The notes: generated from the letters alone by a model not told the origin. DNA of 64,000 nucleotides from an uncultured virus (IMG/VR IMGVR_UViG_3300008117_000004) (IMGVR_UViG_3300008117_000004:62001-126000), one strand, 5' to 3'; shown: positions 1 through 64,000, counted from the stretch's first letter. Numbers and translations are program-made.

Positions 1-8
1 ATATTCAC

Positions 9-728
9 ATGGAGTATAATATAGTAGCAATAGACCCCTCACTTATATCAACAGCACTAGTGGTAAGTTCTGGAAATACATTCAAAATTTACAACTATTG
101 TAGAGAAAGTAAAGTGATGGGTAAGAAAGGAATGACTAAATGGTTTAAGTTAGCTGAACAATATGTTAGTTATAAGTATGTTGAATATAGAGATTTTAAA
201 GACTATTCAGAAGGTGAATTGGTAAAATTAAAAGACTATGATAAAATAACTGATCAAATCATTGAAGATATTTTAGAAAATATAGACATCAAAAAACCAA
301 CTAAAGTTGGTATCGAAGGTTATAACTTTGGTGCTCAAGTTGGTGACTTAATAGACCTTGTTACATTCTCAACACTTTTAAGAAAAAAATTGTTTGATAG
401 GATAACAAAAGATATTTTAGTTCTTTCACCATCGTCTTTAAAGTTGGAATCTTGTAAATTAACTTACAAACCAATCATAACAGAGGTTGGTAAGAAAAAG
501 AAAACGATAAAAGAAGAATGGAGAAATAATATAGGTATAGCGGGTGGAAAATTCACAAAATCTGATGTTTTTTTATCAATAATAGAAAATAGTAATTGGA
601 ACGATTTTTGGTCTAAACATTGTAAGTTAGTTAAAGATGATATTATAGGTTTATCGACTATTCCGAAACCATACGAGGATATTTGTGATAGTTTTATCAT
701 ATTCAAATATCTAAGTGGTCTCTCTTGA
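9..728 (+). CDS. RuvC-like Holliday junction resolvase
   Basis: N-terminal AIDPSLISTA, central IEGY and C-terminal DICDS acidic motifs of RuvC-type RNase H-fold nucleases. Confidence 0.7.
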   Translation: MEYNIVAIDPSLISTALVVSSGNTFKIYNYCRESKVMGKKGMTKWFKLAEQYVSYKYVEYRDFKDYSEGELVKLKDYDKITDQIIEDILENIDIKKPTKVGIEGYNFGAQVGDLIDLVTFSTLLRKKLFDRITKDILVLSPSSLKLESCKLTYKPIITEVGKKKKTIKEEWRNNIGIAGGKFTKSDVFLSIIENSNWNDFWSKHCKLVKDDIIGLSTIPKPYEDICDSFIIFKYLSGLS

Positions 729-1482
729 TATATCTATTAGTGTAGCTACATAGGGGTTGTAGGTTTGTATAGTGATTTAGTTTAATTATATCCTCCTCTG
801 TTTCTGCTGTGGATAATGGTATTATATGATCTATATCCCAACCATAATTCAATTCACCATTATACAATCCTCTATTCTCCCATGTCATCCAATCTTCAAA
901 TTTTGCCTCTAAATGTAATTTTAATTCTTCAAAAGAGCATCCTAATATATTATAGGTTCTTGATGATTTTTTATAACCATTTTTTTTAAAGCATTCATAT
1001 ATGTAATTTCTTATACTTTTTTCCAATGAAAATAAAATATCAGTTTTTAATCTTTCTCTTCTTTTGTAATTTTTTATATTTTTATAATTAGATTGATAAT
1101 CTTTTATTTTATCTTTGTTATTCTCTCTATATTTTTTGGATTTTAGTAAAAACTCTTCTCTGTTGTTTTGATAGTATTCTTGTTTTTTTAACTTTTGTTC
1201 ATCTTCGTTTTCATCTCTCCATTTTTTATTATACTCGGATATTTTTAATTTATCCTCTTGTGTGAGATTATTTCTTCGTATTTGATCTTTTTCTAAAATT
1301 GAATCAATATTTTTATTTCTCCAATCCTTTTTATATTGTTTTATAACATCTTTATTTATCTCATGATATAATTTTGATTGATCATTATGACATTTTTTAC
1401 AAATACTTCTATAACCATTTTTCTTCTTATAAAAATCAGTTATATCTTTCATTTCTTTACATTTACTACATTCTTTTTCCAT
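703..1482 (-). CDS. HNH homing endonuclease with N-terminal CxxC..CxxC and Lys/Arg-rich helical repeats
   Basis: CSKC/CKKC; C-terminal WDIDHIIPL...NHYTNLQPLC...N. Confidence 0.85.
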   Translation of the reverse strand: MEKECSKCKEMKDITDFYKKKNGYRSICKKCHNDQSKLYHEINKDVIKQYKKDWRNKNIDSILEKDQIRRNNLTQEDKLKISEYNKKWRDENEDEQKLKKQEYYQNNREEFLLKSKKYRENNKDKIKDYQSNYKNIKNYKRRERLKTDILFSLEKSIRNYIYECFKKNGYKKSSRTYNILGCSFEELKLHLEAKFEDWMTWENRGLYNGELNYGWDIDHIIPLSTAETEEDIIKLNHYTNLQPLCSYTNRYIKRDHLDI

Positions 1483-1544
1483 AAACTATATATTAGTTTA
1501 CTAAAATGGAAATGTTTTCAAATACTCTAATTGAGTGACTTTTT

Positions 1545-2054
1545 TTATAACATATCGTCTAATCCAACCAACATCTCACAAGTAAGACCTTTTCTATTTC
1601 TTAGGTTAACATTAGTTTTTATTACTCTACCATTATAACTTAATTGTACTGGAACAAAAGCTCTAATAGAAACACCTGATGAAGATTTAACTATCTTAAC
1701 ATAAGATATATCACCTGGGAATTCTTTTTTAAGTTTATTAGTATAGAAAAACTCTATTTTACTTTTCTCAAGTTTACCAACAGTAAGTGGTATACTATCA
1801 ATTTTTTCTAATTCTTTACATTTTTCTAATAACTCTTTTGATATACCCAATTTCTCAGCAACACCAAAATCAATACTTGATGACTTAGCACCGGTATCAA
1901 ATTTTGCGGTTACTTCAACACTTCTACCATTATGAGTTAAGGTAACTTTGTGACTATTATAGTAAATCTTATCTTTACTTGTATATTCAAGATTTACATC
2001 ACCACCAGTTGATGATGATGTAAACCATTGATTAAATTCTTTTAAATGTTTCAT
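1545..2054 (-). CDS. Retropepsin-like aspartic protease (RimK-associated / 'ATP-dependent zinc protease' family); probable start 2054
   Basis: AKFDTGA catalytic motif, SSSG flap, C-terminal MLVG; ATG at 2054 overlaps the upstream stop. Confidence 0.7.
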   Translation of the reverse strand: MKHLKEFNQWFTSSSTGGDVNLEYTSKDKIYYNSHKVTLTHNGRSVEVTAKFDTGAKSSSIDFGVAEKLGISKELLEKCKELEKIDSIPLTVGKLEKSKIEFFYTNKLKKEFPGDISYVKIVKSSSGVSIRAFVPVQLSYNGRVIKTNVNLRNRKGLTCEMLVGLDDML

Positions 2055-5000
2055 AAACTTAAATGCCATTTTTTATCTTTAGAAGTTTCTTTCCATTGTT
2101 CAGGTTCATATTTCTCAATATAAGGTATTATGAAGTCTGCTAATTCTTTAAGATCATTATTATTTAATTTTCTTGAGTTATATGCCCAAGTATAAGCTTG
2201 AATCCATCCAAACTCAATTCCCATATTAGCACAATATTCTAAAATATCCAATCTCGCGTATTCAGAAGCCCATTTAAGAACCATCATTCTTCCTCTTGAA
2301 TCTGTTAGCTTAACATTTCTCTTAACAAGTAATTCAAATGTTGTTAAGTAACTCTCACCTCTGTCACCAGTTCTTTTGTAATTAGCGTCATCAAATGAAC
2401 CTCTACAAGATCTTCTAACCGGTAGTGAATTTTCAAAATTAGGATCAACATTATTATCCAATAGGAACTCAACCGCATTTATATCACCACTGATAGTTTC
2501 ATAAACTACTGGTGTTACAATTGATTGGTGTGAAATCAATAACTTAATCATATCTAATGATTTAGCACCATTAATAACTGCTGTTTTCTTATCAGGAACC
2601 ATCTGACCATTAACATTAATTTGTCTAACATTTGGATCAGCACCCATTTCAAGTATATACTTAGCTTTCTCTAAATCATCTTCTTGGACAGCCCAATCAA
2701 GAGCACATTTCTTAGTTGAATAATCAAGGTGGTTGATACTAGCTCCCCATTTCTTAACATATTCCTCTAAGTCTTTAATTGTTTTACCAGGTTTAGTAAT
2801 TTCAATTTCAGCTTCTCTTGATTTTCTTCTTCTTTCTAATTCCTCACTTGAAAGTGGTCTCATTAAAGCGAATACTGGACCATAACTAGAAATATCAGAA
2901 TCAGATGCTCCTAATTCTTTAGCTTTCTTTTCAGCATCAGCATTAATATCGTATTCTTTACCCCAGTCTCTTAATATATCAACTAGTCTTGAAGCAACAT
3001 TACCATCTGTTTTATTATGAGCTGCTCTAATATAGTTTCTTGAATTTGGTTGAATTGTTACACCAATTGTCCACATATTATTTGTTGATGGTAAATTAAA
3101 GTTATAAATATAATATTGTTTATTTTCATAAGTTAATCGTCCATTTGTGCTATTTACATAACCATCCCATTGTCCACGGCTTGTAACAATACAGTGTGTT
3201 GTATGACCATTTAGCATTCTATTAGCCTCATAAGAAGCAACTTCTAAAATTAAAATTCCTTTTTCAAAGAAAACTTCTTTTGCTCCAGATGCTCCCCATT
3301 TCATATTACAAGCTTGTAATTTTTTATAGAATTCATCAAATGAACCATTACCACAAGAGTTAAGATAACCATTCGCATTTTGTATTAACTCAATAATTGT
3401 CTTAAATCTTGATATAGGACTTCTAAAAACAACCTTACCAAATGTTTTCGAACCTTCTCTATCATCCATCATCATCTGACCCCAGAAACCTTTATATAAT
3501 TCTGGATCTAATTCACTAAAAGAAGAGGCTAAATCTCTGAATTGATCCTTGATATAATTAGGAGAATCTTTTAAATCTCTTTTTAGGTGTGGTGGTAAGT
3601 CAGACTCTAATCTCTTGTAAGCTCTTTGAGCAGGTAATTTATTCAATGAGTCAATTAATTTCTCATTATTATTTGGTATTTTAATATCAATAAAGTTTAA
3701 ATCAAAAGGTTTATCTAATAAATTAAGAATATCTTTATTCTCAATTAATTGTTGATATAAGTTTGTTAAATCTTCTAATGATATATTCTCAGCGTAATAG
3801 AAATAAACAAAATTAAATAACCAACCAATATTATCTCTATCCAACTGATATTCTTTACCATCAACCGTTGTTTTTATTTCACGAATTGATTTAAATTCAG
3901 GGGTTGTAATTAACTCTCTTAATTTATCATCATTTACCGGAATAGTTCTCATCACACCTGATAACTCTTTTCTTTTCTCAGAATCAACTAAAGTAAAGTC
4001 ATTAGGTGTAAGTATTTTCTTCTCACCTCTTCCTAACTCTAGTTTCATTTTATCAGAAGTTGATTGATCAAATAAGTTTTCTAAACCAATTTTATTAGCC
4101 GCAGTTGTTAAGATATAAGTATCTTTCATAAACTTTTTAGCCTTATCTAAATTCTCATTTAAGATAAATTCGGATTTAATCAATTTTGATTTCTCTCTGA
4201 TTTTAATTCTTTCATTCAACATCTCTATTTCTCTTAAATAGATTTCTTTACCTTCTTTTAAGAATTGAGAAAGAAACTTAACTTTTTCATAATCACCACT
4301 ATCTAAAGCATCATCAATTAACTCTTGGATTTCTCTTGGTGACATATTACTATAATCTTGTTCTCTTTGAGCTGTAGCTCTTTTTAATTTTTCAATTTCA
4401 TCCTCTTCATCATCAACCGTTGTCTCTGGTTGTTTTGGCTCGTTTTCGGAAGGAAGAGCAGATTTAAGATCTTTTTCTCTTTCCATTCTTTCCATTTCTT
4501 CTTCAAAATCAACTTCTTCTTTAATCAATTCTTCGATTTTAGTTCTAGCAATCGATTCAACAAATCTTTCTTCATTAATAGTAAACTCTATTTTACCACC
4601 TTCAACGACTTTATTAAAAGAAGAAAATAAACTCTTTGTTATTTCCAAAAATTGTTCATCCGTAAATTTACCATTATTATCAATATCCATTGCTAAAAAG
4701 TATAAAACTCTCTCAACCATATTTGGATATCTATCAGCGTCTTTACAATGATAAATAAAATCTCTAAACATCTTTTGAGCTAATGGTCCATATCTAAAAT
4801 CAGAAGCTTCGTCCATATAAGAAGAAGTAGCCATTTTAATTTCCTCAGCTAATTCCTTATTCTTTTTAATAGCTGGTGATTGTAAAATCATATAGATACC
4901 TTTTACAGCCTCATGTATCAACATAGGAAAATCAACTCCAAATGCTTTAACAACAATTTTACTATAATTAGAATTTTCTTTTAATAATTCTAATTCATAT

Positions 5001-5854
5001 GATATGTTTTTACTTTCCCACAAAACTCTAACAGCCCCTGCAATTCCACCTGGATTATCTTTAAATAGATTTGATTTAATGTGTATAGGAGTTGTCCAGT
5101 CACCTTTATCAGCTTCATCTGATATAAGACCCCATAATTTTAAAATCTCACCAGAATTATCACCTAAAATGTTTTTTAATTCAGAGGAAATTAATTCAGA
5201 AAACTTGATTATATCTTTGGTTGCTTTACCAGCACCTTGAGTAATCATATTTAAGATTTGTGTTTTATCAACAGCCATAGCGACATCTTTATTAGTTACT
5301 TCTGGCTCAATAATATTTTCTAAATCTTCCTCTTCATTAGATTCTTGTTCTTCGTCATCACCTCCAAAAAAACTAAAGAAATCGTCGTCTTCTTGTGATT
5401 GAGATTGTGACTGAGTTTCATCAGATTGTTCTTCATCGGATTGAGATTCTTCTTCTTTATAATCAGGTCTAACACCAGGTTGTTCTTGTTTTTTTCCCAA
5501 TTCAGGCATTTCACCCATAACAGATTCACCTGGTCTGATTAGTCTAATATCTAATTCAATTGGTAGAAACTCAAATACTGCTTTATATTCAGTCTCAATA
5601 ACTTTTTTTGCTAAGTTTTCCAATTGAGTATATTTCTCTTCAATCTGATTTTTTGGAATAGATCTACCCATTAGTTGATCAGCTTTATCAGCATATTCCA
5701 TCAATCTACTTCGAGTTGGTTGATCTATATTAATACCTAAATTTTTAGTTGCTTCTTCTTCAGCTCTTGATGTAAAATCTTTCGGAAGACCGATGTTCTT
5801 TTTAATATCAGCTTCTTCAAAAAATTGTGAAAAGTCTTTTAATTTTAATTTCAT
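2051..5854 (-). CDS. 1267-aa multidomain protein (acidic linker, UVR-like helical hairpin, C-terminal ankyrin-like repeats); possible head-internal protein
   Basis: IQELIDDALDSGDYEKVKFL UVR-like segment; ALDWAVQEDDLEKAKYILEMGADPN and AVEFLLDNNVDPN ankyrin-like repeats; N-terminal MKLKLKDFSQFFE. Confidence 0.55.
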   Translation of the reverse strand: MKLKLKDFSQFFEEADIKKNIGLPKDFTSRAEEEATKNLGINIDQPTRSRLMEYADKADQLMGRSIPKNQIEEKYTQLENLAKKVIETEYKAVFEFLPIELDIRLIRPGESVMGEMPELGKKQEQPGVRPDYKEEESQSDEEQSDETQSQSQSQEDDDFFSFFGGDDEEQESNEEEDLENIIEPEVTNKDVAMAVDKTQILNMITQGAGKATKDIIKFSELISSELKNILGDNSGEILKLWGLISDEADKGDWTTPIHIKSNLFKDNPGGIAGAVRVLWESKNISYELELLKENSNYSKIVVKAFGVDFPMLIHEAVKGIYMILQSPAIKKNKELAEEIKMATSSYMDEASDFRYGPLAQKMFRDFIYHCKDADRYPNMVERVLYFLAMDIDNNGKFTDEQFLEITKSLFSSFNKVVEGGKIEFTINEERFVESIARTKIEELIKEEVDFEEEMERMEREKDLKSALPSENEPKQPETTVDDEEDEIEKLKRATAQREQDYSNMSPREIQELIDDALDSGDYEKVKFLSQFLKEGKEIYLREIEMLNERIKIREKSKLIKSEFILNENLDKAKKFMKDTYILTTAANKIGLENLFDQSTSDKMKLELGRGEKKILTPNDFTLVDSEKRKELSGVMRTIPVNDDKLRELITTPEFKSIREIKTTVDGKEYQLDRDNIGWLFNFVYFYYAENISLEDLTNLYQQLIENKDILNLLDKPFDLNFIDIKIPNNNEKLIDSLNKLPAQRAYKRLESDLPPHLKRDLKDSPNYIKDQFRDLASSFSELDPELYKGFWGQMMMDDREGSKTFGKVVFRSPISRFKTIIELIQNANGYLNSCGNGSFDEFYKKLQACNMKWGASGAKEVFFEKGILILEVASYEANRMLNGHTTHCIVTSRGQWDGYVNSTNGRLTYENKQYYIYNFNLPSTNNMWTIGVTIQPNSRNYIRAAHNKTDGNVASRLVDILRDWGKEYDINADAEKKAKELGASDSDISSYGPVFALMRPLSSEELERRRKSREAEIEITKPGKTIKDLEEYVKKWGASINHLDYSTKKCALDWAVQEDDLEKAKYILEMGADPNVRQINVNGQMVPDKKTAVINGAKSLDMIKLLISHQSIVTPVVYETISGDINAVEFLLDNNVDPNFENSLPVRRSCRGSFDDANYKRTGDRGESYLTTFELLVKRNVKLTDSRGRMMVLKWASEYARLDILEYCANMGIEFGWIQAYTWAYNSRKLNNNDLKELADFIIPYIEKYEPEQWKETSKDKKWHLSL

Positions 5855-5862
5855 AATTTTAA

Positions 5863-6039
5863 TTATTTTTGGAAATAAGAATCGATTTCATTTTTTTCTT
5901 CTTTTGAAAGTTCTTTATAGATTCTTTCTAATCTATCAACAACATCTTTTTCAGTAGCTGTTTTTGTTTGTTCTTTAACAACCGGTCTTTCTAAAACCTC
6001 GTTTTCAAACATTTTAATATACTTATTGATGTATTTCAT
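5863..6039 (-). CDS. 58-aa hypothetical protein (not in ORF track)
   Basis: Translated by hand: MKYINKYIKMFENEVLERPVV...IDSYFQK; TATATATTA motif at 6062-6070 upstream. Confidence 0.6.
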   Translation of the reverse strand: MKYINKYIKMFENEVLERPVVKEQTKTATEKDVVDRLERIYKELSKEEKNEIDSYFQK

Positions 6040-6126
6040 AGTAAAAAATATTTTTATAGGTTATATATTAAAATGAAATTTTCAGTTTTATCTTTTTAAT
6101 ATATAATTAAAAATTAAAATATTATT

Positions 6127-6714
6127 ATGAAAAGGTTTTCTGATATACAAAAGAAATCAAAACTTAGAAAATTCAACGAAGACGCAAATCTTCCAACAAA
6201 TTATGATGAATTATCTAAAGATGAACTTGTAAAAATGTTACAAGGTCAAGGTGCTCAAAGTCAATCTCAGGCACAATCACAGGCTCAAGCTCAGGCACAA
6301 AGTGAAGAAGAACCAAAACAATTCTTAGGCGAAGGTTCAAATCCGGGTAAATTCTTCTCTAAATTATTTGAAAGTAGAGAAATGGCACATATTTATCACT
6401 TACAAGTTAAAGGTGATATGGGTTCACATGCTAAACATACAGCGCTTGGTGATTATTATGAAGATGTTTTGGAATTAATTGATGATACGATAGAGGCATA
6501 TCAAGGTCAATATGGTATTATTGAAGAATATGATGTAATTGATACAAAAGAAACCGCTTCTAAAGATACTATTGAATATTTCAATGAATTAGCTACTTTT
6601 ATTAAAGTTGAGAGAAAATGTATTAATGAGGAAGATACTCATTTACATAGTATTATTGATGATATTGTAGTTCTTCTTTATAAAACACTTTACAAATTAA
6701 AATATACTAAATAA
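6127..6714 (+). CDS. Ferritin/Dps-like four-helix-bundle protein (DUF5856-like) with Gln/Ala linker
   Basis: AHIYHLQ...HAKHTALGDYYE...IDDTIEAYQGQYG...LYKTLYKL. Confidence 0.7.
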   Translation: MKRFSDIQKKSKLRKFNEDANLPTNYDELSKDELVKMLQGQGAQSQSQAQSQAQAQAQSEEEPKQFLGEGSNPGKFFSKLFESREMAHIYHLQVKGDMGSHAKHTALGDYYEDVLELIDDTIEAYQGQYGIIEEYDVIDTKETASKDTIEYFNELATFIKVERKCINEEDTHLHSIIDDIVVLLYKTLYKLKYTK

Positions 6715-7076
6715 TGAAATATTTGAGAAGGTTTAATGAGAGTTATGAATTAGATCCAGTTAAGTCTAACTTAGAAAGAATTTTATATAAATTAGAAAAA
6801 TTTGATTTCAAAACAAAGGTTGATAACAAAGATAACTACCTTATTATTGAGATAACAAAAAACTCTGATGGAATTAGAGTCTTTAACTCTATTGATATTA
6901 AAGATGTAATATCTGAAGTTAATGAGTACTTAACATTAGGTGAAGGTTTACATCTAGAAGATATCGAGTCAACCGAAGTTAGAGGATTTCATCCAGAAAA
7001 AATCTCTATCGACATTAATAGACTTTTAAGAGATGATAGAAATTTTGTTAAATTAGTCTTATATTACTTTATATAG
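6714..7076 (+). CDS. Hypothetical protein with MKYLRRFNES N-terminus
   Basis: ORF translationally coupled (TAATG) to upstream gene. Confidence 0.6.
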   Translation: MKYLRRFNESYELDPVKSNLERILYKLEKFDFKTKVDNKDNYLIIEITKNSDGIRVFNSIDIKDVISEVNEYLTLGEGLHLEDIESTEVRGFHPEKISIDINRLLRDDRNFVKLVLYYFI

Positions 7077-7082
7077 ATAATT

Positions 7083-7108
7083 AAACCCACTTTTAAAGTG
7101 GGTTTTTT
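7083..7108. terminator. Bidirectional intrinsic terminator
   Basis: AAACCCACTTT-T-AAAGTGGGTTT inverted repeat with T-run between convergent genes. Confidence 0.7.
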
Positions 7109-7362
7109 ATTTCAATCTTTCCAAAATAATTACTATTTACACTTGTAACAGAATATCTTGATTTAACTGCCATTTTTGGTGAAAATTGACTATCTTTTAT
7201 TTCTCTATTAAGGTTATAAACTTTATTTATTTTCACCCTTCTAATATTCTGTTTTAAACTACCATCAATTATAGGATTAGATGTTTGTATTATATACGGA
7301 GCAAAAACATAACCAGGTTCTAAATTACTTTTCTTTCCTACTAATTCCATATATTTTTTCAA
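7093..7362 (-). CDS. Mini-protein resembling the C-terminal segment of a gp23-type major capsid protein
   Basis: PGYVFAPYI...FSPKMAVKSRY...NYFGKIEI versus gp23 AGIYYAPYV...FQPVMGFKTRY...YFRRVYV (recalled sequence). Confidence 0.65.
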   Translation of the reverse strand: MKKYMELVGKKSNLEPGYVFAPYIIQTSNPIIDGSLKQNIRRVKINKVYNLNREIKDSQFSPKMAVKSRYSVTSVNSNYFGKIEIKNPL

Positions 7363-7483
7363 TTTTTTTCTTTCTCATTTTATGACGAGTGATTTGAAAT
7401 GGTTGGAACCAATGACTATATGGATTTAACCTGGAACCAGGACCACCAAGTACAATTGTATTAGGATCGGGAGCTACAAACAT
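7325..7483 (-). CDS. 52-aa hypothetical protein (not in ORF track)
   Basis: Translated by hand: MFVAPDPNTIVLGGPGSRLNPYSHWFQPFQITRHKMRKKKIEKIYGISRKEK; fills the gap in a minus-strand operon. Confidence 0.5.
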   Translation of the reverse strand: MFVAPDPNTIVLGGPGSRLNPYSHWFQPFQITRHKMRKKKIEKIYGISRKEK

Positions 7484-7486
7484 AAT

Positions 7487-7804
7487 TTATTTCTTTTCTA
7501 TATAAAGGTATTTTCTACCTTCATCTTTATATGAATTTAAGTTACTTAAAGTTGTGTCTAGCTTATCAAATGTATTATCTAAATCTTTTTTAACGAGCTC
7601 TAAAGAAGCTATAGAATCATCTATTTGATCATTTCCTTTATCTGATAGATTTTTATAGTTATTTAATTCAATTATTAATGACTCTAAATATTTATTTTTT
7701 TCATTTAAAACATCTAAAAAGTCTTCAACTTCATTGATAATCTCATCTACTCTTTCGTTAGATAGTTCAACTTGTTCATTTTCAAAAAATCTCTTAATTC
7801 TCAT
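7487..7804 (-). CDS. Coiled-coil hypothetical protein with MRIKRFFENE N-terminus
   Basis: ORF with heptad-like pattern. Confidence 0.6.
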   Translation of the reverse strand: MRIKRFFENEQVELSNERVDEIINEVEDFLDVLNEKNKYLESLIIELNNYKNLSDKGNDQIDDSIASLELVKKDLDNTFDKLDTTLSNLNSYKDEGRKYLYIEKK

Positions 7805-7822
7805 ATTTTCAATAATTAAATT

Positions 7823-7836
7823 TTAATATATATTAA
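7823..7836. promoter_or_regulatory. Palindromic TTAATATATATTAA; putative bidirectional late-type promoter
   Basis: TAATATATA motif on both strands between divergent genes; motif recurs before many genes. Confidence 0.5.
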
Positions 7837-7838
7837 AT

Positions 7839-8735
7839 ATGTCAATTCAAAGAAATACTAAAAAGAAAAATACTAAATCATTTATTGAAGATTGTATCAC
7901 AAAAAGAGGTGATGAGTATGATTATTCATTAGTATCTTATGTTAATAACAAAGTTAAAGTTAAAATAATATGTAAATTTCATGGTATTTTTGAACAAACA
8001 CCTAATAATCATTTAAGAGGTCAAGATTGTCCGGAATGCTCAGATAAACATTTTAATAAAAAGAATAATAAAGATATAATTAATGACTTTATCTTATTAA
8101 ATGGTGATAAGTATGATTATTCAAAAGTGGATTATAAAGGTAGTAAGATAAAGGTTAAAATAATATGTAGAAAACATGGTGAATTTGAACAAACACCTAA
8201 TAATCATCTAAAAGGACAAGATTGTCCAAAATGTAAAAAAATAACAACTGAAACTTTTATAGAAAGGTCAAATAATATACATTTGAAAAAATATGACTAT
8301 AAATTAGTTGAGTATATCAACATGAATAAGAAAGTTGATATAATATGTTTGAAACATGGAAAATTCAAACAAATGCCACATTCACATTTAAGTGGAGTTG
8401 GTTGTCCAAAATGTCAAGAATCTAAAGGAGAAAGAGAGATTAGAAGAATATTAGAATTTAATAATATAGAATATATAAGTCAACACTCATTTAAAGAATG
8501 TTTTTATAAAAAAGAATTAAGATTCGATTTTTATTTACCTAAATTAAATATTTGTATAGAATACGATGGTGAACAACACTTCAAACCTATTGATTTTTAT
8601 GGTGGTCAAGAAAGTTTTAAAATACAAAAGAGAAGAGATTTGATAAAATCAAATTATTGTAATTCTAATAATATCAAACTAATAAGAATATCTTATAAAG
8701 ATGATATAAAAAATAAAATAGAAGATAATGTCTAA
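7839..8735 (+). CDS. Homing endonuclease-like protein: three Zn-ribbon repeats (CxxHGxFxQxxxxHLxGxxCPxC) plus C-terminal PD-(D/E)XK/Vsr-like nuclease
   Basis: Repeats visible; FDFYLP..CIEYDGEQH nuclease motif. Confidence 0.85.
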   Translation: MSIQRNTKKKNTKSFIEDCITKRGDEYDYSLVSYVNNKVKVKIICKFHGIFEQTPNNHLRGQDCPECSDKHFNKKNNKDIINDFILLNGDKYDYSKVDYKGSKIKVKIICRKHGEFEQTPNNHLKGQDCPKCKKITTETFIERSNNIHLKKYDYKLVEYINMNKKVDIICLKHGKFKQMPHSHLSGVGCPKCQESKGEREIRRILEFNNIEYISQHSFKECFYKKELRFDFYLPKLNICIEYDGEQHFKPIDFYGGQESFKIQKRRDLIKSNYCNSNNIKLIRISYKDDIKNKIEDNV

Positions 8736-9426
8736 TAGAATAATAAAAAAATTTGAAAAATTTAATGAAAGTTTTACCGAATTCAATCTTCAAAGATTTG
8801 GTGCTGAGACATCAGCTGGGTCTATATCAGGTGTTGATGATCCAAAATTATCTTTAAATGCGTTTGATAAAAACCAAGATGCTATTAGACAAGCAATGGC
8901 TAGAATAAATGATATTATGTTTAAATTATCAGGTTCAAATGCTTATGCTCAACTAAGAGGTAAATTAGCACTTGAAGATCAAGATATAAAAAGTATGAAA
9001 ATACTTAGAATTTTAAAATCTCATAATATTTATTATAATGTTTATTTAACTTTTATAATTGGTGAAAAAGAATATTGGGGGGTTATTGAAAATATTTTTA
9101 GTCCAAATGCTGAACTAGAATCAGAAGTTTTTAAAGACTATGATTTATACCAAGCAAAAGAATGGGTTATTAAAATAAAGGGATTGATAATTAAAACTAT
9201 CAAAGAGTGGTTAAAACCAGAACCAGGAACATATAAACTTATAAATGATGAAATTATTTGTTATTCAATTGAAACTGGAAAACAACTAATCATGGATAAA
9301 GGTTTAGAAATAGAGGTTGTAAGATCACACCCTGATAAAATCATAGTAAGACATGGTGATGAAACTTACAACCTTGTAGGTGATAATTATATTTACTTCA
9401 ATTGGTGGTTCGAAAGGGAAGTTTAA
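8728..9426 (+). CDS. Hypothetical protein with IIKKFEKFNES N-terminus
   Basis: 232-aa ORF overlapping upstream stop. Confidence 0.6.
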   Translation: MSNRIIKKFEKFNESFTEFNLQRFGAETSAGSISGVDDPKLSLNAFDKNQDAIRQAMARINDIMFKLSGSNAYAQLRGKLALEDQDIKSMKILRILKSHNIYYNVYLTFIIGEKEYWGVIENIFSPNAELESEVFKDYDLYQAKEWVIKIKGLIIKTIKEWLKPEPGTYKLINDEIICYSIETGKQLIMDKGLEIEVVRSHPDKIIVRHGDETYNLVGDNYIYFNWWFEREV

Positions 9427-9447
9427 ATAGTAGTTCAATTAGATTAC

Positions 9448-11538
9448 CTACGGATTGACTACCGATTCAACCATAAAACATAGCCTTATTGTGTACCCAC
9501 CTGATGCCAAAGGTTGAAATTGCATTCTTATTTCAAGAGTACTGGAATCAATAACTTTACCCGATATATGTTGACAATAATAGAGTATATTAGGATGTGT
9601 ATCTTGTAAACCAAAATTGGAAACAACAACGTTATCATCAGGACCACCCGTAAATGTACCAGAAGCGAAGGTTATGCGAACTGTTATCCAACCAGATGTG
9701 GTTGAAAAACTACTACCGATTCCAGATACATCAGTTACAGCAATCACTCCACCTTTTTGAGTACCATAGTAACCAAATCCACCACCACTCGAATTTCTAA
9801 CAAATACAATATACCCGGATGTATGATTACTGACGATATTATTAACTCTACCAATCATCACACCTTGATTATTTATCTCCATTTTTTTAACACCAAGAGA
9901 GGTAAAACCAATCACACCCGGATCACTTGAATAAAGACCAGTTGAAGTACTATTATTAAAACACAGTGATGGTTTTGTAATAGTACCAGACACGGTTGGT
10001 GTCTGTGCTACTCCAGTATATCCCCACAATTGAACACCCTGAGAATTCACATAAGCAGCTGTATAAGTATTTGAACCATCTTCCACATCAAATCTGGTGA
10101 TTGTTCGACTACTAGAAAGTTCAGATGTTGTAAATCTAGCAGTTATTAAAACGCCATAAGCAAGTGATGTTCCATTATTTTTTATTTGAGTTCCATACCC
10201 ATTAGAGATATTAGAATATATTAGAGTTTGGCCAAGACTCGAAAGTTGAATGTAGTTGTTTGTTATTTCATTATAGATGTTAAAAGTACTATTGTTAGAA
10301 TTTCCAAATCCTAAATAAGCTGATCTAGTTGGAGTTAATGTTGTGTCTAATCCACCAGTTCTATAAAATTGTATATAAGTACCACCAGCAGTAGTATCAG
10401 AACCTCCTTGTGATCTACCAAACAAACTTAAAAGACCCCCATTTCCATAAATTCTAACAGAACCAGAACCTTGTGATGAACCACTAGTAAAAACTCTAAG
10501 AACCTCATCACTATTAACAACTGTACTGATATAAGTACTAGCTTGATATAATCCATAATTAGATATATTAAATGTTGTACCAGTACCACCAAATCTTAAA
10601 CCTAAAGAAGATTTACTACTTCCGGATGGAACTCTAACATAAGAAGAATCAACCTCCAATCTTTGATTTCCTGATGTTGAAATAGATACTTGGTTTGTAG
10701 AAGATAAGTAAATACCACTTGATAAATTATTAATAAATGAATAAGGTGGAGATGAAGGTGATGATGTTGATTTAACCAATATTTGACCAGTTGATGGTAT
10801 AATACCAATCCTTTGTGTAGCACTTTGGTTATAAATAAGTAAAGAACTTTGTGATGGTTGATTATCGGGTACTGAAGTAAGATAGTGTATGTTATTTGAA
10901 CTACCACCACTCGTAGAAACCGAGCTAATACTAATACCACTAGACAAAGCTGATGAAGCAACCCACTCAAGAGCACTACCAGCCGAATTTGTTCTTAATA
11001 TATAATCAGCAGTTCCTGGTTGAATTTGAGATAATACAATTTTAGAAGAGGATGTATCAAAATTACTAGGAACTATATTTGTAATATTAGCACCATTTCC
11101 AGAAAATGAAGTAGCTTTAATAGTACCAGATACATCCAACTTAGCAGTAGATGTAACAGAGCTAGCATTGTTATGATTTATAGCAATAGTTTTACCAGTA
11201 ATCACACCAGCTGGTGTTGTGTATTCAATCTCAAACATATTACTATTAGTAAGAAAGTTATTAGAATTTAAAACCTTTAAAACCTGACCCAGTCTATATG
11301 TAGTTGTTTCGGTAAATGTAGGTATAATAGTAGTCGGAACTGATAAACCTGTTGAATTTTCTTTCTTCCATCCATTATTTACCCAAACATAAGGTACTCC
11401 CTCACTAGTATCAAATACTCTCAAGCCCTCATATTTATATACTATAGCATCTCTTGCATTTGATCCTGATGCTACAATTCTATCATCTATTGGTCTAGGT
11501 GAACTAAGTTTAAAACCATCTATAATTTCTATTGCCAT
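9448..11538 (-). CDS. Tail fibre/spike-like structural protein
   Basis: Ser/Gly/Thr-rich beta-strand composition; PIDDR..YEGLRVF N-terminus; repeated P-x-x-x-F...T/SG-x-Y units typical of fibre proteins. Confidence 0.6.
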   Translation of the reverse strand: MAIEIIDGFKLSSPRPIDDRIVASGSNARDAIVYKYEGLRVFDTSEGVPYVWVNNGWKKENSTGLSVPTTIIPTFTETTTYRLGQVLKVLNSNNFLTNSNMFEIEYTTPAGVITGKTIAINHNNASSVTSTAKLDVSGTIKATSFSGNGANITNIVPSNFDTSSSKIVLSQIQPGTADYILRTNSAGSALEWVASSALSSGISISSVSTSGGSSNNIHYLTSVPDNQPSQSSLLIYNQSATQRIGIIPSTGQILVKSTSSPSSPPYSFINNLSSGIYLSSTNQVSISTSGNQRLEVDSSYVRVPSGSSKSSLGLRFGGTGTTFNISNYGLYQASTYISTVVNSDEVLRVFTSGSSQGSGSVRIYGNGGLLSLFGRSQGGSDTTAGGTYIQFYRTGGLDTTLTPTRSAYLGFGNSNNSTFNIYNEITNNYIQLSSLGQTLIYSNISNGYGTQIKNNGTSLAYGVLITARFTTSELSSSRTITRFDVEDGSNTYTAAYVNSQGVQLWGYTGVAQTPTVSGTITKPSLCFNNSTSTGLYSSDPGVIGFTSLGVKKMEINNQGVMIGRVNNIVSNHTSGYIVFVRNSSGGGFGYYGTQKGGVIAVTDVSGIGSSFSTTSGWITVRITFASGTFTGGPDDNVVVSNFGLQDTHPNILYYCQHISGKVIDSSTLEIRMQFQPLASGGYTIRLCFMVESVVNP

Positions 11539-11556
11539 AAACTATATATAAAATTT

Positions 11557-13095
11557 TTAATATCCAAATTGGAAAATTTCTGAAGGAGGTCCAATTTCAA
11601 CACTCTCCCACTTATAAACATAAAATTCTTTTGATTGCCAGTAACCATCTGGTGATGAAAGTACTTTAGTTGTATATGAAAACGAAGCTGATATAGTAGC
11701 ACCATAACTATTATAAATATTTGATAGTGTACCATAATCTTTATCATATATAAAAAAGAAGTTTCCAATACCTGTTATATCATAACTTTTATCCTCTTTA
11801 GGTTCAATTTTTTTAGTTAAACTGGATAAATTGGCTATTGTTATTGAACTAAATGTACTAAATCCATAAAAATAAGGATAAACACCAACAACTGATTTTG
11901 TTATACTATTACTATTTAATCCATCATTGACAGTCATAGTAAATGTTGATGTTGTTGCTTGTAATGGTGTTATAACAGCTCCTTCTATTTCACCATTTAT
12001 TTTAAATGAATAAGGACTAGAAATAGGAGCATAACTACTAGGTATCATATTAGTAAATAATGTAGGTAGTAAATCATTTGTTCTTTTATAGATAGTATAA
12101 TCTAAAAATATTTTTGGTGAAGTTCCTACTTCTAAATATTTATTAGTTTTTAATACAAGATCACATTCAGGTGCTTGATATTCATAAATTATTCTACTAA
12201 GTAAATCGGAAAGACTATTTTTTGAAAAAGTAGATCCAGGTTCTATATCACCGATTTTAATTGGAACCATTCTATGATCAGTAAAGTCAAGTGAATAACC
12301 ATTTAAATTAGCAGGATTACCATATAAATTAAGTTCAGAACCAGTGACACCAGCCCAATCAGTATTAGTAACTTCAATTTTTGACCAAGTAAGTCCTCCG
12401 TTAAACCATGTTAGTATCTTACCATCTAACCCATCGGTTGTTTGCTCATCAGTTGATTGTTGTATAGTAGGGTAAATAATATTATTAATAGAAACAGTAC
12501 CTCCAGAATTGGTATTTAAGCCAGTATATGGATCTATACCACGTGATAATAAAGATATATCACCACTTGAATTTATTAAATTCAAAGTTAATTTTGAAGC
12601 TGTTGTACCAACAACATAATCACTTGATATGTATGGTGATTTAGTGTATATTGATGAGTTTGTACCAGATAAAATAACGATTTTAGTTTGTAATTGTGTT
12701 ATAGAATCCTTCTTAGTATTGAATAAGAAAAGATCCACTTCACTACTCAACAAATCATTATTCATTATTTCAGTAGTTGAATAGGTACCATTACTATAAT
12801 ACCTTTTACCTAAATATATTTTTTTTGTTAAATCTTCATTTGGATTTCCTGTATCTATACCAATATAATATGAACCACTAGCACTTGTCTCTTTAAATGG
12901 TGTTGTGTCCCATATTGATAATATAGAGTCTCTCAACATTTTTGGTGAAATTAATTTATCCTCATTATCAAATAAGTTAGTATAAACATAGTTATTACCA
13001 AAAGAATATGATTGTGTTCCTGAATCAGACAATACTAAAACACTACTCAATGAGTAGTAAGAAGTTGAATCATATTTACTATAAGTACCTGCCAT
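11557..13095 (-). CDS. Virion structural protein (paralog of 13098-14720)
   Basis: Shared DNxxKLISPKxxRDxxLSxW and YIGIDxGNP..KIYLGKR blocks. Confidence 0.6.
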   Translation of the reverse strand: MAGTYSKYDSTSYYSLSSVLVLSDSGTQSYSFGNNYVYTNLFDNEDKLISPKMLRDSILSIWDTTPFKETSASGSYYIGIDTGNPNEDLTKKIYLGKRYYSNGTYSTTEIMNNDLLSSEVDLFLFNTKKDSITQLQTKIVILSGTNSSIYTKSPYISSDYVVGTTASKLTLNLINSSGDISLLSRGIDPYTGLNTNSGGTVSINNIIYPTIQQSTDEQTTDGLDGKILTWFNGGLTWSKIEVTNTDWAGVTGSELNLYGNPANLNGYSLDFTDHRMVPIKIGDIEPGSTFSKNSLSDLLSRIIYEYQAPECDLVLKTNKYLEVGTSPKIFLDYTIYKRTNDLLPTLFTNMIPSSYAPISSPYSFKINGEIEGAVITPLQATTSTFTMTVNDGLNSNSITKSVVGVYPYFYGFSTFSSITIANLSSLTKKIEPKEDKSYDITGIGNFFFIYDKDYGTLSNIYNSYGATISASFSYTTKVLSSPDGYWQSKEFYVYKWESVEIGPPSEIFQFGY

Positions 13096-13097
13096 AA

Positions 13098-14720
13098 TTA
13101 AAATTTAAATTCAAATGATCCATTTTGTGAGTAACTACAAGTAGCTACTGTTCTCCAAACAGTGTAATTAGTTGGAGTAGCATAATTAGCGTTTGATAAT
13201 CCAGTACTATAAGTAAAGAATGATGAAGATAAATCACCATTATATAATATAAATCCATTAGGATCCTTTATTCTAGATACAACGGTATTAAAATAAGCTG
13301 TTGGAAAACAAAAATAAAAGTATCCACTACCGGTAGAATTAAATGTAACTGAATTAGTTACCCCTGGATATGGTTGCAATAATTTTGAAATTGTTGTAAC
13401 TCCACTTGTAAATATCGAACTATTTGTTGTAATAACAGAATTTGTAAAACCATAAAATATAGGGTAAATATAGGTAAATGAAGCAGTAGCACTATGACTA
13501 AATCCATAAGGATAAGATGATGCTGTAAAACCATCTCTATCAGAAACTTGAAAACCAAAGCTAACGGTTCCATATGTTGCTCTACTTTTAGATATACTAA
13601 CCGTTCCACTAAATGTTGTACCAGGTAATGATGTTGAAAAAGATAAACCACAATATGGTTGACCCAATGGGTATAAAGTTGTTCCAATTGGACTTGGCTC
13701 ATTTGAAATTACATAATAATCTCTAACATACTCACTACTTTCTCTTGGATATATTGTAAGATTATATTTTAAGTTTAAAGTTGCGGTTGTTCCAACTTCA
13801 GCATAACTATTTAAACTAGATGTATTTATAGCCTCAACTGAGATATGAGGTGGTATATAAGGAAATAATAAATTTCTCAACACTTCACTAATAGGCCAAT
13901 TTTGATAACCACTACCATTATAAAAAGAGTTTGATGAGAAAGATGTTCCAACTGCAATACCACCAACTTTACTTGGCACTATTGTATTATTTATAAACTC
14001 TAAAGAGTATCCATTTAAACTAACGGTACTACCATAAATATTTGTTGGACTTCCTGGACTACCAATAGTAGCAATACTAACATTTGTATTATCCCATCTT
14101 AAACTACCATTAGGATAAGTACCATAATATCTCAATACTTTACCATTTGAAGCAGAAGCGGATGATTCAGCAACAGTTGGAAAAATTATACCGTTGATAG
14201 AAACTCTACCAGTTGAGCTATAGATGTTAATTGAACCACTATTAATTGATGGATTTCTAAACTCAAAATCAAATTTTGTTCCATCACTAATACTTTCTAT
14301 ATAAGGGGCTTGTGTATATAAAGATGAATTGGTACCTGCTAAAATTGCAATTCTAGTATTACTCTGTGTAGATGTATCAGGTTTTGTATTAAAAATATAA
14401 ATATCATTATTAGTATTGTTTAATAATGTAGGATTTAAAATATCACTACCACCAAATTGTCTTTTACCTAAATAAATTTTTTGCTTTATATCACGATTAG
14501 ATGGATTACCAGAATCTATACCAATATATTCAGTTCCAGCAGTTGTGGTGGTTTGTTTAATTGGTGAATTCGCCCAAGTTGATAAAAAAGCATCTCTAAC
14601 ATCTTTAGGTGATATAAGTTTGTGTGTATTATCTGGAATATTTTTTAGTACACTTAATATATCTGGAAGTCTCGAAGCTTCATACTCAGTACCGATGTTT
14701 ACACTATATGTAGCAGGCAT
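13098..14720 (-). CDS. Virion structural protein (paralog of 11557-13095)
   Basis: Same conserved blocks; beta-rich Ser/Thr composition. Confidence 0.6.
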   Translation of the reverse strand: MPATYSVNIGTEYEASRLPDILSVLKNIPDNTHKLISPKDVRDAFLSTWANSPIKQTTTTAGTEYIGIDSGNPSNRDIKQKIYLGKRQFGGSDILNPTLLNNTNNDIYIFNTKPDTSTQSNTRIAILAGTNSSLYTQAPYIESISDGTKFDFEFRNPSINSGSINIYSSTGRVSINGIIFPTVAESSASASNGKVLRYYGTYPNGSLRWDNTNVSIATIGSPGSPTNIYGSTVSLNGYSLEFINNTIVPSKVGGIAVGTSFSSNSFYNGSGYQNWPISEVLRNLLFPYIPPHISVEAINTSSLNSYAEVGTTATLNLKYNLTIYPRESSEYVRDYYVISNEPSPIGTTLYPLGQPYCGLSFSTSLPGTTFSGTVSISKSRATYGTVSFGFQVSDRDGFTASSYPYGFSHSATASFTYIYPIFYGFTNSVITTNSSIFTSGVTTISKLLQPYPGVTNSVTFNSTGSGYFYFCFPTAYFNTVVSRIKDPNGFILYNGDLSSSFFTYSTGLSNANYATPTNYTVWRTVATCSYSQNGSFEFKF

Positions 14721-14753
14721 TTAATATATTCTTTTTTTGTATATATTAAATAA

Positions 14754-14780
14754 AAAAAGTCCGATTTAACATCGGACTTT
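14754..14780 (-). terminator. Intrinsic terminator
   Basis: AAAAGTCCGAT-TTAAC-ATCGGACTTTT hairpin flanked by A-run. Confidence 0.65.
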
Positions 14781-14800
14781 ATATTTTAGAAAATTTAATT

Positions 14801-15202
14801 TTAATTAAATAAAAACTCTAATGTTATTAAATCTTTTACCTTAGCAGTCTCCAATTTAAGATCTTCAAAATTTATTTTATCATAAGGAATTTCATTTTCC
14901 AACTCTAAAAAGTCATTCATTTCATTTTGAAATGCTTCTGGATTTGTTAAATTAACAGCACCTTCTACTTCTTGACCATCTTGGTTATATACTTTAGTAG
15001 GTTGTCCATTTTCATCACGATCAGTATATTTCTCGATTAATCTTTTTTCTAATTTTGCTTTATCTTCAACAATAGAAGATAATTCTTTGATAATTCTAGT
15101 TAATCTAAATGCGCAAGTAGCGTTGATATCAGTATCAATTAATGTATTTAATGCTGATATTGTTTCACTTGATAATTCTGAATTTTTTATTTTAATAGAC
15201 AT
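14801..15202 (-). CDS. Hypothetical protein (DUF1617-like helical phage protein)
   Basis: AFRLTR...KRLIEKYTDRDENG pattern; family call is weak. Confidence 0.45.
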   Translation of the reverse strand: MSIKIKNSELSSETISALNTLIDTDINATCAFRLTRIIKELSSIVEDKAKLEKRLIEKYTDRDENGQPTKVYNQDGQEVEGAVNLTNPEAFQNEMNDFLELENEIPYDKINFEDLKLETAKVKDLITLEFLFN

Positions 15203-15224
15203 ATTACTTTATTATTTTTTTATT

Positions 15225-15944
15225 TTATGTATTTATTTCTGTTTTGTTTTCTCCTAACCTATTTTTTATCAATAAAAAATAATTTTCATCCTTTTCAATT
15301 AAAATATATTTTCTATTTAAAATTTGACAGGCTTCACCGGTTGTACCAGATCCAGCAAAAGTATCCAACACCAAATCACCTTCATTAGAGTGTTTTTTAA
15401 CTAAATCTTGTATTAAACTAAGTGGCTTTTGAGTTGGGTGATCCAATCTTTCTTTTCCATGACAAATTGGATATCTATAAACACCATTATCATACTCGGA
15501 GTTAAAAGTAGGTTTCTTACCTTTTACAAAAGTGAAAAAATATTCGTTAGCATTTGAAAGATAATTAACTTTAGAATTTATAGGAACTGGATTGGTTTTT
15601 TGCCATTGACAAACTCTTGCTTGTTTGAATTTATACTTATCGGCTATTTCTTTTATAATAGTTGACTTCCATATATCAAAAAAGAATATTAGAGTACCAC
15701 CATCTTTTAATATTCTAAAATATTCTTTAAATAAGAGATCCCAGTTAATTTCTTCTTTATCCCATTCACCAAAGTCAATAGAGTGACTACCATACTTTGT
15801 TATTATATCAGAATTAGCTTTATCTGAATAGTTTTTAAAATTTGATGACTTGGATATTTGATAAGGTGGATCTGTTAATATCAAACTAATTGATTTATCT
15901 TTTAAATTAGATATATAGTTAAAGCAATCATCATGAACTAACAT
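15225..15944 (-). CDS. Orphan N6-adenine/N4-cytosine DNA methyltransferase (beta class)
   Basis: TDPPY (motif IV) before HPTQKP and DTFAGSGTT (motif I). Confidence 0.9.
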   Translation of the reverse strand: MLVHDDCFNYISNLKDKSISLILTDPPYQISKSSNFKNYSDKANSDIITKYGSHSIDFGEWDKEEINWDLLFKEYFRILKDGGTLIFFFDIWKSTIIKEIADKYKFKQARVCQWQKTNPVPINSKVNYLSNANEYFFTFVKGKKPTFNSEYDNGVYRYPICHGKERLDHPTQKPLSLIQDLVKKHSNEGDLVLDTFAGSGTTGEACQILNRKYILIEKDENYFLLIKNRLGENKTEINT

Positions 15945-15995
15945 AGTTGTATATATAAACTTGACATGAGCTCTCTAAAAAAATATATATATTTT

Positions 15996-16760
15996 ATGAG
16001 AATAATTGATTTTATAAAGAATATCTTTTCCAAAAAGAAAGAAATAGATTTAAGTATCTTACCATCACAAGGTTATTTTTATAATAATGACTTTAAAGTC
16101 TTTATCAAAAAAGCAAATGATAAAGATATAAAAGACTATGAGATGGGCTTTGTAATAGATGATTTAAGTGTAGTTCTTAGAAAAGTTAAGAAGATCGTTA
16201 AGAAGAATATTATTATACCAGATAGTTATACATTTGAGTATATAAAAAGTATTGATGTTATTTTCTTATTTTTTGAAATAGTAAAATTTACAAAGAATAA
16301 AAAGATTAAAATTTTCTACTTTGATGAATTTGGTGAAGATCACGTTGTTGATTTTGAATCAAAAAATTTTAACTATTTTAATTTTAAACATCTAAATAAA
16401 AATTGGAATAATGAATTAAAAGAGTTTTTAATTGATGGATATAAATTTACATTACCATCATTAGGCGTTGAAAACTCAATAACTCAATTTCTAATAGATA
16501 AATCTTATGAACCGGGTGCTGAAAAGTATAATGAATATAATTATAACTTTGTTTATTTTGTTGGTAACAAAGACTTTTTAACTTATGATGAAATAGATAA
16601 TCTAATTCAAATATTTAATAATGATTTAGATGATGATGAAAAATATAAAGTTGATAGTATAATAAATAAATTCTTAGGATTACATAAATACACACTCAAA
16701 AAAGGAGATAAAGTTATTGAAATAACCTCTAGAATAAATTTAGAAAATATATGGAAATAA
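15996..16760 (+). CDS. Baseplate hub assembly-like protein (T4 gp26/gp51-like); probable start 15996
   Basis: LPSQGYFY N-terminal motif seen in baseplate hub proteins of T4-related phages; weak call. Confidence 0.4.
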   Translation: MRIIDFIKNIFSKKKEIDLSILPSQGYFYNNDFKVFIKKANDKDIKDYEMGFVIDDLSVVLRKVKKIVKKNIIIPDSYTFEYIKSIDVIFLFFEIVKFTKNKKIKIFYFDEFGEDHVVDFESKNFNYFNFKHLNKNWNNELKEFLIDGYKFTLPSLGVENSITQFLIDKSYEPGAEKYNEYNYNFVYFVGNKDFLTYDEIDNLIQIFNNDLDDDEKYKVDSIINKFLGLHKYTLKKGDKVIEITSRINLENIWK

Positions 16761-16789
16761 AAAAACCCACTCAAATGAGTGGGTTTTTT
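16761..16789. terminator. Bidirectional intrinsic terminator
   Basis: AAAAAACCCACTCA-AA-TGAGTGGGTTTTTT between convergent genes. Confidence 0.75.
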
Positions 16790-16793
16790 GTTA

Positions 16794-17768
16794 TTAAATC
16801 TCAATGGATTTAATTTCGTTTACTAACGCATTTCTGTCAGTTTTTAGTAATTCAATTACATCAAAAACTTTATCAGAAAAACCAGCCAAACAGTAAACAC
16901 CATTTTCAGGTAGTTGTAAAGTACCATACCCAGCAAGATCCCAAGAGAATACTGAAGGATTAGCCCCAAATCTTTTCTTATATTGGTTAAACTCAGCACT
17001 TGGTGATGTATAACCAATCCAACCTTGCATATCACTTAAAATAACGATGTTATCATAAGCCTTATTAGCATTTTGGAAGATAGACTTAAAGTTAGTACCA
17101 CCACCAGAGTATCTAAAAGAGCTTCTTATTGTCATTACAGAATCCAATGGATTGTAAGTCTTATAATTAGCACTTGTAGAGAAAGTCATAACGTCACAGT
17201 TATTTGCTTTCGCAATAATTGCTCCGAATAAACTCGCAATTTCTGATGGTCTACCACTCATAGATCCAGATACGTCCATTACAAGTAATGTTTCACCTTC
17301 AAACTTTGGTACATTTTGTACTGAAACTTCAAGAGCGTTGTTGATAGCAACTAACACTTGTCTTGTTTCCTTGTTTGAAGGAAGCTTAGAGATTTCTTCA
17401 TAAGCTGTAGAGAATCTGAATGGTAAAACTCTACTCTTTTTGATTAATTTTTCATCAACCAACATTTCACAAGCCGCAGTAACAGATTGTGGAGCTTGAG
17501 AGACAATGTTTCTCAAGTTTCTTAAAAGAGCAAAGTAACCCAATTTTCTTGTAGAGATTAACTCTGTCCAAGCATCAGCCTTTAATTGTGCCAAATCTTC
17601 TGAGTTCTCAGCTGATTGACCAGCTGCTGATAACTTAGCTTCCCAAGTATCAGTGTTTTTTAACTTATCATTGATTAATAAGTTAAGTGCTTCAGAGTTT
17701 TTCTCTGTTGGCACTGGGTGTACTAAGTTAACAACGTCAACTAATTTATACATTTTTCTTTTTTTCAT
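16794..17768 (-). CDS. rsr: Ro60/TROVE protein, C-terminal fragment (rest of HEAT ring plus vWA domain)
   Basis: KLVDVVNLVHP, TWEAKLS, ALLRNLRNI, SRVLPFRF, MIDAS DVSGSM, GGGTN, LSDMQ. Confidence 0.9.
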   Translation of the reverse strand: MKKRKMYKLVDVVNLVHPVPTEKNSEALNLLINDKLKNTDTWEAKLSAAGQSAENSEDLAQLKADAWTELISTRKLGYFALLRNLRNIVSQAPQSVTAACEMLVDEKLIKKSRVLPFRFSTAYEEISKLPSNKETRQVLVAINNALEVSVQNVPKFEGETLLVMDVSGSMSGRPSEIASLFGAIIAKANNCDVMTFSTSANYKTYNPLDSVMTIRSSFRYSGGGTNFKSIFQNANKAYDNIVILSDMQGWIGYTSPSAEFNQYKKRFGANPSVFSWDLAGYGTLQLPENGVYCLAGFSDKVFDVIELLKTDRNALVNEIKSIEI

Positions 17769-18420
17769 AAATTATACTTTTAAATTTTTCTTCAAATTTT
17801 TCCTCTATACCTTTTATACTATGGTGACATTTTTCACATAATGTAATTCCATTATCTATATCCCAAAGAAAATTACACATGATGTAATCTTCGTATTTTA
17901 AAAGATTGTAATCCTCTACAATCTTTGAGAACTTTATAATATGATGTGAATTTAATTTACCACCACTATTACAAATTTGACATTTATATAAGTCACGATC
18001 ATATATAGATTTTCTCCATTCCTTATATAGAGATGATTGTTGTAATCTATTTCTAAATGTGGATCTACCTCCTTTCCACATAGGGTGTTTAAATCCAGGT
18101 CTAAGTCCTATAAATTTACTTCTTATTTTATCTTTATGCTCATCTGTTAAATTTTTACCTAAGTGTGAATTTGATATATTTTTTTTTCTCTCTTCGGTAT
18201 GTGGCTTGGAATTTGAAAATGAAATTTTTTTCTTATGTTCATCTGTAAATTTTCTACCTTTACCAGCATCTGAGTAGTTTCTTGGTTTAATTTCATATTT
18301 TTTAAACCAGTGATATATAACACCTCGATTTAAGTTTAATTTTTTTTCAATTTTAGAGTAAGATAAATTTTCCACAAAATATAAATACTCCAAATCTTCT
18401 TTTGAAATAAAAAAACTCAT
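17746..18420 (-). CDS. NUMOD3-repeat HNH homing endonuclease inserted in the Ro60 gene
   Basis: HKKKIS / HKDKI NUMOD3-like repeats; RDLYKCQIC..HHI..NGITLCEKCH. Confidence 0.85.
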   Translation of the reverse strand: MSFFISKEDLEYLYFVENLSYSKIEKKLNLNRGVIYHWFKKYEIKPRNYSDAGKGRKFTDEHKKKISFSNSKPHTEERKKNISNSHLGKNLTDEHKDKIRSKFIGLRPGFKHPMWKGGRSTFRNRLQQSSLYKEWRKSIYDRDLYKCQICNSGGKLNSHHIIKFSKIVEDYNLLKYEDYIMCNFLWDIDNGITLCEKCHHSIKGIEEKFEEKFKSIIYEKKKNV

Positions 18421-18455
18421 AATATACTTTTTAAGTATATATTATTTTTCAAATA

Positions 18456-18926
18456 TCATTTTTTCCATTTAGACAACTGATAACCATCAAATCTATCAAA
18501 TGATTTTGCGAATCCCTTTTTAATAGAGTTAGGAATTTTAGTCCCACAATTTGTATTATAATAAGCTAATATCTCCATCATATCATCAGGTCTAACAACT
18601 ATTTTATCATAGAAATTCTTAGCAAAATCTTTTCCAGATAAATACTTTGCTAACTCACCTGCTAAAGCATGTGCAACAGATCTCATACCAAACTTATCTC
18701 TGGCATAAATAGCTGCTTTAGCGGCAAAAACAGGATCAACTTTGATTAAAAGTTTTTTCAACTCATTCAAAGATTGATCAGATGATCTATAAAATTGATC
18801 ACTAACAAATGATGTTAGTAAAAATGATACTAATGCTAATTCATCAGATTGTGAATAAGCTTGACCTCCTGCTAAGTTATTAGTTAAGGTCTTTTGTTTA
18901 GGTAATGTTGCGTTAAATCTAGCCAT
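18456..18926 (-). CDS. rsr: Ro60/TROVE protein, N-terminal fragment
   Basis: NLAGGQAY, LLTSFVSDQFY, AIYARDKFGMRS, RPDDMMEILAYY, FDGYQLSK. Confidence 0.9.
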   Translation of the reverse strand: MARFNATLPKQKTLTNNLAGGQAYSQSDELALVSFLLTSFVSDQFYRSSDQSLNELKKLLIKVDPVFAAKAAIYARDKFGMRSVAHALAGELAKYLSGKDFAKNFYDKIVVRPDDMMEILAYYNTNCGTKIPNSIKKGFAKSFDRFDGYQLSKWKK

Positions 18927-18973
18927 AATTTCTTTAATTTTATTTTAATATTTTTAATTTCTTTAATTTCTAC

Positions 18974-19017
18974 AAAAAAAAATGACCAGAACTATACATT
19001 TGTATATCCTGGTCATT
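18974..19017 (-). terminator. Intrinsic terminator between the ncRNAs and the Ro60 start codon
   Basis: AATGACCAG (18981-18989)/CTGGTCATT (19009-19017) stem with inner TATACA/TGTATA pairing; followed by a U-run on the minus strand. Confidence 0.7.
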
Positions 19018-19026
19018 ATAATAAGT

Positions 19027-19258
19027 AACAGACAAGAAAGTTTAGCCTAAGCGTCATAGAGAATTCTCCCGAAACTCTATCAATGGTTGTAGTGACCATT
19101 CCACTCGTCTCCGTAACGTGAAGACTAACGGACTTTTTCACCTCAGAATATTCCAGAGAATATACCTTCTTGGTAGTCGTAGCTGTCGCTTTTGACACTT
19201 TTCGATCTGAATTGTTATTTATAGTTCGAAGTATCTCAGAGCTATTGCTATGTCTGTT
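19027..19258 (-). ncRNA. Long Y-RNA-like (Ro60-associated) structured RNA
   Basis: Minus strand: AACAGACA-UAG..UAGCUCUGAG-AUACUUCG...ACG-CUUAGGCUA..UUUCU-UGUCUGUU; ends pair; GC-richer than flanks; several internal hairpins; adjacent to Ro60 gene. Confidence 0.65.
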
Positions 19259-19267
19259 TTAATAATG

Positions 19268-19342
19268 ACCGAGAAAATTGAGATAAGGTGTGTTTTGAAA
19301 TTATCCTAAAAATTGCGAAGTAACCTTTTCTCTAACTACGGT
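19268..19342 (-). ncRNA. Short Y-RNA-like element
   Basis: Minus strand: ACCG-UAG-UUAGAGAAAAGGU-UACUUCG...ACAC-ACCUUAUCUCAA-UUUUCU-CGGU; same outer architecture as the long element. Confidence 0.65.
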
Positions 19343-19433
19343 AATTTTGTTTTTATTTTATATTTATATTTTAAAAAGTTTAAAATTTCTTTAAAAGATT
19401 TTCATTTGTTAAATCTCAGTCAGAAATCTTTTA

Positions 19434-19464
19434 CAAATATACATCTTTTATTTTAATTACCAAA
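19434..19464 (-). promoter_or_regulatory. Bacteroidota-type sigma70 promoter driving the Y-like RNA/Ro60 unit
   Basis: Minus strand TTTG-N19-TATATTTG matches the TTTG-N19-21-TAnnTTTG consensus. Confidence 0.55.
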
Positions 19465-19535
19465 AAAAGTTTTAATTTTTTTAATATGATTATATATGTG
19501 TAATTAAAATTACAATCGAAAAAGTGTGGATTTTA

Positions 19536-19715
19536 TACAGAAAATGTACAAAAATGTACAAATCAAATTTAATATATAAAATATGAAAGCTAAAGAAGTA
19601 ATGAATACCATCATCTGAAACAGAAGAGGATGTTATTAGATTAAATCACTATACCAACTTACAACCACTTTGTAGTAAAATAAATAGAGACGTTAAAAGA
19701 GATTTATTTTTATAG
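19536..19715 (+). pseudogene. Chimeric remnant: IS607-like left end/TnpA start (MKAKEVMN) joined out of frame to an HNH C-terminus
   Basis: AAAATGTACA x2 (19541-19560); ATG 19583; 19605-19715 reads IPSSETEEDVIRLNHYTNLQPLCSKINRDVKRDLFL*, very similar to the end of ORF 703-1482. Confidence 0.6.
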
Positions 19716-19775
19716 AAAAAAAAATGGCGAAAGTAAACTCTCACCATTTATAAGTATTTGATAATCAGTTATATA

Positions 19776-21137
19776 TCACGAGCCGCATGCCATGCATTCA
19801 CCAGGATCTGAATCTAAGCTACACGAGATTTCAGCCATTTGTTCTTCAACAGTTTTCTTAGCCGTATCTTGTTGTACAGTGAATTTAACTGCGTCTGCCG
19901 CTGATTTATTTCTTAAATAATAAATACCAGTTTTTAATGTGTATCTCTTATCTTTATAACATCTTGCTTTACCTTCTGAATCGTAAATAACTTGAATATT
20001 TTCTCCTTGTGGGATAATAACTTCACCATTTTCATTGGTCATTAAGTTTCTTCTACCCCATCCATAGAAGTGCATCGCTGTCAACTTAGCAAAGTTTGGA
20101 GAATCCATAAAAATATTCATTGATTGAGTTTGGTCAATAAACGCTCCTCTATCAGCAGCCATCTCGATAACATCTCTTTGTTTAATCTCATAAACAGTTT
20201 TAAAGATTTCTTTCAAGTTAGTTGGTACTTCAGGTACATTTTGAACCGAACCATTCTCAGCAATAATTTTCTTTCTTAAATTTTCATTCCATAATCCTAA
20301 CTTAACTAATTCTTTAACTAAATATTTATTTACCATAATGAAAGTTCCTGAAAGAACACTTCTTGTGTACATATTTGAAGTTTGAGCTTCACAAGATGCT
20401 TCATTACCTAAGATAGAAGCTGTTGATGCTGTTGGCATGATACAAGTTGTTAAAGAGTTTCTAACACCATACTTCTTAACTTCTTCTCTTAATTTATCCC
20501 AATCCCATCTTTTACTAGGTTTAGTTCCCCATAAATCAAATTGGAATTTACCTTGTGAAATAGGTGAACCTTCATAAGTTGCGTAAGTGCCTTGTACTTT
20601 AGCTAAATCACAAGAAGCTTTAATTGAAGCGTAATAGATAGTTTCAAAAATATCTTTATTTAATTGTTTAGCCTCTTCAGATTCATATGGTAATCCTAAT
20701 TGAAAGAAAACATCTGCTAATCCTTGAACACCTAAACCAACTGGTCTATGACATAAGTTAGAAAATTTAGCTGATGGTGATGGATAAAAGTTAACATCAA
20801 TAACATTATTTAAGTTAACAATCGCATCATAAGCAATATCATAAAGTTTATTAAAATTATAAGTTTTATTCTTATTGATAAACTTAGGAAGTGCTAAAGA
20901 AGCTAAGTTACAAACTGCTGTTTCATTTACTTCTTCTTGACCCCAGAATTCACCTAACCCTAATTTCTCTAATAACTCTTTATTTTCTAAAATAGCTTTT
21001 TGCGTTTTAGTAACGCCTGTCGCTTCAACTATTTCAGCACAGTTATGTACTAATATATTATTAGCATAAAAGTTGTGATTTTTATTCACAGTAATGTCAT
21101 AAACTGGTCTATTTTTTACTTTTTCGATTTTGATCAT
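19776..21137 (-). CDS. nrdA: Ribonucleotide reductase class Ia alpha, C-terminal fragment preceded by 32-aa split-intein C-part (21042-21137)
   Basis: MIKIEK..VYDITVNKNHNFYANNILVHN|CAEI; VCNLASL, GLGVQG, MPTASTA, LKTGIYYLR, CMACGS. Confidence 0.95.
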   Translation of the reverse strand: MIKIEKVKNRPVYDITVNKNHNFYANNILVHNCAEIVEATGVTKTQKAILENKELLEKLGLGEFWGQEEVNETAVCNLASLALPKFINKNKTYNFNKLYDIAYDAIVNLNNVIDVNFYPSPSAKFSNLCHRPVGLGVQGLADVFFQLGLPYESEEAKQLNKDIFETIYYASIKASCDLAKVQGTYATYEGSPISQGKFQFDLWGTKPSKRWDWDKLREEVKKYGVRNSLTTCIMPTASTASILGNEASCEAQTSNMYTRSVLSGTFIMVNKYLVKELVKLGLWNENLRKKIIAENGSVQNVPEVPTNLKEIFKTVYEIKQRDVIEMAADRGAFIDQTQSMNIFMDSPNFAKLTAMHFYGWGRRNLMTNENGEVIIPQGENIQVIYDSEGKARCYKDKRYTLKTGIYYLRNKSAADAVKFTVQQDTAKKTVEEQMAEISCSLDSDPGECMACGS

Positions 21138-21154
21138 AATATTTTTTTTATTTT

Positions 21155-22054
21155 TTATGAAAATTGATTTTTATTTTTCTTAAATGTCTTTAGATATTCT
21201 CTAATTTCATTTTCTTTATTCTTAAATTTATTTTCCCAATCATCCTTATAGATTATATAATAACCTTTTGTTGTATGATATGGATACATTTCCTCTTTTG
21301 AATTTGTACTTGCGGTCTTGGAAACCGACCTATTTGATGAGTTAATATAATTAGATACATCAAAACAATAATCAAATTCTCTAATTATATTGAAGTCTTT
21401 ATCAAAAAGTAAAGTTTTTTTAGCTCTACTATTACCAGATCCACTTCTTTGTTTGGATAGCTTTTCTCTTGTTGATATTGACGCGGTTCTACCCATATTC
21501 CAATGTTCTCCTCTCAACTTTGCTTTATGTGATGGATATTCTTCTAAAGGAAGACCATACATATTATTATTCGATCCTAAAGCATTTCTTCTATGCTTTT
21601 CTCTTATCTCCTCTTTTCTTGGATTATTAGTAAAGTTATCACCACCATCTCCTCCTTTTGATATATTAACTAGAGGTCCTGACTTATCATATCTATTACC
21701 AATGATTAGTATCATATCTTTTTCCTTAAAAAAGGCATCTGATATACTCATACCATCAATATATTTCAATATAATTGGTTCTAATTTATCTGATAATATA
21801 CTCTTTATTATATTCTTTTTGTAATTATTATTTGTTATATCCTTATCGTTTTTCGCGTATTGTAAATGTCGAACTTTTCGATCATGTATAGTTTTACCAC
21901 TAGAAGCACCAACATAAAAAGGTTCATGATTAAATTCATATTCACCATATTTATAGTCTCCTGATTTTCTAGGATCCAGATAAACATAGATAAAGGATGT
22001 ATTATCTATGTTATCTGTTATAAAATCCTCATAATTAAACAAGTTCTTTTTCAT
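21155..22054 (-). CDS. GIY-YIG-like/NUMOD3 homing endonuclease between the nrdA fragments
   Basis: FIYVYLDPRK...PFYVG...LVNISKGGDG; NNMYG; TREKLS. Confidence 0.8.
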   Translation of the reverse strand: MKKNLFNYEDFITDNIDNTSFIYVYLDPRKSGDYKYGEYEFNHEPFYVGASSGKTIHDRKVRHLQYAKNDKDITNNNYKKNIIKSILSDKLEPIILKYIDGMSISDAFFKEKDMILIIGNRYDKSGPLVNISKGGDGGDNFTNNPRKEEIREKHRRNALGSNNNMYGLPLEEYPSHKAKLRGEHWNMGRTASISTREKLSKQRSGSGNSRAKKTLLFDKDFNIIREFDYCFDVSNYINSSNRSVSKTASTNSKEEMYPYHTTKGYYIIYKDDWENKFKNKENEIREYLKTFKKNKNQFS

Positions 22055-23657
22055 TTAATAATAAAATATCATTTTCTTCTAAATCACCAGCTCTAACATA
22101 TCCTCTATTTTGAGTCCAAACTTGATGATCCTCTGTACAGATTATGTAATTCCCACTTTCATCTGTTACTTTGATAGTTTCCGCATTATGATTGGTTATA
22201 CCAGAGTTTTCAACCAAACACCACTCATCAATTCCTGTTTCTAAGTCTCTAGAAAGAACTTCTATTTTCTTACCATTCTTAAACATAAGATCTATTGTGA
22301 CCATATCAAATTCTTTCTCTACACCTTCAACTCTACACTTAACTAAAGTATCTCCATCTAAACATAGATTAGATGAGTGTATCATTCCAATATTTGATTG
22401 ATTTGATTTCTCATTGATTGAATCTTTGTATAATAAGTATGGTGTACCAGTTTCAATTTGAGATTCTAATATTTTATTCCAAACTTCTCTTGCTTTAACA
22501 ACTCTTTTAGCTTTTCCAGCCGCTTCATAAGAAGTATAAAGTTTGTTAAATTCTTCACCATAAGTTTCATTCAATCCAGTACATTCGTGAGGACACATTA
22601 ATGACCAATCAGCATCTAACTCAACTCTTTCCATAAACAAGTCGTTCATCCACATTGCTAAGAAAAGGTCACGAGCTCTAATTTCATCTTTACCTTGGTT
22701 CTTTCTTAAATCTAAGAAGTCCATAATATCAGCGTGCCATGGTTCCATATAAATAGCAATTGATCCTTTACGTTTACCACCACCTTGGTCTACCGCTCTC
22801 GCTGTCTCATTATAGATTTTTAAGAAAGGAATAATACCATTTGAAGTACCGTTTGTACCAGCAATATAAGTTCCTTTAGCTCTTACTTTGTTAAAAGAGA
22901 TACCAATACCACCCGCGTTTTTAGAGATTTGAGCAGCTTCTTTTAATGTGTTAAAAATACCATCAATAGAATCTGATTCAGTATCTAATAAGAAACAAGA
23001 AGATAATTGTGGTCTACCTGTTCCAGAGTTGAATAATGTTGGTGTTGCGTGAGTATAATAACCTTCTGATAATTCGTTATAAGTTTTAATTACTTTTTCT
23101 AAGTTTTCACCCCAAATTTGAAGTGCTGTTCTCATATACATATACTGAGGTCTTTCAGCAACTTTACCATTAATTTTTAATAAGTAAGATTTCTCTAAAG
23201 TTTTGTAACCAAAGTAATCAAAGTTATGATCTCTTGAGTGTACAATAGCTGAATCTAAATCATCAGCGTGTTTTTTAACAATGTTGTAAAAATCCAAAGA
23301 AACAATTGGAGAATGTTTCTCTGTCATTGGATCTACATAGTTATATAAATCTTTAACTGTTTCTGAAAAGCTCTTTTTAGTTTCTTTATGTAAAGAAGTA
23401 ATAGCGATTCTTGCTGCTAAAACTGAGTAATCTGGGTGTTTTGTTGTAAGAGAAGCCGCAGTTTCCATTGCCAATTGATCTAACACAGAAGTTTTAATAT
23501 CTGGTGTAATACCTTCAATAACTTTTTGTGCGATCTCAAACGGTGCTATCCACTTTTGATCTAATCCATAAGTTTGTTGTGTTATACGATCAACAATCTT
23601 ATTGAAATTAACGGTTTCTTTCTTACCATTTCTTTTTGTGACTTTTATCATGCTCAT
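22035..23657 (-). CDS. nrdA: Ribonucleotide reductase alpha, N-terminal fragment (ATP cone) ending in 109-aa split-intein N-part (22035-22364)
   Basis: VTKRNG ATP cone, ATPTLFN, LSSCFL, DQGGGKRKG, SSNL|CLDGDT...CTEDH. Confidence 0.95.
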   Translation of the reverse strand: MSMIKVTKRNGKKETVNFNKIVDRITQQTYGLDQKWIAPFEIAQKVIEGITPDIKTSVLDQLAMETAASLTTKHPDYSVLAARIAITSLHKETKKSFSETVKDLYNYVDPMTEKHSPIVSLDFYNIVKKHADDLDSAIVHSRDHNFDYFGYKTLEKSYLLKINGKVAERPQYMYMRTALQIWGENLEKVIKTYNELSEGYYTHATPTLFNSGTGRPQLSSCFLLDTESDSIDGIFNTLKEAAQISKNAGGIGISFNKVRAKGTYIAGTNGTSNGIIPFLKIYNETARAVDQGGGKRKGSIAIYMEPWHADIMDFLDLRKNQGKDEIRARDLFLAMWMNDLFMERVELDADWSLMCPHECTGLNETYGEEFNKLYTSYEAAGKAKRVVKAREVWNKILESQIETGTPYLLYKDSINEKSNQSNIGMIHSSNLCLDGDTLVKCRVEGVEKEFDMVTIDLMFKNGKKIEVLSRDLETGIDEWCLVENSGITNHNAETIKVTDESGNYIICTEDHQVWTQNRGYVRAGDLEENDILLLNEKELV

Positions 23658-23744
23658 ATTTTAATTTTTGTTTTTTATATATTTCATCGTTTTTTTATTT
23701 AAAATATTAAACCTTTAAAATTTTTTGATTTTTTATAGCTCATT

Positions 23745-24695
23745 TTATAAAAAATCAATGTTGTTAAGTTTATTTAAATTATACTTAAATTTTGTGTTAT
23801 TTAAGATTTTTGTTATAATACTGATATGAATATCATAGATATTTTCATAAGAATCAACTCTAAACATTGAATCATCGTAGTTAGTTTCTAAAACAACTCC
23901 AGTAATTAATTTATCATCACCAAACTCATCATGCCACATGAATTCTATTTCGGTTCCAACATAAATATTTCTATTCATAACTTGTTTAGAATTTGCGTTT
24001 TTACCAATATGTTCTTGTAATTCTTTTATTATCAAATTACGCCATTTATTATCTAATAATTTAAACATATTAAATAGATTATCTGAAAAATAAACTGCTA
24101 ACTCATTAAACAATTCTATATTAGTAAAACTTTCACTTTCTAAATTTCTTTTCAATAAGGTATAATATTGATTAAAATCTGATCTTGAAGGTTTTCTTCG
24201 ATTATTCATGAAATTAAGAGATGTATGTTCCGTTAAAACGGCATAAACTCTTTCTTTAACCAATTTTGTTCTAATATAATTTTCATTATCAATAGATTCA
24301 AAATAGTAGTTTGATGATTTATCAACTTCGATGCTTTCTTTATGATAAAAAGCAAATCCATCCATATCATCTTCACTTAAAGGATCTTCTTTTTTACCCT
24401 TAAAAATAGAATCATATTTTAATGAATGTTTACCTTCGATTTTATGTTTAGAAAGAACTATATCATCTTCATCCTCTGAACTTTTTTTCTCATCATCCAT
24501 CAAATTTAAATCATCATCGTCAATTTCAATCAAAATATCTAAATTGTCATCATCGTCTAAATTCAGATCAGAATCTGATTTTGATTCATCATCAAAATCT
24601 TCTTCATCGTCTAAATCATCAATAATTTCATCACCGACTTCATTATCTAATTCATCATCGAAATCTTCTTCATCATCTCTAACTTTTTTAGCCAT
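23745..24695 (-). CDS. Hypothetical protein with very acidic (Asp/Glu) N-terminal ~80 aa
   Basis: Composition of translation. Confidence 0.6.
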   Translation of the reverse strand: MAKKVRDDEEDFDDELDNEVGDEIIDDLDDEEDFDDESKSDSDLNLDDDDNLDILIEIDDDDLNLMDDEKKSSEDEDDIVLSKHKIEGKHSLKYDSIFKGKKEDPLSEDDMDGFAFYHKESIEVDKSSNYYFESIDNENYIRTKLVKERVYAVLTEHTSLNFMNNRRKPSRSDFNQYYTLLKRNLESESFTNIELFNELAVYFSDNLFNMFKLLDNKWRNLIIKELQEHIGKNANSKQVMNRNIYVGTEIEFMWHDEFGDDKLITGVVLETNYDDSMFRVDSYENIYDIHISIITKILNNTKFKYNLNKLNNIDFL

Positions 24696-24749
24696 AGATT
24701 TTTTTTATTTTTTGTATTGTTTTATATAATTTTTTATTATCTTTGTTTC

Positions 24750-25919
24750 TTATTGATCTAAAAACTGATCGTTTTCTAGTGTTAAATAAACTGGATTTAA
24801 ACTCAATCTAATCTGTGATTTTAAGAAATCACCATCTCTTTGTTTAAGTAGTTTAAATCTATATAAGTTTTGTCTTTTCATTTCTTCTGTACGGATGATA
24901 GCAAAGAAGGTGTCAGCAGTCTCTGCTATTGCTTTTGACTCAGGTACGGCTTCTAATGTAATATCGGATGAGTTCCAAGCATCTTTAGCAACCTGCACAC
25001 CAGTTATAACAGGACACATATATTTTGCTCCCATTGCTCTTAATCCCTCTGCTAAGTGTTTACCCTTAGTATAAAGATTATCAGCATTAGATCCTTTATT
25101 AGCAGCAATCAATGTAATATAATCAACTATAATTAGGTCGATTTTTATACCTCTCTTTTCTTTTAATCTTTGAATATAATTATCAAAGTCATTAACAGTT
25201 GCTGTTCCGGCTGCCCAGAATTTAGTTATAATTTTACCAACTTTATTTTCAAATAAATCAACACCACCTTCTATTCGTTTGAGAGCATCTATCTTAGATT
25301 TAATCAATTCAACATCCTTAGATTGATTATCATAATCATTAATAGGAATTTTTAACCTCATAGCACCTAATCTCTTCATAACTTTACGCTCACTCATTTC
25401 AAGAGTGATATAAAGAACATTGTGTCCCATATTTGCTGATTTAACGGCAAAATTTTGCATCCAAAGAGAATTGTGACTAAGAATATCATTTATATAATAC
25501 TGTTTATTAGAACCCTCTGATAGTTGTAAATCATACATATGTGAATTTTTTCCGGTTTTTGATATATTCATAATTTGCTCCGGTCCATCTTTTGTCATTA
25601 TAAAATTACCCAATTCTAATTTCTCACAATATATCTCTGTCAAATCACATTTTTTTGATGAAAAGTCCATATTATCACATCTATATAATAGATGTTTGTC
25701 AGCGCATATTAAATTTTTACCACCGGAGGTAATAATTTCAAATTCTTCAAATTTTATTGTTTTACCAATACCCTCTATATTAACCCATCCATTTGGGGTC
25801 AATACCTCAAAATTATCCACCTCATATGCTTCGATGAATTTATCATAAAGCGGTCTATCATACTTACCTTCTAATAGACTATCTGCTTCTATTACTTCAA
25901 AATTATCTAAATTATTCAT
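24750..25919 (-). CDS. gp41/DnaB-like replicative helicase, C-terminal fragment preceded by 150-aa intein C-part (25470-25919)
   Basis: VLTPNGW, CADKH, MYDLQL..YYINDILSHN|SLWMQN; YITLEMSE, IIVDY, ESKAIAETAD, LKQRDG. Confidence 0.92.
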   Translation of the reverse strand: MNNLDNFEVIEADSLLEGKYDRPLYDKFIEAYEVDNFEVLTPNGWVNIEGIGKTIKFEEFEIITSGGKNLICADKHLLYRCDNMDFSSKKCDLTEIYCEKLELGNFIMTKDGPEQIMNISKTGKNSHMYDLQLSEGSNKQYYINDILSHNSLWMQNFAVKSANMGHNVLYITLEMSERKVMKRLGAMRLKIPINDYDNQSKDVELIKSKIDALKRIEGGVDLFENKVGKIITKFWAAGTATVNDFDNYIQRLKEKRGIKIDLIIVDYITLIAANKGSNADNLYTKGKHLAEGLRAMGAKYMCPVITGVQVAKDAWNSSDITLEAVPESKAIAETADTFFAIIRTEEMKRQNLYRFKLLKQRDGDFLKSQIRLSLNPVYLTLENDQFLDQ

Positions 25920-27093
25920 TAATAAATTTTATACATTTTTCTACGGTTTGTTTCGGGTTTTTTCTATATTCAGATTCCCAAACAATAAAAACTTCATAAC
26001 CCCTTTTTCTAAACCAATTGATTTTATCAATATCTTTTTTCCAAATTTCTTTTGATGTTACTTTCAATATAGGATGTATAAAGCTCTCATTATACTTATC
26101 AGGGTTACAGTGCCAATAATCACCATTAAATTCAATACATTTCTTTTTACTATGATCAACATAATCAAATCTATAATGTCTTTTATTTATTTTATCATAT
26201 CTAATGGTTTCTGAGTTTAACTCTTCAAAATTAATTTTGTTATTTTTAAAGTTCTCATAAATACTCCAGAAAAGATTTTGTGAAATTTTAGAATATCCAC
26301 CATTATTAAATAATTTTTTTCTATTAATTTCTATTTTCTCCTCTTCTGTTTTTGAATCTATTGTTTCGATCCATTTCCTCTGTCTCTCTTCAAAAACTAT
26401 TTTACCATCTTCTTTGCCATATTTTTCAATACATTTTTGTAACGAAAATCTATTTTGTATTTCAGATATCTTTTCAATAGCCTCCTCTTCACTAAAACCT
26501 CTTTTTAAATAGTACTCCTTTTTCGTTGGATATTTATGTGCATATTTTTCAGGATTTGATTTTAATTTAATAGAGGTTTTTAAATGAATTTCATCCATAA
26601 CCTCTTTTGCTTTTAAAATAGCATTCTTTTCAGAATATCCCTTCTCAATCCAAAAATACTTACAGTTTCTACTTCTTTTTTTGTCCCAATTTTTATCTAT
26701 TTTTCTTAATTTATTTTGTGATTCAATCCTTTCTTTCAACTGCCTTTCATTTTCTATTTTAAATTGAACTTCAGCTTCTTCTCTAGAAAGCATATTTCTA
26801 TACATGAATCCCTCTACACTATGAGAGTTAAATGATTTTTTAACACACTCTTGACTCTCACATAAATTTCTATATCCCTTTGATATAGAAATAAACTTAC
26901 CTTTACTACCACAAAAGAAACAAGAATTGTCTCTGTGATTTATATAAGTATCATAATACTCTTCATGATTCATTTTCAATGTTTTTGTAACATAACAAGA
27001 TAAACCCTGTGAACTCTCAAATATTCTATTACTAATAGGACAAGTGTAAGGAAATTCTATATCCTTATATCTTTTTTTAGCATCTGCATTCAT
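25912..27093 (-). CDS. Vsr-like (very short patch repair fold) homing endonuclease between the helicase fragments
   Basis: CIEFNGDYWH...KDIDK...GYEVFIVWESEY; N-terminal Zn-finger; GYSEEEA-type repeats. Confidence 0.85.
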   Translation of the reverse strand: MNADAKKRYKDIEFPYTCPISNRIFESSQGLSCYVTKTLKMNHEEYYDTYINHRDNSCFFCGSKGKFISISKGYRNLCESQECVKKSFNSHSVEGFMYRNMLSREEAEVQFKIENERQLKERIESQNKLRKIDKNWDKKRSRNCKYFWIEKGYSEKNAILKAKEVMDEIHLKTSIKLKSNPEKYAHKYPTKKEYYLKRGFSEEEAIEKISEIQNRFSLQKCIEKYGKEDGKIVFEERQRKWIETIDSKTEEEKIEINRKKLFNNGGYSKISQNLFWSIYENFKNNKINFEELNSETIRYDKINKRHYRFDYVDHSKKKCIEFNGDYWHCNPDKYNESFIHPILKVTSKEIWKKDIDKINWFRKRGYEVFIVWESEYRKNPKQTVEKCIKFINE

Positions 27094-27116
27094 ACTTAAT
27101 ATTTTATTTTTATATA

Positions 27117-27845
27117 TTAAATATCAACACCCCACTGACTAACTTTGGCAAAGAATGTTCCAAAATCAACATTTGAAACATTACCATTATTCTTATCTCT
27201 AACTTTTATCACCGTATCAAAAGAACAACATTTTCCGTTGTTAGTTTCAGCCATTATTACATTTAATGTAGAAATATCCCATCCACCACCTAGCATATGG
27301 TCAATGGTTTCGAATCCACATTTAACTTTAAATTTTGAGGAATCTTGTACGTGATTTTCAGCCTCATCAAAATCTGAACCCATATCATCATCTTGTACAA
27401 ATCTAGTTGATGACATCTCATCAACAATACCTTTAATTCTATTAGCAGCTTCGACTGCTTTATCAAAGTCAGATATTGAATCTAGATTTCTAGTTTCATC
27501 GATGATATCTACTGTACCAGTTTTTAATCGATTTGCTAAAACCCAACCATTAAAGTTTGGTTCTATAAAGTTTTTCTCATCATATTCATCAAGATTAACT
27601 TGAAGAATTGATTTTAAAATCTCTTTGGTTATCATACCTTCTTTATCTTGAAGGTTAACCATGTCTAAAATTTGTCTCGGAGTTGGGATTTCAACATCCG
27701 AACCTTTCAACATATATTCTCTAATTACGCCGTAAACAAATTGAATTTCCGAATTTCTAAAAAAATAAGCCTTTACTATCTCAAAATATTTCTTGTTCTT
27801 TAAAATGTAATTAAAATATACTTTCTCTAATTGTGGAGTAGTCAT
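27117..27845 (-). CDS. gp41/DnaB-like helicase, N-terminal fragment ending in 37-aa intein N-part (27117-27230)
   Basis: GFETIDHMLGGG..LNVIMAETNNGK|CCSFDTVIKV; Walker A completed by Ser of the other fragment. Confidence 0.92.
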   Translation of the reverse strand: MTTPQLEKVYFNYILKNKKYFEIVKAYFFRNSEIQFVYGVIREYMLKGSDVEIPTPRQILDMVNLQDKEGMITKEILKSILQVNLDEYDEKNFIEPNFNGWVLANRLKTGTVDIIDETRNLDSISDFDKAVEAANRIKGIVDEMSSTRFVQDDDMGSDFDEAENHVQDSSKFKVKCGFETIDHMLGGGWDISTLNVIMAETNNGKCCSFDTVIKVRDKNNGNVSNVDFGTFFAKVSQWGVDI

Positions 27846-27934
27846 TTATAATAATTATTTTTTAATCATGAATTATATAAATAAACTAATCTTTGTTTAA
27901 ATAAAAAAAATCCTTATATTAAGGATTTTCATTT

Positions 27935-28738
27935 TTACTTATTTTTATTATCATTTATTATTTCAGATCCTAAACGACTATTTCCTAGTGTCTTTTGTAT
28001 AGTCGGTTCTTCCATTTCTTCCACTTCATCTTCTATTTTATCTTCAATTTTCTTTGGAAGTTTTAATTTACTTTTTAATTTTTTAATAACATGAGCTATT
28101 GTGTGTTTAGCAACAATAGTCGCAACACCACTAGCTAACATTAGAAAGTTTTCAGGCATTGTGTCTAAGTTAAGTTTATATTTATTGATTATATCAGCTA
28201 ATGAAACACAAATAGGAGCTAACATAGCACCATAAGCAAACATATCTATAATACCACCAATAACAGCACCAACGTGTTTACCAAATATTTTAAAAACACC
28301 TGTTACTGATTTCAAACATTTAATAACTTTTTTAACAATTCCATCACCAATACCTCTCATTCTCAATTCCTCAAGCATAGATTTCGAATCCTTTGTCATT
28401 TCAACCTCTTCTTTAGGTGATTTAGTTTTCTTTTCTTCTAAATAAATAATTGAAAGTGATGTTAATGCTAATAAAACTACTGTTTCTTTTGTTATTTCAA
28501 CTTGTGATAAACTTGCATTTTTCATTATATTAAGTATAATTGGCATAAAAGCACCAATTCCAAATCCAAATGTCCCAATTAATCTAAAATTAAGATTTAA
28601 ATCACTTACTATTTTTCTTAGTACACTTTTATAATCTTCATTTTCAGTTTCATCTGATTCTGTTACCATTTCAAGTGATTGTATAAAATGTTCAACCATT
28701 GAGTCAACTACAATATCGTTATATCTTTTAATTTTCAT
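27935..28738 (-). CDS. Hypothetical protein with several hydrophobic/Gly-rich segments
   Basis: LIGTFGFGIGAFMPIIL, VVLLALTSLSIIYL, VGAVIGGIIDMFAYGAML. Confidence 0.55.
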   Translation of the reverse strand: MKIKRYNDIVVDSMVEHFIQSLEMVTESDETENEDYKSVLRKIVSDLNLNFRLIGTFGFGIGAFMPIILNIMKNASLSQVEITKETVVLLALTSLSIIYLEEKKTKSPKEEVEMTKDSKSMLEELRMRGIGDGIVKKVIKCLKSVTGVFKIFGKHVGAVIGGIIDMFAYGAMLAPICVSLADIINKYKLNLDTMPENFLMLASGVATIVAKHTIAHVIKKLKSKLKLPKKIEDKIEDEVEEMEEPTIQKTLGNSRLGSEIINDNKNK

Positions 28739-28759
28739 ATATTATATATTAATTTTAGA

Positions 28760-29812
28760 TTACCAATTATCATCTTGTGTCATATCTCTTTGACTTGGAT
28801 CAATATTAAAAAACTCTTCAACCGTTCCATCCGTTTCTTGAAGTTTATAATATTTACCAGGTTCAGATGGTTCATAATTCATACCAAAACCACCTTGTGA
28901 ATAACAAAATGTATCTAAATATGGAAAATCTTCATTTCTATATTCATCTATATTAGGAAAAACTACTTTTTCTTTTAGTGTAACTACTAACGGACTTCCT
29001 TTCCAATGAAAAGCGTCAATTGAATTACTAGTCTTGCTTCTTGTATAATAGTCATTATCTATAGCCCACTTCATAAACTTTTGATAATCAGCCTCTGTAT
29101 TATAATAAACTCTATCCATTAATTTTTTACCAGAAGTTGTTTCCCAAAGAAGAGCTCTACCCTTTATAGATTCTTGATCATCAAGTAGTACCAATATTTT
29201 AACTCCTGGACAAGCTCTATAAAAATTAACAGAATGATCATCATTCATACAAGAATGGTCTAAAGTTGATCCCAAGTATTCTTCATAATTACCTGTACAA
29301 TAAGCATCTAATACTTTATCAGTTCCCCATATTTGAAAAGTTCCACTTGTATTTGTTGATACCCATCTTTCCACAAATAGTGATATATCTTTATCACTAA
29401 ATGTATCACCTAATAATTTTTTAACAAATCTACCAACATAAATCTCAGTAAATGATAACTTTGTATCAAAATAATAATTATATAGTTTTCCTGGATCTGG
29501 TTTAAATTCGTAAATTCTAATTAAATCATTTAGATTTTGTTTTTTAACAAATCTATTAACACTTGGATTATCAAAAAAAGATTTGACTTTATCCATTGGA
29601 ACATAAAGTATTTTATCTTCACTATGTAGATTTATATAAGTCATTTCTTGTTCACTTCTATCTAATTCTAACAAAGCTTTACCCACTGAATCATCAAAAT
29701 TATTGATAATTATATTTAATTTATGTTTAACTTCTCTGGATAACTTAAATAGACCTTTAAGTCTTTCACCTGCTTCTTCTAACAAGAATTCTGAATAATT
29801 AAAAACTTTCAT
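28760..29812 (-). CDS. Conserved phage protein with SCM / GRALLW / MDRVY / PYLDTF motifs; probable start 29812
   Basis: Motif set recognisable; the track's N-terminal extension is antisense to the neighbouring gene. Confidence 0.55.
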   Translation of the reverse strand: MKVFNYSEFLLEEAGERLKGLFKLSREVKHKLNIIINNFDDSVGKALLELDRSEQEMTYINLHSEDKILYVPMDKVKSFFDNPSVNRFVKKQNLNDLIRIYEFKPDPGKLYNYYFDTKLSFTEIYVGRFVKKLLGDTFSDKDISLFVERWVSTNTSGTFQIWGTDKVLDAYCTGNYEEYLGSTLDHSCMNDDHSVNFYRACPGVKILVLLDDQESIKGRALLWETTSGKKLMDRVYYNTEADYQKFMKWAIDNDYYTRSKTSNSIDAFHWKGSPLVVTLKEKVVFPNIDEYRNEDFPYLDTFCYSQGGFGMNYEPSEPGKYYKLQETDGTVEEFFNIDPSQRDMTQDDNW

Positions 29813-29881
29813 AATGTATATATAAAAAGTAAAAAAACGGTTTTTAAAAAATAATATATAATTAAAAATAAAACGTATAAA

Positions 29882-30505
29882 ATGAGATTTATAAAGAAAA
29901 TTAATGAATTTTTCAACCCTGAATCTGAAATTGAAAGAGAAGATGATTTCTATGGTCATGATGAAGAAGAAGGTGATTTCGGTCACGAAGATGATTTCTA
30001 TGGTCATGACGAAGAAGAAGGTGATGAATTTAATCATGATGAAGAAAATTGGGGTGATGAAGAAGATTCATCATTAGGTGGATCAAGAATTTCATCATTT
30101 GATAATTTTGGTTCTGATGAAGAAGAATGTGAACCGTGTAACGATGAAGAGGATGAGTATTCTCACGAAGATTTTGGTCATGAAGACGAAGAAGATTTTT
30201 CTCACGAAGAAGATGAGTATTCTCACGAAGATTTTGGTTCTGATGAAGACGAAGATGAGGATGAAAATTTTGAAGAAGATACTTATGTTGAGTCTTTCAA
30301 AGGTTTCAATGAAAAAATGAATGCTGGTTTCAAAGCTTATTTAGATAAAAAGAAAGCTGAGAAAGAAGGTAAAAAAGAGGATAAAGATGAGAAAAAAGGT
30401 GGTAAAAAAGGTGCTAAACCAGATTTCTTAGATTTAGATAAAGATGGTGATAAAAAAGAGCCAATGAAAAAAGCAGCTAAAGAAGCTAAAAATAAAAAGA
30501 AATAA
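29882..30505 (+). CDS. Acidic low-complexity protein with basic C-terminus and KPDFLDLDKDGDKKEPMK EF-hand-like motif; possible head scaffold/internal protein
   Basis: EDDFYGHDEEEGD x2 and DEYSHEDFG x2 repeats; DxDxDG motif; internal ESFKGFNE. Confidence 0.55.
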   Translation: MRFIKKINEFFNPESEIEREDDFYGHDEEEGDFGHEDDFYGHDEEEGDEFNHDEENWGDEEDSSLGGSRISSFDNFGSDEEECEPCNDEEDEYSHEDFGHEDEEDFSHEEDEYSHEDFGSDEDEDEDENFEEDTYVESFKGFNEKMNAGFKAYLDKKKAEKEGKKEDKDEKKGGKKGAKPDFLDLDKDGDKKEPMKKAAKEAKNKKK

Positions 30506-30530
30506 TTTGACGTATCATCGAATTATAAAC

Positions 30531-30559
30531 AAAAAACTCACCAAATTGGTGAGTTTTTT
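30531..30559. terminator. Bidirectional intrinsic terminator
   Basis: AAAAAACTCACCA-AAT-TGGTGAGTTTTTT between convergent genes. Confidence 0.75.
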
Positions 30560-32226
30560 TATGCGTCTATTTTAACATTTACTCTTTTGATTGCCTCTTG
30601 AATCCAATCTGGTAAAAAATGAGAAGAGTGTTTTATAACATCACCAAATCCACCATCTAATACAATAGTATCAGCATAATCAGTTATAGATCTAACTGGT
30701 CTACCAGTCATTTGTACTAACCCAGCACAGGTCTTCCAACTATACCAATCCGGATTATTGACTTGTCTCATTTTGTTTTTCTGAGATGCTAAAGAAGGAT
30801 AAGGAATTTTAGCAATAATTTGAAAACGGGCTTTATCATTATCAAAACTAACGCCTGTATCCATTGAAGGACTAACAATAACAGTTGGTTCTGTACTTTC
30901 AAAGTGCATTTTCAAAACCTCATCTTTATTAGATGAATCGTGGAAAATAAGTCTTGGATCTTTAATTGAATCTTCAATCCATTTAGCCAGTTCAAAAGAA
31001 TTTGTGTGTATAACTCCTTTTTTACCTTTATATTTATCTAATAATTTCTGTATATAAGGAATATATCTTTTAAAAGTTTCTTCTTTTGTTTTAAATGACA
31101 TCTTACCCAATGGCATATAAAAAATAGGTCTATTCTTTAATGGAAAAGGAGATCCAATTGAATAGTAAACAGCTTTACTAACATCTAATCCGTTTAGATT
31201 ACAAAATAAGTTCTTATCTAAAATAGTTCCAGACATAAGAAAAACCATATCATAGTGAGCAAAAACATACTTATCTAAGTAATCAAAAGACCAAATTGGT
31301 TCTAAGGATAATTCTTTTTGTCTAGCTTTTTCATTCCAATTAGATTCCAATACCCAGTTATTTGGATTTTCCTTATATTCTTTTAAGAATACTTCTATTT
31401 TTAATTGGTATTGTTTTAAATCTGTAACTAAGTTCATTAACTTAACGTCACTATTTTTACTATTTAAAACTTTTGAGATTTTCAAATCTCTTTTATCAGA
31501 TTTAACATCTCTTTTTGTATTAACCATTCCTTTCTCCATTCCCTCAACGGTATCTAAAATTTCACCATTAAAATATGAAAGAAAATCAACATATGATTGA
31601 ATAGTATTCACAGCTTTTAACTTTTTCAAAATCTCATATTCATTTGAAAATTTAAACCTCTTAACTATTGTCTCAGTTATCTTAATGGAGATAAAGTCAG
31701 ACATAACATCATCAAATTCATGACACTCATCAACAATTAAAACTCTAGCTCCTCTTGATTCCATTAACTTTTGATTATAAATCGCATAAAGAATATAAAG
31801 ATAAAAGTTTGTTAAAGAGATTCCACCACTAATATAGTTCTCTCTAGCGTTTGTATATGGACAAGATTCACAAGTTGTTTTATTAAGTCTATTAAACTCA
31901 CCACCTTGAGCACAAGAACAAGAATAAGATTCACATTCATAATTCTCTTTACCCTTTAAATCAGAAATTGATTCGTAAGTTTCTGAGTATTGGTCTTGTA
32001 GAATTTTACTGTTAGTGATAACATCAACTCTTGCGAATTTACTTACATTCTTTTTATACCAGTCTGCAATCATTAAGGCTAAGTAAGATTTACCCGTACC
32101 AACTGGTAGATTAAGTAGATAGAACTTGTTTAGTTTATTTTTATTATATTCCGAATCTATAAATTCCAATGCTTCCTTCTGTTCTTTTCTTGGTTTAAAT
32201 TTTGCTAAATCTTTTTTAAGTGACAT
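30559..32226 (-). CDS. DinG/XPD-like SF2 helicase
   Basis: PVGTGKS, LQDQY, Cys cluster CESYSCSC..CESC, VDECH, MSGT, GVSF, QMTGRPVRS. Confidence 0.88.
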   Translation of the reverse strand: MSLKKDLAKFKPRKEQKEALEFIDSEYNKNKLNKFYLLNLPVGTGKSYLALMIADWYKKNVSKFARVDVITNSKILQDQYSETYESISDLKGKENYECESYSCSCAQGGEFNRLNKTTCESCPYTNARENYISGGISLTNFYLYILYAIYNQKLMESRGARVLIVDECHEFDDVMSDFISIKITETIVKRFKFSNEYEILKKLKAVNTIQSYVDFLSYFNGEILDTVEGMEKGMVNTKRDVKSDKRDLKISKVLNSKNSDVKLMNLVTDLKQYQLKIEVFLKEYKENPNNWVLESNWNEKARQKELSLEPIWSFDYLDKYVFAHYDMVFLMSGTILDKNLFCNLNGLDVSKAVYYSIGSPFPLKNRPIFYMPLGKMSFKTKEETFKRYIPYIQKLLDKYKGKKGVIHTNSFELAKWIEDSIKDPRLIFHDSSNKDEVLKMHFESTEPTVIVSPSMDTGVSFDNDKARFQIIAKIPYPSLASQKNKMRQVNNPDWYSWKTCAGLVQMTGRPVRSITDYADTIVLDGGFGDVIKHSSHFLPDWIQEAIKRVNVKIDA

Positions 32227-32266
32227 ACTTTTTTTTAATATATATGATAAAGTTTTATTAAAGTTT

Positions 32267-33244
32267 ATGCCAAAAAAGATAACATATGAAGAGTTTATAG
32301 ATAGATCAAAAGATAAACATGGTGATAAATTTAATTATGATAATGTTAATTATATAAATCAATACACACCTGTTAAAATTAAATGCCCGATACATGGTTA
32401 TTTTGAACAAATACCTAAATCACATATGAATGGAAATGGTTGTAAAAAGTGTTCACAATTGAAAATTGCGGAGAAATTAACGGGAGTTAAAAAATTAAAC
32501 AAGTTAGATGATAAAACAATTATTGATAGATTGGAAAAAATGTATGATTATGATTATTCTAAATGCAAAATAAATGGAACAGGGCAAACTGCTGTTATAA
32601 GTGATATAATATGTCCGGTACATGGCTTTTTCTCTAAAAGATTAAATAATCATTTAAGACAAAATCAAGGATGTAATTTGTGTGGTAAAAATAAATTAAC
32701 AAGAGATATATTTACAGAAAGATCTAATATAATACACCAAAATAAATATGATTATTCAAAATTTGAGTATATAAATAATAGAGAAGCATCTATTATAATA
32801 TGTCCTGATCATGGTGAATTTAAACAAAGACCTGATAAACATTTATCTGGACAAGGATGTCCTGTTTGTTATAGAAATATAATATCAAAGGGTGAGAAAT
32901 TTATAAGAAATTTTCTTATATCTAAAAATATAAAATTTGAAGAACAAAGAATAATACCTGGAACTAAATTAAAGATGGATTTCTTTTTACCATTAAAAAA
33001 TATATGTATTGAATATGATGGTATTCAACATTTTGAACCAAGAGTGAGATTTGGAGGTGATGCGGAGTTTAACAATCAGAAATTGAGAGATATAAGTAAA
33101 AATGATTATTGTAAAAATAACAATATAAAATTATTTAGAATATCATACAAGGATTACTCTAAGTTAAATTCTATTTTAGATGAAATTTTAAATGAAAGTA
33201 TTAAAAGTTTCAAAGAATTCGTAAATCTTATAAAAAATGTTTAA
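32267..33244 (+). CDS. Zn-ribbon-repeat plus PD-(D/E)XK homing endonuclease-like protein; probable start 32267
   Basis: CPIHG/CPVHG/CPDHG repeats; MDFFLP..CIEYDGIQH. Confidence 0.85.
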   Translation: MPKKITYEEFIDRSKDKHGDKFNYDNVNYINQYTPVKIKCPIHGYFEQIPKSHMNGNGCKKCSQLKIAEKLTGVKKLNKLDDKTIIDRLEKMYDYDYSKCKINGTGQTAVISDIICPVHGFFSKRLNNHLRQNQGCNLCGKNKLTRDIFTERSNIIHQNKYDYSKFEYINNREASIIICPDHGEFKQRPDKHLSGQGCPVCYRNIISKGEKFIRNFLISKNIKFEEQRIIPGTKLKMDFFLPLKNICIEYDGIQHFEPRVRFGGDAEFNNQKLRDISKNDYCKNNNIKLFRISYKDYSKLNSILDEILNESIKSFKEFVNLIKNV

Positions 33245-33303
33245 AAAAAGAGGTTTTTTATATTTTTTAGTAAATATATAAGAAAAATAAACTTTTTTCC
33301 CTT

Positions 33304-33486
33304 ATGTATTTACTAGATTATGATGATTTTAACATATACACAACATCAGAAGATGTAAAAGAATATGTCAATTCTTTAATTATTGAAGGATATGAATTTT
33401 CAGAAGAAATATATACTATGTGTATTGAACATTTTGGAGATGGTATAAAATCACTTCTAAATGAGATATTTTTTTATGAAGATTAA
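33304..33486 (+). CDS. Small acidic hypothetical protein
   Basis: 60-aa ORF with upstream AATATATA-type motif. Confidence 0.5.
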   Translation: MYLLDYDDFNIYTTSEDVKEYVNSLIIEGYEFSEEIYTMCIEHFGDGIKSLLNEIFFYED

Positions 33487-34141
33487 AAAGTTTTTTGAAT
33501 TCAAAGGTATCGTCAATCAAGATATTTTATATATTTTTGATTTTGACGATACATTAGTTGAAACTCCTGAATTTGAGGAGTTAGCAATTCCCTACTTAAA
33601 GGAAGATGTTAGTGTTGAAGAGTTAGTCAATAAGTGTATAAATGAAATCGATGTAGATAAAAATTTATTAAAATATTTAGATGGGAGAATTTATTTTGAA
33701 GATCCTAATAATCAATTAGAAATACCATCGAATTCAAAGTATTGGGTAAGAAAAGGTTTAAGAGTTTATCTATTACCACCAAATGAGTTTTCACTATCAG
33801 ATGATAGTTTACCAAAAGAGGTTAAAAGTTTAAAAGATCTTTATGATTCTGTTGAAAATAAATGTATTGTAACAGCTAGACCAGAAATAATCAGAGATAA
33901 AATTTTAAAATCTCTTAAAGATTTAGGATTTAGTAAACCAAAATATGGTTTACATATGTACCCAAGTTTAAATCATAGAAATGCAGGTGAATGGAAAGGT
34001 CATAAAATAGTTCAATTAATTGAAGAAACTGGATTTAAAAAAGCTATTTTTTATGATGATAATTCAAAGTATATCAAAAAAGCTAGAAAAGTAATTACTG
34101 AAAAATTACCTCATTTTGATATAAAATACGTAAAAGTATAA
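33476..34141 (+). CDS. HAD-superfamily phosphatase (RNA-repair/PNK-phosphatase-like); probable start 33476
   Basis: FDFDDTL, VTARP, K, FYDD motifs. Confidence 0.8.
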   Translation: MKIKKFFEFKGIVNQDILYIFDFDDTLVETPEFEELAIPYLKEDVSVEELVNKCINEIDVDKNLLKYLDGRIYFEDPNNQLEIPSNSKYWVRKGLRVYLLPPNEFSLSDDSLPKEVKSLKDLYDSVENKCIVTARPEIIRDKILKSLKDLGFSKPKYGLHMYPSLNHRNAGEWKGHKIVQLIEETGFKKAIFYDDNSKYIKKARKVITEKLPHFDIKYVKV

Positions 34142-34162
34142 AACCACTCGATTGAGTGGTTT
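34141..34162. terminator. Hairpin terminator between convergent genes
   Basis: AAACCACTC-GATT-GAGTGGTTT. Confidence 0.6.
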
Positions 34163-34173
34163 CATTTTATAGT

Positions 34174-35142
34174 TTATAATCTTTGAATTTTAAAAATCTT
34201 AAATGATTCCTTGATATTCAATATATTTATTATATTCTCTATTTGTAGATTAACATCCTTTTTATCTATATGTTTTCTATCTTGTTTAATTATAATCAGT
34301 TTAATACTATTATCATCACAAAACTTTTGTTTTATACTATCTCTTAATATAGTAAGTTTGTAATTAGGTTCGCCACCAAATAACTCAACTGGTTGATAAT
34401 GCTGTATTCCATTAAATTCTATACAAGTGTTATATTCAGGTAAGAAAAAGTCAAAAGGTAGTAATTGTTTATAAGAACACTCTTTGAACTTCTTCTGTCT
34501 CACATAACTTATTTTATTTTTATTTAAGAAAAGTTCAATTAATCTCTCTCCATATGATTGTGAGCACACAGGACATCCGGATCCTGATATAACATGAGTA
34601 GCTGGTACTTGAGTGAAAGGTCCATGTTTTGGACATATTATAGTAACCGGTGTTTTCATGTTAACATATTCTACGTTTGAATAATCATAATTAATAGTGT
34701 GTACACTCTTTGCTCTTTTTATAAAATTTTCAGTATCTAATTTTTTATTATTTGAACAAGATGCACACCCATTTCCATTCATATGTGACCAAGCTGATTG
34801 TTGAAAAGGTCCGTGCTCAGGGCAGTTTATAGTGGAATTTATTCTATTTTTTTTATAAACAAAATCAGAATAGTCGTATTTATCACCATGTTTACTTCTA
34901 AACTTTTTTAGAACATCATCAAAATTCGACTTTTGTTTTTCTGAAGATCTATTATTACCACAAGTATTACATCCATGTCCTTTTAATAAATTCTTAACAG
35001 TTTGTATAGATTCATGACCTTTATCACAGATCGTTTTTATTTTTGAATGTGTGTTTAAATAATCACTCATATCAAATGTATATTCTGGGTGTTTTAATTT
35101 AAGTCTTTTATAAATTTCATCTTTATCTATTTTAATAGCCAT
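34174..35142 (-). CDS. Zn-ribbon-repeat plus PD-(D/E)XK homing endonuclease-like protein
   Basis: CDKGH/CPEHG/CPKHG repeats; FDFFLP..CIEFNGIQH. Confidence 0.85.
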   Translation of the reverse strand: MAIKIDKDEIYKRLKLKHPEYTFDMSDYLNTHSKIKTICDKGHESIQTVKNLLKGHGCNTCGNNRSSEKQKSNFDDVLKKFRSKHGDKYDYSDFVYKKNRINSTINCPEHGPFQQSAWSHMNGNGCASCSNNKKLDTENFIKRAKSVHTINYDYSNVEYVNMKTPVTIICPKHGPFTQVPATHVISGSGCPVCSQSYGERLIELFLNKNKISYVRQKKFKECSYKQLLPFDFFLPEYNTCIEFNGIQHYQPVELFGGEPNYKLTILRDSIKQKFCDDNSIKLIIIKQDRKHIDKKDVNLQIENIINILNIKESFKIFKIQRL

Positions 35143-35152
35143 TAATTATATA

Positions 35153-36679
35153 TTAAATATCATTTTCCAATTCTTTGATCATATCAAGTACTTTTTTAAG
35201 CTCTTCCTTTTTGCTCATCATGATATTTTTATTATATTTTCTATCGGCATATATATCTTCCAACATCTTGAGTGTGGGTGATAACCTTTTCTCGAAAACT
35301 ACACCATTTACACATAACACATGATTATTTAAATCAATTTCTCTACCATTTTCACACATAGTTTTATCTCTACTTGATTGAACACCAACGAAGTTTTCAG
35401 GGGCTATGTAAAACTGACGTTGTGTTGTGGGATAAAGTGAGCTGAAATCATAAGTAACACACCATCTGTTCATTCCGACTACTGGATCTTTAACCCATCC
35501 ACCTGCAATAGTTGATTCACCATCTCCCTTTTCGTCTTTGAAAAGAACTATATTATCCATTTCTCTAAATCGATTTCTTAAAACTCCTTCTGTGATTGCT
35601 AAAGAAGCTAAAGCATTATTCATTTGAGAAACAACATCAACAATTCTAATTCTCGATAATGAAGAGATCGCATAAACAATAGAGATATAGTTTCTTGCTT
35701 CGTGAATTTTTTGTACTAAGACACTATCGACAGCGTTATAATACATAAAAGTTTCAAAATCATCCTCATAAAGTTTTTGTAATGATCCTGTATATTTAAT
35801 TTTATCAACACCAACTAATTTCTGAGAAACAAAGTCTAATGATGATGACTCTTTTACCTTGATTGAAGTATCACAAATTTCATATAATTGCATGTAATCA
35901 AAGATCATTCTATGTGCTGGTACCTCAAAATCAGTTCCCCACATTTTATTCAATCTTTTTAAAGGCGATGATTCATTTGGATTGATTCTATATTCTTTAC
36001 CATTCATCCATTTGGATATTTTTCTAGAACGGTTTACTAAATACAACCAGTCATAGTTCAAGAAGTTCCATCCAGTTAAAAGTGGCATTTTAGGAACCAT
36101 TTTATGAAAGAAAGCATATAACATATCAAACTCATCATCATACTTAACATACTTAAACTTATAATCTGAATTAAATTTCTTAAAGTATTTATTTGTGTTA
36201 GTTCTTATACGTTCTTGCATATCTTCAGGCATATCCTTTAAACCTAATAAGATAATTTTATCGTCATAAACAATTGATATTGAAAGAACTTGAGTAGCTG
36301 CTCCTTCTTGTATAACATTACCTTGCTGATCTTTAATATCAGCAGCTTCAGGAAAACCATCAATAATTTCAGTTTCAATATCTATAAAGTAAATCTTTGG
36401 TAGGTTAAACTCAAACAACTCATCTTGTTCTTCTTTTGGAAGTGCGTCTAAATACTCATAGATTGCGTATCTATCAGGTCTCTCAACTTGAACCAATTTT
36501 ACTGATTTACCATCCCAAGATTTATAAGTTGGATGTTTTTGAGGATCATTCTCCTCACAAGTAACGTATTTAACTGGATTATCCCAGTCATAATATTTAA
36601 GTTTTATATCACCGGTTTTATCTACATAACTACAAACTAATTTCTTCGTATTTGTCAAATATTGTGTTTCAATAAGCAT
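35153..36679 (-). CDS. Family B DNA polymerase, N-terminal subunit only (3'-5' exonuclease plus motif A)
   Basis: DIETE, GWNFLNYD, YNAVDS exonuclease motifs; GGWVKDP, YDFSSLYP; ends before KxxxNSxYG and YGDTDS. Confidence 0.9.
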   Translation of the reverse strand: MLIETQYLTNTKKLVCSYVDKTGDIKLKYYDWDNPVKYVTCEENDPQKHPTYKSWDGKSVKLVQVERPDRYAIYEYLDALPKEEQDELFEFNLPKIYFIDIETEIIDGFPEAADIKDQQGNVIQEGAATQVLSISIVYDDKIILLGLKDMPEDMQERIRTNTNKYFKKFNSDYKFKYVKYDDEFDMLYAFFHKMVPKMPLLTGWNFLNYDWLYLVNRSRKISKWMNGKEYRINPNESSPLKRLNKMWGTDFEVPAHRMIFDYMQLYEICDTSIKVKESSSLDFVSQKLVGVDKIKYTGSLQKLYEDDFETFMYYNAVDSVLVQKIHEARNYISIVYAISSLSRIRIVDVVSQMNNALASLAITEGVLRNRFREMDNIVLFKDEKGDGESTIAGGWVKDPVVGMNRWCVTYDFSSLYPTTQRQFYIAPENFVGVQSSRDKTMCENGREIDLNNHVLCVNGVVFEKRLSPTLKMLEDIYADRKYNKNIMMSKKEELKKVLDMIKELENDI

Positions 36680-36798
36680 TTTATTAAATTATTTTTTACA
36701 TGTGTTATATTCATGATTTACAACATGGTTTAAATTTTTTAAAATAAAAAACCCACACTTTTGGTGTGGGAAATTAAACTATGAAAAAAAAAAGAAAA

Positions 36799-37314
36799 TT
36801 AAAAATCGCAATCAAAATAGTCTAAAATTATACCATTTTTCTCTACAACAAATTGCAATTCATCTCTCTTTACTAATTGATATTCGTAATGTCTTCCTAA
36901 TTTAAAGAGTGTTCTGATAAATGGAATGTCTTCACTTTCATTAACAACTTTTTCTTCAACCATTAAACATAAAACTTTTTTATCATCTTCTGAATTGTAA
37001 TTAATTAATTCATCATCGTGATTTCTTTCAAGACCTGTTTTACCATAAGCGAAGAATTGCGTTTTTAATTTTTCACCGGAGGTAGTATATGTTAGAGTAA
37101 CATAATCACCAATTTCTATATTAGGATTTTCATCTTTTAAATAAACTCTAGTCCAAAAATATATTTTTTCAGGAGATATTTCAATTTGAACTTCATCACT
37201 GACATCGTCTGATAATTCATCTGTATCTACATCTGCTAGTTGTTCTTGTATAAACTCATATAATGTTTTACCATCATTAAGCTCGTTCATTGTATATTCT
37301 TTATTTTCTGACAT
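36799..37314 (-). CDS. Hypothetical protein
   Basis: 171-aa ORF in minus-strand replication block. Confidence 0.6.
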   Translation of the reverse strand: MSENKEYTMNELNDGKTLYEFIQEQLADVDTDELSDDVSDEVQIEISPEKIYFWTRVYLKDENPNIEIGDYVTLTYTTSGEKLKTQFFAYGKTGLERNHDDELINYNSEDDKKVLCLMVEEKVVNESEDIPFIRTLFKLGRHYEYQLVKRDELQFVVEKNGIILDYFDCDF

Positions 37315-37359
37315 TTTAGAAAAATATTTTTTATTTATATAGGATATAATATAATAAGT

Positions 37360-38190
37360 TTAAACAGCTATTTCTAATTTCTGACTTAACTTTTGAATTC
37401 CCTCAATTCCTTCTATGATAAAGTCATCAACTGTATAATCATAAAAATTATCTTTTTGAACTAATGAAATTTTTGGATTTATATCTAAAGGTTTTCTTTC
37501 TAAAATCTCTTTTACAGAATCCATGTGTCTATCATAAACGTGTAAATTTTGAACTAAATGACAGAACTTACCAACTTTATACCCACAATGACTAGCAACC
37601 ATCATCTGAAGAGCAACATATTGTATCTTATTTATGTATCCAGCCATTACATAGTCATTTGATCTTTGAGTTAAAGTCATATCTAAATAATATTCACCAT
37701 CTACTTTTCTTACAGACCAAAGTGTTTCATAAGCACAAGGATGTAATCCTTTAGTTTCTTTCAAATCAGAATATTGAAACATATTAATAATGTGTCTTCT
37801 ACCAAAAGGGTCATTTTTTAAACCATATAAAAGTTGATTCATCAAATCATATCTATTGATAGTAGCGCCATATCGTTGACCAATTGTTTCATCACCAATA
37901 TTCCATTCTTCCCACCAATTAACTCCTAATTCACGAGCAATCTCTAATGAACTAGTTTGTTTTTGATAAATCCAAAGAACTTCTCTAATTCCAGTTTTGA
38001 TTGCAGTATTTCTTAATGTGGTAATTGGAAACTCACCTTTAGAAAGGTCATATTCTTCAAATACTCCAGTAATGAATTTTGTATGAGCTGGTTTACCATC
38101 TGACCAAACTGGTCTTGGATTTTCATCCCAAGAACCTTCACTTAATATCTTATTAAGATTTTCAATATAATATTTATCTGCTTTGTTCAT
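37360..38190 (-). CDS. thyA: Thymidylate synthase
   Basis: FPITTLR, EVLW, GRRHI, LHPC, QRSND, N, HVYDRH. Confidence 0.95.
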   Translation of the reverse strand: MNKADKYYIENLNKILSEGSWDENPRPVWSDGKPAHTKFITGVFEEYDLSKGEFPITTLRNTAIKTGIREVLWIYQKQTSSLEIARELGVNWWEEWNIGDETIGQRYGATINRYDLMNQLLYGLKNDPFGRRHIINMFQYSDLKETKGLHPCAYETLWSVRKVDGEYYLDMTLTQRSNDYVMAGYINKIQYVALQMMVASHCGYKVGKFCHLVQNLHVYDRHMDSVKEILERKPLDINPKISLVQKDNFYDYTVDDFIIEGIEGIQKLSQKLEIAV

Positions 38191-38336
38191 TACCTAACTT
38201 TTCTTTTTTACAATAACAAAATTGTTCAAATAAACCACAATCACCGTGGTATTTACCATATAACTCCTCATTTCTGTTATTAATTCTGATAATTATTTCA
38301 TGTGCTGGATTATTAGGATCCAATCCATCGTTTATA

Positions 38337-38858
38337 TTACTTTTCATCTAATAATTTATTTATTTTTTCATCTCTATTTATAGTTTTAATAAAGTTTGAT
38401 ATCTCATATACATTACCATCCACTGATACAAAAGTTTGATTTAATCCAGGCAGTCGGTGTATTGAAAATAATTTAATTTTCTCTTTAGGGAAACCACCAT
38501 TATTGAAAGTAAGATTAGTAACGGTAAGTATCTTTTTTGTTTTTATATTCAATATTCTCTTAGATATTTCACTACTGAAAAAATCAATATCATCAACTAT
38601 AATATAATCTATTTTATTCTTAATTACCATTTCATCAATCATATCCATAATCATTAAATCTGATTGTAAATTGGATTTTATATTGGAAACTTTTAGGAAA
38701 AGATGTTTTAATTTTTCTACTTTGAATCGTGAATTAGTACCATCAATTTCTAAGAAAATTATATTACTGTTATATAAACATCCAACTATATCTCTTAGTA
38801 GAAAAGTTTTCCCTAAGGAATTACTTCCTATAATTAGGTTTATATCTTTATCAAACAT
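38337..38858 (-). CDS. Small, possibly degenerate P-loop NTPase (RecA-like)
   Basis: GSNSLGKT Walker A; YIIVDD Walker B; C-terminal RDEKINKLL. Confidence 0.55.
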   Translation of the reverse strand: MFDKDINLIIGSNSLGKTFLLRDIVGCLYNSNIIFLEIDGTNSRFKVEKLKHLFLKVSNIKSNLQSDLMIMDMIDEMVIKNKIDYIIVDDIDFFSSEISKRILNIKTKKILTVTNLTFNNGGFPKEKIKLFSIHRLPGLNQTFVSVDGNVYEISNFIKTINRDEKINKLLDEK

Positions 38859-38893
38859 ACTATTTTATTTATTATAATGACAAAAGTTTCTAA

Positions 38894-39751
38894 TTAAACT
38901 TCATTGTTTTTAATGGTGGATTTATTATCCATTGATATGAACTTCCATCCTTTATACTCTGTAATTATTCCGTATCTTAATCTTTTTAGATTATAAAAGG
39001 TTATTTCATATTTATCTGCCATATTTTTTAAACCACCTTTATGTATTATAATATTACCATTGTATTCAAAATAGTAAGTTATTAACTCTTCATGTCTTTT
39101 AGTTGTGTTGTATTTATGTTTATTTCTAAATTCAATGGATTGTGTGACTTCTTTTAATTTTTCAGAATTTCTAAGTGACTCAGATAATTTATTTTTATAT
39201 TCATCACTTCTTTTTATACCAGTTAATGCCTTTGATATTTTATCTCTATGTTCTAATGATTTTGGAACACCTATTAAGGATTTTTTTATACATTCCATAT
39301 GTCCATTGGTATTTTTTTTACCATATCTAGGATTTTTCTCACCAGTATTTATAATTCTATAATATTCTCTAGTCTCATCACTTTTTTTATTTTCAATAGC
39401 TTCCTTCCATTTTTCTGATTTTTTAAGTCCAATTTTAACCATATCCGATACGGAGGTTTTTAAATAGTCTTTTGTTAGGTTACATAAATTATCTAAGCCA
39501 ATTTCATCAATTTTTTCATATTCAATTCTATATGCTTCGAGTTCATCATCAGTTTCAAAAATTTTAGTATATTCAATTTTTTGATCTAATTTTAATATTT
39601 CATTTATTTTATTAAAAAGAGCTGAATTATTATTAGATTTGATTCCTTTTATTGCTCTTTGTTCATGAACATACATTCTATTCTTAGTACCCTTACCTAC
39701 ATAAAAAATTATATCATTGTGGCTTAGTGTATAAACATAATACTTTTTCAT
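38894..39751 (-). CDS. GIY-YIG-like/NUMOD3 homing endonuclease
   Basis: YYVYTL..FYVGKG..R..H; LCN; GEKNPRYGKK; HRDKISKAL. Confidence 0.8.
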   Translation of the reverse strand: MKKYYVYTLSHNDIIFYVGKGTKNRMYVHEQRAIKGIKSNNNSALFNKINEILKLDQKIEYTKIFETDDELEAYRIEYEKIDEIGLDNLCNLTKDYLKTSVSDMVKIGLKKSEKWKEAIENKKSDETREYYRIINTGEKNPRYGKKNTNGHMECIKKSLIGVPKSLEHRDKISKALTGIKRSDEYKNKLSESLRNSEKLKEVTQSIEFRNKHKYNTTKRHEELITYYFEYNGNIIIHKGGLKNMADKYEITFYNLKRLRYGIITEYKGWKFISMDNKSTIKNNEV

Positions 39752-39796
39752 AATTCTTAAAGTTATTTTAAGTATATATAAAAAGAATTGTTCATC

Positions 39797-40579
39797 CTAA
39801 GTAATTATCCATTTTTTTTGAATCCATATATTCCTAGTTCCAAATTTTTCTTTATAGCAAGTTTCCTTATTACCATAAAACTTTAGCCATTCATTTATTC
39901 GATTTTCACCAAATGGATTTTGCCAATCTTTTATCTCACCACCACCAAAACTATACGATTCTTCAAAACACCTAATAATCATATCAAAAAGATCTTCTAA
40001 TTCTTTATTATTTAATTGATTTATTGTACGACGAGGATTGTAATCCAATCGACCAATAATCTCAGCTAATAAATAAGCTCCTATTCCATTAAAGTATTTT
40101 TGATTTAATAATGATTCGCCAAGTTGTTTATCAAAAGCTTTACAACCAATATTATCTAAAACCAATTTCTTAAATTTATCCTTTTCTTTTAAAGGATCTG
40201 GACCTCTTTTAACACCACCAAAGCCACCTAATTTATATTTAGGTCCCATATACCCACCATAAAGTAGTAAAGACCAACCATCAGTTGTATCAAGACGCAT
40301 TCTAACAAATTTTGTTTCATTCCATTTATTAGTTGGTACAAACTTCCAATTTCCGGACATTCCCATAAAGACAGAAAAGGAAAAACATGTAACATCATGA
40401 TATAAATAAACTAATAATTCTTTACCATTTGAATTACTATTTACTTTAAAATCTGTAATAAAATTATCTTCTCTTGGTATATTACCTTTTTCTACGTGAA
40501 AAAACTTGTTGAATTTTTTATCAGAAACTTTATCATTTATAAATTCCGACATTATCTTAACTTCTACATATTCTGGCAT
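39797..40579 (-). CDS. Fpg/Nei-family DNA glycosylase (zincless)
   Basis: N-terminal MPE, GKEL, MGMSG, GPDPL, LLNQKYFNGIG H2TH; no C-terminal Cys4. Confidence 0.88.
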   Translation of the reverse strand: MPEYVEVKIMSEFINDKVSDKKFNKFFHVEKGNIPREDNFITDFKVNSNSNGKELLVYLYHDVTCFSFSVFMGMSGNWKFVPTNKWNETKFVRMRLDTTDGWSLLLYGGYMGPKYKLGGFGGVKRGPDPLKEKDKFKKLVLDNIGCKAFDKQLGESLLNQKYFNGIGAYLLAEIIGRLDYNPRRTINQLNNKELEDLFDMIIRCFEESYSFGGGEIKDWQNPFGENRINEWLKFYGNKETCYKEKFGTRNIWIQKKWIIT

Positions 40580-40601
40580 AATAGTTCTAATTTAAATTGT
40601 C

Positions 40602-40760
40602 TTAGAACCATTCTATAAAAAGGTCTTGAATAAGTTTGAAACCATTAGGTAATCTACCAATATAAATATCATAAGGTTCTTTTTTAAAATGAACCACTTT
40701 TATTTTATGTTCGTGTTTTGGTTCTGGCTTTTTAAAACTATTGAAAAAATCATCACTCAT
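40602..40760 (-). pseudogene. Truncated DUF4326-like gene (52 codons)
   Basis: Translated by hand: ...KVVHFKKEPYDIYIGRLPNGFK...; matches the VVHxKKEPYDVYIGR start of DUF4326, then diverges and stops. Confidence 0.5.
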
Positions 40761-41163
40761 GACTTAAAATATTTCTTATTATATCACATTCTTCTTCGGT
40801 TAAACCAATCCAACTTCTACATTTAATAACATTATCAACGTGTGGTTCTATATCAAATACTCTATCATCAATAACAACATAATTATCAACTTTATTTTTT
40901 GATAACCAATCTTTTATTTCTAATCCTCTGTCTTGTTGATCTATATGAGGTGTATAATCAAATATTTCTATATCAATTCCTTGACTAGTAAAAACATTTT
41001 GTAGTTCTTCTTTTGTATGATTTAATCTCCAGGTAGAAGTTATTACTGGTTTAAGATCAAACTCTTTACATAAACGATTATAACAAGCAATCGCCTTTTT
41101 ATCCCACTTCTTTTTCCAATGAGGATTTAGTACACCATCAATATCTGTAAAAATTACAATCAT
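40753..41163 (-). CDS. HAD domain protein (Swiss-Army-knife RNA repair type)
   Basis: FTDIDGVLN, ITSTWR, RGLEI, YVVIDD, GLT. Confidence 0.85.
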   Translation of the reverse strand: MIVIFTDIDGVLNPHWKKKWDKKAIACYNRLCKEFDLKPVITSTWRLNHTKEELQNVFTSQGIDIEIFDYTPHIDQQDRGLEIKDWLSKNKVDNYVVIDDRVFDIEPHVDNVIKCRSWIGLTEEECDIIRNILSHE

Positions 41164-41591
41164 TTTTTCTCTAAAATAAGAAATTCAAAATAACCACTTT
41201 GTCTAATTGACATAGAAAATACGTAACCCATTCTTTCAATAACTCCTTTAATATATTTTATTTTTTCTTGGAAAAGAAAGTATCTATCATCAGGTATTGA
41301 AAATCCAACTCTCGTATCAGTATAAGTAGTAGCAACTTCGGATTCAAAAAGTTCTTCAAATTGAATTAGATAAGCACACACTTGTTCATTCACACCTCTA
41401 TATTTAGAAAAATCCTTTTCTTTAATATCACCTAACCAGTCAAGTTGACCATTTGGTTTTGTATAAAAAAGTGTGTATTTGATATCGTAATTAAATCCAA
41501 TATCAGAAAACTCTGTTAAAATATATTTTAAGTTATCTTCATCATCAAAGATATCATCACTTAAATTTTCGTTAAATTTCTTTATTTTCAT
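41160..41591 (-). CDS. Hypothetical protein with MKIKKFNEN N-terminus
   Basis: ORF; LKYILTEFSDIGF resembles IKYILIDLIDLGY of neighbour. Confidence 0.6.
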   Translation of the reverse strand: MKIKKFNENLSDDIFDDEDNLKYILTEFSDIGFNYDIKYTLFYTKPNGQLDWLGDIKEKDFSKYRGVNEQVCAYLIQFEELFESEVATTYTDTRVGFSIPDDRYFLFQEKIKYIKGVIERMGYVFSMSIRQSGYFEFLILEKK

Positions 41592-42517
41592 GCTAATTTA
41601 AAATCAACTTTTATTTTATCTTCCAAACCGATCCAAATATCACGTTTTTTAAAAAATCCACTTTTGATACTTGTTTTATATTCATTAAATGATGATTCAT
41701 ATCCTAAGTTTATAAACTCAATCTTATCACCATTTTTATAATAATAGATTATAGCATTTCTGATATATTGTTGAGTTTTGATATCTTCTAATCTTTTATT
41801 CTTTAAACTCTCAAATTCAAATTTTATATTATACTTTAATTCAAGATTTTTAATAAAGTTCATAAGTGTTTTTTTTATTATATCAATAGACTCTTCTTCA
41901 TTTGAAACATAATCTAAATCCTTTTCCTTCTCTCTAGTTATTATATTTAATAATTCTTCCGACTTTGATTTTCGATCATTGAGATTTAATGAAATTTTAG
42001 AAAATCCATTTTCTGAGTTTGATAATTCCATAGAATAATCATCATCACTTACAAATGAGTTAATAAGTATTTCTTTTAAGTCATTTATATTGAATTTCAA
42101 TTTAGTATCATCCTTCTCAATAGGAAATTCAAATACATAAGTTATATCCCAACTACCACCACCAAACATATAATAAATATCACATTTATCATCAAAAGTA
42201 CTAATGATGTGATTAGTTGTATTAGTTAAAGAACTAAGTAATTTTGTATTTGTATATTTAGTTCTTTGAACATTTATATTACTCGGCGCCTTTAATTTTA
42301 AAATTAATCTTGGTTTAACCTCACTACTATTCTTATTTACTCTTAGTTTACCATCAGCTCCCATAAACGCTATATCATAGGATGTTGTATATCCTAAATC
42401 GATAAGATCTATTAAAATATATTTAATTTCCTCATCATCAGTTTCTAATACATTTAGATAATACTCTATATAATCAGAAACACTTTCAAATAATTTATAC
42501 TTTTTTATATACTTCAT
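41588..42517 (-). CDS. Hypothetical protein with MKYIKKYKLFES N-terminus
   Basis: ORF; TATATATTA motif just upstream. Confidence 0.6.
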   Translation of the reverse strand: MKYIKKYKLFESVSDYIEYYLNVLETDDEEIKYILIDLIDLGYTTSYDIAFMGADGKLRVNKNSSEVKPRLILKLKAPSNINVQRTKYTNTKLLSSLTNTTNHIISTFDDKCDIYYMFGGGSWDITYVFEFPIEKDDTKLKFNINDLKEILINSFVSDDDYSMELSNSENGFSKISLNLNDRKSKSEELLNIITREKEKDLDYVSNEEESIDIIKKTLMNFIKNLELKYNIKFEFESLKNKRLEDIKTQQYIRNAIIYYYKNGDKIEFINLGYESSFNEYKTSIKSGFFKKRDIWIGLEDKIKVDFKLA

Positions 42518-42533
42518 TTAGTATATATTAAAA

Positions 42534-43010
42534 TTATAAATCAAACCTTATACATTGATCAGTAATATATTTAGAGTGTTCTAATTGTAAGTGTGTTGCC
42601 AAACCAATTGTAATGTGTAGACCAAAATAAGGCTTAGGATCTAATCCCATAACAGTTCTTATATTATGAGCATCATCACAATAAGCTTTTAACCACCAGT
42701 GACCTTTTTTATTAGATCTTATATCAGATGGATCGTATTGTATTTTTATTTCTTTACCATGAAATAACTCTCTACTCATCATATACAATTCATCATCAAC
42801 AATATCATTGATAATTGTTAAGTGTGTTCCTCGAATTGGTTTATTTAATACTAAATTAAATCTTTTTTTTAAGAACCAAGAATAATAAGCATAGGTATCA
42901 TCATTATTTTGAAATCTAACCATAGCAACTTTTTTCCATGAGGATTGCTTATCGTGTTTTTTAGTCACGTTTACAGGATCAAATTCTATTTTACCAATTA
43001 TTTCAAACAT
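42534..43010 (-). CDS. 2H phosphoesterase-family protein
   Basis: Two HxT motifs (GTHLTII, GLHITIG) about 70 aa apart. Confidence 0.65.
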   Translation of the reverse strand: MFEIIGKIEFDPVNVTKKHDKQSSWKKVAMVRFQNNDDTYAYYSWFLKKRFNLVLNKPIRGTHLTIINDIVDDELYMMSRELFHGKEIKIQYDPSDIRSNKKGHWWLKAYCDDAHNIRTVMGLDPKPYFGLHITIGLATHLQLEHSKYITDQCIRFDL

Positions 43011-43102
43011 AATTACAAATATAATAAATTATTCCATTGTAAGCTTTGTTCTATATAAAGTAAATAAAGAAAATACTAAAGAACATAAATTCAAAGTCTT
43101 TG

Positions 43103-43492
43103 TCATGAAATTAATTTGAAAAAATAAGAGAGAAAAACGTCAATTAAAATACAAAAAGCAATATAACCTAAAAAGTAAAAAATTAATTTTTTATTGAATT
43201 TATCACTCAAAGCAAATTTCTTAAACTTAATCTTATCAAATTTAAATTTATTTACGAGGTTATCTAATTTCTGGTCTCTCTCACAACTTTTACATAATTT
43301 GAAGTTATTTGTGTTTGAAATATCTTCTATTGTATTCCTTTGATGTCCAGTTTCGGATTTACAGTTATAGCATTTAACACCAGTAGATAAATCATATAAA
43401 ATTGATTTACCTTTTTTAATCATATAAAAGTTATATGAAAAAATAGCCAAGACTCCAAGTAATTGGAATAAGCTTATTGTAATTGTTATCAT
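43103..43492 (-). CDS. Membrane protein with central CxxC..CxxC
   Basis: Two hydrophobic segments; CYNC/CKSC; RDQKLDNL. Confidence 0.55.
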   Translation of the reverse strand: MITITISLFQLLGVLAIFSYNFYMIKKGKSILYDLSTGVKCYNCKSETGHQRNTIEDISNTNNFKLCKSCERDQKLDNLVNKFKFDKIKFKKFALSDKFNKKLIFYFLGYIAFCILIDVFLSYFFKLIS

Positions 43493-43728
43493 AAAATTTT
43501 ATTTAATTTATTATCTCTTATTAGGTCTTTATTTAAATCTAATATTTCTTTATAATTCCATTCTCTTGATATCCAAAGACCTCCTTGGTATTCAACTCTT
43601 TTTTGATAATAAACAGAACATCTGGCACTATCATAATCGATATAAAGACCATTTCCTGGTGTTGTAACAGAAGTTAATATACCCTTACCAGCAGGAGTAT
43701 TTACTTCATCCCAAATAGTTAAACTCAT
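43489..43728 (-). CDS. Small hypothetical protein with C-terminal IRDNKLNKIL
   Basis: ORF coupled to downstream gene. Confidence 0.55.
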   Translation of the reverse strand: MSLTIWDEVNTPAGKGILTSVTTPGNGLYIDYDSARCSVYYQKRVEYQGGLWISREWNYKEILDLNKDLIRDNKLNKIL

Positions 43729-43783
43729 AATTTATAAATATACAAATATAATTTTAATATATAATCAAAAATAATTAAAAAAT

Positions 43784-43975
43784 ATGGAAGATAAAAACCT
43801 TAAAATGATTAAGAATGAAACTATTCCAGTAGAAGAAATGAATCTTTTAAGAGAAAAATTCATCAATGAATACTCAAGAAAAAGAGGTTGGAATTCAAAG
43901 GAATTAACATCTACTCAAATGTTAGAGATCGTTTCTCAAGCAGGATACAAATCACCTGGTATCATTCTAGGATAA
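43784..43975 (+). CDS. Small hypothetical protein
   Basis: 63-aa ORF between TAATATATA motif and terminator. Confidence 0.55.
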   Translation: MEDKNLKMIKNETIPVEEMNLLREKFINEYSRKRGWNSKELTSTQMLEIVSQAGYKSPGIILG

Positions 43976-44005
43976 AAAAAACCTCAGTTTAACTGAGGTT
44001 TTTTT
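43974..44005. terminator. Bidirectional intrinsic terminator
   Basis: AAAAAAACCTCAGTT-TT-AACTGAGGTTTTTTT. Confidence 0.75.
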
Positions 44006-44006
44006 A

Positions 44007-45191
44007 TTAATACATATCTTCAAAATCAAATCCATAATCATCTTCTTCTACTAACTGAATAGTTTCAGATATTGCTTCCATAGGAACTGTTTTTAGTTCT
44101 GGTAAGTGTTCAATTAAATCACTTCTACTACCAACATACTCAATTCTACCTGATGCTGACTCAGAGTAAAGTGAGTGACCATTCCAAATAATCTCTACAA
44201 AATCAAATGAGTCAATTTGATTTGATAACCAACTATGAATCATTTTCTTTTCTAACTCAATTTGTTTTTTGTGTAAATAAACTTTCTTTTCAGAACCGTT
44301 TAAATAAACGTGAGTAAAAAAATCAGTACTCCAATTAGGATTAGAAGAAACATATTTTTTGGACTTATGAGAAGAATATGAAGATCCACCTCCATATCCA
44401 ACGCCTCCGCCTCCCCAAAAGCCCCAACCATCATCATCATTCCAACCATCATCGTAGTTGTTTTGATCTCTTTCAATTGGTAAAGTCTCCCAGTCAATTT
44501 CACAAACTGTTTTACATAATCTTTTTAAGTATTCAATATCTTGACGTTCTCTTGTGGTATGTTCATCATAATAACCAACAGAAATATTAGTACACTCTGG
44601 AATTAAGTCCATAAACTTAGCCGAGTCTGTTAAGATACCAGTACTATCTGGTCTCATATTCATCGAGTTGTTTGTAACATTCATTCGTTTTGCTAATTCA
44701 ACAGCGAATGTTTCAGAACAACATCTACCAAACATTTGATAAGTAATAATTGAAGTTGTACCACGTCTATCAAAACTAACACACTTGTTGATATGTTTTG
44801 AAAACTCAGTATTTTTCCACTCTCTTGCTAATCTACCTGAACCAATACAACCAACTTCTTCACCAATAAAGAAGTAGTAAAGACCTGGAACTCCTTTTGA
44901 TATCATATAGGAAATAACAGTCATACCAGCTTTATCATCAGCACCTAAGATAGAAGTACCATCTGTACCAATCATATTACCATTAAATACGTGATTTACC
45001 TTTTTCTGAGCTTTATCAGCTGTATCTAAGTGGCATGTAAACATAGTTGTTGGTTTATCACCAATAACTAAATAGTAGTTTCCTAAACCGTCTTCTTGAT
45101 ATCCCTTTGGTAGATTGTTTAATAAACCTAACTCGGTTCCGTGTGGGTAAGTAAACCTTGTTAGTTGTAAAAACTTTTTAGTAATTCTCAT
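44007..45191 (-). CDS. M28/M20-family zinc metallopeptidase with C-terminal extension
   Basis: CHLDT, GADDKAG, GEEVG, FDRRG, TDS, NISVGYYDEHT. Confidence 0.88.
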   Translation of the reverse strand: MRITKKFLQLTRFTYPHGTELGLLNNLPKGYQEDGLGNYYLVIGDKPTTMFTCHLDTADKAQKKVNHVFNGNMIGTDGTSILGADDKAGMTVISYMISKGVPGLYYFFIGEEVGCIGSGRLAREWKNTEFSKHINKCVSFDRRGTTSIITYQMFGRCCSETFAVELAKRMNVTNNSMNMRPDSTGILTDSAKFMDLIPECTNISVGYYDEHTTRERQDIEYLKRLCKTVCEIDWETLPIERDQNNYDDGWNDDDGWGFWGGGGVGYGGGSSYSSHKSKKYVSSNPNWSTDFFTHVYLNGSEKKVYLHKKQIELEKKMIHSWLSNQIDSFDFVEIIWNGHSLYSESASGRIEYVGSRSDLIEHLPELKTVPMEAISETIQLVEEDDYGFDFEDMY

Positions 45192-45224
45192 TTTATTGAA
45201 GATATATTATTGTTTAATTATATA

Positions 45225-45256
45225 CAAATATACGTATTTTATTTTATTTAGACAAA
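45225..45256 (-). promoter_or_regulatory. Bacteroidota-type sigma70 promoter
   Basis: Minus strand TTTG-N20-TATATTTG upstream of the peptidase gene. Confidence 0.55.
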
Positions 45257-45267
45257 TTCTAAATAAC

Positions 45268-45825
45268 TTATTTTTCATCATCAAATAATGAATCAATTTT
45301 CTTATCTCTTATGTAAGCACCTTTCAATTTGTCTAATTCGGTTGTCCATCCATTGATATTATCTTTAATGAATTTAGATTGTAAATTTCTATTGGCATTG
45401 AAACTTGTAGGTGTTGTGATATTTGGATCAAGATTATATTTTATTTCAACATGAAAATCATTTACATCATCAGTTGATTTGTAGTGATATTCTTTAGCAA
45501 TTATAATGAATTTATAATCTAATTTTTCTATGACTTTTAAGAAGTTTGTTACTTGGTGACTTTTATATTGATAAAGATCAATTACAATTAAGTTAACTCG
45601 AAATAGATTTGACTTATCGTTTACTAACTCTTCAAACTCTTCAAAGTTGTTAAATAATATACAACTATGTAGTCCGTATATAAGACCACAACTTTTCTCT
45701 TTGTTAGGTGCGAAAAGTACATAATTATAATTATCAACTTCAAGGAAGTTAACAACTTCTAAGAGTACACTGGAAATATGATTAGGTGTCCCAGTAAAGA
45801 AATTATACTTTTTTAAAAAAATCAT
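45268..45825 (-). CDS. Hypothetical protein with C-terminal IRDKKIDSLF
   Basis: ORF; LIVID could be a Walker B remnant. Confidence 0.55.
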   Translation of the reverse strand: MIFLKKYNFFTGTPNHISSVLLEVVNFLEVDNYNYVLFAPNKEKSCGLIYGLHSCILFNNFEEFEELVNDKSNLFRVNLIVIDLYQYKSHQVTNFLKVIEKLDYKFIIIAKEYHYKSTDDVNDFHVEIKYNLDPNITTPTSFNANRNLQSKFIKDNINGWTTELDKLKGAYIRDKKIDSLFDDEK

Positions 45826-46207
45826 TTATATTTAAACATTCTTTATTAACATCAACAATAAAGTTGAACTTTTGTAGAAATCTTCTTCCTATTAACATAG
45901 GATATTGCATATTATCACGATTGTTTAGTGAAACATATAATTTATATGGAGTATTTCCTAAAATAACACTTGTGGGAATTGCATAACGTTCTTGTTCATG
46001 ACCAAATGAACTTTTAACATTTATTGTTTTGAATTTTTCATAGACGAAGTTTTTATCGCCTATTCTAAAATGTAATTTACCTTCTAATTCCTCTATCTCG
46101 TCACAATGTAAGACATTACTGTAAGCACCTGTGTCGATTTTAGCAGGTACATTAACCAATCCAAGATCCACAAAATGAAATAATTCTCTCCAACCAACTA
46201 TATTCAT
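45803..46207 (-). CDS. Retropepsin-like aspartic protease (RimK-associated family)
   Basis: VGWRE, AKIDTGAYS, VKSSFG, R..MQYPMLIGRRFL. Confidence 0.88.
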   Translation of the reverse strand: MNIVGWRELFHFVDLGLVNVPAKIDTGAYSNVLHCDEIEELEGKLHFRIGDKNFVYEKFKTINVKSSFGHEQERYAIPTSVILGNTPYKLYVSLNNRDNMQYPMLIGRRFLQKFNFIVDVNKECLNINDFFKKV

Positions 46208-46271
46208 AAATATTATACTTTATATTAAACAAAGATACTAAAATTTTCTATAAAAAGAAAAAAAATTATAT

Positions 46272-47030
46272 ATGAATTCATATAGTTTTAGCTGTATAAT
46301 TTTATACAGACACAATATACAGAGATGGAACAATCTAAAAAGAATACTGGAGTGGATAACTGGATTTTCTAATGTAGAATTAATAATAGTTGAACAAGAT
46401 ACACATTCTAAAATTGGTCATTTAAACTTTCCAGGAAAACATATCTTTACAAAATCAAAAATGCCATTCAACCGTTCTTGGGGATTTAATGTTGGTTTAA
46501 AACACGTTAATTCAAAAGTTACGGTTTTTACAGACTGTGATTTGATAATGAACCCTGAACTATTTATAAGTGGTTTGAAATCATTAGAACAGTTTGAGAT
46601 GGTTAGTCCTTATAATTCTGTTGTTGATTTAAACCCACAAGAAAGTGGATTTCAATTAGAAGAGATGTTAAAAATTGATAGACCAGGTAGGGGTGAAAAT
46701 GATATTCAAAAAATCAACATCTCCGGAGGTATAACTATGTTTAGAACGGATGCTATTAAAAAAATCGCAGGGTGGAACGAAGACTTTATTTCTTGGGGAG
46801 GTGAAGATGACTTTCAAACTGTTAAGGTGGAGAACTTTTTAACGTGGTATGAACAACCGGGAAGATGTTACCATCTTTATCACGATAAAGAAAAAATTGA
46901 CATGAAGTGGTATCAGAGAAATTTACAATTGTTATCGAAATTGAAGTCATTAACAAGAGAAGAATTGAGTAAACAAATCATGACTAGTTCTCCAAAAATT
47001 GGAATGAAAAATAAATATGATAATTTTTAA
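46272..47030 (+). CDS. GT-A glycosyltransferase (GT2/GT7 galactosyltransferase-like)
   Basis: VEQD, FNRSWGFNVG, DCD (DxD), GWNEDFISWGGEDD, HLYH. Confidence 0.88.
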   Translation: MNSYSFSCIILYRHNIQRWNNLKRILEWITGFSNVELIIVEQDTHSKIGHLNFPGKHIFTKSKMPFNRSWGFNVGLKHVNSKVTVFTDCDLIMNPELFISGLKSLEQFEMVSPYNSVVDLNPQESGFQLEEMLKIDRPGRGENDIQKINISGGITMFRTDAIKKIAGWNEDFISWGGEDDFQTVKVENFLTWYEQPGRCYHLYHDKEKIDMKWYQRNLQLLSKLKSLTREELSKQIMTSSPKIGMKNKYDNF

Positions 47031-47944
47031 ATATTATTTAATAAAATATCTTCAATTTTATTAAAATCTTTATATGAAATTCTTAAAAGATGAATATTTT
47101 TAGATTTACAATATTCATCTTTTATTTTATCACATTCTATTGTGTATTTTAACTTATCCATTCCACCTTGAAATCCCAGTGGTTTGAAGTGTTGTATACC
47201 ATCATATTCGATTAAAATATTTTTATCTGATAACCAAAAGTCAAATGATAATTTTTTATTTTTTATACAATCATCAAATTTTTTCTGTGTTTCGTATGTT
47301 ATATTATTTTTTATTAGAAATCTCTCTATTCTATTCTCACCTCTAGATTGATTACATTTTGGACAACCCTTACCATCTAAGTGATTTGATGGCATTTGTT
47401 TAAATGATCCATGTTTTGGGCAAATTATTTCCACTGGTGTTTTAGCATTTATATAATTTAACTTCGAATAATCATATAGAACACCATGTGTATTATTCGC
47501 TTTGCTAGGGAAAAATTGTGAGTATTTTTTAATGTTAGTATTTTTAGTTTTTTGTATTTTACATCTAGGACATCCTTGTCCTCTAAGATGTTTATTTGGG
47601 GTTTGGTCAAAATATCCATGTATAGGACAAGATATATGAACTTTCGTACCATCATTAATATATTCTACTTGATCATAATTGTAGAAGTTATTATGAACTT
47701 TATTTGATTGATCAATGAATTTGGACAAACTTTTACTGAATGATTTTTTATTTTTATCAATTGCACATTTTTTACAACCCTTACCAATTAAATGATTATA
47801 TGGTAATTGTTCAAAATATCCATGTATAGGACATCCAATTAGTATCTTCGTTTTCGCGTTTATGTAATTTACTCTATCATAATTATAAAAATTGTTATGC
47901 ACATCATTTGCCTTTTTTATAAAGTTGTAAAACTTATCATCCAT
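47027..47944 (-). CDS. Zn-ribbon-repeat plus PD-(D/E)XK homing endonuclease-like protein
   Basis: CPIHG x2, CPKHG; FDFWL..IEYDGIQH. Confidence 0.85.
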   Translation of the reverse strand: MDDKFYNFIKKANDVHNNFYNYDRVNYINAKTKILIGCPIHGYFEQLPYNHLIGKGCKKCAIDKNKKSFSKSLSKFIDQSNKVHNNFYNYDQVEYINDGTKVHISCPIHGYFDQTPNKHLRGQGCPRCKIQKTKNTNIKKYSQFFPSKANNTHGVLYDYSKLNYINAKTPVEIICPKHGSFKQMPSNHLDGKGCPKCNQSRGENRIERFLIKNNITYETQKKFDDCIKNKKLSFDFWLSDKNILIEYDGIQHFKPLGFQGGMDKLKYTIECDKIKDEYCKSKNIHLLRISYKDFNKIEDILLNNI

Positions 47945-47977
47945 AAAGTTATATATTAAAAAAATAAGACAATAAAT

Positions 47978-48694
47978 ATGACAACTTTTGATAAAATAAA
48001 AATAATTTCAAACTTTAAAGAGGAGAAAAATACACTACCTCAAATACAAGTCAATTATATTGATTTTGTGTATGAAACTGAAGAAGAAAGATTGAAGAAA
48101 AAAATGGAAAGAAGAAACATCGCAATTGATGTTGTTCTTGATGAGGCTAATGAAGAAGATTTAGTGGATATAGTTCCTGATCAGACATTAAGAGATGAGT
48201 TATCTTTTGGTGGTGTTATAGCCCCACAAGTTTATAGTATGAGTATTCAATCAAAAAGATATATATCAGAAGATAGTCTTTATGATGAAATTATCGACTT
48301 TATTGACAAATCAAACTTGAATTTGAATTCACCTGTTAATTTAGATTTAACTTTATCAAACTCACCAGATGGATCTGATAATAGAAAGTTTATTTCTAAA
48401 GTAATGATGGCTTCCAACTTAATTGCTGTTGAAGGTAGAATAGGTCCTGCTAAAACTGTTATATTAGGAAAGAATGTTTTTTATAAAATGGTGGATTGTT
48501 TAGATATGTTATCTAATACAGGTCTTCAACACTTTGTTGATTATTCAATTGATCCTGATAAAGTGATTGTTTTTAGAACAAACAATACAGATCAAAGTGG
48601 AATTATTTGTATTCTTGATGAGGGAAATGGTAGATATTTCTTAAAAGAAACACCAAATTGGGAGAGACAATATTGTAGTTTTAAAGTTATATAA
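47978..48694 (+). CDS. Protein whose C-terminal half resembles the A-domain segment of a gp23-type major capsid protein
   Basis: RKFISKVMMASNLIAVEGRIGPAKTVILG...HFVDYSIDPDKVIVFRTNNTDQSGI versus gp23 ..IARQTGRGEGNFIIAS...VYIDQYAKQDYFTVGYKG..DAGI (recalled). Confidence 0.55.
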   Translation: MTTFDKIKIISNFKEEKNTLPQIQVNYIDFVYETEEERLKKKMERRNIAIDVVLDEANEEDLVDIVPDQTLRDELSFGGVIAPQVYSMSIQSKRYISEDSLYDEIIDFIDKSNLNLNSPVNLDLTLSNSPDGSDNRKFISKVMMASNLIAVEGRIGPAKTVILGKNVFYKMVDCLDMLSNTGLQHFVDYSIDPDKVIVFRTNNTDQSGIICILDEGNGRYFLKETPNWERQYCSFKVI

Positions 48695-48698
48695 AATA

Positions 48699-48727
48699 AA
48701 AAAGACATCTATAAGATGTCTTTTTTT
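48699..48727. terminator. Bidirectional intrinsic terminator
   Basis: AAAAAGACATCT-ATA-AGATGTCTTTTT. Confidence 0.7.
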
Positions 48728-49259
48728 ATGCTGGTACTCTTAATTTATCATATTTAAGTAGTAATTTATACATTCTATCCCATTCGTCTTTTGGGTTTTG
48801 TATCTTTTTTTCATACCACTTATTGTTGTTCATGTATTCAACAATCATTCCAACTTTTAAATCATCCATAGTTTTTGGAACCCAATATCTTTTTGCTTCT
48901 ACGAACGAAAATGATACACCATTGTGTAAATATGATTTATTTTCCGAATCGGTATTATACATAAGTAAACCCAGTGGTTGTTCAGAACCATCAAAGAAAA
49001 CTTTTTTAGCATTTGAATCTCCTTGGTATTTTACAATTGCGCAATCTTGATTAAAATGATCTAATAAGAAAATAGCATCTCTTCTTAAAGAATCATTATC
49101 TGGTCCCCAAGCAATAACAGAATCTTCAAAGTTACCTTTATAATAACCTTGTATAGGTAAGATTTGATATTCTTTTGAATAAAGAACAGAAATCATTTCG
49201 TTTAATCTATCAGCTGATAGAATTATATATGAAGATTGTACACTTTCTAATCCGTTCAT
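48726..49259 (-). CDS. SAM lyase (T3 SAMase)-like protein with short C-terminal extension
   Basis: YIILSADR / GYYKG..EDSV / FNQDCAIV versus T3 YVLVSAFR / GCYRE..EKTV / WEQDCVLV (recalled). Confidence 0.55.
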   Translation of the reverse strand: MNGLESVQSSYIILSADRLNEMISVLYSKEYQILPIQGYYKGNFEDSVIAWGPDNDSLRRDAIFLLDHFNQDCAIVKYQGDSNAKKVFFDGSEQPLGLLMYNTDSENKSYLHNGVSFSFVEAKRYWVPKTMDDLKVGMIVEYMNNNKWYEKKIQNPKDEWDRMYKLLLKYDKLRVPA

Positions 49260-49294
49260 ATTTTATATATTAATATCTTATAGTTATATATTAA

Positions 49295-50548
49295 TTATAA
49301 AATATTAAATTCTTCAAATAATTTGGTTTTGAAAATTGTTTCGATAGGTTCTTTATATTTTTTAGGAATAATTATACTATCATGTACAGTAACTAATTTT
49401 ACTTCAGGGTAAAAAATCATTATATCTCTTATGATTTTATTAAAAATTAAATTAGATTCTGCTCTTTGTAATTCATATGATAGAATTTTATAATCACCTT
49501 TTTCTTTTTTATAAAGTTTTATAAAATAATGTATTGATGGAAATAATTCAGAAAATACTTTATCTGCTTTACTATTGGAAGCATTCTTACCAAAAAGAAC
49601 TCGGTAAGTCATTTCTTTAACCATTCCTTTATCAGTAGTTTTTAAATGATCCATTACATATTGATAATATTTACCATTTATGGTTAAATATTTGAATAAT
49701 TCAAACTCATCACTTCTAACCCATTTTGAGTTACTATCGGAAATTATTTTTGTTAAAAAAAGAGGTTGGCTGTTGTTGATATCAATTTCACAAGTTTCTT
49801 CACCATCTATCAGTAAACAGTTTTTTCTAATGAATGATTTTAAAATTGTGAAATTTGTGTGCATTCTACCATAATTATCAAAATGATAGAATATGTGTTT
49901 ATCATTTATACACTCTACTGAATATTTATTTCTATTATAAATATCACTATCATTATCTTTTAAATTATCTAAATAAAATATTGATCTATCAAATTGAATA
50001 TCAATATAAAAAAGATCATCTACTAACTTCGTTTTGATATCATCATCTATAAGTTTGTTTTTAATACCATCTTCTTCAATTTGACAAACATTATTTCGAT
50101 ACTTTTTAAGTAAAATATTATCCGAATTTCTATATCGATTTATTTTACCTTTTAGAACTTTATCATTTATTTTATAAACTCTAGCATTTCTACCAGCTTG
50201 GTAATTGGAGATCATTTCTAGTATATTATTATCTACTAAATATCCAATATAATAATTATAAAGATATCCATACTTATCTTTTAGGATAGTTGACATTAAG
50301 TTAAATTTATTCTCTTTTTTAAAATAATATTTTAAAATAAGATTGTGTATTATATCAACTATATAAGATGATTTTAATTTTACACCTTTGTACTCAAAAT
50401 TTTTATTTTCAGATAATTCTTCTAAGATAGTTGGTAAGAATTGTAAACTTGATTTTTTAGTTTCAAGTTTTTTTCTGATAGTTGAGTGAAATTTTTTATC
50501 CTCAATTTCTAAGACTTCTAAATTCATAGATATTATATCATGTATCAT
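49295..50548 (-). CDS. Minimal PolA/T7-RNAP-superfamily polymerase-like protein
   Basis: DNYGRMH, IDINNSQP (motif A), KEMTYRVLFG (motif B), LQRAES, VHDS (motif C); no exonuclease domain. Confidence 0.65.
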   Translation of the reverse strand: MIHDIISMNLEVLEIEDKKFHSTIRKKLETKKSSLQFLPTILEELSENKNFEYKGVKLKSSYIVDIIHNLILKYYFKKENKFNLMSTILKDKYGYLYNYYIGYLVDNNILEMISNYQAGRNARVYKINDKVLKGKINRYRNSDNILLKKYRNNVCQIEEDGIKNKLIDDDIKTKLVDDLFYIDIQFDRSIFYLDNLKDNDSDIYNRNKYSVECINDKHIFYHFDNYGRMHTNFTILKSFIRKNCLLIDGEETCEIDINNSQPLFLTKIISDSNSKWVRSDEFELFKYLTINGKYYQYVMDHLKTTDKGMVKEMTYRVLFGKNASNSKADKVFSELFPSIHYFIKLYKKEKGDYKILSYELQRAESNLIFNKIIRDIMIFYPEVKLVTVHDSIIIPKKYKEPIETIFKTKLFEEFNIL

Positions 50549-50558
50549 GATTTTAGTT

Positions 50559-50732
50559 CTACTTTTTAAAAATTTTCTTTATCTTATTTCTTCTAATTTC
50601 GGATCTTAAAATACCTTCTAAAAAATTATCATCAATACCATAATGATGACTTAAATCTGTCACCATTTCAACACTCCATTCAGCTTTTAATGCTTTAGTG
50701 CTCACCTCAACAGATTTCATTTTTATACTCAT
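50559..50732 (-). CDS. 57-aa mini-protein resembling the KSRxLKAxxSxExxQDL segment of gp23 major capsid protein (not in ORF track)
   Basis: MSIKMKSVEVSTKALKAEWSVEMVTDLSHHYGIDDNFLEGILRSEIRRNKIKKIFKK; TAATG-coupled to upstream gene. Confidence 0.7.
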   Translation of the reverse strand: MSIKMKSVEVSTKALKAEWSVEMVTDLSHHYGIDDNFLEGILRSEIRRNKIKKIFKK

Positions 50733-52054
50733 TACTTAACTCCTTTCTCATCAACTATTGATGTTATTTTACCACCTTTACCTTTTTTCTTTTTATCTTC
50801 TGATCCTTTTTGTATTTCATCAAATACATCTGGATAAACTTCTCCTTCAGCATCTGTTTCATATTGAATATCAAAAAACTCATCAAAGTCTAAAAGACCA
50901 GATCTTGTTAACTCAACTTCATGTATCTTATTCAAGTATCTATCAATATACTTATCAATATCATCAACAAATAAGTTGAATAACTTAACCGTATTTTCAG
51001 TAAAAACTCCAATTGGTTTTTTTCTTTTCTTATTAAATGAACCAAGAATTATTTTAAAGATATATTCAAGTTTAGAATCTAATTCTAAATATTCTTTAGT
51101 CATCTTGTTTGGAATTAATTCTTTATTTATTTTAAATTTTTCTTTATCAAAAAATTCCGGTATTATAAACTCAAAATTTACTAAGTCATCTTTAACTTCA
51201 TCTAAATAAAAATTGTACAACTTACAAATTAGATAAATATAAATCTCATCTTTTTTAGTACCTTTTAGTTTAATATCTTCTAAATTTAAAGATTGACAAA
51301 AATTCAAAAAGTTAATTAAGATTAATGAGTATATTTCCACATAGTCAGTTGACTTATCACTACTTACTCTTTTATATAGTGGATTTAGTAATTGAAATGA
51401 TATATCTTTACTATCTATTCTAACAATTAGCTTTTCTAAATTTTCTTGAAATTCATCAAGCATTAAAAAAGAATTTTCCGAGAGTGGATTTAATATTTTA
51501 TAAAAGAAAAAGGCAAAAGACTTATCACCAAAAACATATTCTAAATCTTCTTCACTTGTGTTTAAAAAATACTTTATAGCCTCAATCATTCTCTCTGTTA
51601 ATTTACCCTGAAATATAACCGGTATCATATCAACATTCATCAATCTAGAATATTCATCAATCTCTTCGATATTAAACTCATATTTACCACTTTTATAAAT
51701 AGATGTTAATACTAATCCATTTTTTGGAAGTTTATCATATTCTATATTTGCTGGTTGATTATCAGGAAAGTACTCAAAACAAAACCACCATTTTTTATTT
51801 AAAAGTGATTTAACTCTATTATCTAGTGAATCTAAGTATTTTATAGCTGGGTTATAATAATTTTGCATAGCTAAATCAATTAGATTAATAGAATCACTAT
51901 TAATTGATTTTGCTTTTATAGTAAAATCTTTACCATTCCAATTAACCCATATTTTACTTCCTTGAATATCTTCGAATACGGTTATATCATTACTAAACAT
52001 AGAGTTAAGTAATTCTGTATTTTCTAAATCATTAAGTGTTTTTAAATTACTCAT
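50732..52054 (-). CDS. RNA-ligase (Rnl2)-fold-like protein with degenerate active site
   Basis: FEDIQGS in place of EKxxG, CFEYF, IPVIFQG, LEKLIVR. Confidence 0.45.
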   Translation of the reverse strand: MSNLKTLNDLENTELLNSMFSNDITVFEDIQGSKIWVNWNGKDFTIKAKSINSDSINLIDLAMQNYYNPAIKYLDSLDNRVKSLLNKKWWFCFEYFPDNQPANIEYDKLPKNGLVLTSIYKSGKYEFNIEEIDEYSRLMNVDMIPVIFQGKLTERMIEAIKYFLNTSEEDLEYVFGDKSFAFFFYKILNPLSENSFLMLDEFQENLEKLIVRIDSKDISFQLLNPLYKRVSSDKSTDYVEIYSLILINFLNFCQSLNLEDIKLKGTKKDEIYIYLICKLYNFYLDEVKDDLVNFEFIIPEFFDKEKFKINKELIPNKMTKEYLELDSKLEYIFKIILGSFNKKRKKPIGVFTENTVKLFNLFVDDIDKYIDRYLNKIHEVELTRSGLLDFDEFFDIQYETDAEGEVYPDVFDEIQKGSEDKKKKGKGGKITSIVDEKGVK

Positions 52055-52128
52055 ATTTTTTTATACTTTTTGTTTTGATTTTTGTTTTTATCCAAACTTA
52101 CTTATATATAAAAAATATAAAATGTAGT

Positions 52129-53772
52129 ATGAAGAAATTATTATTAATTACTCCGCATTTATCCACTGGTGGTTTACCACAATTTTTACTTAAAAAAATA
52201 GAGATTTTAGTTAAAAAATTTGATGTTTACTTAGTAGAGTGGGATGATATAACTGGTGGTAGATTGGTTATTCAAAAAAATAGAATTAAAGATATATTGG
52301 GTGATAAATTAATTACTCTTTATGATAAAAAAAATATATTTAATCTAATTGATGTAATTAATCCAGATATAATACATTTTGAAGAATTTCCTGAAACATT
52401 TATCGATGATTCTATACTAAAGTCAATTTATATTGATATGAGAAGTGGTTATAATTATGTTATAACTGAAACAACACATGGTACTTTATTTAATAAAGAT
52501 GATAAGAAATATCTTCCAGATAGAACTATGTTTGTTTCTGATATAAATATGATTCAATATAATTCTATTTCAACTAAACCAGAAGTAATACCAATGGATG
52601 TTGATAACAGTGAGTTTAGAAATAAAAAACTTATTGATCTTGGATTAGATCCAAGTTATAAACATGTTATGAACGTTGGTTTATTTAATAGTAATAAAAA
52701 TCAATCAGAAATCTTTGAATATGCTAAAATGATGTTAGATCAAAAAGTTCATTTTCATTTCTTTGGTAATATGGCTGGGAATTTTGAGGAATATTGGAGA
52801 CCATTAGTTAATAATAGACCTGAGAATTGCACATTATGGGATGAACGAAGTGATTTACACAAGTTTTATTCTTGTATGGATCTTTTCTTATTTACATCTA
52901 AATTAGAAAATAGACCATTATCTGTTATCGAAGCATTATCCAATAATATGAGTGTTTTAATGTATAACTTATCTAATTACAAAGGTGAGTTTTCTAAATA
53001 TGAAAATGTTGAATTTTTGACAAATGACTTTGATTATAACGTAAAGTTAATTAAAGATTCATTAAAATTAGAAGAGTTTATTATAGATAATAAAGAGAAA
53101 GTAGAAGATAATTATAAAGAATATAAAATATCTGCTTATCATATGTTAACAGATATTGATACCGATAGAGAAGTAAAATCAATGATATCTTTAACTAAAT
53201 TAAAAGATTATGGTATTGATTATTTTCCTTGTGTGAATAAAAGATGGACTGAATTGCCTCCATCTGATAGTTGTCAATATCCGGAAAAAATAAGTATGGA
53301 ACCAGGTGGTAAATTAACACCAGGTCATTATGGTTGTTATTTGGCACATAAAGACGCTTTTTATAGAGGTATGAACTCAGATTCGGATTTCATTTTCATA
53401 TTTGAATGTGATGCTGTTATTGATATTGATATGAATGAGTTTATGAGTAAGGTTAAATTTGCTTGTGATGTTCTAAATAAAACGGATTTATTGATGTTTT
53501 CTTTTGGTTATCATAATAACTCACATATAATTGACAAATATAATGATTATTGGACAGTTAATAAATTTTATGGAGCTCATGCTTATTTAATACCAAGAAG
53601 AAGTTTTGGTATAATTGATAAAATGTATCAAACTGCTAAGTGGAATGTATCTGATTTATTATTTGTTGAGAATTTAGATCAATATAAAACAGGAATTTTT
53701 GAAGTACCACCAACAAAACAATCGGCTGGTTACTCAATATTAGATAAAATATACAATGAAGACAGACACTAA
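52129..53772 (+). CDS. Bifunctional glycosyltransferase (GT4-like N-terminal plus GT25-like C-terminal); probable start 52129
   Basis: PHLSTGG, VGLFNSNKNQ, ENRPLSVIEALS; GHYGCYLAH, IFECDA, GAHAYLI. Confidence 0.85.
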   Translation: MKKLLLITPHLSTGGLPQFLLKKIEILVKKFDVYLVEWDDITGGRLVIQKNRIKDILGDKLITLYDKKNIFNLIDVINPDIIHFEEFPETFIDDSILKSIYIDMRSGYNYVITETTHGTLFNKDDKKYLPDRTMFVSDINMIQYNSISTKPEVIPMDVDNSEFRNKKLIDLGLDPSYKHVMNVGLFNSNKNQSEIFEYAKMMLDQKVHFHFFGNMAGNFEEYWRPLVNNRPENCTLWDERSDLHKFYSCMDLFLFTSKLENRPLSVIEALSNNMSVLMYNLSNYKGEFSKYENVEFLTNDFDYNVKLIKDSLKLEEFIIDNKEKVEDNYKEYKISAYHMLTDIDTDREVKSMISLTKLKDYGIDYFPCVNKRWTELPPSDSCQYPEKISMEPGGKLTPGHYGCYLAHKDAFYRGMNSDSDFIFIFECDAVIDIDMNEFMSKVKFACDVLNKTDLLMFSFGYHNNSHIIDKYNDYWTVNKFYGAHAYLIPRRSFGIIDKMYQTAKWNVSDLLFVENLDQYKTGIFEVPPTKQSAGYSILDKIYNEDRH

Positions 53773-55333
53773 AATAGGATTTATCATTACATACTTTCAT
53801 ACATCAGATGAAGGTTTGAATTTACTTATAGAGAATTTAAAAACTATTAGTAGAGAAAATTATTACTTAGTTTTAGCAAGTCACTCACCTTTAGATAAAA
53901 ACATTCAGGAAATGTGTGACTTTTATTTTTATCAACAAAAAAATATTGTTGATGATAGAAAATATTCACACGGTGTTGCAGAAAGTAATTTAATTGAAAT
54001 TTGTTTAAAACATTTAAAAGATCAATCAATTAATTATACTTATAAGATAACTTATGATGTTGAAATAGTTGATGTTAATGAGTTTAAAAAATGGAATATA
54101 GATGGATATCAATTTGTTTCTTGTAATTGGGGAACTAATATCATTTGTACAAATTCATTCTTTACTAATATAGATTTTTTACTTACAAATATAACATTTT
54201 TCCGAAGCATTGAAGAAATGTTTTTAGTAAACACAGTTTTAGAAAACTGTTGGGAGGCTAATTTTAGAAATAATAATGTTTTAGATAAAATATATTCGTT
54301 TAGTGATAAATATGAATTTTATGGTCAAAATAAGATAGATCTTTGTTTTTATAACTACAATAAAATAGATTTTTGGTATTCTCCTGAAGAAACAAAATTC
54401 TTTATTATGAATAATAGTGAAGATATGAACAATGTTCACTTTAGAATATTTGACTATTATACCGATATCTGTATTTATTTGAATAGAGATTTTGATTTAA
54501 AACAGAATTTAATTTTTTGGTTTATACCACCATTTAGTTTAAATATTAATAAGTCAGTAAATGGGTTTTACTTAGAAATATACTTAGAAAATCAAGTTAT
54601 TAGAAAAAATATTTTAATAAAAGATTTTGACTTAAAGCATCCACTTTCTAATAAGTTTAAATTAATTAAAGATACTGAAGTTAAGTTCAATGAGTTTTCC
54701 GACTTTAATGATATGAGTATCTATGATTTATTTAGTTTTAACATTGATGAAATTAATAATTATGTTGACATTGGTGCAAATTATGGTATGTCGAGTATAT
54801 CTTTTATTGAGAGAGATATAAAAACATATATGATAGAAGCAGACCAATCAAATGTAGATATTCTAAATAGAATGTGGAGTAAGAATTCTAAAATAAGAAT
54901 TATAGATAAGGCAATTTCATCAGTTGATGGTGAAATTGTATTTTATACAAGTCCAGGTATAGGTTCGGTTGTTTCTTCTTTATATCATACTGATGCTAAT
55001 GGAAATGATATGGAGAGAAAAGAAGTTAGAGTTCAATCTATAACACCGAATAAACTAATTGAAGAATTTATTGATGAGAGTGAGATAGATTTGATGAAGG
55101 TTGATATTGAAGGTGCTGAGTATGATTTCTTTGAAACTATAACAAATGAAAACCTTAAAAAGATAAAAAGAATTATAATAGAATATCACAATAATGATAA
55201 TTATAGAGCTATGAGTATTTTAGAGAAACTAACATATTGTGGATTTAAATTTAAATTATCAAAATGGAGTCATAATTGTGGTAATTATATAATAGAAAAT
55301 AAAATGGGTGTTATTTACGCCGAAAAAATATAA
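53756..55333 (+). CDS. FkbM-family methyltransferase with N-terminal GT-like domain
   Basis: VDIGANYG, IEA, MKVDIEGAEY, IIEYH. Confidence 0.85.
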   Translation: MKTDTKIGFIITYFHTSDEGLNLLIENLKTISRENYYLVLASHSPLDKNIQEMCDFYFYQQKNIVDDRKYSHGVAESNLIEICLKHLKDQSINYTYKITYDVEIVDVNEFKKWNIDGYQFVSCNWGTNIICTNSFFTNIDFLLTNITFFRSIEEMFLVNTVLENCWEANFRNNNVLDKIYSFSDKYEFYGQNKIDLCFYNYNKIDFWYSPEETKFFIMNNSEDMNNVHFRIFDYYTDICIYLNRDFDLKQNLIFWFIPPFSLNINKSVNGFYLEIYLENQVIRKNILIKDFDLKHPLSNKFKLIKDTEVKFNEFSDFNDMSIYDLFSFNIDEINNYVDIGANYGMSSISFIERDIKTYMIEADQSNVDILNRMWSKNSKIRIIDKAISSVDGEIVFYTSPGIGSVVSSLYHTDANGNDMERKEVRVQSITPNKLIEEFIDESEIDLMKVDIEGAEYDFFETITNENLKKIKRIIIEYHNNDNYRAMSILEKLTYCGFKFKLSKWSHNCGNYIIENKMGVIYAEKI

Positions 55334-55340
55334 TATATTT

Positions 55341-57659
55341 ATGAGTTTTGATGTTAAAATAAATGGTGATTTTTTAGAAATAAAAAATAACACTGATAAA
55401 TTTTTTGAAAATTGTTTAATTAATTTGAAAAATATATTTTTCGATGATTTAATTTTTGAAAAAACTAATATCATACCAAACAAAGAAGATGTTGATAATA
55501 AAAAATCATTTTTTATTATGAATAAAGATTTCAGATCAACTTGGGGTGATAAAGAGTATTTCTTAAAAATTTATTCAAATGATAGATTAATTTATGATCA
55601 AGTTATAAATGATAGATCAAAATGTTTTGTTTTGGTTTCTAATAAAAAGTATGAAGACTTAACTATAAAATTAATTAATCAATTAGTTAAATTAACTAAT
55701 ATAGATATACTTCATTATACAATTGGTTATGAAACCATGTATAATAATAATCGAATAAAAAATATTAAAATTGATATTAGTAGAGATCTTAACAATCCGC
55801 ATTATATACAATTTACAAAACCGACAGCATTTTTAGATGCTATTTCTAGAGGATATAAGGACTATGTATTTTTAGATTCTGATATTCAAGTAAGAGATAA
55901 TATATCTGAAATTTTTGAATATGCTAAATACATAACGGATGGTCCAATTTTACAAAGAGGATGTTGGGATTATACTTTTGTTAATGGTGCCTATACACCT
56001 GGCGATTTAACAAGAAAATTATTGGGAGTTGATAAACAAACATCACCATATTGTTTAACAAATGTTGTTATTTTTAATCAAACACATAAATCAATATTTG
56101 AAGAATGGAAGTCTGTTTGTGATTTAGAAGAAGTTGAGACTATTTGTGAGAAAGAGTTTTTACATGATGAAATATTATTCAATTGCATTCTATGGAAGAA
56201 TAATATAATACCTAAAATGTTTTGGTTCTTTATAAATGTTTCTAATTCAAATGATGTTAAATTCTTTTTAGAATATAAATATGATGGGTATGAGTTACCA
56301 GTTGATATGAATAAACACGGTAAAGGATATCCATTTCAATCTAGATTTCCATATGATAAAAATAATATCTTCGGGTTTCATTGTGTGAAGGATTTAAATG
56401 AAGTTGATAAAATTCATAATTTAATTAGTAATAGTAATTCAAATTTTGAGGAAAAACTTTTAAATTTCTATGATAATATAGAAAAATCTGATATCAATAT
56501 CAATCCAAAATATGAGGATGTTAGTATTTTAAATCATTATATTGGAGGTGCTTATATTGAAGTTAAGTCAAAATTGAATAAACAATTTAAAGTTGAATTC
56601 TGGAATTCAAAGGGGTTTTGTGAATATTCAACAACCATTGGTAGTAATATGTGGACAAAAACAAATAAGAAGTATTTTGAAGAGTACACATGTAAAGTCT
56701 GGGATGGTGAAGAATTAATCTATGATAAAAAGTATGATGCTACGGGTAAGAGAGTTTTTATAACATTAGAATCGAGATCAATTGGCGATACATTGGCTTG
56801 GTTTCCATATGTTGATGAATTTAGAAAAAAATGGAATTGTGAGGTTATATGTTCAACTTTCTGGAATCACCTATTTAAGGAAACTTATCCAGAAATTGAA
56901 TTTGTTGAACCGGGATCAGTGGTGAATCACATCTATGCTATGTATAATATTGGTTGGTTTTATAATGAGGATAATACTGTACAGTTTGATAAAAATCCAA
57001 CAGATTTTAAAGAAATTCCACTTGGAAAAACATCAGCTGATATACTAGGTTTGGATTTTGAATATGTCAGAGCTAAAATTAACTTACCAAAAGTAGAAAA
57101 AAAGAAAAGAGTTGGTATAGCAATTCACTCAACTGCACAAACTAAATACTGGAATAATCCAACTGGATGGCAGGAAGTTGTTTATTTTTTGAAGGCTAGT
57201 GGATATGAAGTTATGATTCTTTCTAAAGAAGGTGATAATTATATGGGTAATAAACATCCAGAAGGATGTGTGAAATTACCAGAGGGATCAATGGAGAAAC
57301 TAATGGAAACAATGTTATCTTGTGAGTTTTTTATAGGAGTTGGTTCTGGTTTGAGTTGGGTATCTTGGACAATAGGAGTCCCAACATTCTTGATATCAGG
57401 ATTTAGTAAACCAATCTCTGAATTTGAAGGTGAGAATGTATTTAGAATTTTCAATGATTCAGTTTGTAATGGTTGTTACAATAGATATAGATTAGATGCT
57501 GGTGATTGGAATTGGTGTCCGGATCATAAAGGTACTGAAAGACAGTTTGAATGTACTAAGTCAATTACTGGTAAAATGGTTATTGACACAATAATGAATT
57601 CTGGTTTAATAAGAGTGCCAAACTTGGATGAAGATGTTTTACCACAATTTAATTTTTAA
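55341..57659 (+). CDS. GT-A domain fused to Aah/TibC-like autotransporter O-heptosyltransferase domain; probable start 55341
   Basis: FLDSDI; SIGDTLAWFPY, KYWNNPTGW, FIGVGSGLSW, ISGFS, CNGC..WCP..ECTKSI Cys4 motif. Confidence 0.8.
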   Translation: MSFDVKINGDFLEIKNNTDKFFENCLINLKNIFFDDLIFEKTNIIPNKEDVDNKKSFFIMNKDFRSTWGDKEYFLKIYSNDRLIYDQVINDRSKCFVLVSNKKYEDLTIKLINQLVKLTNIDILHYTIGYETMYNNNRIKNIKIDISRDLNNPHYIQFTKPTAFLDAISRGYKDYVFLDSDIQVRDNISEIFEYAKYITDGPILQRGCWDYTFVNGAYTPGDLTRKLLGVDKQTSPYCLTNVVIFNQTHKSIFEEWKSVCDLEEVETICEKEFLHDEILFNCILWKNNIIPKMFWFFINVSNSNDVKFFLEYKYDGYELPVDMNKHGKGYPFQSRFPYDKNNIFGFHCVKDLNEVDKIHNLISNSNSNFEEKLLNFYDNIEKSDININPKYEDVSILNHYIGGAYIEVKSKLNKQFKVEFWNSKGFCEYSTTIGSNMWTKTNKKYFEEYTCKVWDGEELIYDKKYDATGKRVFITLESRSIGDTLAWFPYVDEFRKKWNCEVICSTFWNHLFKETYPEIEFVEPGSVVNHIYAMYNIGWFYNEDNTVQFDKNPTDFKEIPLGKTSADILGLDFEYVRAKINLPKVEKKKRVGIAIHSTAQTKYWNNPTGWQEVVYFLKASGYEVMILSKEGDNYMGNKHPEGCVKLPEGSMEKLMETMLSCEFFIGVGSGLSWVSWTIGVPTFLISGFSKPISEFEGENVFRIFNDSVCNGCYNRYRLDAGDWNWCPDHKGTERQFECTKSITGKMVIDTIMNSGLIRVPNLDEDVLPQFNF

Positions 57660-57661
57660 AT

Positions 57662-57689
57662 AAAAAAGAGACCTTTATGGTCTCTTTTT
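57662..57689. terminator. Bidirectional intrinsic terminator
   Basis: AAAAAGAGACC-TTTAT-GGTCTCTTTTT. Confidence 0.7.
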
Positions 57690-58361
57690 GTTTACTTTTA
57701 CTTTTACACCAGTTTCTTTTTTAATTGGTCGTATTTTTTTATTTTCATTTAGATTAACTGTTACCTTTTTAGATACTTTAACAATAAATTCATCTTTCCA
57801 AGGTGTGAATAAGTTACCATCAGCATTTACTTCTAGTTTTATATTACCTCTTTGTCCTTCATTAAAAAGGCTTAATTTCTTAATAGGAATGATACATTTA
57901 CCGTTTTTAACCTCACCTTTAAACATAAGATTCCAATCAGCTGATTCAATTACTAATCTAACTTCTGTATCTTTTTGACTTACACCTTCAATTGCTATAT
58001 CACAAATAAATTCTTCAGATTTATCTTTGTATAACACATATGAATCTTCATCATTATAACTTTCGTTATTTTCTTCCAAATCTTCCTCTTCTGAAGAATT
58101 ATCAAATGAATAATCATCTTGTTCTTGTTCTTCCTCACTATTGTAGTTATTATAAGGATTTAAGCTTTGATCAATTTCATCTTCATCATCGGCGGCGTCG
58201 TTGATATTTGTAAATATTTCTTTATCTTCATCAACCTCATCATCTTCATATCTATCTGAAAACAAACCTTCTTTTAATAGATTTGACTTCATCTTTTTAA
58301 GATCTTCCATTTTATTACCACCTAGAAAATCTTCAAATCTAAAAACATCATTATCTTCCAT
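57675..58361 (-). CDS. Hypothetical protein, acidic N-terminus plus beta-rich C-terminal domain (possibly virion)
   Basis: ORF composition. Confidence 0.55.
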   Translation of the reverse strand: MEDNDVFRFEDFLGGNKMEDLKKMKSNLLKEGLFSDRYEDDEVDEDKEIFTNINDAADDEDEIDQSLNPYNNYNSEEEQEQDDYSFDNSSEEEDLEENNESYNDEDSYVLYKDKSEEFICDIAIEGVSQKDTEVRLVIESADWNLMFKGEVKNGKCIIPIKKLSLFNEGQRGNIKLEVNADGNLFTPWKDEFIVKVSKKVTVNLNENKKIRPIKKETGVKVKVNKKRP

Positions 58362-58371
58362 AATTTATATA

Positions 58372-58782
58372 TTATTTTTGAAAATCAACTTTTATATTAA
58401 TTGAATCGTTTAAAAAACGATCAAACTCGTTTATTGTTACTTTTATATCTTCTCTCGGATTTTTTATTTTTTCATATTCAATACCTCTAACTCTACAATA
58501 TAATTTTATTATTTTATCGGTATTTTCTCTACCTAAATCCTTATTTAGTTGCCTCCATGGATTATTTTTTTCATATTCTCCTTTATGTGGATATCCACTT
58601 CCACCACCACTCACTCGGCGTGATACCACTTCTAATAAAATAAAAACTTCATCCCAAGTTAATTCAACATTTTCCCATTTTAAATTTACCTCTTCCCATT
58701 TTAAATACTTTTTACCAACTGAATATTCCAAATCACTCCAGTTTACATCTTGGTTTAATAAAGGTGAGTAAATTAAAGGCAT
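58372..58782 (-). CDS. Hypothetical protein with Trp-spaced heptads (LKWEEVN LKWENVE LTWDEV)
   Basis: Translation. Confidence 0.55.
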   Translation of the reverse strand: MPLIYSPLLNQDVNWSDLEYSVGKKYLKWEEVNLKWENVELTWDEVFILLEVVSRRVSGGGSGYPHKGEYEKNNPWRQLNKDLGRENTDKIIKLYCRVRGIEYEKIKNPREDIKVTINEFDRFLNDSINIKVDFQK

Positions 58783-58851
58783 ATAAAATTTTATTTCTGT
58801 TATATATTAAATAATTCATGTTTGGACACATGTTACTTAATATATACTACT

Positions 58852-61800
58852 ATGAGTTATGATTTTACTGGTGCAACCGTCTCCGGAACATATGGTAGAT
58901 TGGTTCAAGTAGTACATGGTACACCGGATTTATATTATGATGGTTTTGGAAATCTTTTAGATTTAGGAAGTGGTACATCTTCTGTTGGTCCACAAGGTCC
59001 GACAGGACCACAAGGAACATCTATGTTATTCCAAGGAGAATGGGATTCGATGATGATGTATTTCTACTATGATTTTGTTACATATAATGGAAATGCTTAC
59101 TTATGTATTTCTGATTTAACTGGTTCAGCTCCTTGGTCATCACCTGATATAGATACATCTCATTGGCAACAAATGTTAATTGGTTTATCAGGAACTTCCG
59201 GAACATCAGGGATAAATGGAACATCAGGTACAAATGGAACTTCAGGTACAAATGGAACTTCAGGGACTTCTGGATCTAATGGCACTTCAGGAACATCAGG
59301 TACAAGTGTTTCTACTAATTATGCTTATATAACATCAACCTACTCGGTATCCAATACAGATCACTATATTGAGGCTAATGGAACTTTTGATATTACTTTA
59401 CCGACAGCAATAGGTTTTTCAGGGAAAGGATTCATTATAAAAAATACCGGAACTGGTATAATAACAATAAAAACAACTTCTTCTCAGCTAATTGATAATC
59501 TATCGTCATATAATTTAGCATTCTATGATACTCTTACTGTTGAAAGTAATGGATTAAATTGGTTAGTTAATCACCCACAAACTAAACAATTTATCCGAGT
59601 TTATAATAATACTGGTTCAATTATACCTAAGGGATCTGCTCTTAAAATACAGTCATCATATAGTGGTATTCCCAGTGTCTCTTTGTCAATTGCTAATGGT
59701 GTTGGAAATCAACAAGTAATTGGTCTGGCTTATATTGATATTCCAATTGCGTCTGAGGGTATTGCCATATCATCTGGTATCTTATCGGGACTTGATTTAT
59801 CAGCTTATTCGATTGGTGATATTCTTTATTTATCTGATACAACACCAGGTAGTTTTATAAACTCATCAAGTACATTAGATTTTTCATCAAGAACTAACCA
59901 AATTGGTTATATTACAAATAATAGTTCAACAATTGGAACTCTACAAGTTGAAATTAATAATGAGGATATCAATTTATCTCTTACTGATATACAGAGAAAT
60001 ATATTAGAAGGTAATGTCATATCAACAGGTGTTTATAATTATTCGGGACTTGTTAAAACTAGTAGTACAACATTTACAGTGGGTAGTGCTTCTGGTTGGA
60101 TTATAACTAATACAGGTACATATTCTATTAAACCAACAGTTTTACAAATTACTTATGGTGGAACTACAAGTATAACAACACCTTACTTAAACACATTTGA
60201 TAGTACTTATGTTTTATTAACAGCTAGTTCTTCATTACATTTACAAGGTACATTTCCAACAGCACAAGAAAGAAGACAAAATATCTTCTTAGGTAAAGTT
60301 GTACACCCTGATAGACAAACCATTTTAAATGTAAATAATACTGTTGATTATGATGTATCACCAATGTCCGCATTGAGAGATTTATGGTCACCAATCAAAT
60401 TAATAAATCAAGGAATTATACCATCCGCTCATAGTACAACTTTAGAGTTTAATACATCAACTGGTATTCTTTGGGGTAATGGTATAAATTGGACTAATAA
60501 TGAATTAAATCCAAATAGTATTAATATTAGTGGTCAATCTCCGGTAACTTTTCAATATAGAACTCAAATAGGTGGTACATTTTCTAATACAACATTTATA
60601 GATCCTACTCATTATGATAATGGTGGTGTTATTAGTGTAGTAGGTGGTGGTAATGGTTCGTCAACAAATCAAAGAATATATTTATTCCCAACTGGATTGG
60701 TAAGAGTTCAATATGGTCAAACAGTATATGGATCTTTATCTGAAGCGATTTCAGCAGCACAAGAAGAATTATATGTTGAGTATCCAAATAATAGAGATAA
60801 TGGTATTCTTATAGGTATTTTATCTGTTAATAAAAATGCTTCAAACTTATCAGATCCCACACAGGCAAGATTTAATTTTGTTTCTAAGTTTGGTGAGATC
60901 TTAGGTGGATCTGGTGGTATATCAACAACTACATTACAACAAGCTTATGATAACTCATCTACACCAGAAATAGTAACTAACTCTACTTTAGGAGCTGTTA
61001 CAATCAAAAGAGGAAGTTCATTAGAAACCGATAATGTATTTGAAGTTCAAAGTGGTGTTGATGGTGTTACATTTAGTGTAACTGGTCAAGGTAGAACAAA
61101 TACACATAACTTAACGATAACAGGAATTGGATCAACATCAAGTTTAACTAAATATATGGTTGTTGATGATAGTGGAAATACATATTATCAAACAACTAAT
61201 CCAGGTGGTGGTAGTGGTACTTCAGGAACTTCGGGGGTGGGTACTTCAGGAACATCCGGTACATCAGGTTTGAATGGAACAAGTGGTGTAAATGGTGTTG
61301 GTGGTGCACTAGGTTATTATGGTAACTTTCTTGATCTTACGACTCAGCCATTTATTACTCCTGGTGTTGCTCAAATAGTGGGTATTAACACTAATTCAGG
61401 ATCAGTTGGATTTTCCTTATCAGGTACAGGTAGTGTGGTGATTGAAAATCCAGGAACATACACTATGATATATTCTATCCAACTACAAAATACAGATGCT
61501 GATATCCACTATGCTGATATATGGTTAAAATATAATGGATTAGATTATCCAGATAGCACAACTAGATTTTATATACCGGCTAGAAAAAATTCAAATGAGT
61601 ATGGTTATACAGTAGCAACTGTAAATTATGTTGGAACTTCAATAAACCCAAATGATACTGTCGAATTGTGGTGGCATTCTGATAGTAGTTTAGTATCAAT
61701 TCAATATTTACCATCAAGTATATCACCTATAATTCCTGCTATACCTAGTGTGATTTCTACATTTACTCAGGTTATGTACACACAGATAGGACCAACTGGA

Positions 61801-62403
61801 TCTAATGGAACATCTGGTACGAGTGGGAGTCAAGGCACTTCTGGAACTTCTGGAATAAATGGAAATGATGGAACATCTGGTACTTCCGGAATTTCTGGAT
61901 TAAATGGAAATGATGGAACATCTGGTACAAGTGGGAGTCAAGGTACTTCCGGAACTTCTGGTGTTAATGGTGTTGATGGTACTTCCGGAATTTCTGGATT
62001 AAATGGAAATGATGGAACATCTGGTACGAGTGGAAATCAAGGAACATCCGGAACAAGCGGTTCATCAGGAACTTCTGGTTCATCAGGTACATCCGGATCA
62101 TTCGGAACTTCTGGTTCATCAGGTACATCCGGATCATTCGGAACTTCTGGTTCATCAGGTACATCCGGATCATCAGGAACTTCTGGTTTATTACTATTGA
62201 GTGGTTCAACTGACAATGGACTAATAACTTTAAATGGAACTATACCAAATGGCACGGTTGAAAATAATCTAACATTTGATGGTACAAATTTAAATGTAAC
62301 TGGTAATACTGAAATAAGCGGAACATTTAGTAGTAATTCAAATTCAATTTTAACTCAAAATTTAATACAAGCTGGACTATTATATCTATCAAATAATTTA
62401 TAA
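58852..62403 (+). CDS. Large tail fibre/virion surface protein with G-T-S triplet repeats; probable start 58852
   Basis: GPQGPTGPQG and long GTSGTSG/GSSGTS tracts; TAATATATA at 58838-58846. Confidence 0.7.
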   Translation: MSYDFTGATVSGTYGRLVQVVHGTPDLYYDGFGNLLDLGSGTSSVGPQGPTGPQGTSMLFQGEWDSMMMYFYYDFVTYNGNAYLCISDLTGSAPWSSPDIDTSHWQQMLIGLSGTSGTSGINGTSGTNGTSGTNGTSGTSGSNGTSGTSGTSVSTNYAYITSTYSVSNTDHYIEANGTFDITLPTAIGFSGKGFIIKNTGTGIITIKTTSSQLIDNLSSYNLAFYDTLTVESNGLNWLVNHPQTKQFIRVYNNTGSIIPKGSALKIQSSYSGIPSVSLSIANGVGNQQVIGLAYIDIPIASEGIAISSGILSGLDLSAYSIGDILYLSDTTPGSFINSSSTLDFSSRTNQIGYITNNSSTIGTLQVEINNEDINLSLTDIQRNILEGNVISTGVYNYSGLVKTSSTTFTVGSASGWIITNTGTYSIKPTVLQITYGGTTSITTPYLNTFDSTYVLLTASSSLHLQGTFPTAQERRQNIFLGKVVHPDRQTILNVNNTVDYDVSPMSALRDLWSPIKLINQGIIPSAHSTTLEFNTSTGILWGNGINWTNNELNPNSINISGQSPVTFQYRTQIGGTFSNTTFIDPTHYDNGGVISVVGGGNGSSTNQRIYLFPTGLVRVQYGQTVYGSLSEAISAAQEELYVEYPNNRDNGILIGILSVNKNASNLSDPTQARFNFVSKFGEILGGSGGISTTTLQQAYDNSSTPEIVTNSTLGAVTIKRGSSLETDNVFEVQSGVDGVTFSVTGQGRTNTHNLTITGIGSTSSLTKYMVVDDSGNTYYQTTNPGGGSGTSGTSGVGTSGTSGTSGLNGTSGVNGVGGALGYYGNFLDLTTQPFITPGVAQIVGINTNSGSVGFSLSGTGSVVIENPGTYTMIYSIQLQNTDADIHYADIWLKYNGLDYPDSTTRFYIPARKNSNEYGYTVATVNYVGTSINPNDTVELWWHSDSSLVSIQYLPSSISPIIPAIPSVISTFTQVMYTQIGPTGSNGTSGTSGSQGTSGTSGINGNDGTSGTSGISGLNGNDGTSGTSGSQGTSGTSGVNGVDGTSGISGLNGNDGTSGTSGNQGTSGTSGSSGTSGSSGTSGSFGTSGSSGTSGSFGTSGSSGTSGSSGTSGLLLLSGSTDNGLITLNGTIPNGTVENNLTFDGTNLNVTGNTEISGTFSSNSNSILTQNLIQAGLLYLSNNL
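62068..62187 (+). repeat. 36-nt tandem repeat x3 (GTSGSSGTSGSF) inside the fibre gene
   Basis: GGAACTTCTGGTTCATCAGGTACATCCGGATCATTC at 62068, 62104 and 62140 (third copy ends TCA). Confidence 0.85.
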
Positions 62404-62446
62404 GAATAATATAAAAATTAATATATAAGAAAAATATATTATAGTT

Positions 62447-64000
62447 TTGGCAAGAAATCCTAGATATCAAATACATAATTTAGATACAGATGGTTATGGT
62501 AAGTTGGTTCAAATTATTGATGGTATTCTTTATGATGGTTTTGGAAATCAATTAATTTTTCAAGGTGGTGGTGGAACAGGAACCTCAGGGACATCAGGTG
62601 TTAATGGTAATAATGGTTTAAATGGATCTTCTGGTTATGGAGTACCATCTGGTGGTTCTACCGGTCAAGTTCTTGTTAAAGTTGATTCAACAAACTATAA
62701 TACACAATGGGTAACATTTTCTGGTGGTGGTAGCACATCCGGATCATCGGGAACAAGTGGTCCATCTGGAGCTAGTGGTGCTAATGGATCTAATGGTACA
62801 TCAGGAACCCGTGGATCTTCAGGAACTTCCGGTCCAGCAGGAGAAAATGGAACAAGCGGAACTTCTGGTATTGGATCTAATGGTACATCAGGAACATCGG
62901 CGATTGGTACATCTGGAACAAGTGGTGAAAAAGGAACTTCAGGAACAAGTGGTGAAAAGGGAACATCCGGAACTAGCGGTGGTGGTTCTGCTGGAACGAG
63001 TGGAACATCTGGTATTGGATCTAATGGTACATCAGGAACATCAGCGATTGGTACATCAGGCACGAGTGGTTTAAATGGATCTTCAGGAACAAGTGGCGAG
63101 AATGGAACATCAGGCACGAGTGGTACATCTGGTATTGGATCTAATGGTACATCAGGAACATCGGCGATTGGTACATCAGGAACAAGTGGTGAGAACGGAA
63201 CTTCCGGAATAAATGGATCTAACGGGACAGCTGGAACTTCTGGAATAAATGGCGTTAATGGTACATCTGGAACTTCCGGTGTAAATGGTTCATCAGGAAC
63301 TTCCGGAATAAATGGCGTTAATGGTACATCTGGGACTTCCGGTGTAAATGGTTCATCAGGAACTTCTGGATCTTCTGGAACTTCCGGAATAAATGGATCT
63401 AACGGGACATCTGGAACTTCCGGAATAAATGGCGTTAATGGTTCATCAGGAACTTCGGGTTTTAATGGCTCATCAGGGACATCAGGAACAAGTGGAGAAA
63501 ATGGAACTTCGGGTTCATCAGGAACTTCGGGTTTTAATGGCTCATCAGGTACATCAGGTAGTCAAGGTACATCAGGTAGCGCAGGAACTTCTGGAATAAA
63601 TGGTGGTGACGGATCTTCTGGAACATCCGGATCTTCTGGAACTAGTGGAATTACAGGAACAAGCGGTAGTGCAGGAACTTCCGGAACAAGTGCAACTAGT
63701 GGAAGCTCAGGAACATCAGGTAGTCAAGGAACAAGTGGAACATCTGGTATCGGATCTAATGGTACATCCGGCACAAGTGGAACATCAATGAGTGTATCCG
63801 GATCTAATAATGAACTTTTGACATCAGATGGTTCTGGTGGTATTGTTTCAGAATCTTTGATAACTTTTGATGGTGCTAAATTAAGTTTATTATATCAATC
63901 TGGTGATGAAGGAGGTGAAATATTATTAAATAAATCAGTTACTAATAATACACTTGATGGTGTGGGTATAACAATAGACTCTTATCGAAATAAAATAAGG
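62447..64000 (+). CDS. Second G-T-S repeat fibre-like protein, TTG start, runs off the window (not in ORF track)
   Basis: MARNPRYQIHNLDTDGYGKLVQIIDGILYDGFGN shares YGxLVQ..YDGFGN with the upstream gene; very long G-x-S/N triplet tract; same frame reads VGITIDSYRNKIR at the window end. Confidence 0.75.
   Translation, partial: MARNPRYQIHNLDTDGYGKLVQIIDGILYDGFGNQLIFQGGGGTGTSGTSGVNGNNGLNGSSGYGVPSGGSTGQVLVKVDSTNYNTQWVTFSGGGSTSGSSGTSGPSGASGANGSNGTSGTRGSSGTSGPAGENGTSGTSGIGSNGTSGTSAIGTSGTSGEKGTSGTSGEKGTSGTSGGGSAGTSGTSGIGSNGTSGTSAIGTSGTSGLNGSSGTSGENGTSGTSGTSGIGSNGTSGTSAIGTSGTSGENGTSGINGSNGTAGTSGINGVNGTSGTSGVNGSSGTSGINGVNGTSGTSGVNGSSGTSGSSGTSGINGSNGTSGTSGINGVNGSSGTSGFNGSSGTSGTSGENGTSGSSGTSGFNGSSGTSGSQGTSGSAGTSGINGGDGSSGTSGSSGTSGITGTSGSAGTSGTSATSGSSGTSGSQGTSGTSGIGSNGTSGTSGTSMSVSGSNNELLTSDGSGGIVSESLITFDGAKLSLLYQSGDEGGEILLNKSVTNNTLDGVGITIDSYRNKIR

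Follow-up and report, generated by a model that had tools for sequence, protein, structure and literature searches.

In phage satellites, homologues of capsid proteins redirect capsid size, with an extra HK97-fold paralogue altering the assembly of the main capsid protein, and in 'fractured genes' inteins and homing endonucleases have split genes into pieces. The capsid targeting address of T4 is N-terminal and is removed by the head protease, and we know of no T4 internal protein that is itself an excerpt of the capsid protein. Two published accounts describe a short conserved address on the otherwise very diverse small internal proteins of a T4-type phage (PMC3012670) and a giant Salmonella phage head containing about 50 different proteins (PMC7411985). 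Here we examine a stretch of 64,000 nucleotides (the window) from the 135.8-kb record (CheckV completeness 56%) of a freshwater (lake-water) huge phage, in which profile comparisons identify three conserved accessory genes derived from the T4-type (gp23) capsid protein:

50559..50732, minus strand: ORF3, 57 aa, an excerpt of a T4-type capsid protein covering a strand and a short helix together with half of the spine helix (its first half), and running straight into a shared motif (Pfam, PHROG, hhalign)
47978..48694, plus strand: ORF2, 238 aa, by AF2 model and structure comparison a complete, stripped-down HK97-fold protein (a capsid-protein paralogue) and not a fragment
48368..48616, plus strand: residues 131-213 of ORF2, the part still recognisable by sequence as capsid protein (hhalign)
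7093..7350, minus strand: ORF1, 85 aa from the ATG at 7350, where its orthologues begin (89 aa from the TTG at 7362), an excerpt of the capsid protein's last strands (hhalign, Pfam)

A first-pass annotation had reported three mini-genes tiling the C-terminal half of a gp23-type capsid protein; the frames and the peptides quoted from them are present, and the gp23 ancestry of all three holds. ORF3 matches Pfam Gp23 (PF07068) above the cut-off of 24.4 bits (E 5.8e-9, 36.3 bits), its residues 1-47 corresponding to profile positions 136-183 of 376, and also PHROG 138, major head protein (E 7.6e-9); its family profile matches the capsid-protein alignment with an hhalign probability of 96.8% (E 2.2e-10), residues 1-57 aligning with residues 307-370 of a relative's 560-aa capsid protein. 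ORF1 alone falls under the Gp23 cut-off (E 0.0037, 17.2 bits, profile positions 306-354), its counterpart in a 483-kb relative lies above it (33.3 bits), and the ORF1 family as a whole aligns with capsid residues 490-556 (hhalign probability 96.6%, E 6.3e-10). ORF2 alone has no Pfam or relevant PHROG match, and it is again the family that reveals the relationship (96.6%, E 6.4e-10), residues 131-213 aligning with capsid residues 403-509. The pieces are thus in the order claimed (307-370, 403-509, 490-556), with a gap between the first two and an overlap of about 20 residues between the last two.

All three genes lie outside any head operon, as the first-pass annotation had also concluded, and their neighbours are RNA-repair and sugar genes. 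They occupy both strands, at spacings of 2-43 kb. Their immediate surroundings include the following features:

50732..52054, minus strand: a 440-aa gene upstream of ORF3 and overlapping its start, used as the anchor for finding 68 related loci
47027..47944, minus strand: a homing-endonuclease-like gene (DUF723/DUF4379) between a glycosyltransferase gene and ORF2, present in 6 of the 68 loci
48698..48726, no strand assigned: a terminator-like hairpin immediately after ORF2 (terminator search)
7083..7105, no strand assigned: a terminator-like hairpin overlapping the ORF1 stop codon, between convergent genes (terminator search; 2 sites, being one hairpin on both strands, against 0.1 expected)

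The 440-aa gene has no match in Pfam or PHROG, and a language-model lead, taken only as such, hints at a resemblance to RNA ligase. ORF3 is preceded by a strong ribosome-binding site (AAGGAG before the ATG), its start overlapping the stop of the upstream gene (TAATG), and most relatives have ORF2 immediately after the glycosyltransferase gene. The window is rich in endonuclease-like and split genes, among them a ribonucleotide reductase that profile matches identify as truly split, with intein halves.

ORF2 does not fit the description of three capsid fragments, a description that suits only ORF3 and ORF1. Modelled from 29 sequences (pLDDT 82, pTM 0.73), ORF2 is predicted to be a whole HK97 fold, and it is the only one of the three with the strand hairpin, spine helix, P domain and A domain together. 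Its nearest structural match is T4 gp23 (VIA-align of model residues 2-238 with residues 106-519 of 7vrt_aa: Z 16.6, rmsd 3.2 Å over 192 residues), ahead of the encapsulin EncA (9b9q_B; Z 14.1, rmsd 4.3 Å over 181 residues) and of gp24 (1yue; Z 13.4), and its top Foldseek matches are HK97-fold capsid proteins without exception. The ORF3 model (pLDDT 79) has residues 1-20 extended and helices at 21-31 and 35-55; because those first 20 residues find no partner strand in the model, ORF3 is unlikely to fold alone.

The two genes also resemble different capsid proteins. ORF3 scores 29.7 bits against a T4-like HMM, itself built from only 2 sequences, and 0.7 bits against the HMM of its own clade's capsid proteins, whereas residues 131-213 of ORF2 score -4.6 and 22.3 bits, respectively. 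Across the 35 members of the ORF3 family, 24 reach at least 10 bits with the T4-like HMM and score higher there than with the clade HMM, 3 favour the clade HMM, and 8 stay below 10 bits with both. By these scores ORF3 is closer to classical T4-type capsid proteins than to those of its own clade, and ORF2 the reverse; the T4-like look of ORF3 could be an old state kept since an ancient duplication.

Could the three genes nonetheless be one capsid gene in pieces, with products or RNAs that are rejoined, or with chains that co-fold into one capsid-like protein, as had been suggested? In its favour, the segments detectable by sequence are consecutive, and the split reductase shows that the window does hold such genes. 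Yet ORF2 in the model already contains every fold element; ORF3 and ORF2 differ in type; no intein family matches ORF1, ORF2 or ORF3 in Pfam at E up to 10, while the reductase halves do match; and ORF3 and ORF2 are discordant in presence in 11/53 loci, a pattern indicating that they are gained and lost independently. The record contains no intact capsid gene, so the question of own versus foreign capsid rests on relatives. Such mini-genes coexist with an intact capsid gene in 4/4 near-complete relatives and in a 735-kb phage, and complete relatives carry one intact capsid gene plus further tagged capsid-protein excerpts, which overlap the capsid segments of ORF1, ORF2 and ORF3. The tiling of one protein is thereby largely refuted, and we give it almost no credence.

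That the genes are domesticated and not decaying, as first proposed, is borne out. ORF3 sits at a fixed position in 49 of 60 testable loci of related huge phages and ORF2 in 40 of 53; pooled pN/pS values (0.38 and 0.33) point to purifying selection, and omega is below 0.5 in 8/9 computable pairs for ORF3 and 7/8 for ORF2. The ribosome-binding site of ORF3, the intact capsid gene coexisting in relatives and the sheer size of the ORF3 family (well over 100 clusters at 50% identity in public data, with stand-alone proteins of at most 100 aa making up 122 of its best 150 representatives) lend further support. Non-functional remnants of homing-endonuclease activity and recombination might be expected where endonuclease-like and split genes abound and one endonuclease-like gene adjoins ORF2; that gene, however, is far rarer among the loci than ORF2, and the frames stay open, at fixed positions, across dozens of divergent relatives. 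This explanation is largely refuted by conservation and is very improbable, and on the comparative data the capsid-derived genes are maintained. They are also dispensable, since ORF3 (11/60) and ORF2 (13/53) are missing from some lineages.

These absences bear on a further possibility, that ORF2 is simply a further structural protein of the shell, for example a subunit at the vertices or an auxiliary one of the large capsid, and that ORF3 and ORF1 are small genes without connection to it that share its family origin by chance. A complete HK97 core most like T4 gp23/gp24, conserved and under purifying selection, is what such a protein should have; but a quarter of testable relatives do without it, it lies after a glycosyltransferase gene in relatives and not beside the capsid gene, and its 238 aa fall short of half the length of capsid proteins in the clade. 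We regard this reading as improbable.

What sets the excerpts apart from capsid protein is a 9-residue amphipathic motif, R-[DNK]-x-K-[IL]-x-[KQN]-[IL]-[LF], with an invariant arginine and, to our knowledge, no counterpart in gp23 or gp24. Its occurrences in the window include:

50568..50594, minus strand: the motif in ORF3, residues R47-F55 (PWM score 24.7)
7195..7263, minus strand: an insertion of 23 residues in ORF1, seen in alignments with the capsid protein, that carries the motif
7216-7242, minus strand: the motif in ORF1 (PWM score 13.6)
48113..48139, plus strand: a motif-like stretch, R46-L54, in the predicted spine helix of ORF2, with R46 invariant in the ORF2 family
7325..7483, minus strand: ORF0, 52 aa, motif-bearing (PWM score 20.1) and not capsid-like, overlapping the ORF1 start
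38337..38858, minus strand: a motif-ending protein of 173 aa with a marginal thymidine-kinase/AAA match (motif scan)
43489..43728, minus strand: a motif-ending protein of 79 aa, no family (motif scan)
45268..45825, minus strand: a motif-ending protein of 185 aa, no family (motif scan)

An added basic helix had been attributed to each of the three genes; ORF3 and ORF1 have it, whereas the stretch in ORF2 falls within the model's helix 35-53 and scores only 0.5 in the window (18.0 in the orthologue of a 385-kb relative, G002). Motif-bearing genes number 10/153 in the record and 37/486 in G002, about 7% of proteins; nearly all are small and of unknown family, with the motif 0-7 residues from the C-terminus. 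A stricter pattern occurs in the C-terminal 30-mers of 6/153 and 19/486 proteins, whereas reversed tails give 0 and 2 and N-termini give none in either genome, and 0.5 and 0.9 would be expected at internal positions. Among 139,933 internal control windows none reaches the score of ORF3 and 1 in 10,000 reaches that of ORF1, and codon use at the motif is that of the genome at large. Together these controls indicate that the shared motif is real and a feature of the protein sequence.

In the 35-member ORF3 family the arginine of the motif, R47, is the sole invariant column. The placement of the motif varies, being C-terminal in ORF3, a mid-chain insert in ORF1 and C-terminal in the ORF1 counterpart of another genome; the counterparts in G005 and the 735-kb phage lack the insertion and have the tail at the C-terminus instead. 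ORF0, which has no similarity to the clade capsid HMM or the T4-like HMM and is absent in G002, has positional counterparts in two relatives that keep the motif on unrelated N-terminal parts. The motif is present, too, on a capsid-like protein of 234 aa encoded just beyond the window.

G002 has 4 excerpts that bear the motif and match the capsid protein. Three genes in a row there resemble pieces of the capsid protein (E 0.01), the protease (phrog_207, E 4.9e-4) and the portal (PF07230, E 0.0034), respectively; the latter two matches are weak and under curated cut-offs. Polymerase-like and terminase-like excerpts in the same genome were rejected for want of HMM support.

We tentatively favour, at somewhat less than even confidence, a reading in which mini-proteins of the ORF3/ORF1 type are interface mimics with a common handle that modulate or poison T4-type head assembly. 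The excerpt would imitate a surface by which head proteins contact one another, and the motif would be the common handle or address that a single partner recognises. The mini-proteins might then bind T4-type head protein before it assembles, whether made by the phage itself or by a co-infecting T4-like phage, and either link it to the partner of the handle or keep the two apart, with head assembly modulated or poisoned as the outcome; ORF2 would take part in this process as an auxiliary subunit with the capsid fold. The source proteins of the tagged excerpts, which are all head-assembly proteins (capsid and, on the weak matches, protease and portal), count for this reading, as do the homology of each gene to the capsid protein, the complete predicted fold of ORF2, the controls on the motif, the selection and synteny of ORF3 and ORF2, the T4-like scores of ORF3 and the likelihood that it does not fold alone. 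Against it we count the absence of the phage's own capsid gene from the record, the T4-like HMM of 2 sequences, the possible old origin of ORF3's T4-like look, the rejected polymerase-like and terminase-like excerpts, the setting among RNA-repair and sugar genes, the lineages that lack the genes, the weakness of the protease and portal matches, and a motif clientele that is uninformative about heads because only 3/46 motif-bearing proteins have a Pfam family above cut-off.

A bolder version, which we think unlikely, is that huge phages keep a peptide-mimicry library, tiny genes that each set one conserved contact piece of a classical T4-type head protein on a common handle, and use it to sabotage the head assembly of smaller T4-like phages co-infecting the cell or to blind host sensors of such proteins. 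If so, the pieces of the library would come from the capsid and possibly the portal and protease, and the phage's own diverged capsid protein would be immune.

Alternatively, the motif might be a capsid-targeting address and all its bearers, the excerpts among them, head cargo that enters the prohead and is perhaps injected; the excerpt part would then have no assembly role. A short, terminal motif common to many unrelated small proteins suits this well, as does its presence on the capsid-like protein outside the window. However, the T4 address stands at the other end of the protein; by eye, none of the large genes in the head-gene region of G002 ends in the motif; and cargo loading explains neither why head proteins, of all proteins, should supply the tagged excerpts nor why strong copies also lie inside proteins, for example at residue 243 of a helicase. 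The 37 motif-bearing genes of G002 are of the same order as the roughly 50 head proteins given for the giant Salmonella phage (PMC7411985). On balance we consider head cargo rather unlikely.

The excerpts could also be decoys against host immunity, imitating features of capsid, portal or protease read by bacterial sensors and thereby soaking up or blinding those sensors. They are the most conserved, T4-typical segments, and, like many counter-defence genes, their genes are accessory and vary in presence. Known sensors, however, mostly read folded proteins, and Gol/Lit, a case of peptide-level sensing, involves the N-terminal part of gp23, a region outside the excerpts. Pfam/PHROG annotation shows no defence-related neighbour or family near the capsid-derived genes, and decoys would not need a handle common to 7% of the proteome. 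This possibility seems distinctly doubtful.

How, then, do these genes compare with known systems? With T4 gp23/gp24 (PF07068; PDB 7vrt, 5vf3, 6uzc, 1yue) all three share homology, and ORF2 is predicted to share the fold over its full length; the differences are that ORF3 and ORF1, excerpts of 57-89 aa, cover only about 64 and 67 capsid residues and are unable to form the fold, and that ORF2 is a much smaller protein encoded away from the capsid gene and missing in a quarter of relatives. A gp24-type vertex protein would be found in every genome beside the capsid gene, whereas the ORF2-type gene is in 40/53 loci and in G002 is separated from the capsid gene by about 50 kb. The known loading peptides of encapsulins are unlike the shared motif in sequence. 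The likeness to encapsulins (PDB 9b9q, 7s2t) lies in an HK97-fold protein of about 240-280 aa, a size that ORF2 has at 238 aa, together with a short C-terminal peptide on unrelated proteins; encapsulin cargo genes stand beside the shell gene, whereas here motif-bearing genes are scattered, do not adjoin ORF2, and persist in relatives without ORF2 at the syntenic place. The T4 internal proteins (PMC3012670) offer the likeness of a short shared address on diverse small proteins. Their address is N-terminal, and here the motif is C-terminal or internal, with 0/153 and 0/486 N-terminal 30-mers matching. The window's ribonucleotide reductase is like a fractured gene, but the capsid-derived genes have no intein halves and lie dispersed on both strands. 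We found no description of the excerpt-plus-motif design in the literature. Satellite capsid homologues act on a helper phage and come without excerpts or the shared motif, whereas here the gene is the phage's own; by analogy, they may nevertheless provide a model for ORF2.

The window carries a set of small genes related to the T4-type (gp23) major capsid protein, and its anatomy comprises excerpts of head protein, each copying one piece of it, a peptide handle that they share and a minimal paralogue with the capsid fold, together with selection. The three open reading frames picked out by the first-pass annotation, and the peptides it quoted from them, are all present in the sequence, together with further carriers of the shared peptide motif:

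50559-50732, minus strand: ORF3, 57 aa, an excerpt
47978-48694, plus strand: ORF2, 238 aa, the capsid-fold paralogue
7093-7362, minus strand: ORF1, an excerpt with an ATG at 7350; probably 85 aa, because orthologues begin at the position of this ATG
7325-7483: ORF0, 52 aa, motif carrier overlapping the start of ORF1
38337-38858: motif carrier
43489-43728: motif carrier
45268-45825: motif carrier

Judged by its gene content, the source of the window is a very large bacteriophage. The record, G000, of which the window is bases 62001-126000, is linear, 135,802 bp long and 56% complete by CheckV, and the GC content of the window is ~27%. Inside the window lie genes for ribonucleotide reductase, thymidylate synthase, a DnaB-like helicase, a family-B polymerase, glycosyltransferases and collagen-repeat proteins, and outside it genes for a sigma-70-type factor, SmpB, an NAD-dependent ligase and thioredoxin. 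The collagen-repeat proteins (window 58822-64000 and upstream in G000) are very large (1193 aa; >1000 aa) and are probably fibres. With the 440-aa gene adjoining ORF3 as query, we recovered 68 related loci, carried by virus contigs as long as 596 kb, and the window is largely syntenic, in inverted orientation, with positions 74-135 kb of G002, a 385-kb relative whose 560-aa capsid protein provides our residue numbering. Near-identical DNA is present in lake and freshwater metagenomes of several studies; a search of sequencing runs with window 47000-52100 found no RNA run containing the stretch. Family searches of the genes neighbouring the mini-genes gave no pointer to function, and a likeness of the 440-aa gene to RNA ligases comes from a language model and is a lead only.

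ORF3 is of gp23 type, as had been proposed: it passes the Pfam cut-off for the T4-type capsid family (36.3 bits, cut-off 24.4; E 5.8e-9; profile positions 136-183 of 376) and matches PHROG 138. By tblastn it finds the capsid genes of 121 phage records, chiefly from phages of Acinetobacter (63) and Aeromonas (46) and from cyanophages, with ~47% identity over 44-45 residues. An AAGGAG lies seven bases 5' of its ATG, which overlaps the stop codon of the upstream gene. In the AF2 model (pLDDT 79), 20 extended residues and a short helix are followed by one long helix, continuous from the capsid-like part through the shared motif, and on this model ORF3 is unlikely to fold by itself; a complex prediction with ORF1 (score 0.00, mark 0.32) carries no weight either way. 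A profile of the ORF3 family, searched against 1.84 billion representative proteins, gave 1372 matches at E <=0.001. Among the best 150 of these, 122 are <=100 aa long, 22 are 101-300 aa and 6 are >300 aa, and a motif-like tail, by a loose pattern, is found in 93 of the 122 shortest. Three proteins of 116-125 aa from other lineages (P0066, P0074 and P0111) join an ORF3-type piece to an N-arm-like capsid piece, with a similar short F-K-F-x-R/G-like motif at both ends.

The gp23 assignment of ORF1 also stands, through its family: alone it matches the Pfam capsid profile weakly (17.2 bits, E 0.0037), and a five-member profile aligns with the C-terminal 67 residues of the capsid protein (probability 96.6%, E 6.3e-10). 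A pattern-based search for relatives returned mostly the C-termini of ordinary capsid genes, with a true counterpart in only 1 of its 80 loci (L130). The neighbouring ORF0 looked by eye like a fourth capsid excerpt, a candidate we rejected since neither of our two capsid HMMs supports it; its positional counterparts in two relatives keep the motif alone. Small proteins near ORF1 carry, at their start or inside, a K/R-K/R-F-N-E-like motif that may be a second recurrent one:

Window 6714-7076 and 7487-7804: carriers of the K/R-K/R-F-N-E-like motif
G002 126319-126636 and 127745-128083: the same
L107 (a related locus) 1780-2679: the same

Is ORF2 likewise a fragment, as first supposed? Its relation to gp23 was borne out: the single sequence matches no Pfam family and no relevant PHROG, and in the alignment of a 29-member profile residues 131-213 fall on capsid residues 403-509 (probability 96.6%, E 6.4e-10). 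The supposed fragment is a whole HK97 fold. The AlphaFold2 model from the family alignment (pLDDT 82, pTM 0.73) has HK97-fold capsid proteins as all of its leading Foldseek matches, and a second aligner superposed its residues 2-238 on T4 gp23 106-519 (7vrt_aa; Z 16.6, rmsd 3.2 Å over 192 residues), with further matches to encapsulin EncA (9b9q_B; Z 14.1), gp24 (1yue; Z 13.4) and the HK97 prohead (Z ~12). The model contains leading strands, a spine helix (35-53), long strands, two A-domain helices and closing strands; given these elements and the structural matches, ORF2 is a complete, stripped-down capsid-fold paralogue. The stretch read as its added basic helix is the fold's own spine helix, in which R46 is one of only three invariant columns of the family. 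Terminator-like hairpins follow both ORF2 and ORF1, and promoter-like sites in the stretches scanned for them were not above chance.

On the 560-aa capsid protein, the recognisable parts of ORF3, ORF2 and ORF1 correspond to residues 307-370, 403-509 and 490-556. They are consecutive, as had been noted, and their description as essentially non-overlapping holds for the order, with one gap and one short overlap between the pieces. This order might suggest one capsid gene split in three, which we find hardly credible: ORF2 is complete, the genes are present and absent independently, excerpts in relatives overlap, and a family search found no intein match in the mini-genes. Nor do the three look like parts of one protein by lineage, ORF3 being T4-type and ORF2 clade-type, the clade being the related huge phages. 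With a T4-like HMM built from just two classical T4-like capsid proteins and a clade HMM built from six, 24 of 35 ORF3-type proteins score far higher on the former, 3 show the reverse and 8 are low on both; the window's ORF3 scores 29.7 bits versus 0.7. For ORF2-type proteins, the clade HMM gives >=10 bits in 23 of 30, and the T4-like HMM at most 4.4 bits. The T4-like look of ORF3 could be an old retained state; that the excerpts act as decoys for host sensors, a role raised at first pass, we consider improbable.

Conservation and selection, which had been expected of domesticated genes, are both seen. ORF3-type genes occur in 49 of 60 loci with both flanking genes (iterated profile search), always directly after the 440-aa gene, and 40 of the 53 loci that offer sufficient sequence have an ORF2-type gene; the 53 loci testable for both comprise 37 with both genes, 8 with ORF3 only, 3 with ORF2 only and 5 with neither. 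Nei-Gojobori estimates on independent pairs put omega for ORF3 at 0.15-0.47 in 8 of 9 computable pairs (1.94 in the other, on 15 changes; two more pairs were saturated), and for ORF2 at 0.18-0.41 in 7 of 8 (1.10 in the other, on 11 changes), with pooled pN/pS of 0.38 and 0.33, respectively. The single ORF1 pair gave 0.57. Debris of a capsid gene is therefore very improbable.

The first-pass annotation saw an added basic helix in all three genes. For ORF3 and ORF1 it is real, and takes the form of a nine-residue pattern, R-[DNEK]-x-K-[IL]-x-[KQN]-[IL]-[LF], which ends ORF3 and lies inside ORF1; in the ORF1 family it sits within a 23-residue insertion in the window and three genomes and is C-terminal in a fourth. 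The pattern-anchored count gives 10 carriers among 153 genes of G000 and 37 among 486 of G002, with the motif 0-7 residues from the C-terminus, bar two outliers at 10 and 14. A stricter pattern finds 6 of 153 and 19 of 486 C-terminal 30-mers in G000 and G002, against 0 and 2 in reversed tails and 0 and 0 in N-terminal 30-mers; the density inside proteins predicts 0.5 and 0.9. An initial loose pattern, whose 12 matches were no better than the 3-13 in shuffled sequence, was replaced. A few strong copies are internal, one of them lying in the spine helix of the ORF2 orthologue from G002. Another, in a 555-aa helicase (window 30559-32226; residue 243, position weight matrix (PWM) score 20.4; 21.9 in G002), is perhaps the trace of an old fusion.

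Codon use at the conserved positions matches genome-wide use (largest chi-square 7.5 with 2 degrees of freedom, 8 tests), and I/L and L/F alternate, so the constraint lies on the peptide and a by-product of a DNA signal can be rejected. Descent from the end of the capsid spine helix was also set aside as not supported: hhalign aligns the two, and this spot is the capsid protein's best PWM site, with a score only in the top 1% of windows. Of 46 motif-bearing proteins scanned, only three, a marginal thymidine kinase and two capsid excerpts, score above a Pfam cut-off, and the others are small and lack a recognised family. A peptide so placed might serve as an address, making the excerpts pure head cargo, an explanation we judge unlikely.

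Relatives carry similar sets. In each of four near-complete ones (385-483 kb, 95-98% complete), a single full-length capsid gene, with an open frame of 562-591 aa, is accompanied by three to six short matches to different parts of the Gp23 profile, at positions 26-51, 134-185, 155-194, 184-305, 197-260 and 300-376; a 735-kb phage shows the same pattern. By a simple pattern, G002 has eight small motif-bearing ORFs, four of which match the capsid family, and a row of three adjacent genes resembling pieces of the capsid (E 0.01), the head-maturation protease (phrog_207, E 4.9e-4) and the T4 portal (PF07230, E 0.0034), all below curated cut-offs. DNA-polymerase and terminase excerpts in G002, proposed from remembered signature motifs, were dropped for want of Pfam or PHROG support. 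Family searches of G000 found no portal or protease match, which fits a head module lying in the missing part of the record. About 8 kb past the window end, G000:C1:134020-134724 encodes a 234-aa protein with the shared motif at its end and a match to the clade capsid HMM (36.3 bits, capsid positions 449-507); it has no counterpart at that place in G002.

Variants occur in the 735-kb uncultured phage LR756501. Two adjacent mini-genes of 101 and 78 aa (L008 2692-3237), the first capsid-like by eye only and the second an ORF1 counterpart, have an acidic D-P-Y-G-E-E-x-W tail in place of the basic motif, and a 196-aa ORF (L012 1390-1980) consists of the N-terminal region, spine helix and last strand of the capsid protein, the rest deleted.

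The window also contains interrupted genes and endonuclease-like genes. The ribonucleotide reductase large subunit (19776-23657, minus strand) is in two genes (540 and 453 aa) with N- and C-terminal intein-splicing matches and a GIY-YIG endonuclease gene between them (21155-22054); it is uninterrupted in G002. A TROVE/Ro60-like gene (16794-18926, minus strand; single in G002) consists of a 156-aa and a 324-aa part on either side of a NUMOD3-containing ORF (17746-18420). A DnaB-like helicase (24750-27845, minus strand) is apparently split into ORFs at 27117-27845 and 24750-25919, which both share 83-85% identity with a single G002 gene and flank a 393-aa ORF without family. The family-B DNA polymerase ORF (35153-36679, minus strand) has 508 aa, against 567 aa for its G002 counterpart, and takes in only the exonuclease domain and the beginning of the polymerase domain. 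Four paralogous DUF723/DUF4379 zinc-ribbon genes (7839-8735, 32126-33244, 34174-35142 and 47027-47944), probably homing endonucleases, all have the same best match in G002 (140044-141108), and one intervenes between ORF2 and the glycosyltransferase gene that ORF2 follows in relatives.

What might the excerpts do? Within the fold, the segments they copy are buried, packed against other regions of the capsid protein. The most economical reading is that they would dock on unassembled T4-type head protein, and that the motif would link them to the partner that recognises the other carriers, 7% of the proteome. We tentatively favour, as a possible role, modulators or poisons of head assembly. If this is correct, short excerpts of structural proteins can become working phage genes, many sharing one address peptide; this would be a new gene class to seek among the 'dark' small ORFs of large viruses and a possible source of natural peptides that inhibit or modulate T4-type capsid assembly. 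The mini-genes would also give a handle on a motif carried by ~7% of these phages' proteins, and ORF2, among the smallest T4-type HK97 cores seen that are still complete, can help in defining the minimal requirements of the fold.

Full-text literature searches found no description of capsid-excerpt genes or the shared motif, and neither is described in the passages of a jumbo-phage genomics survey (PMC7824862) reached by term search. Among known systems, all three genes are homologous to the gp23/gp24 family, and ORF2 alone has the fold. An ordinary additional shell subunit, which the complete fold of ORF2 would suit, seems quite improbable; ORF2 has neither the universality nor the adjacency of gp24. 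By analogy, the shared motif may be likened to the capsid targeting sequence of T4 internal proteins, as outlined in PMC3012670, and to encapsulin loading peptides; its placement and its context set it apart from either.
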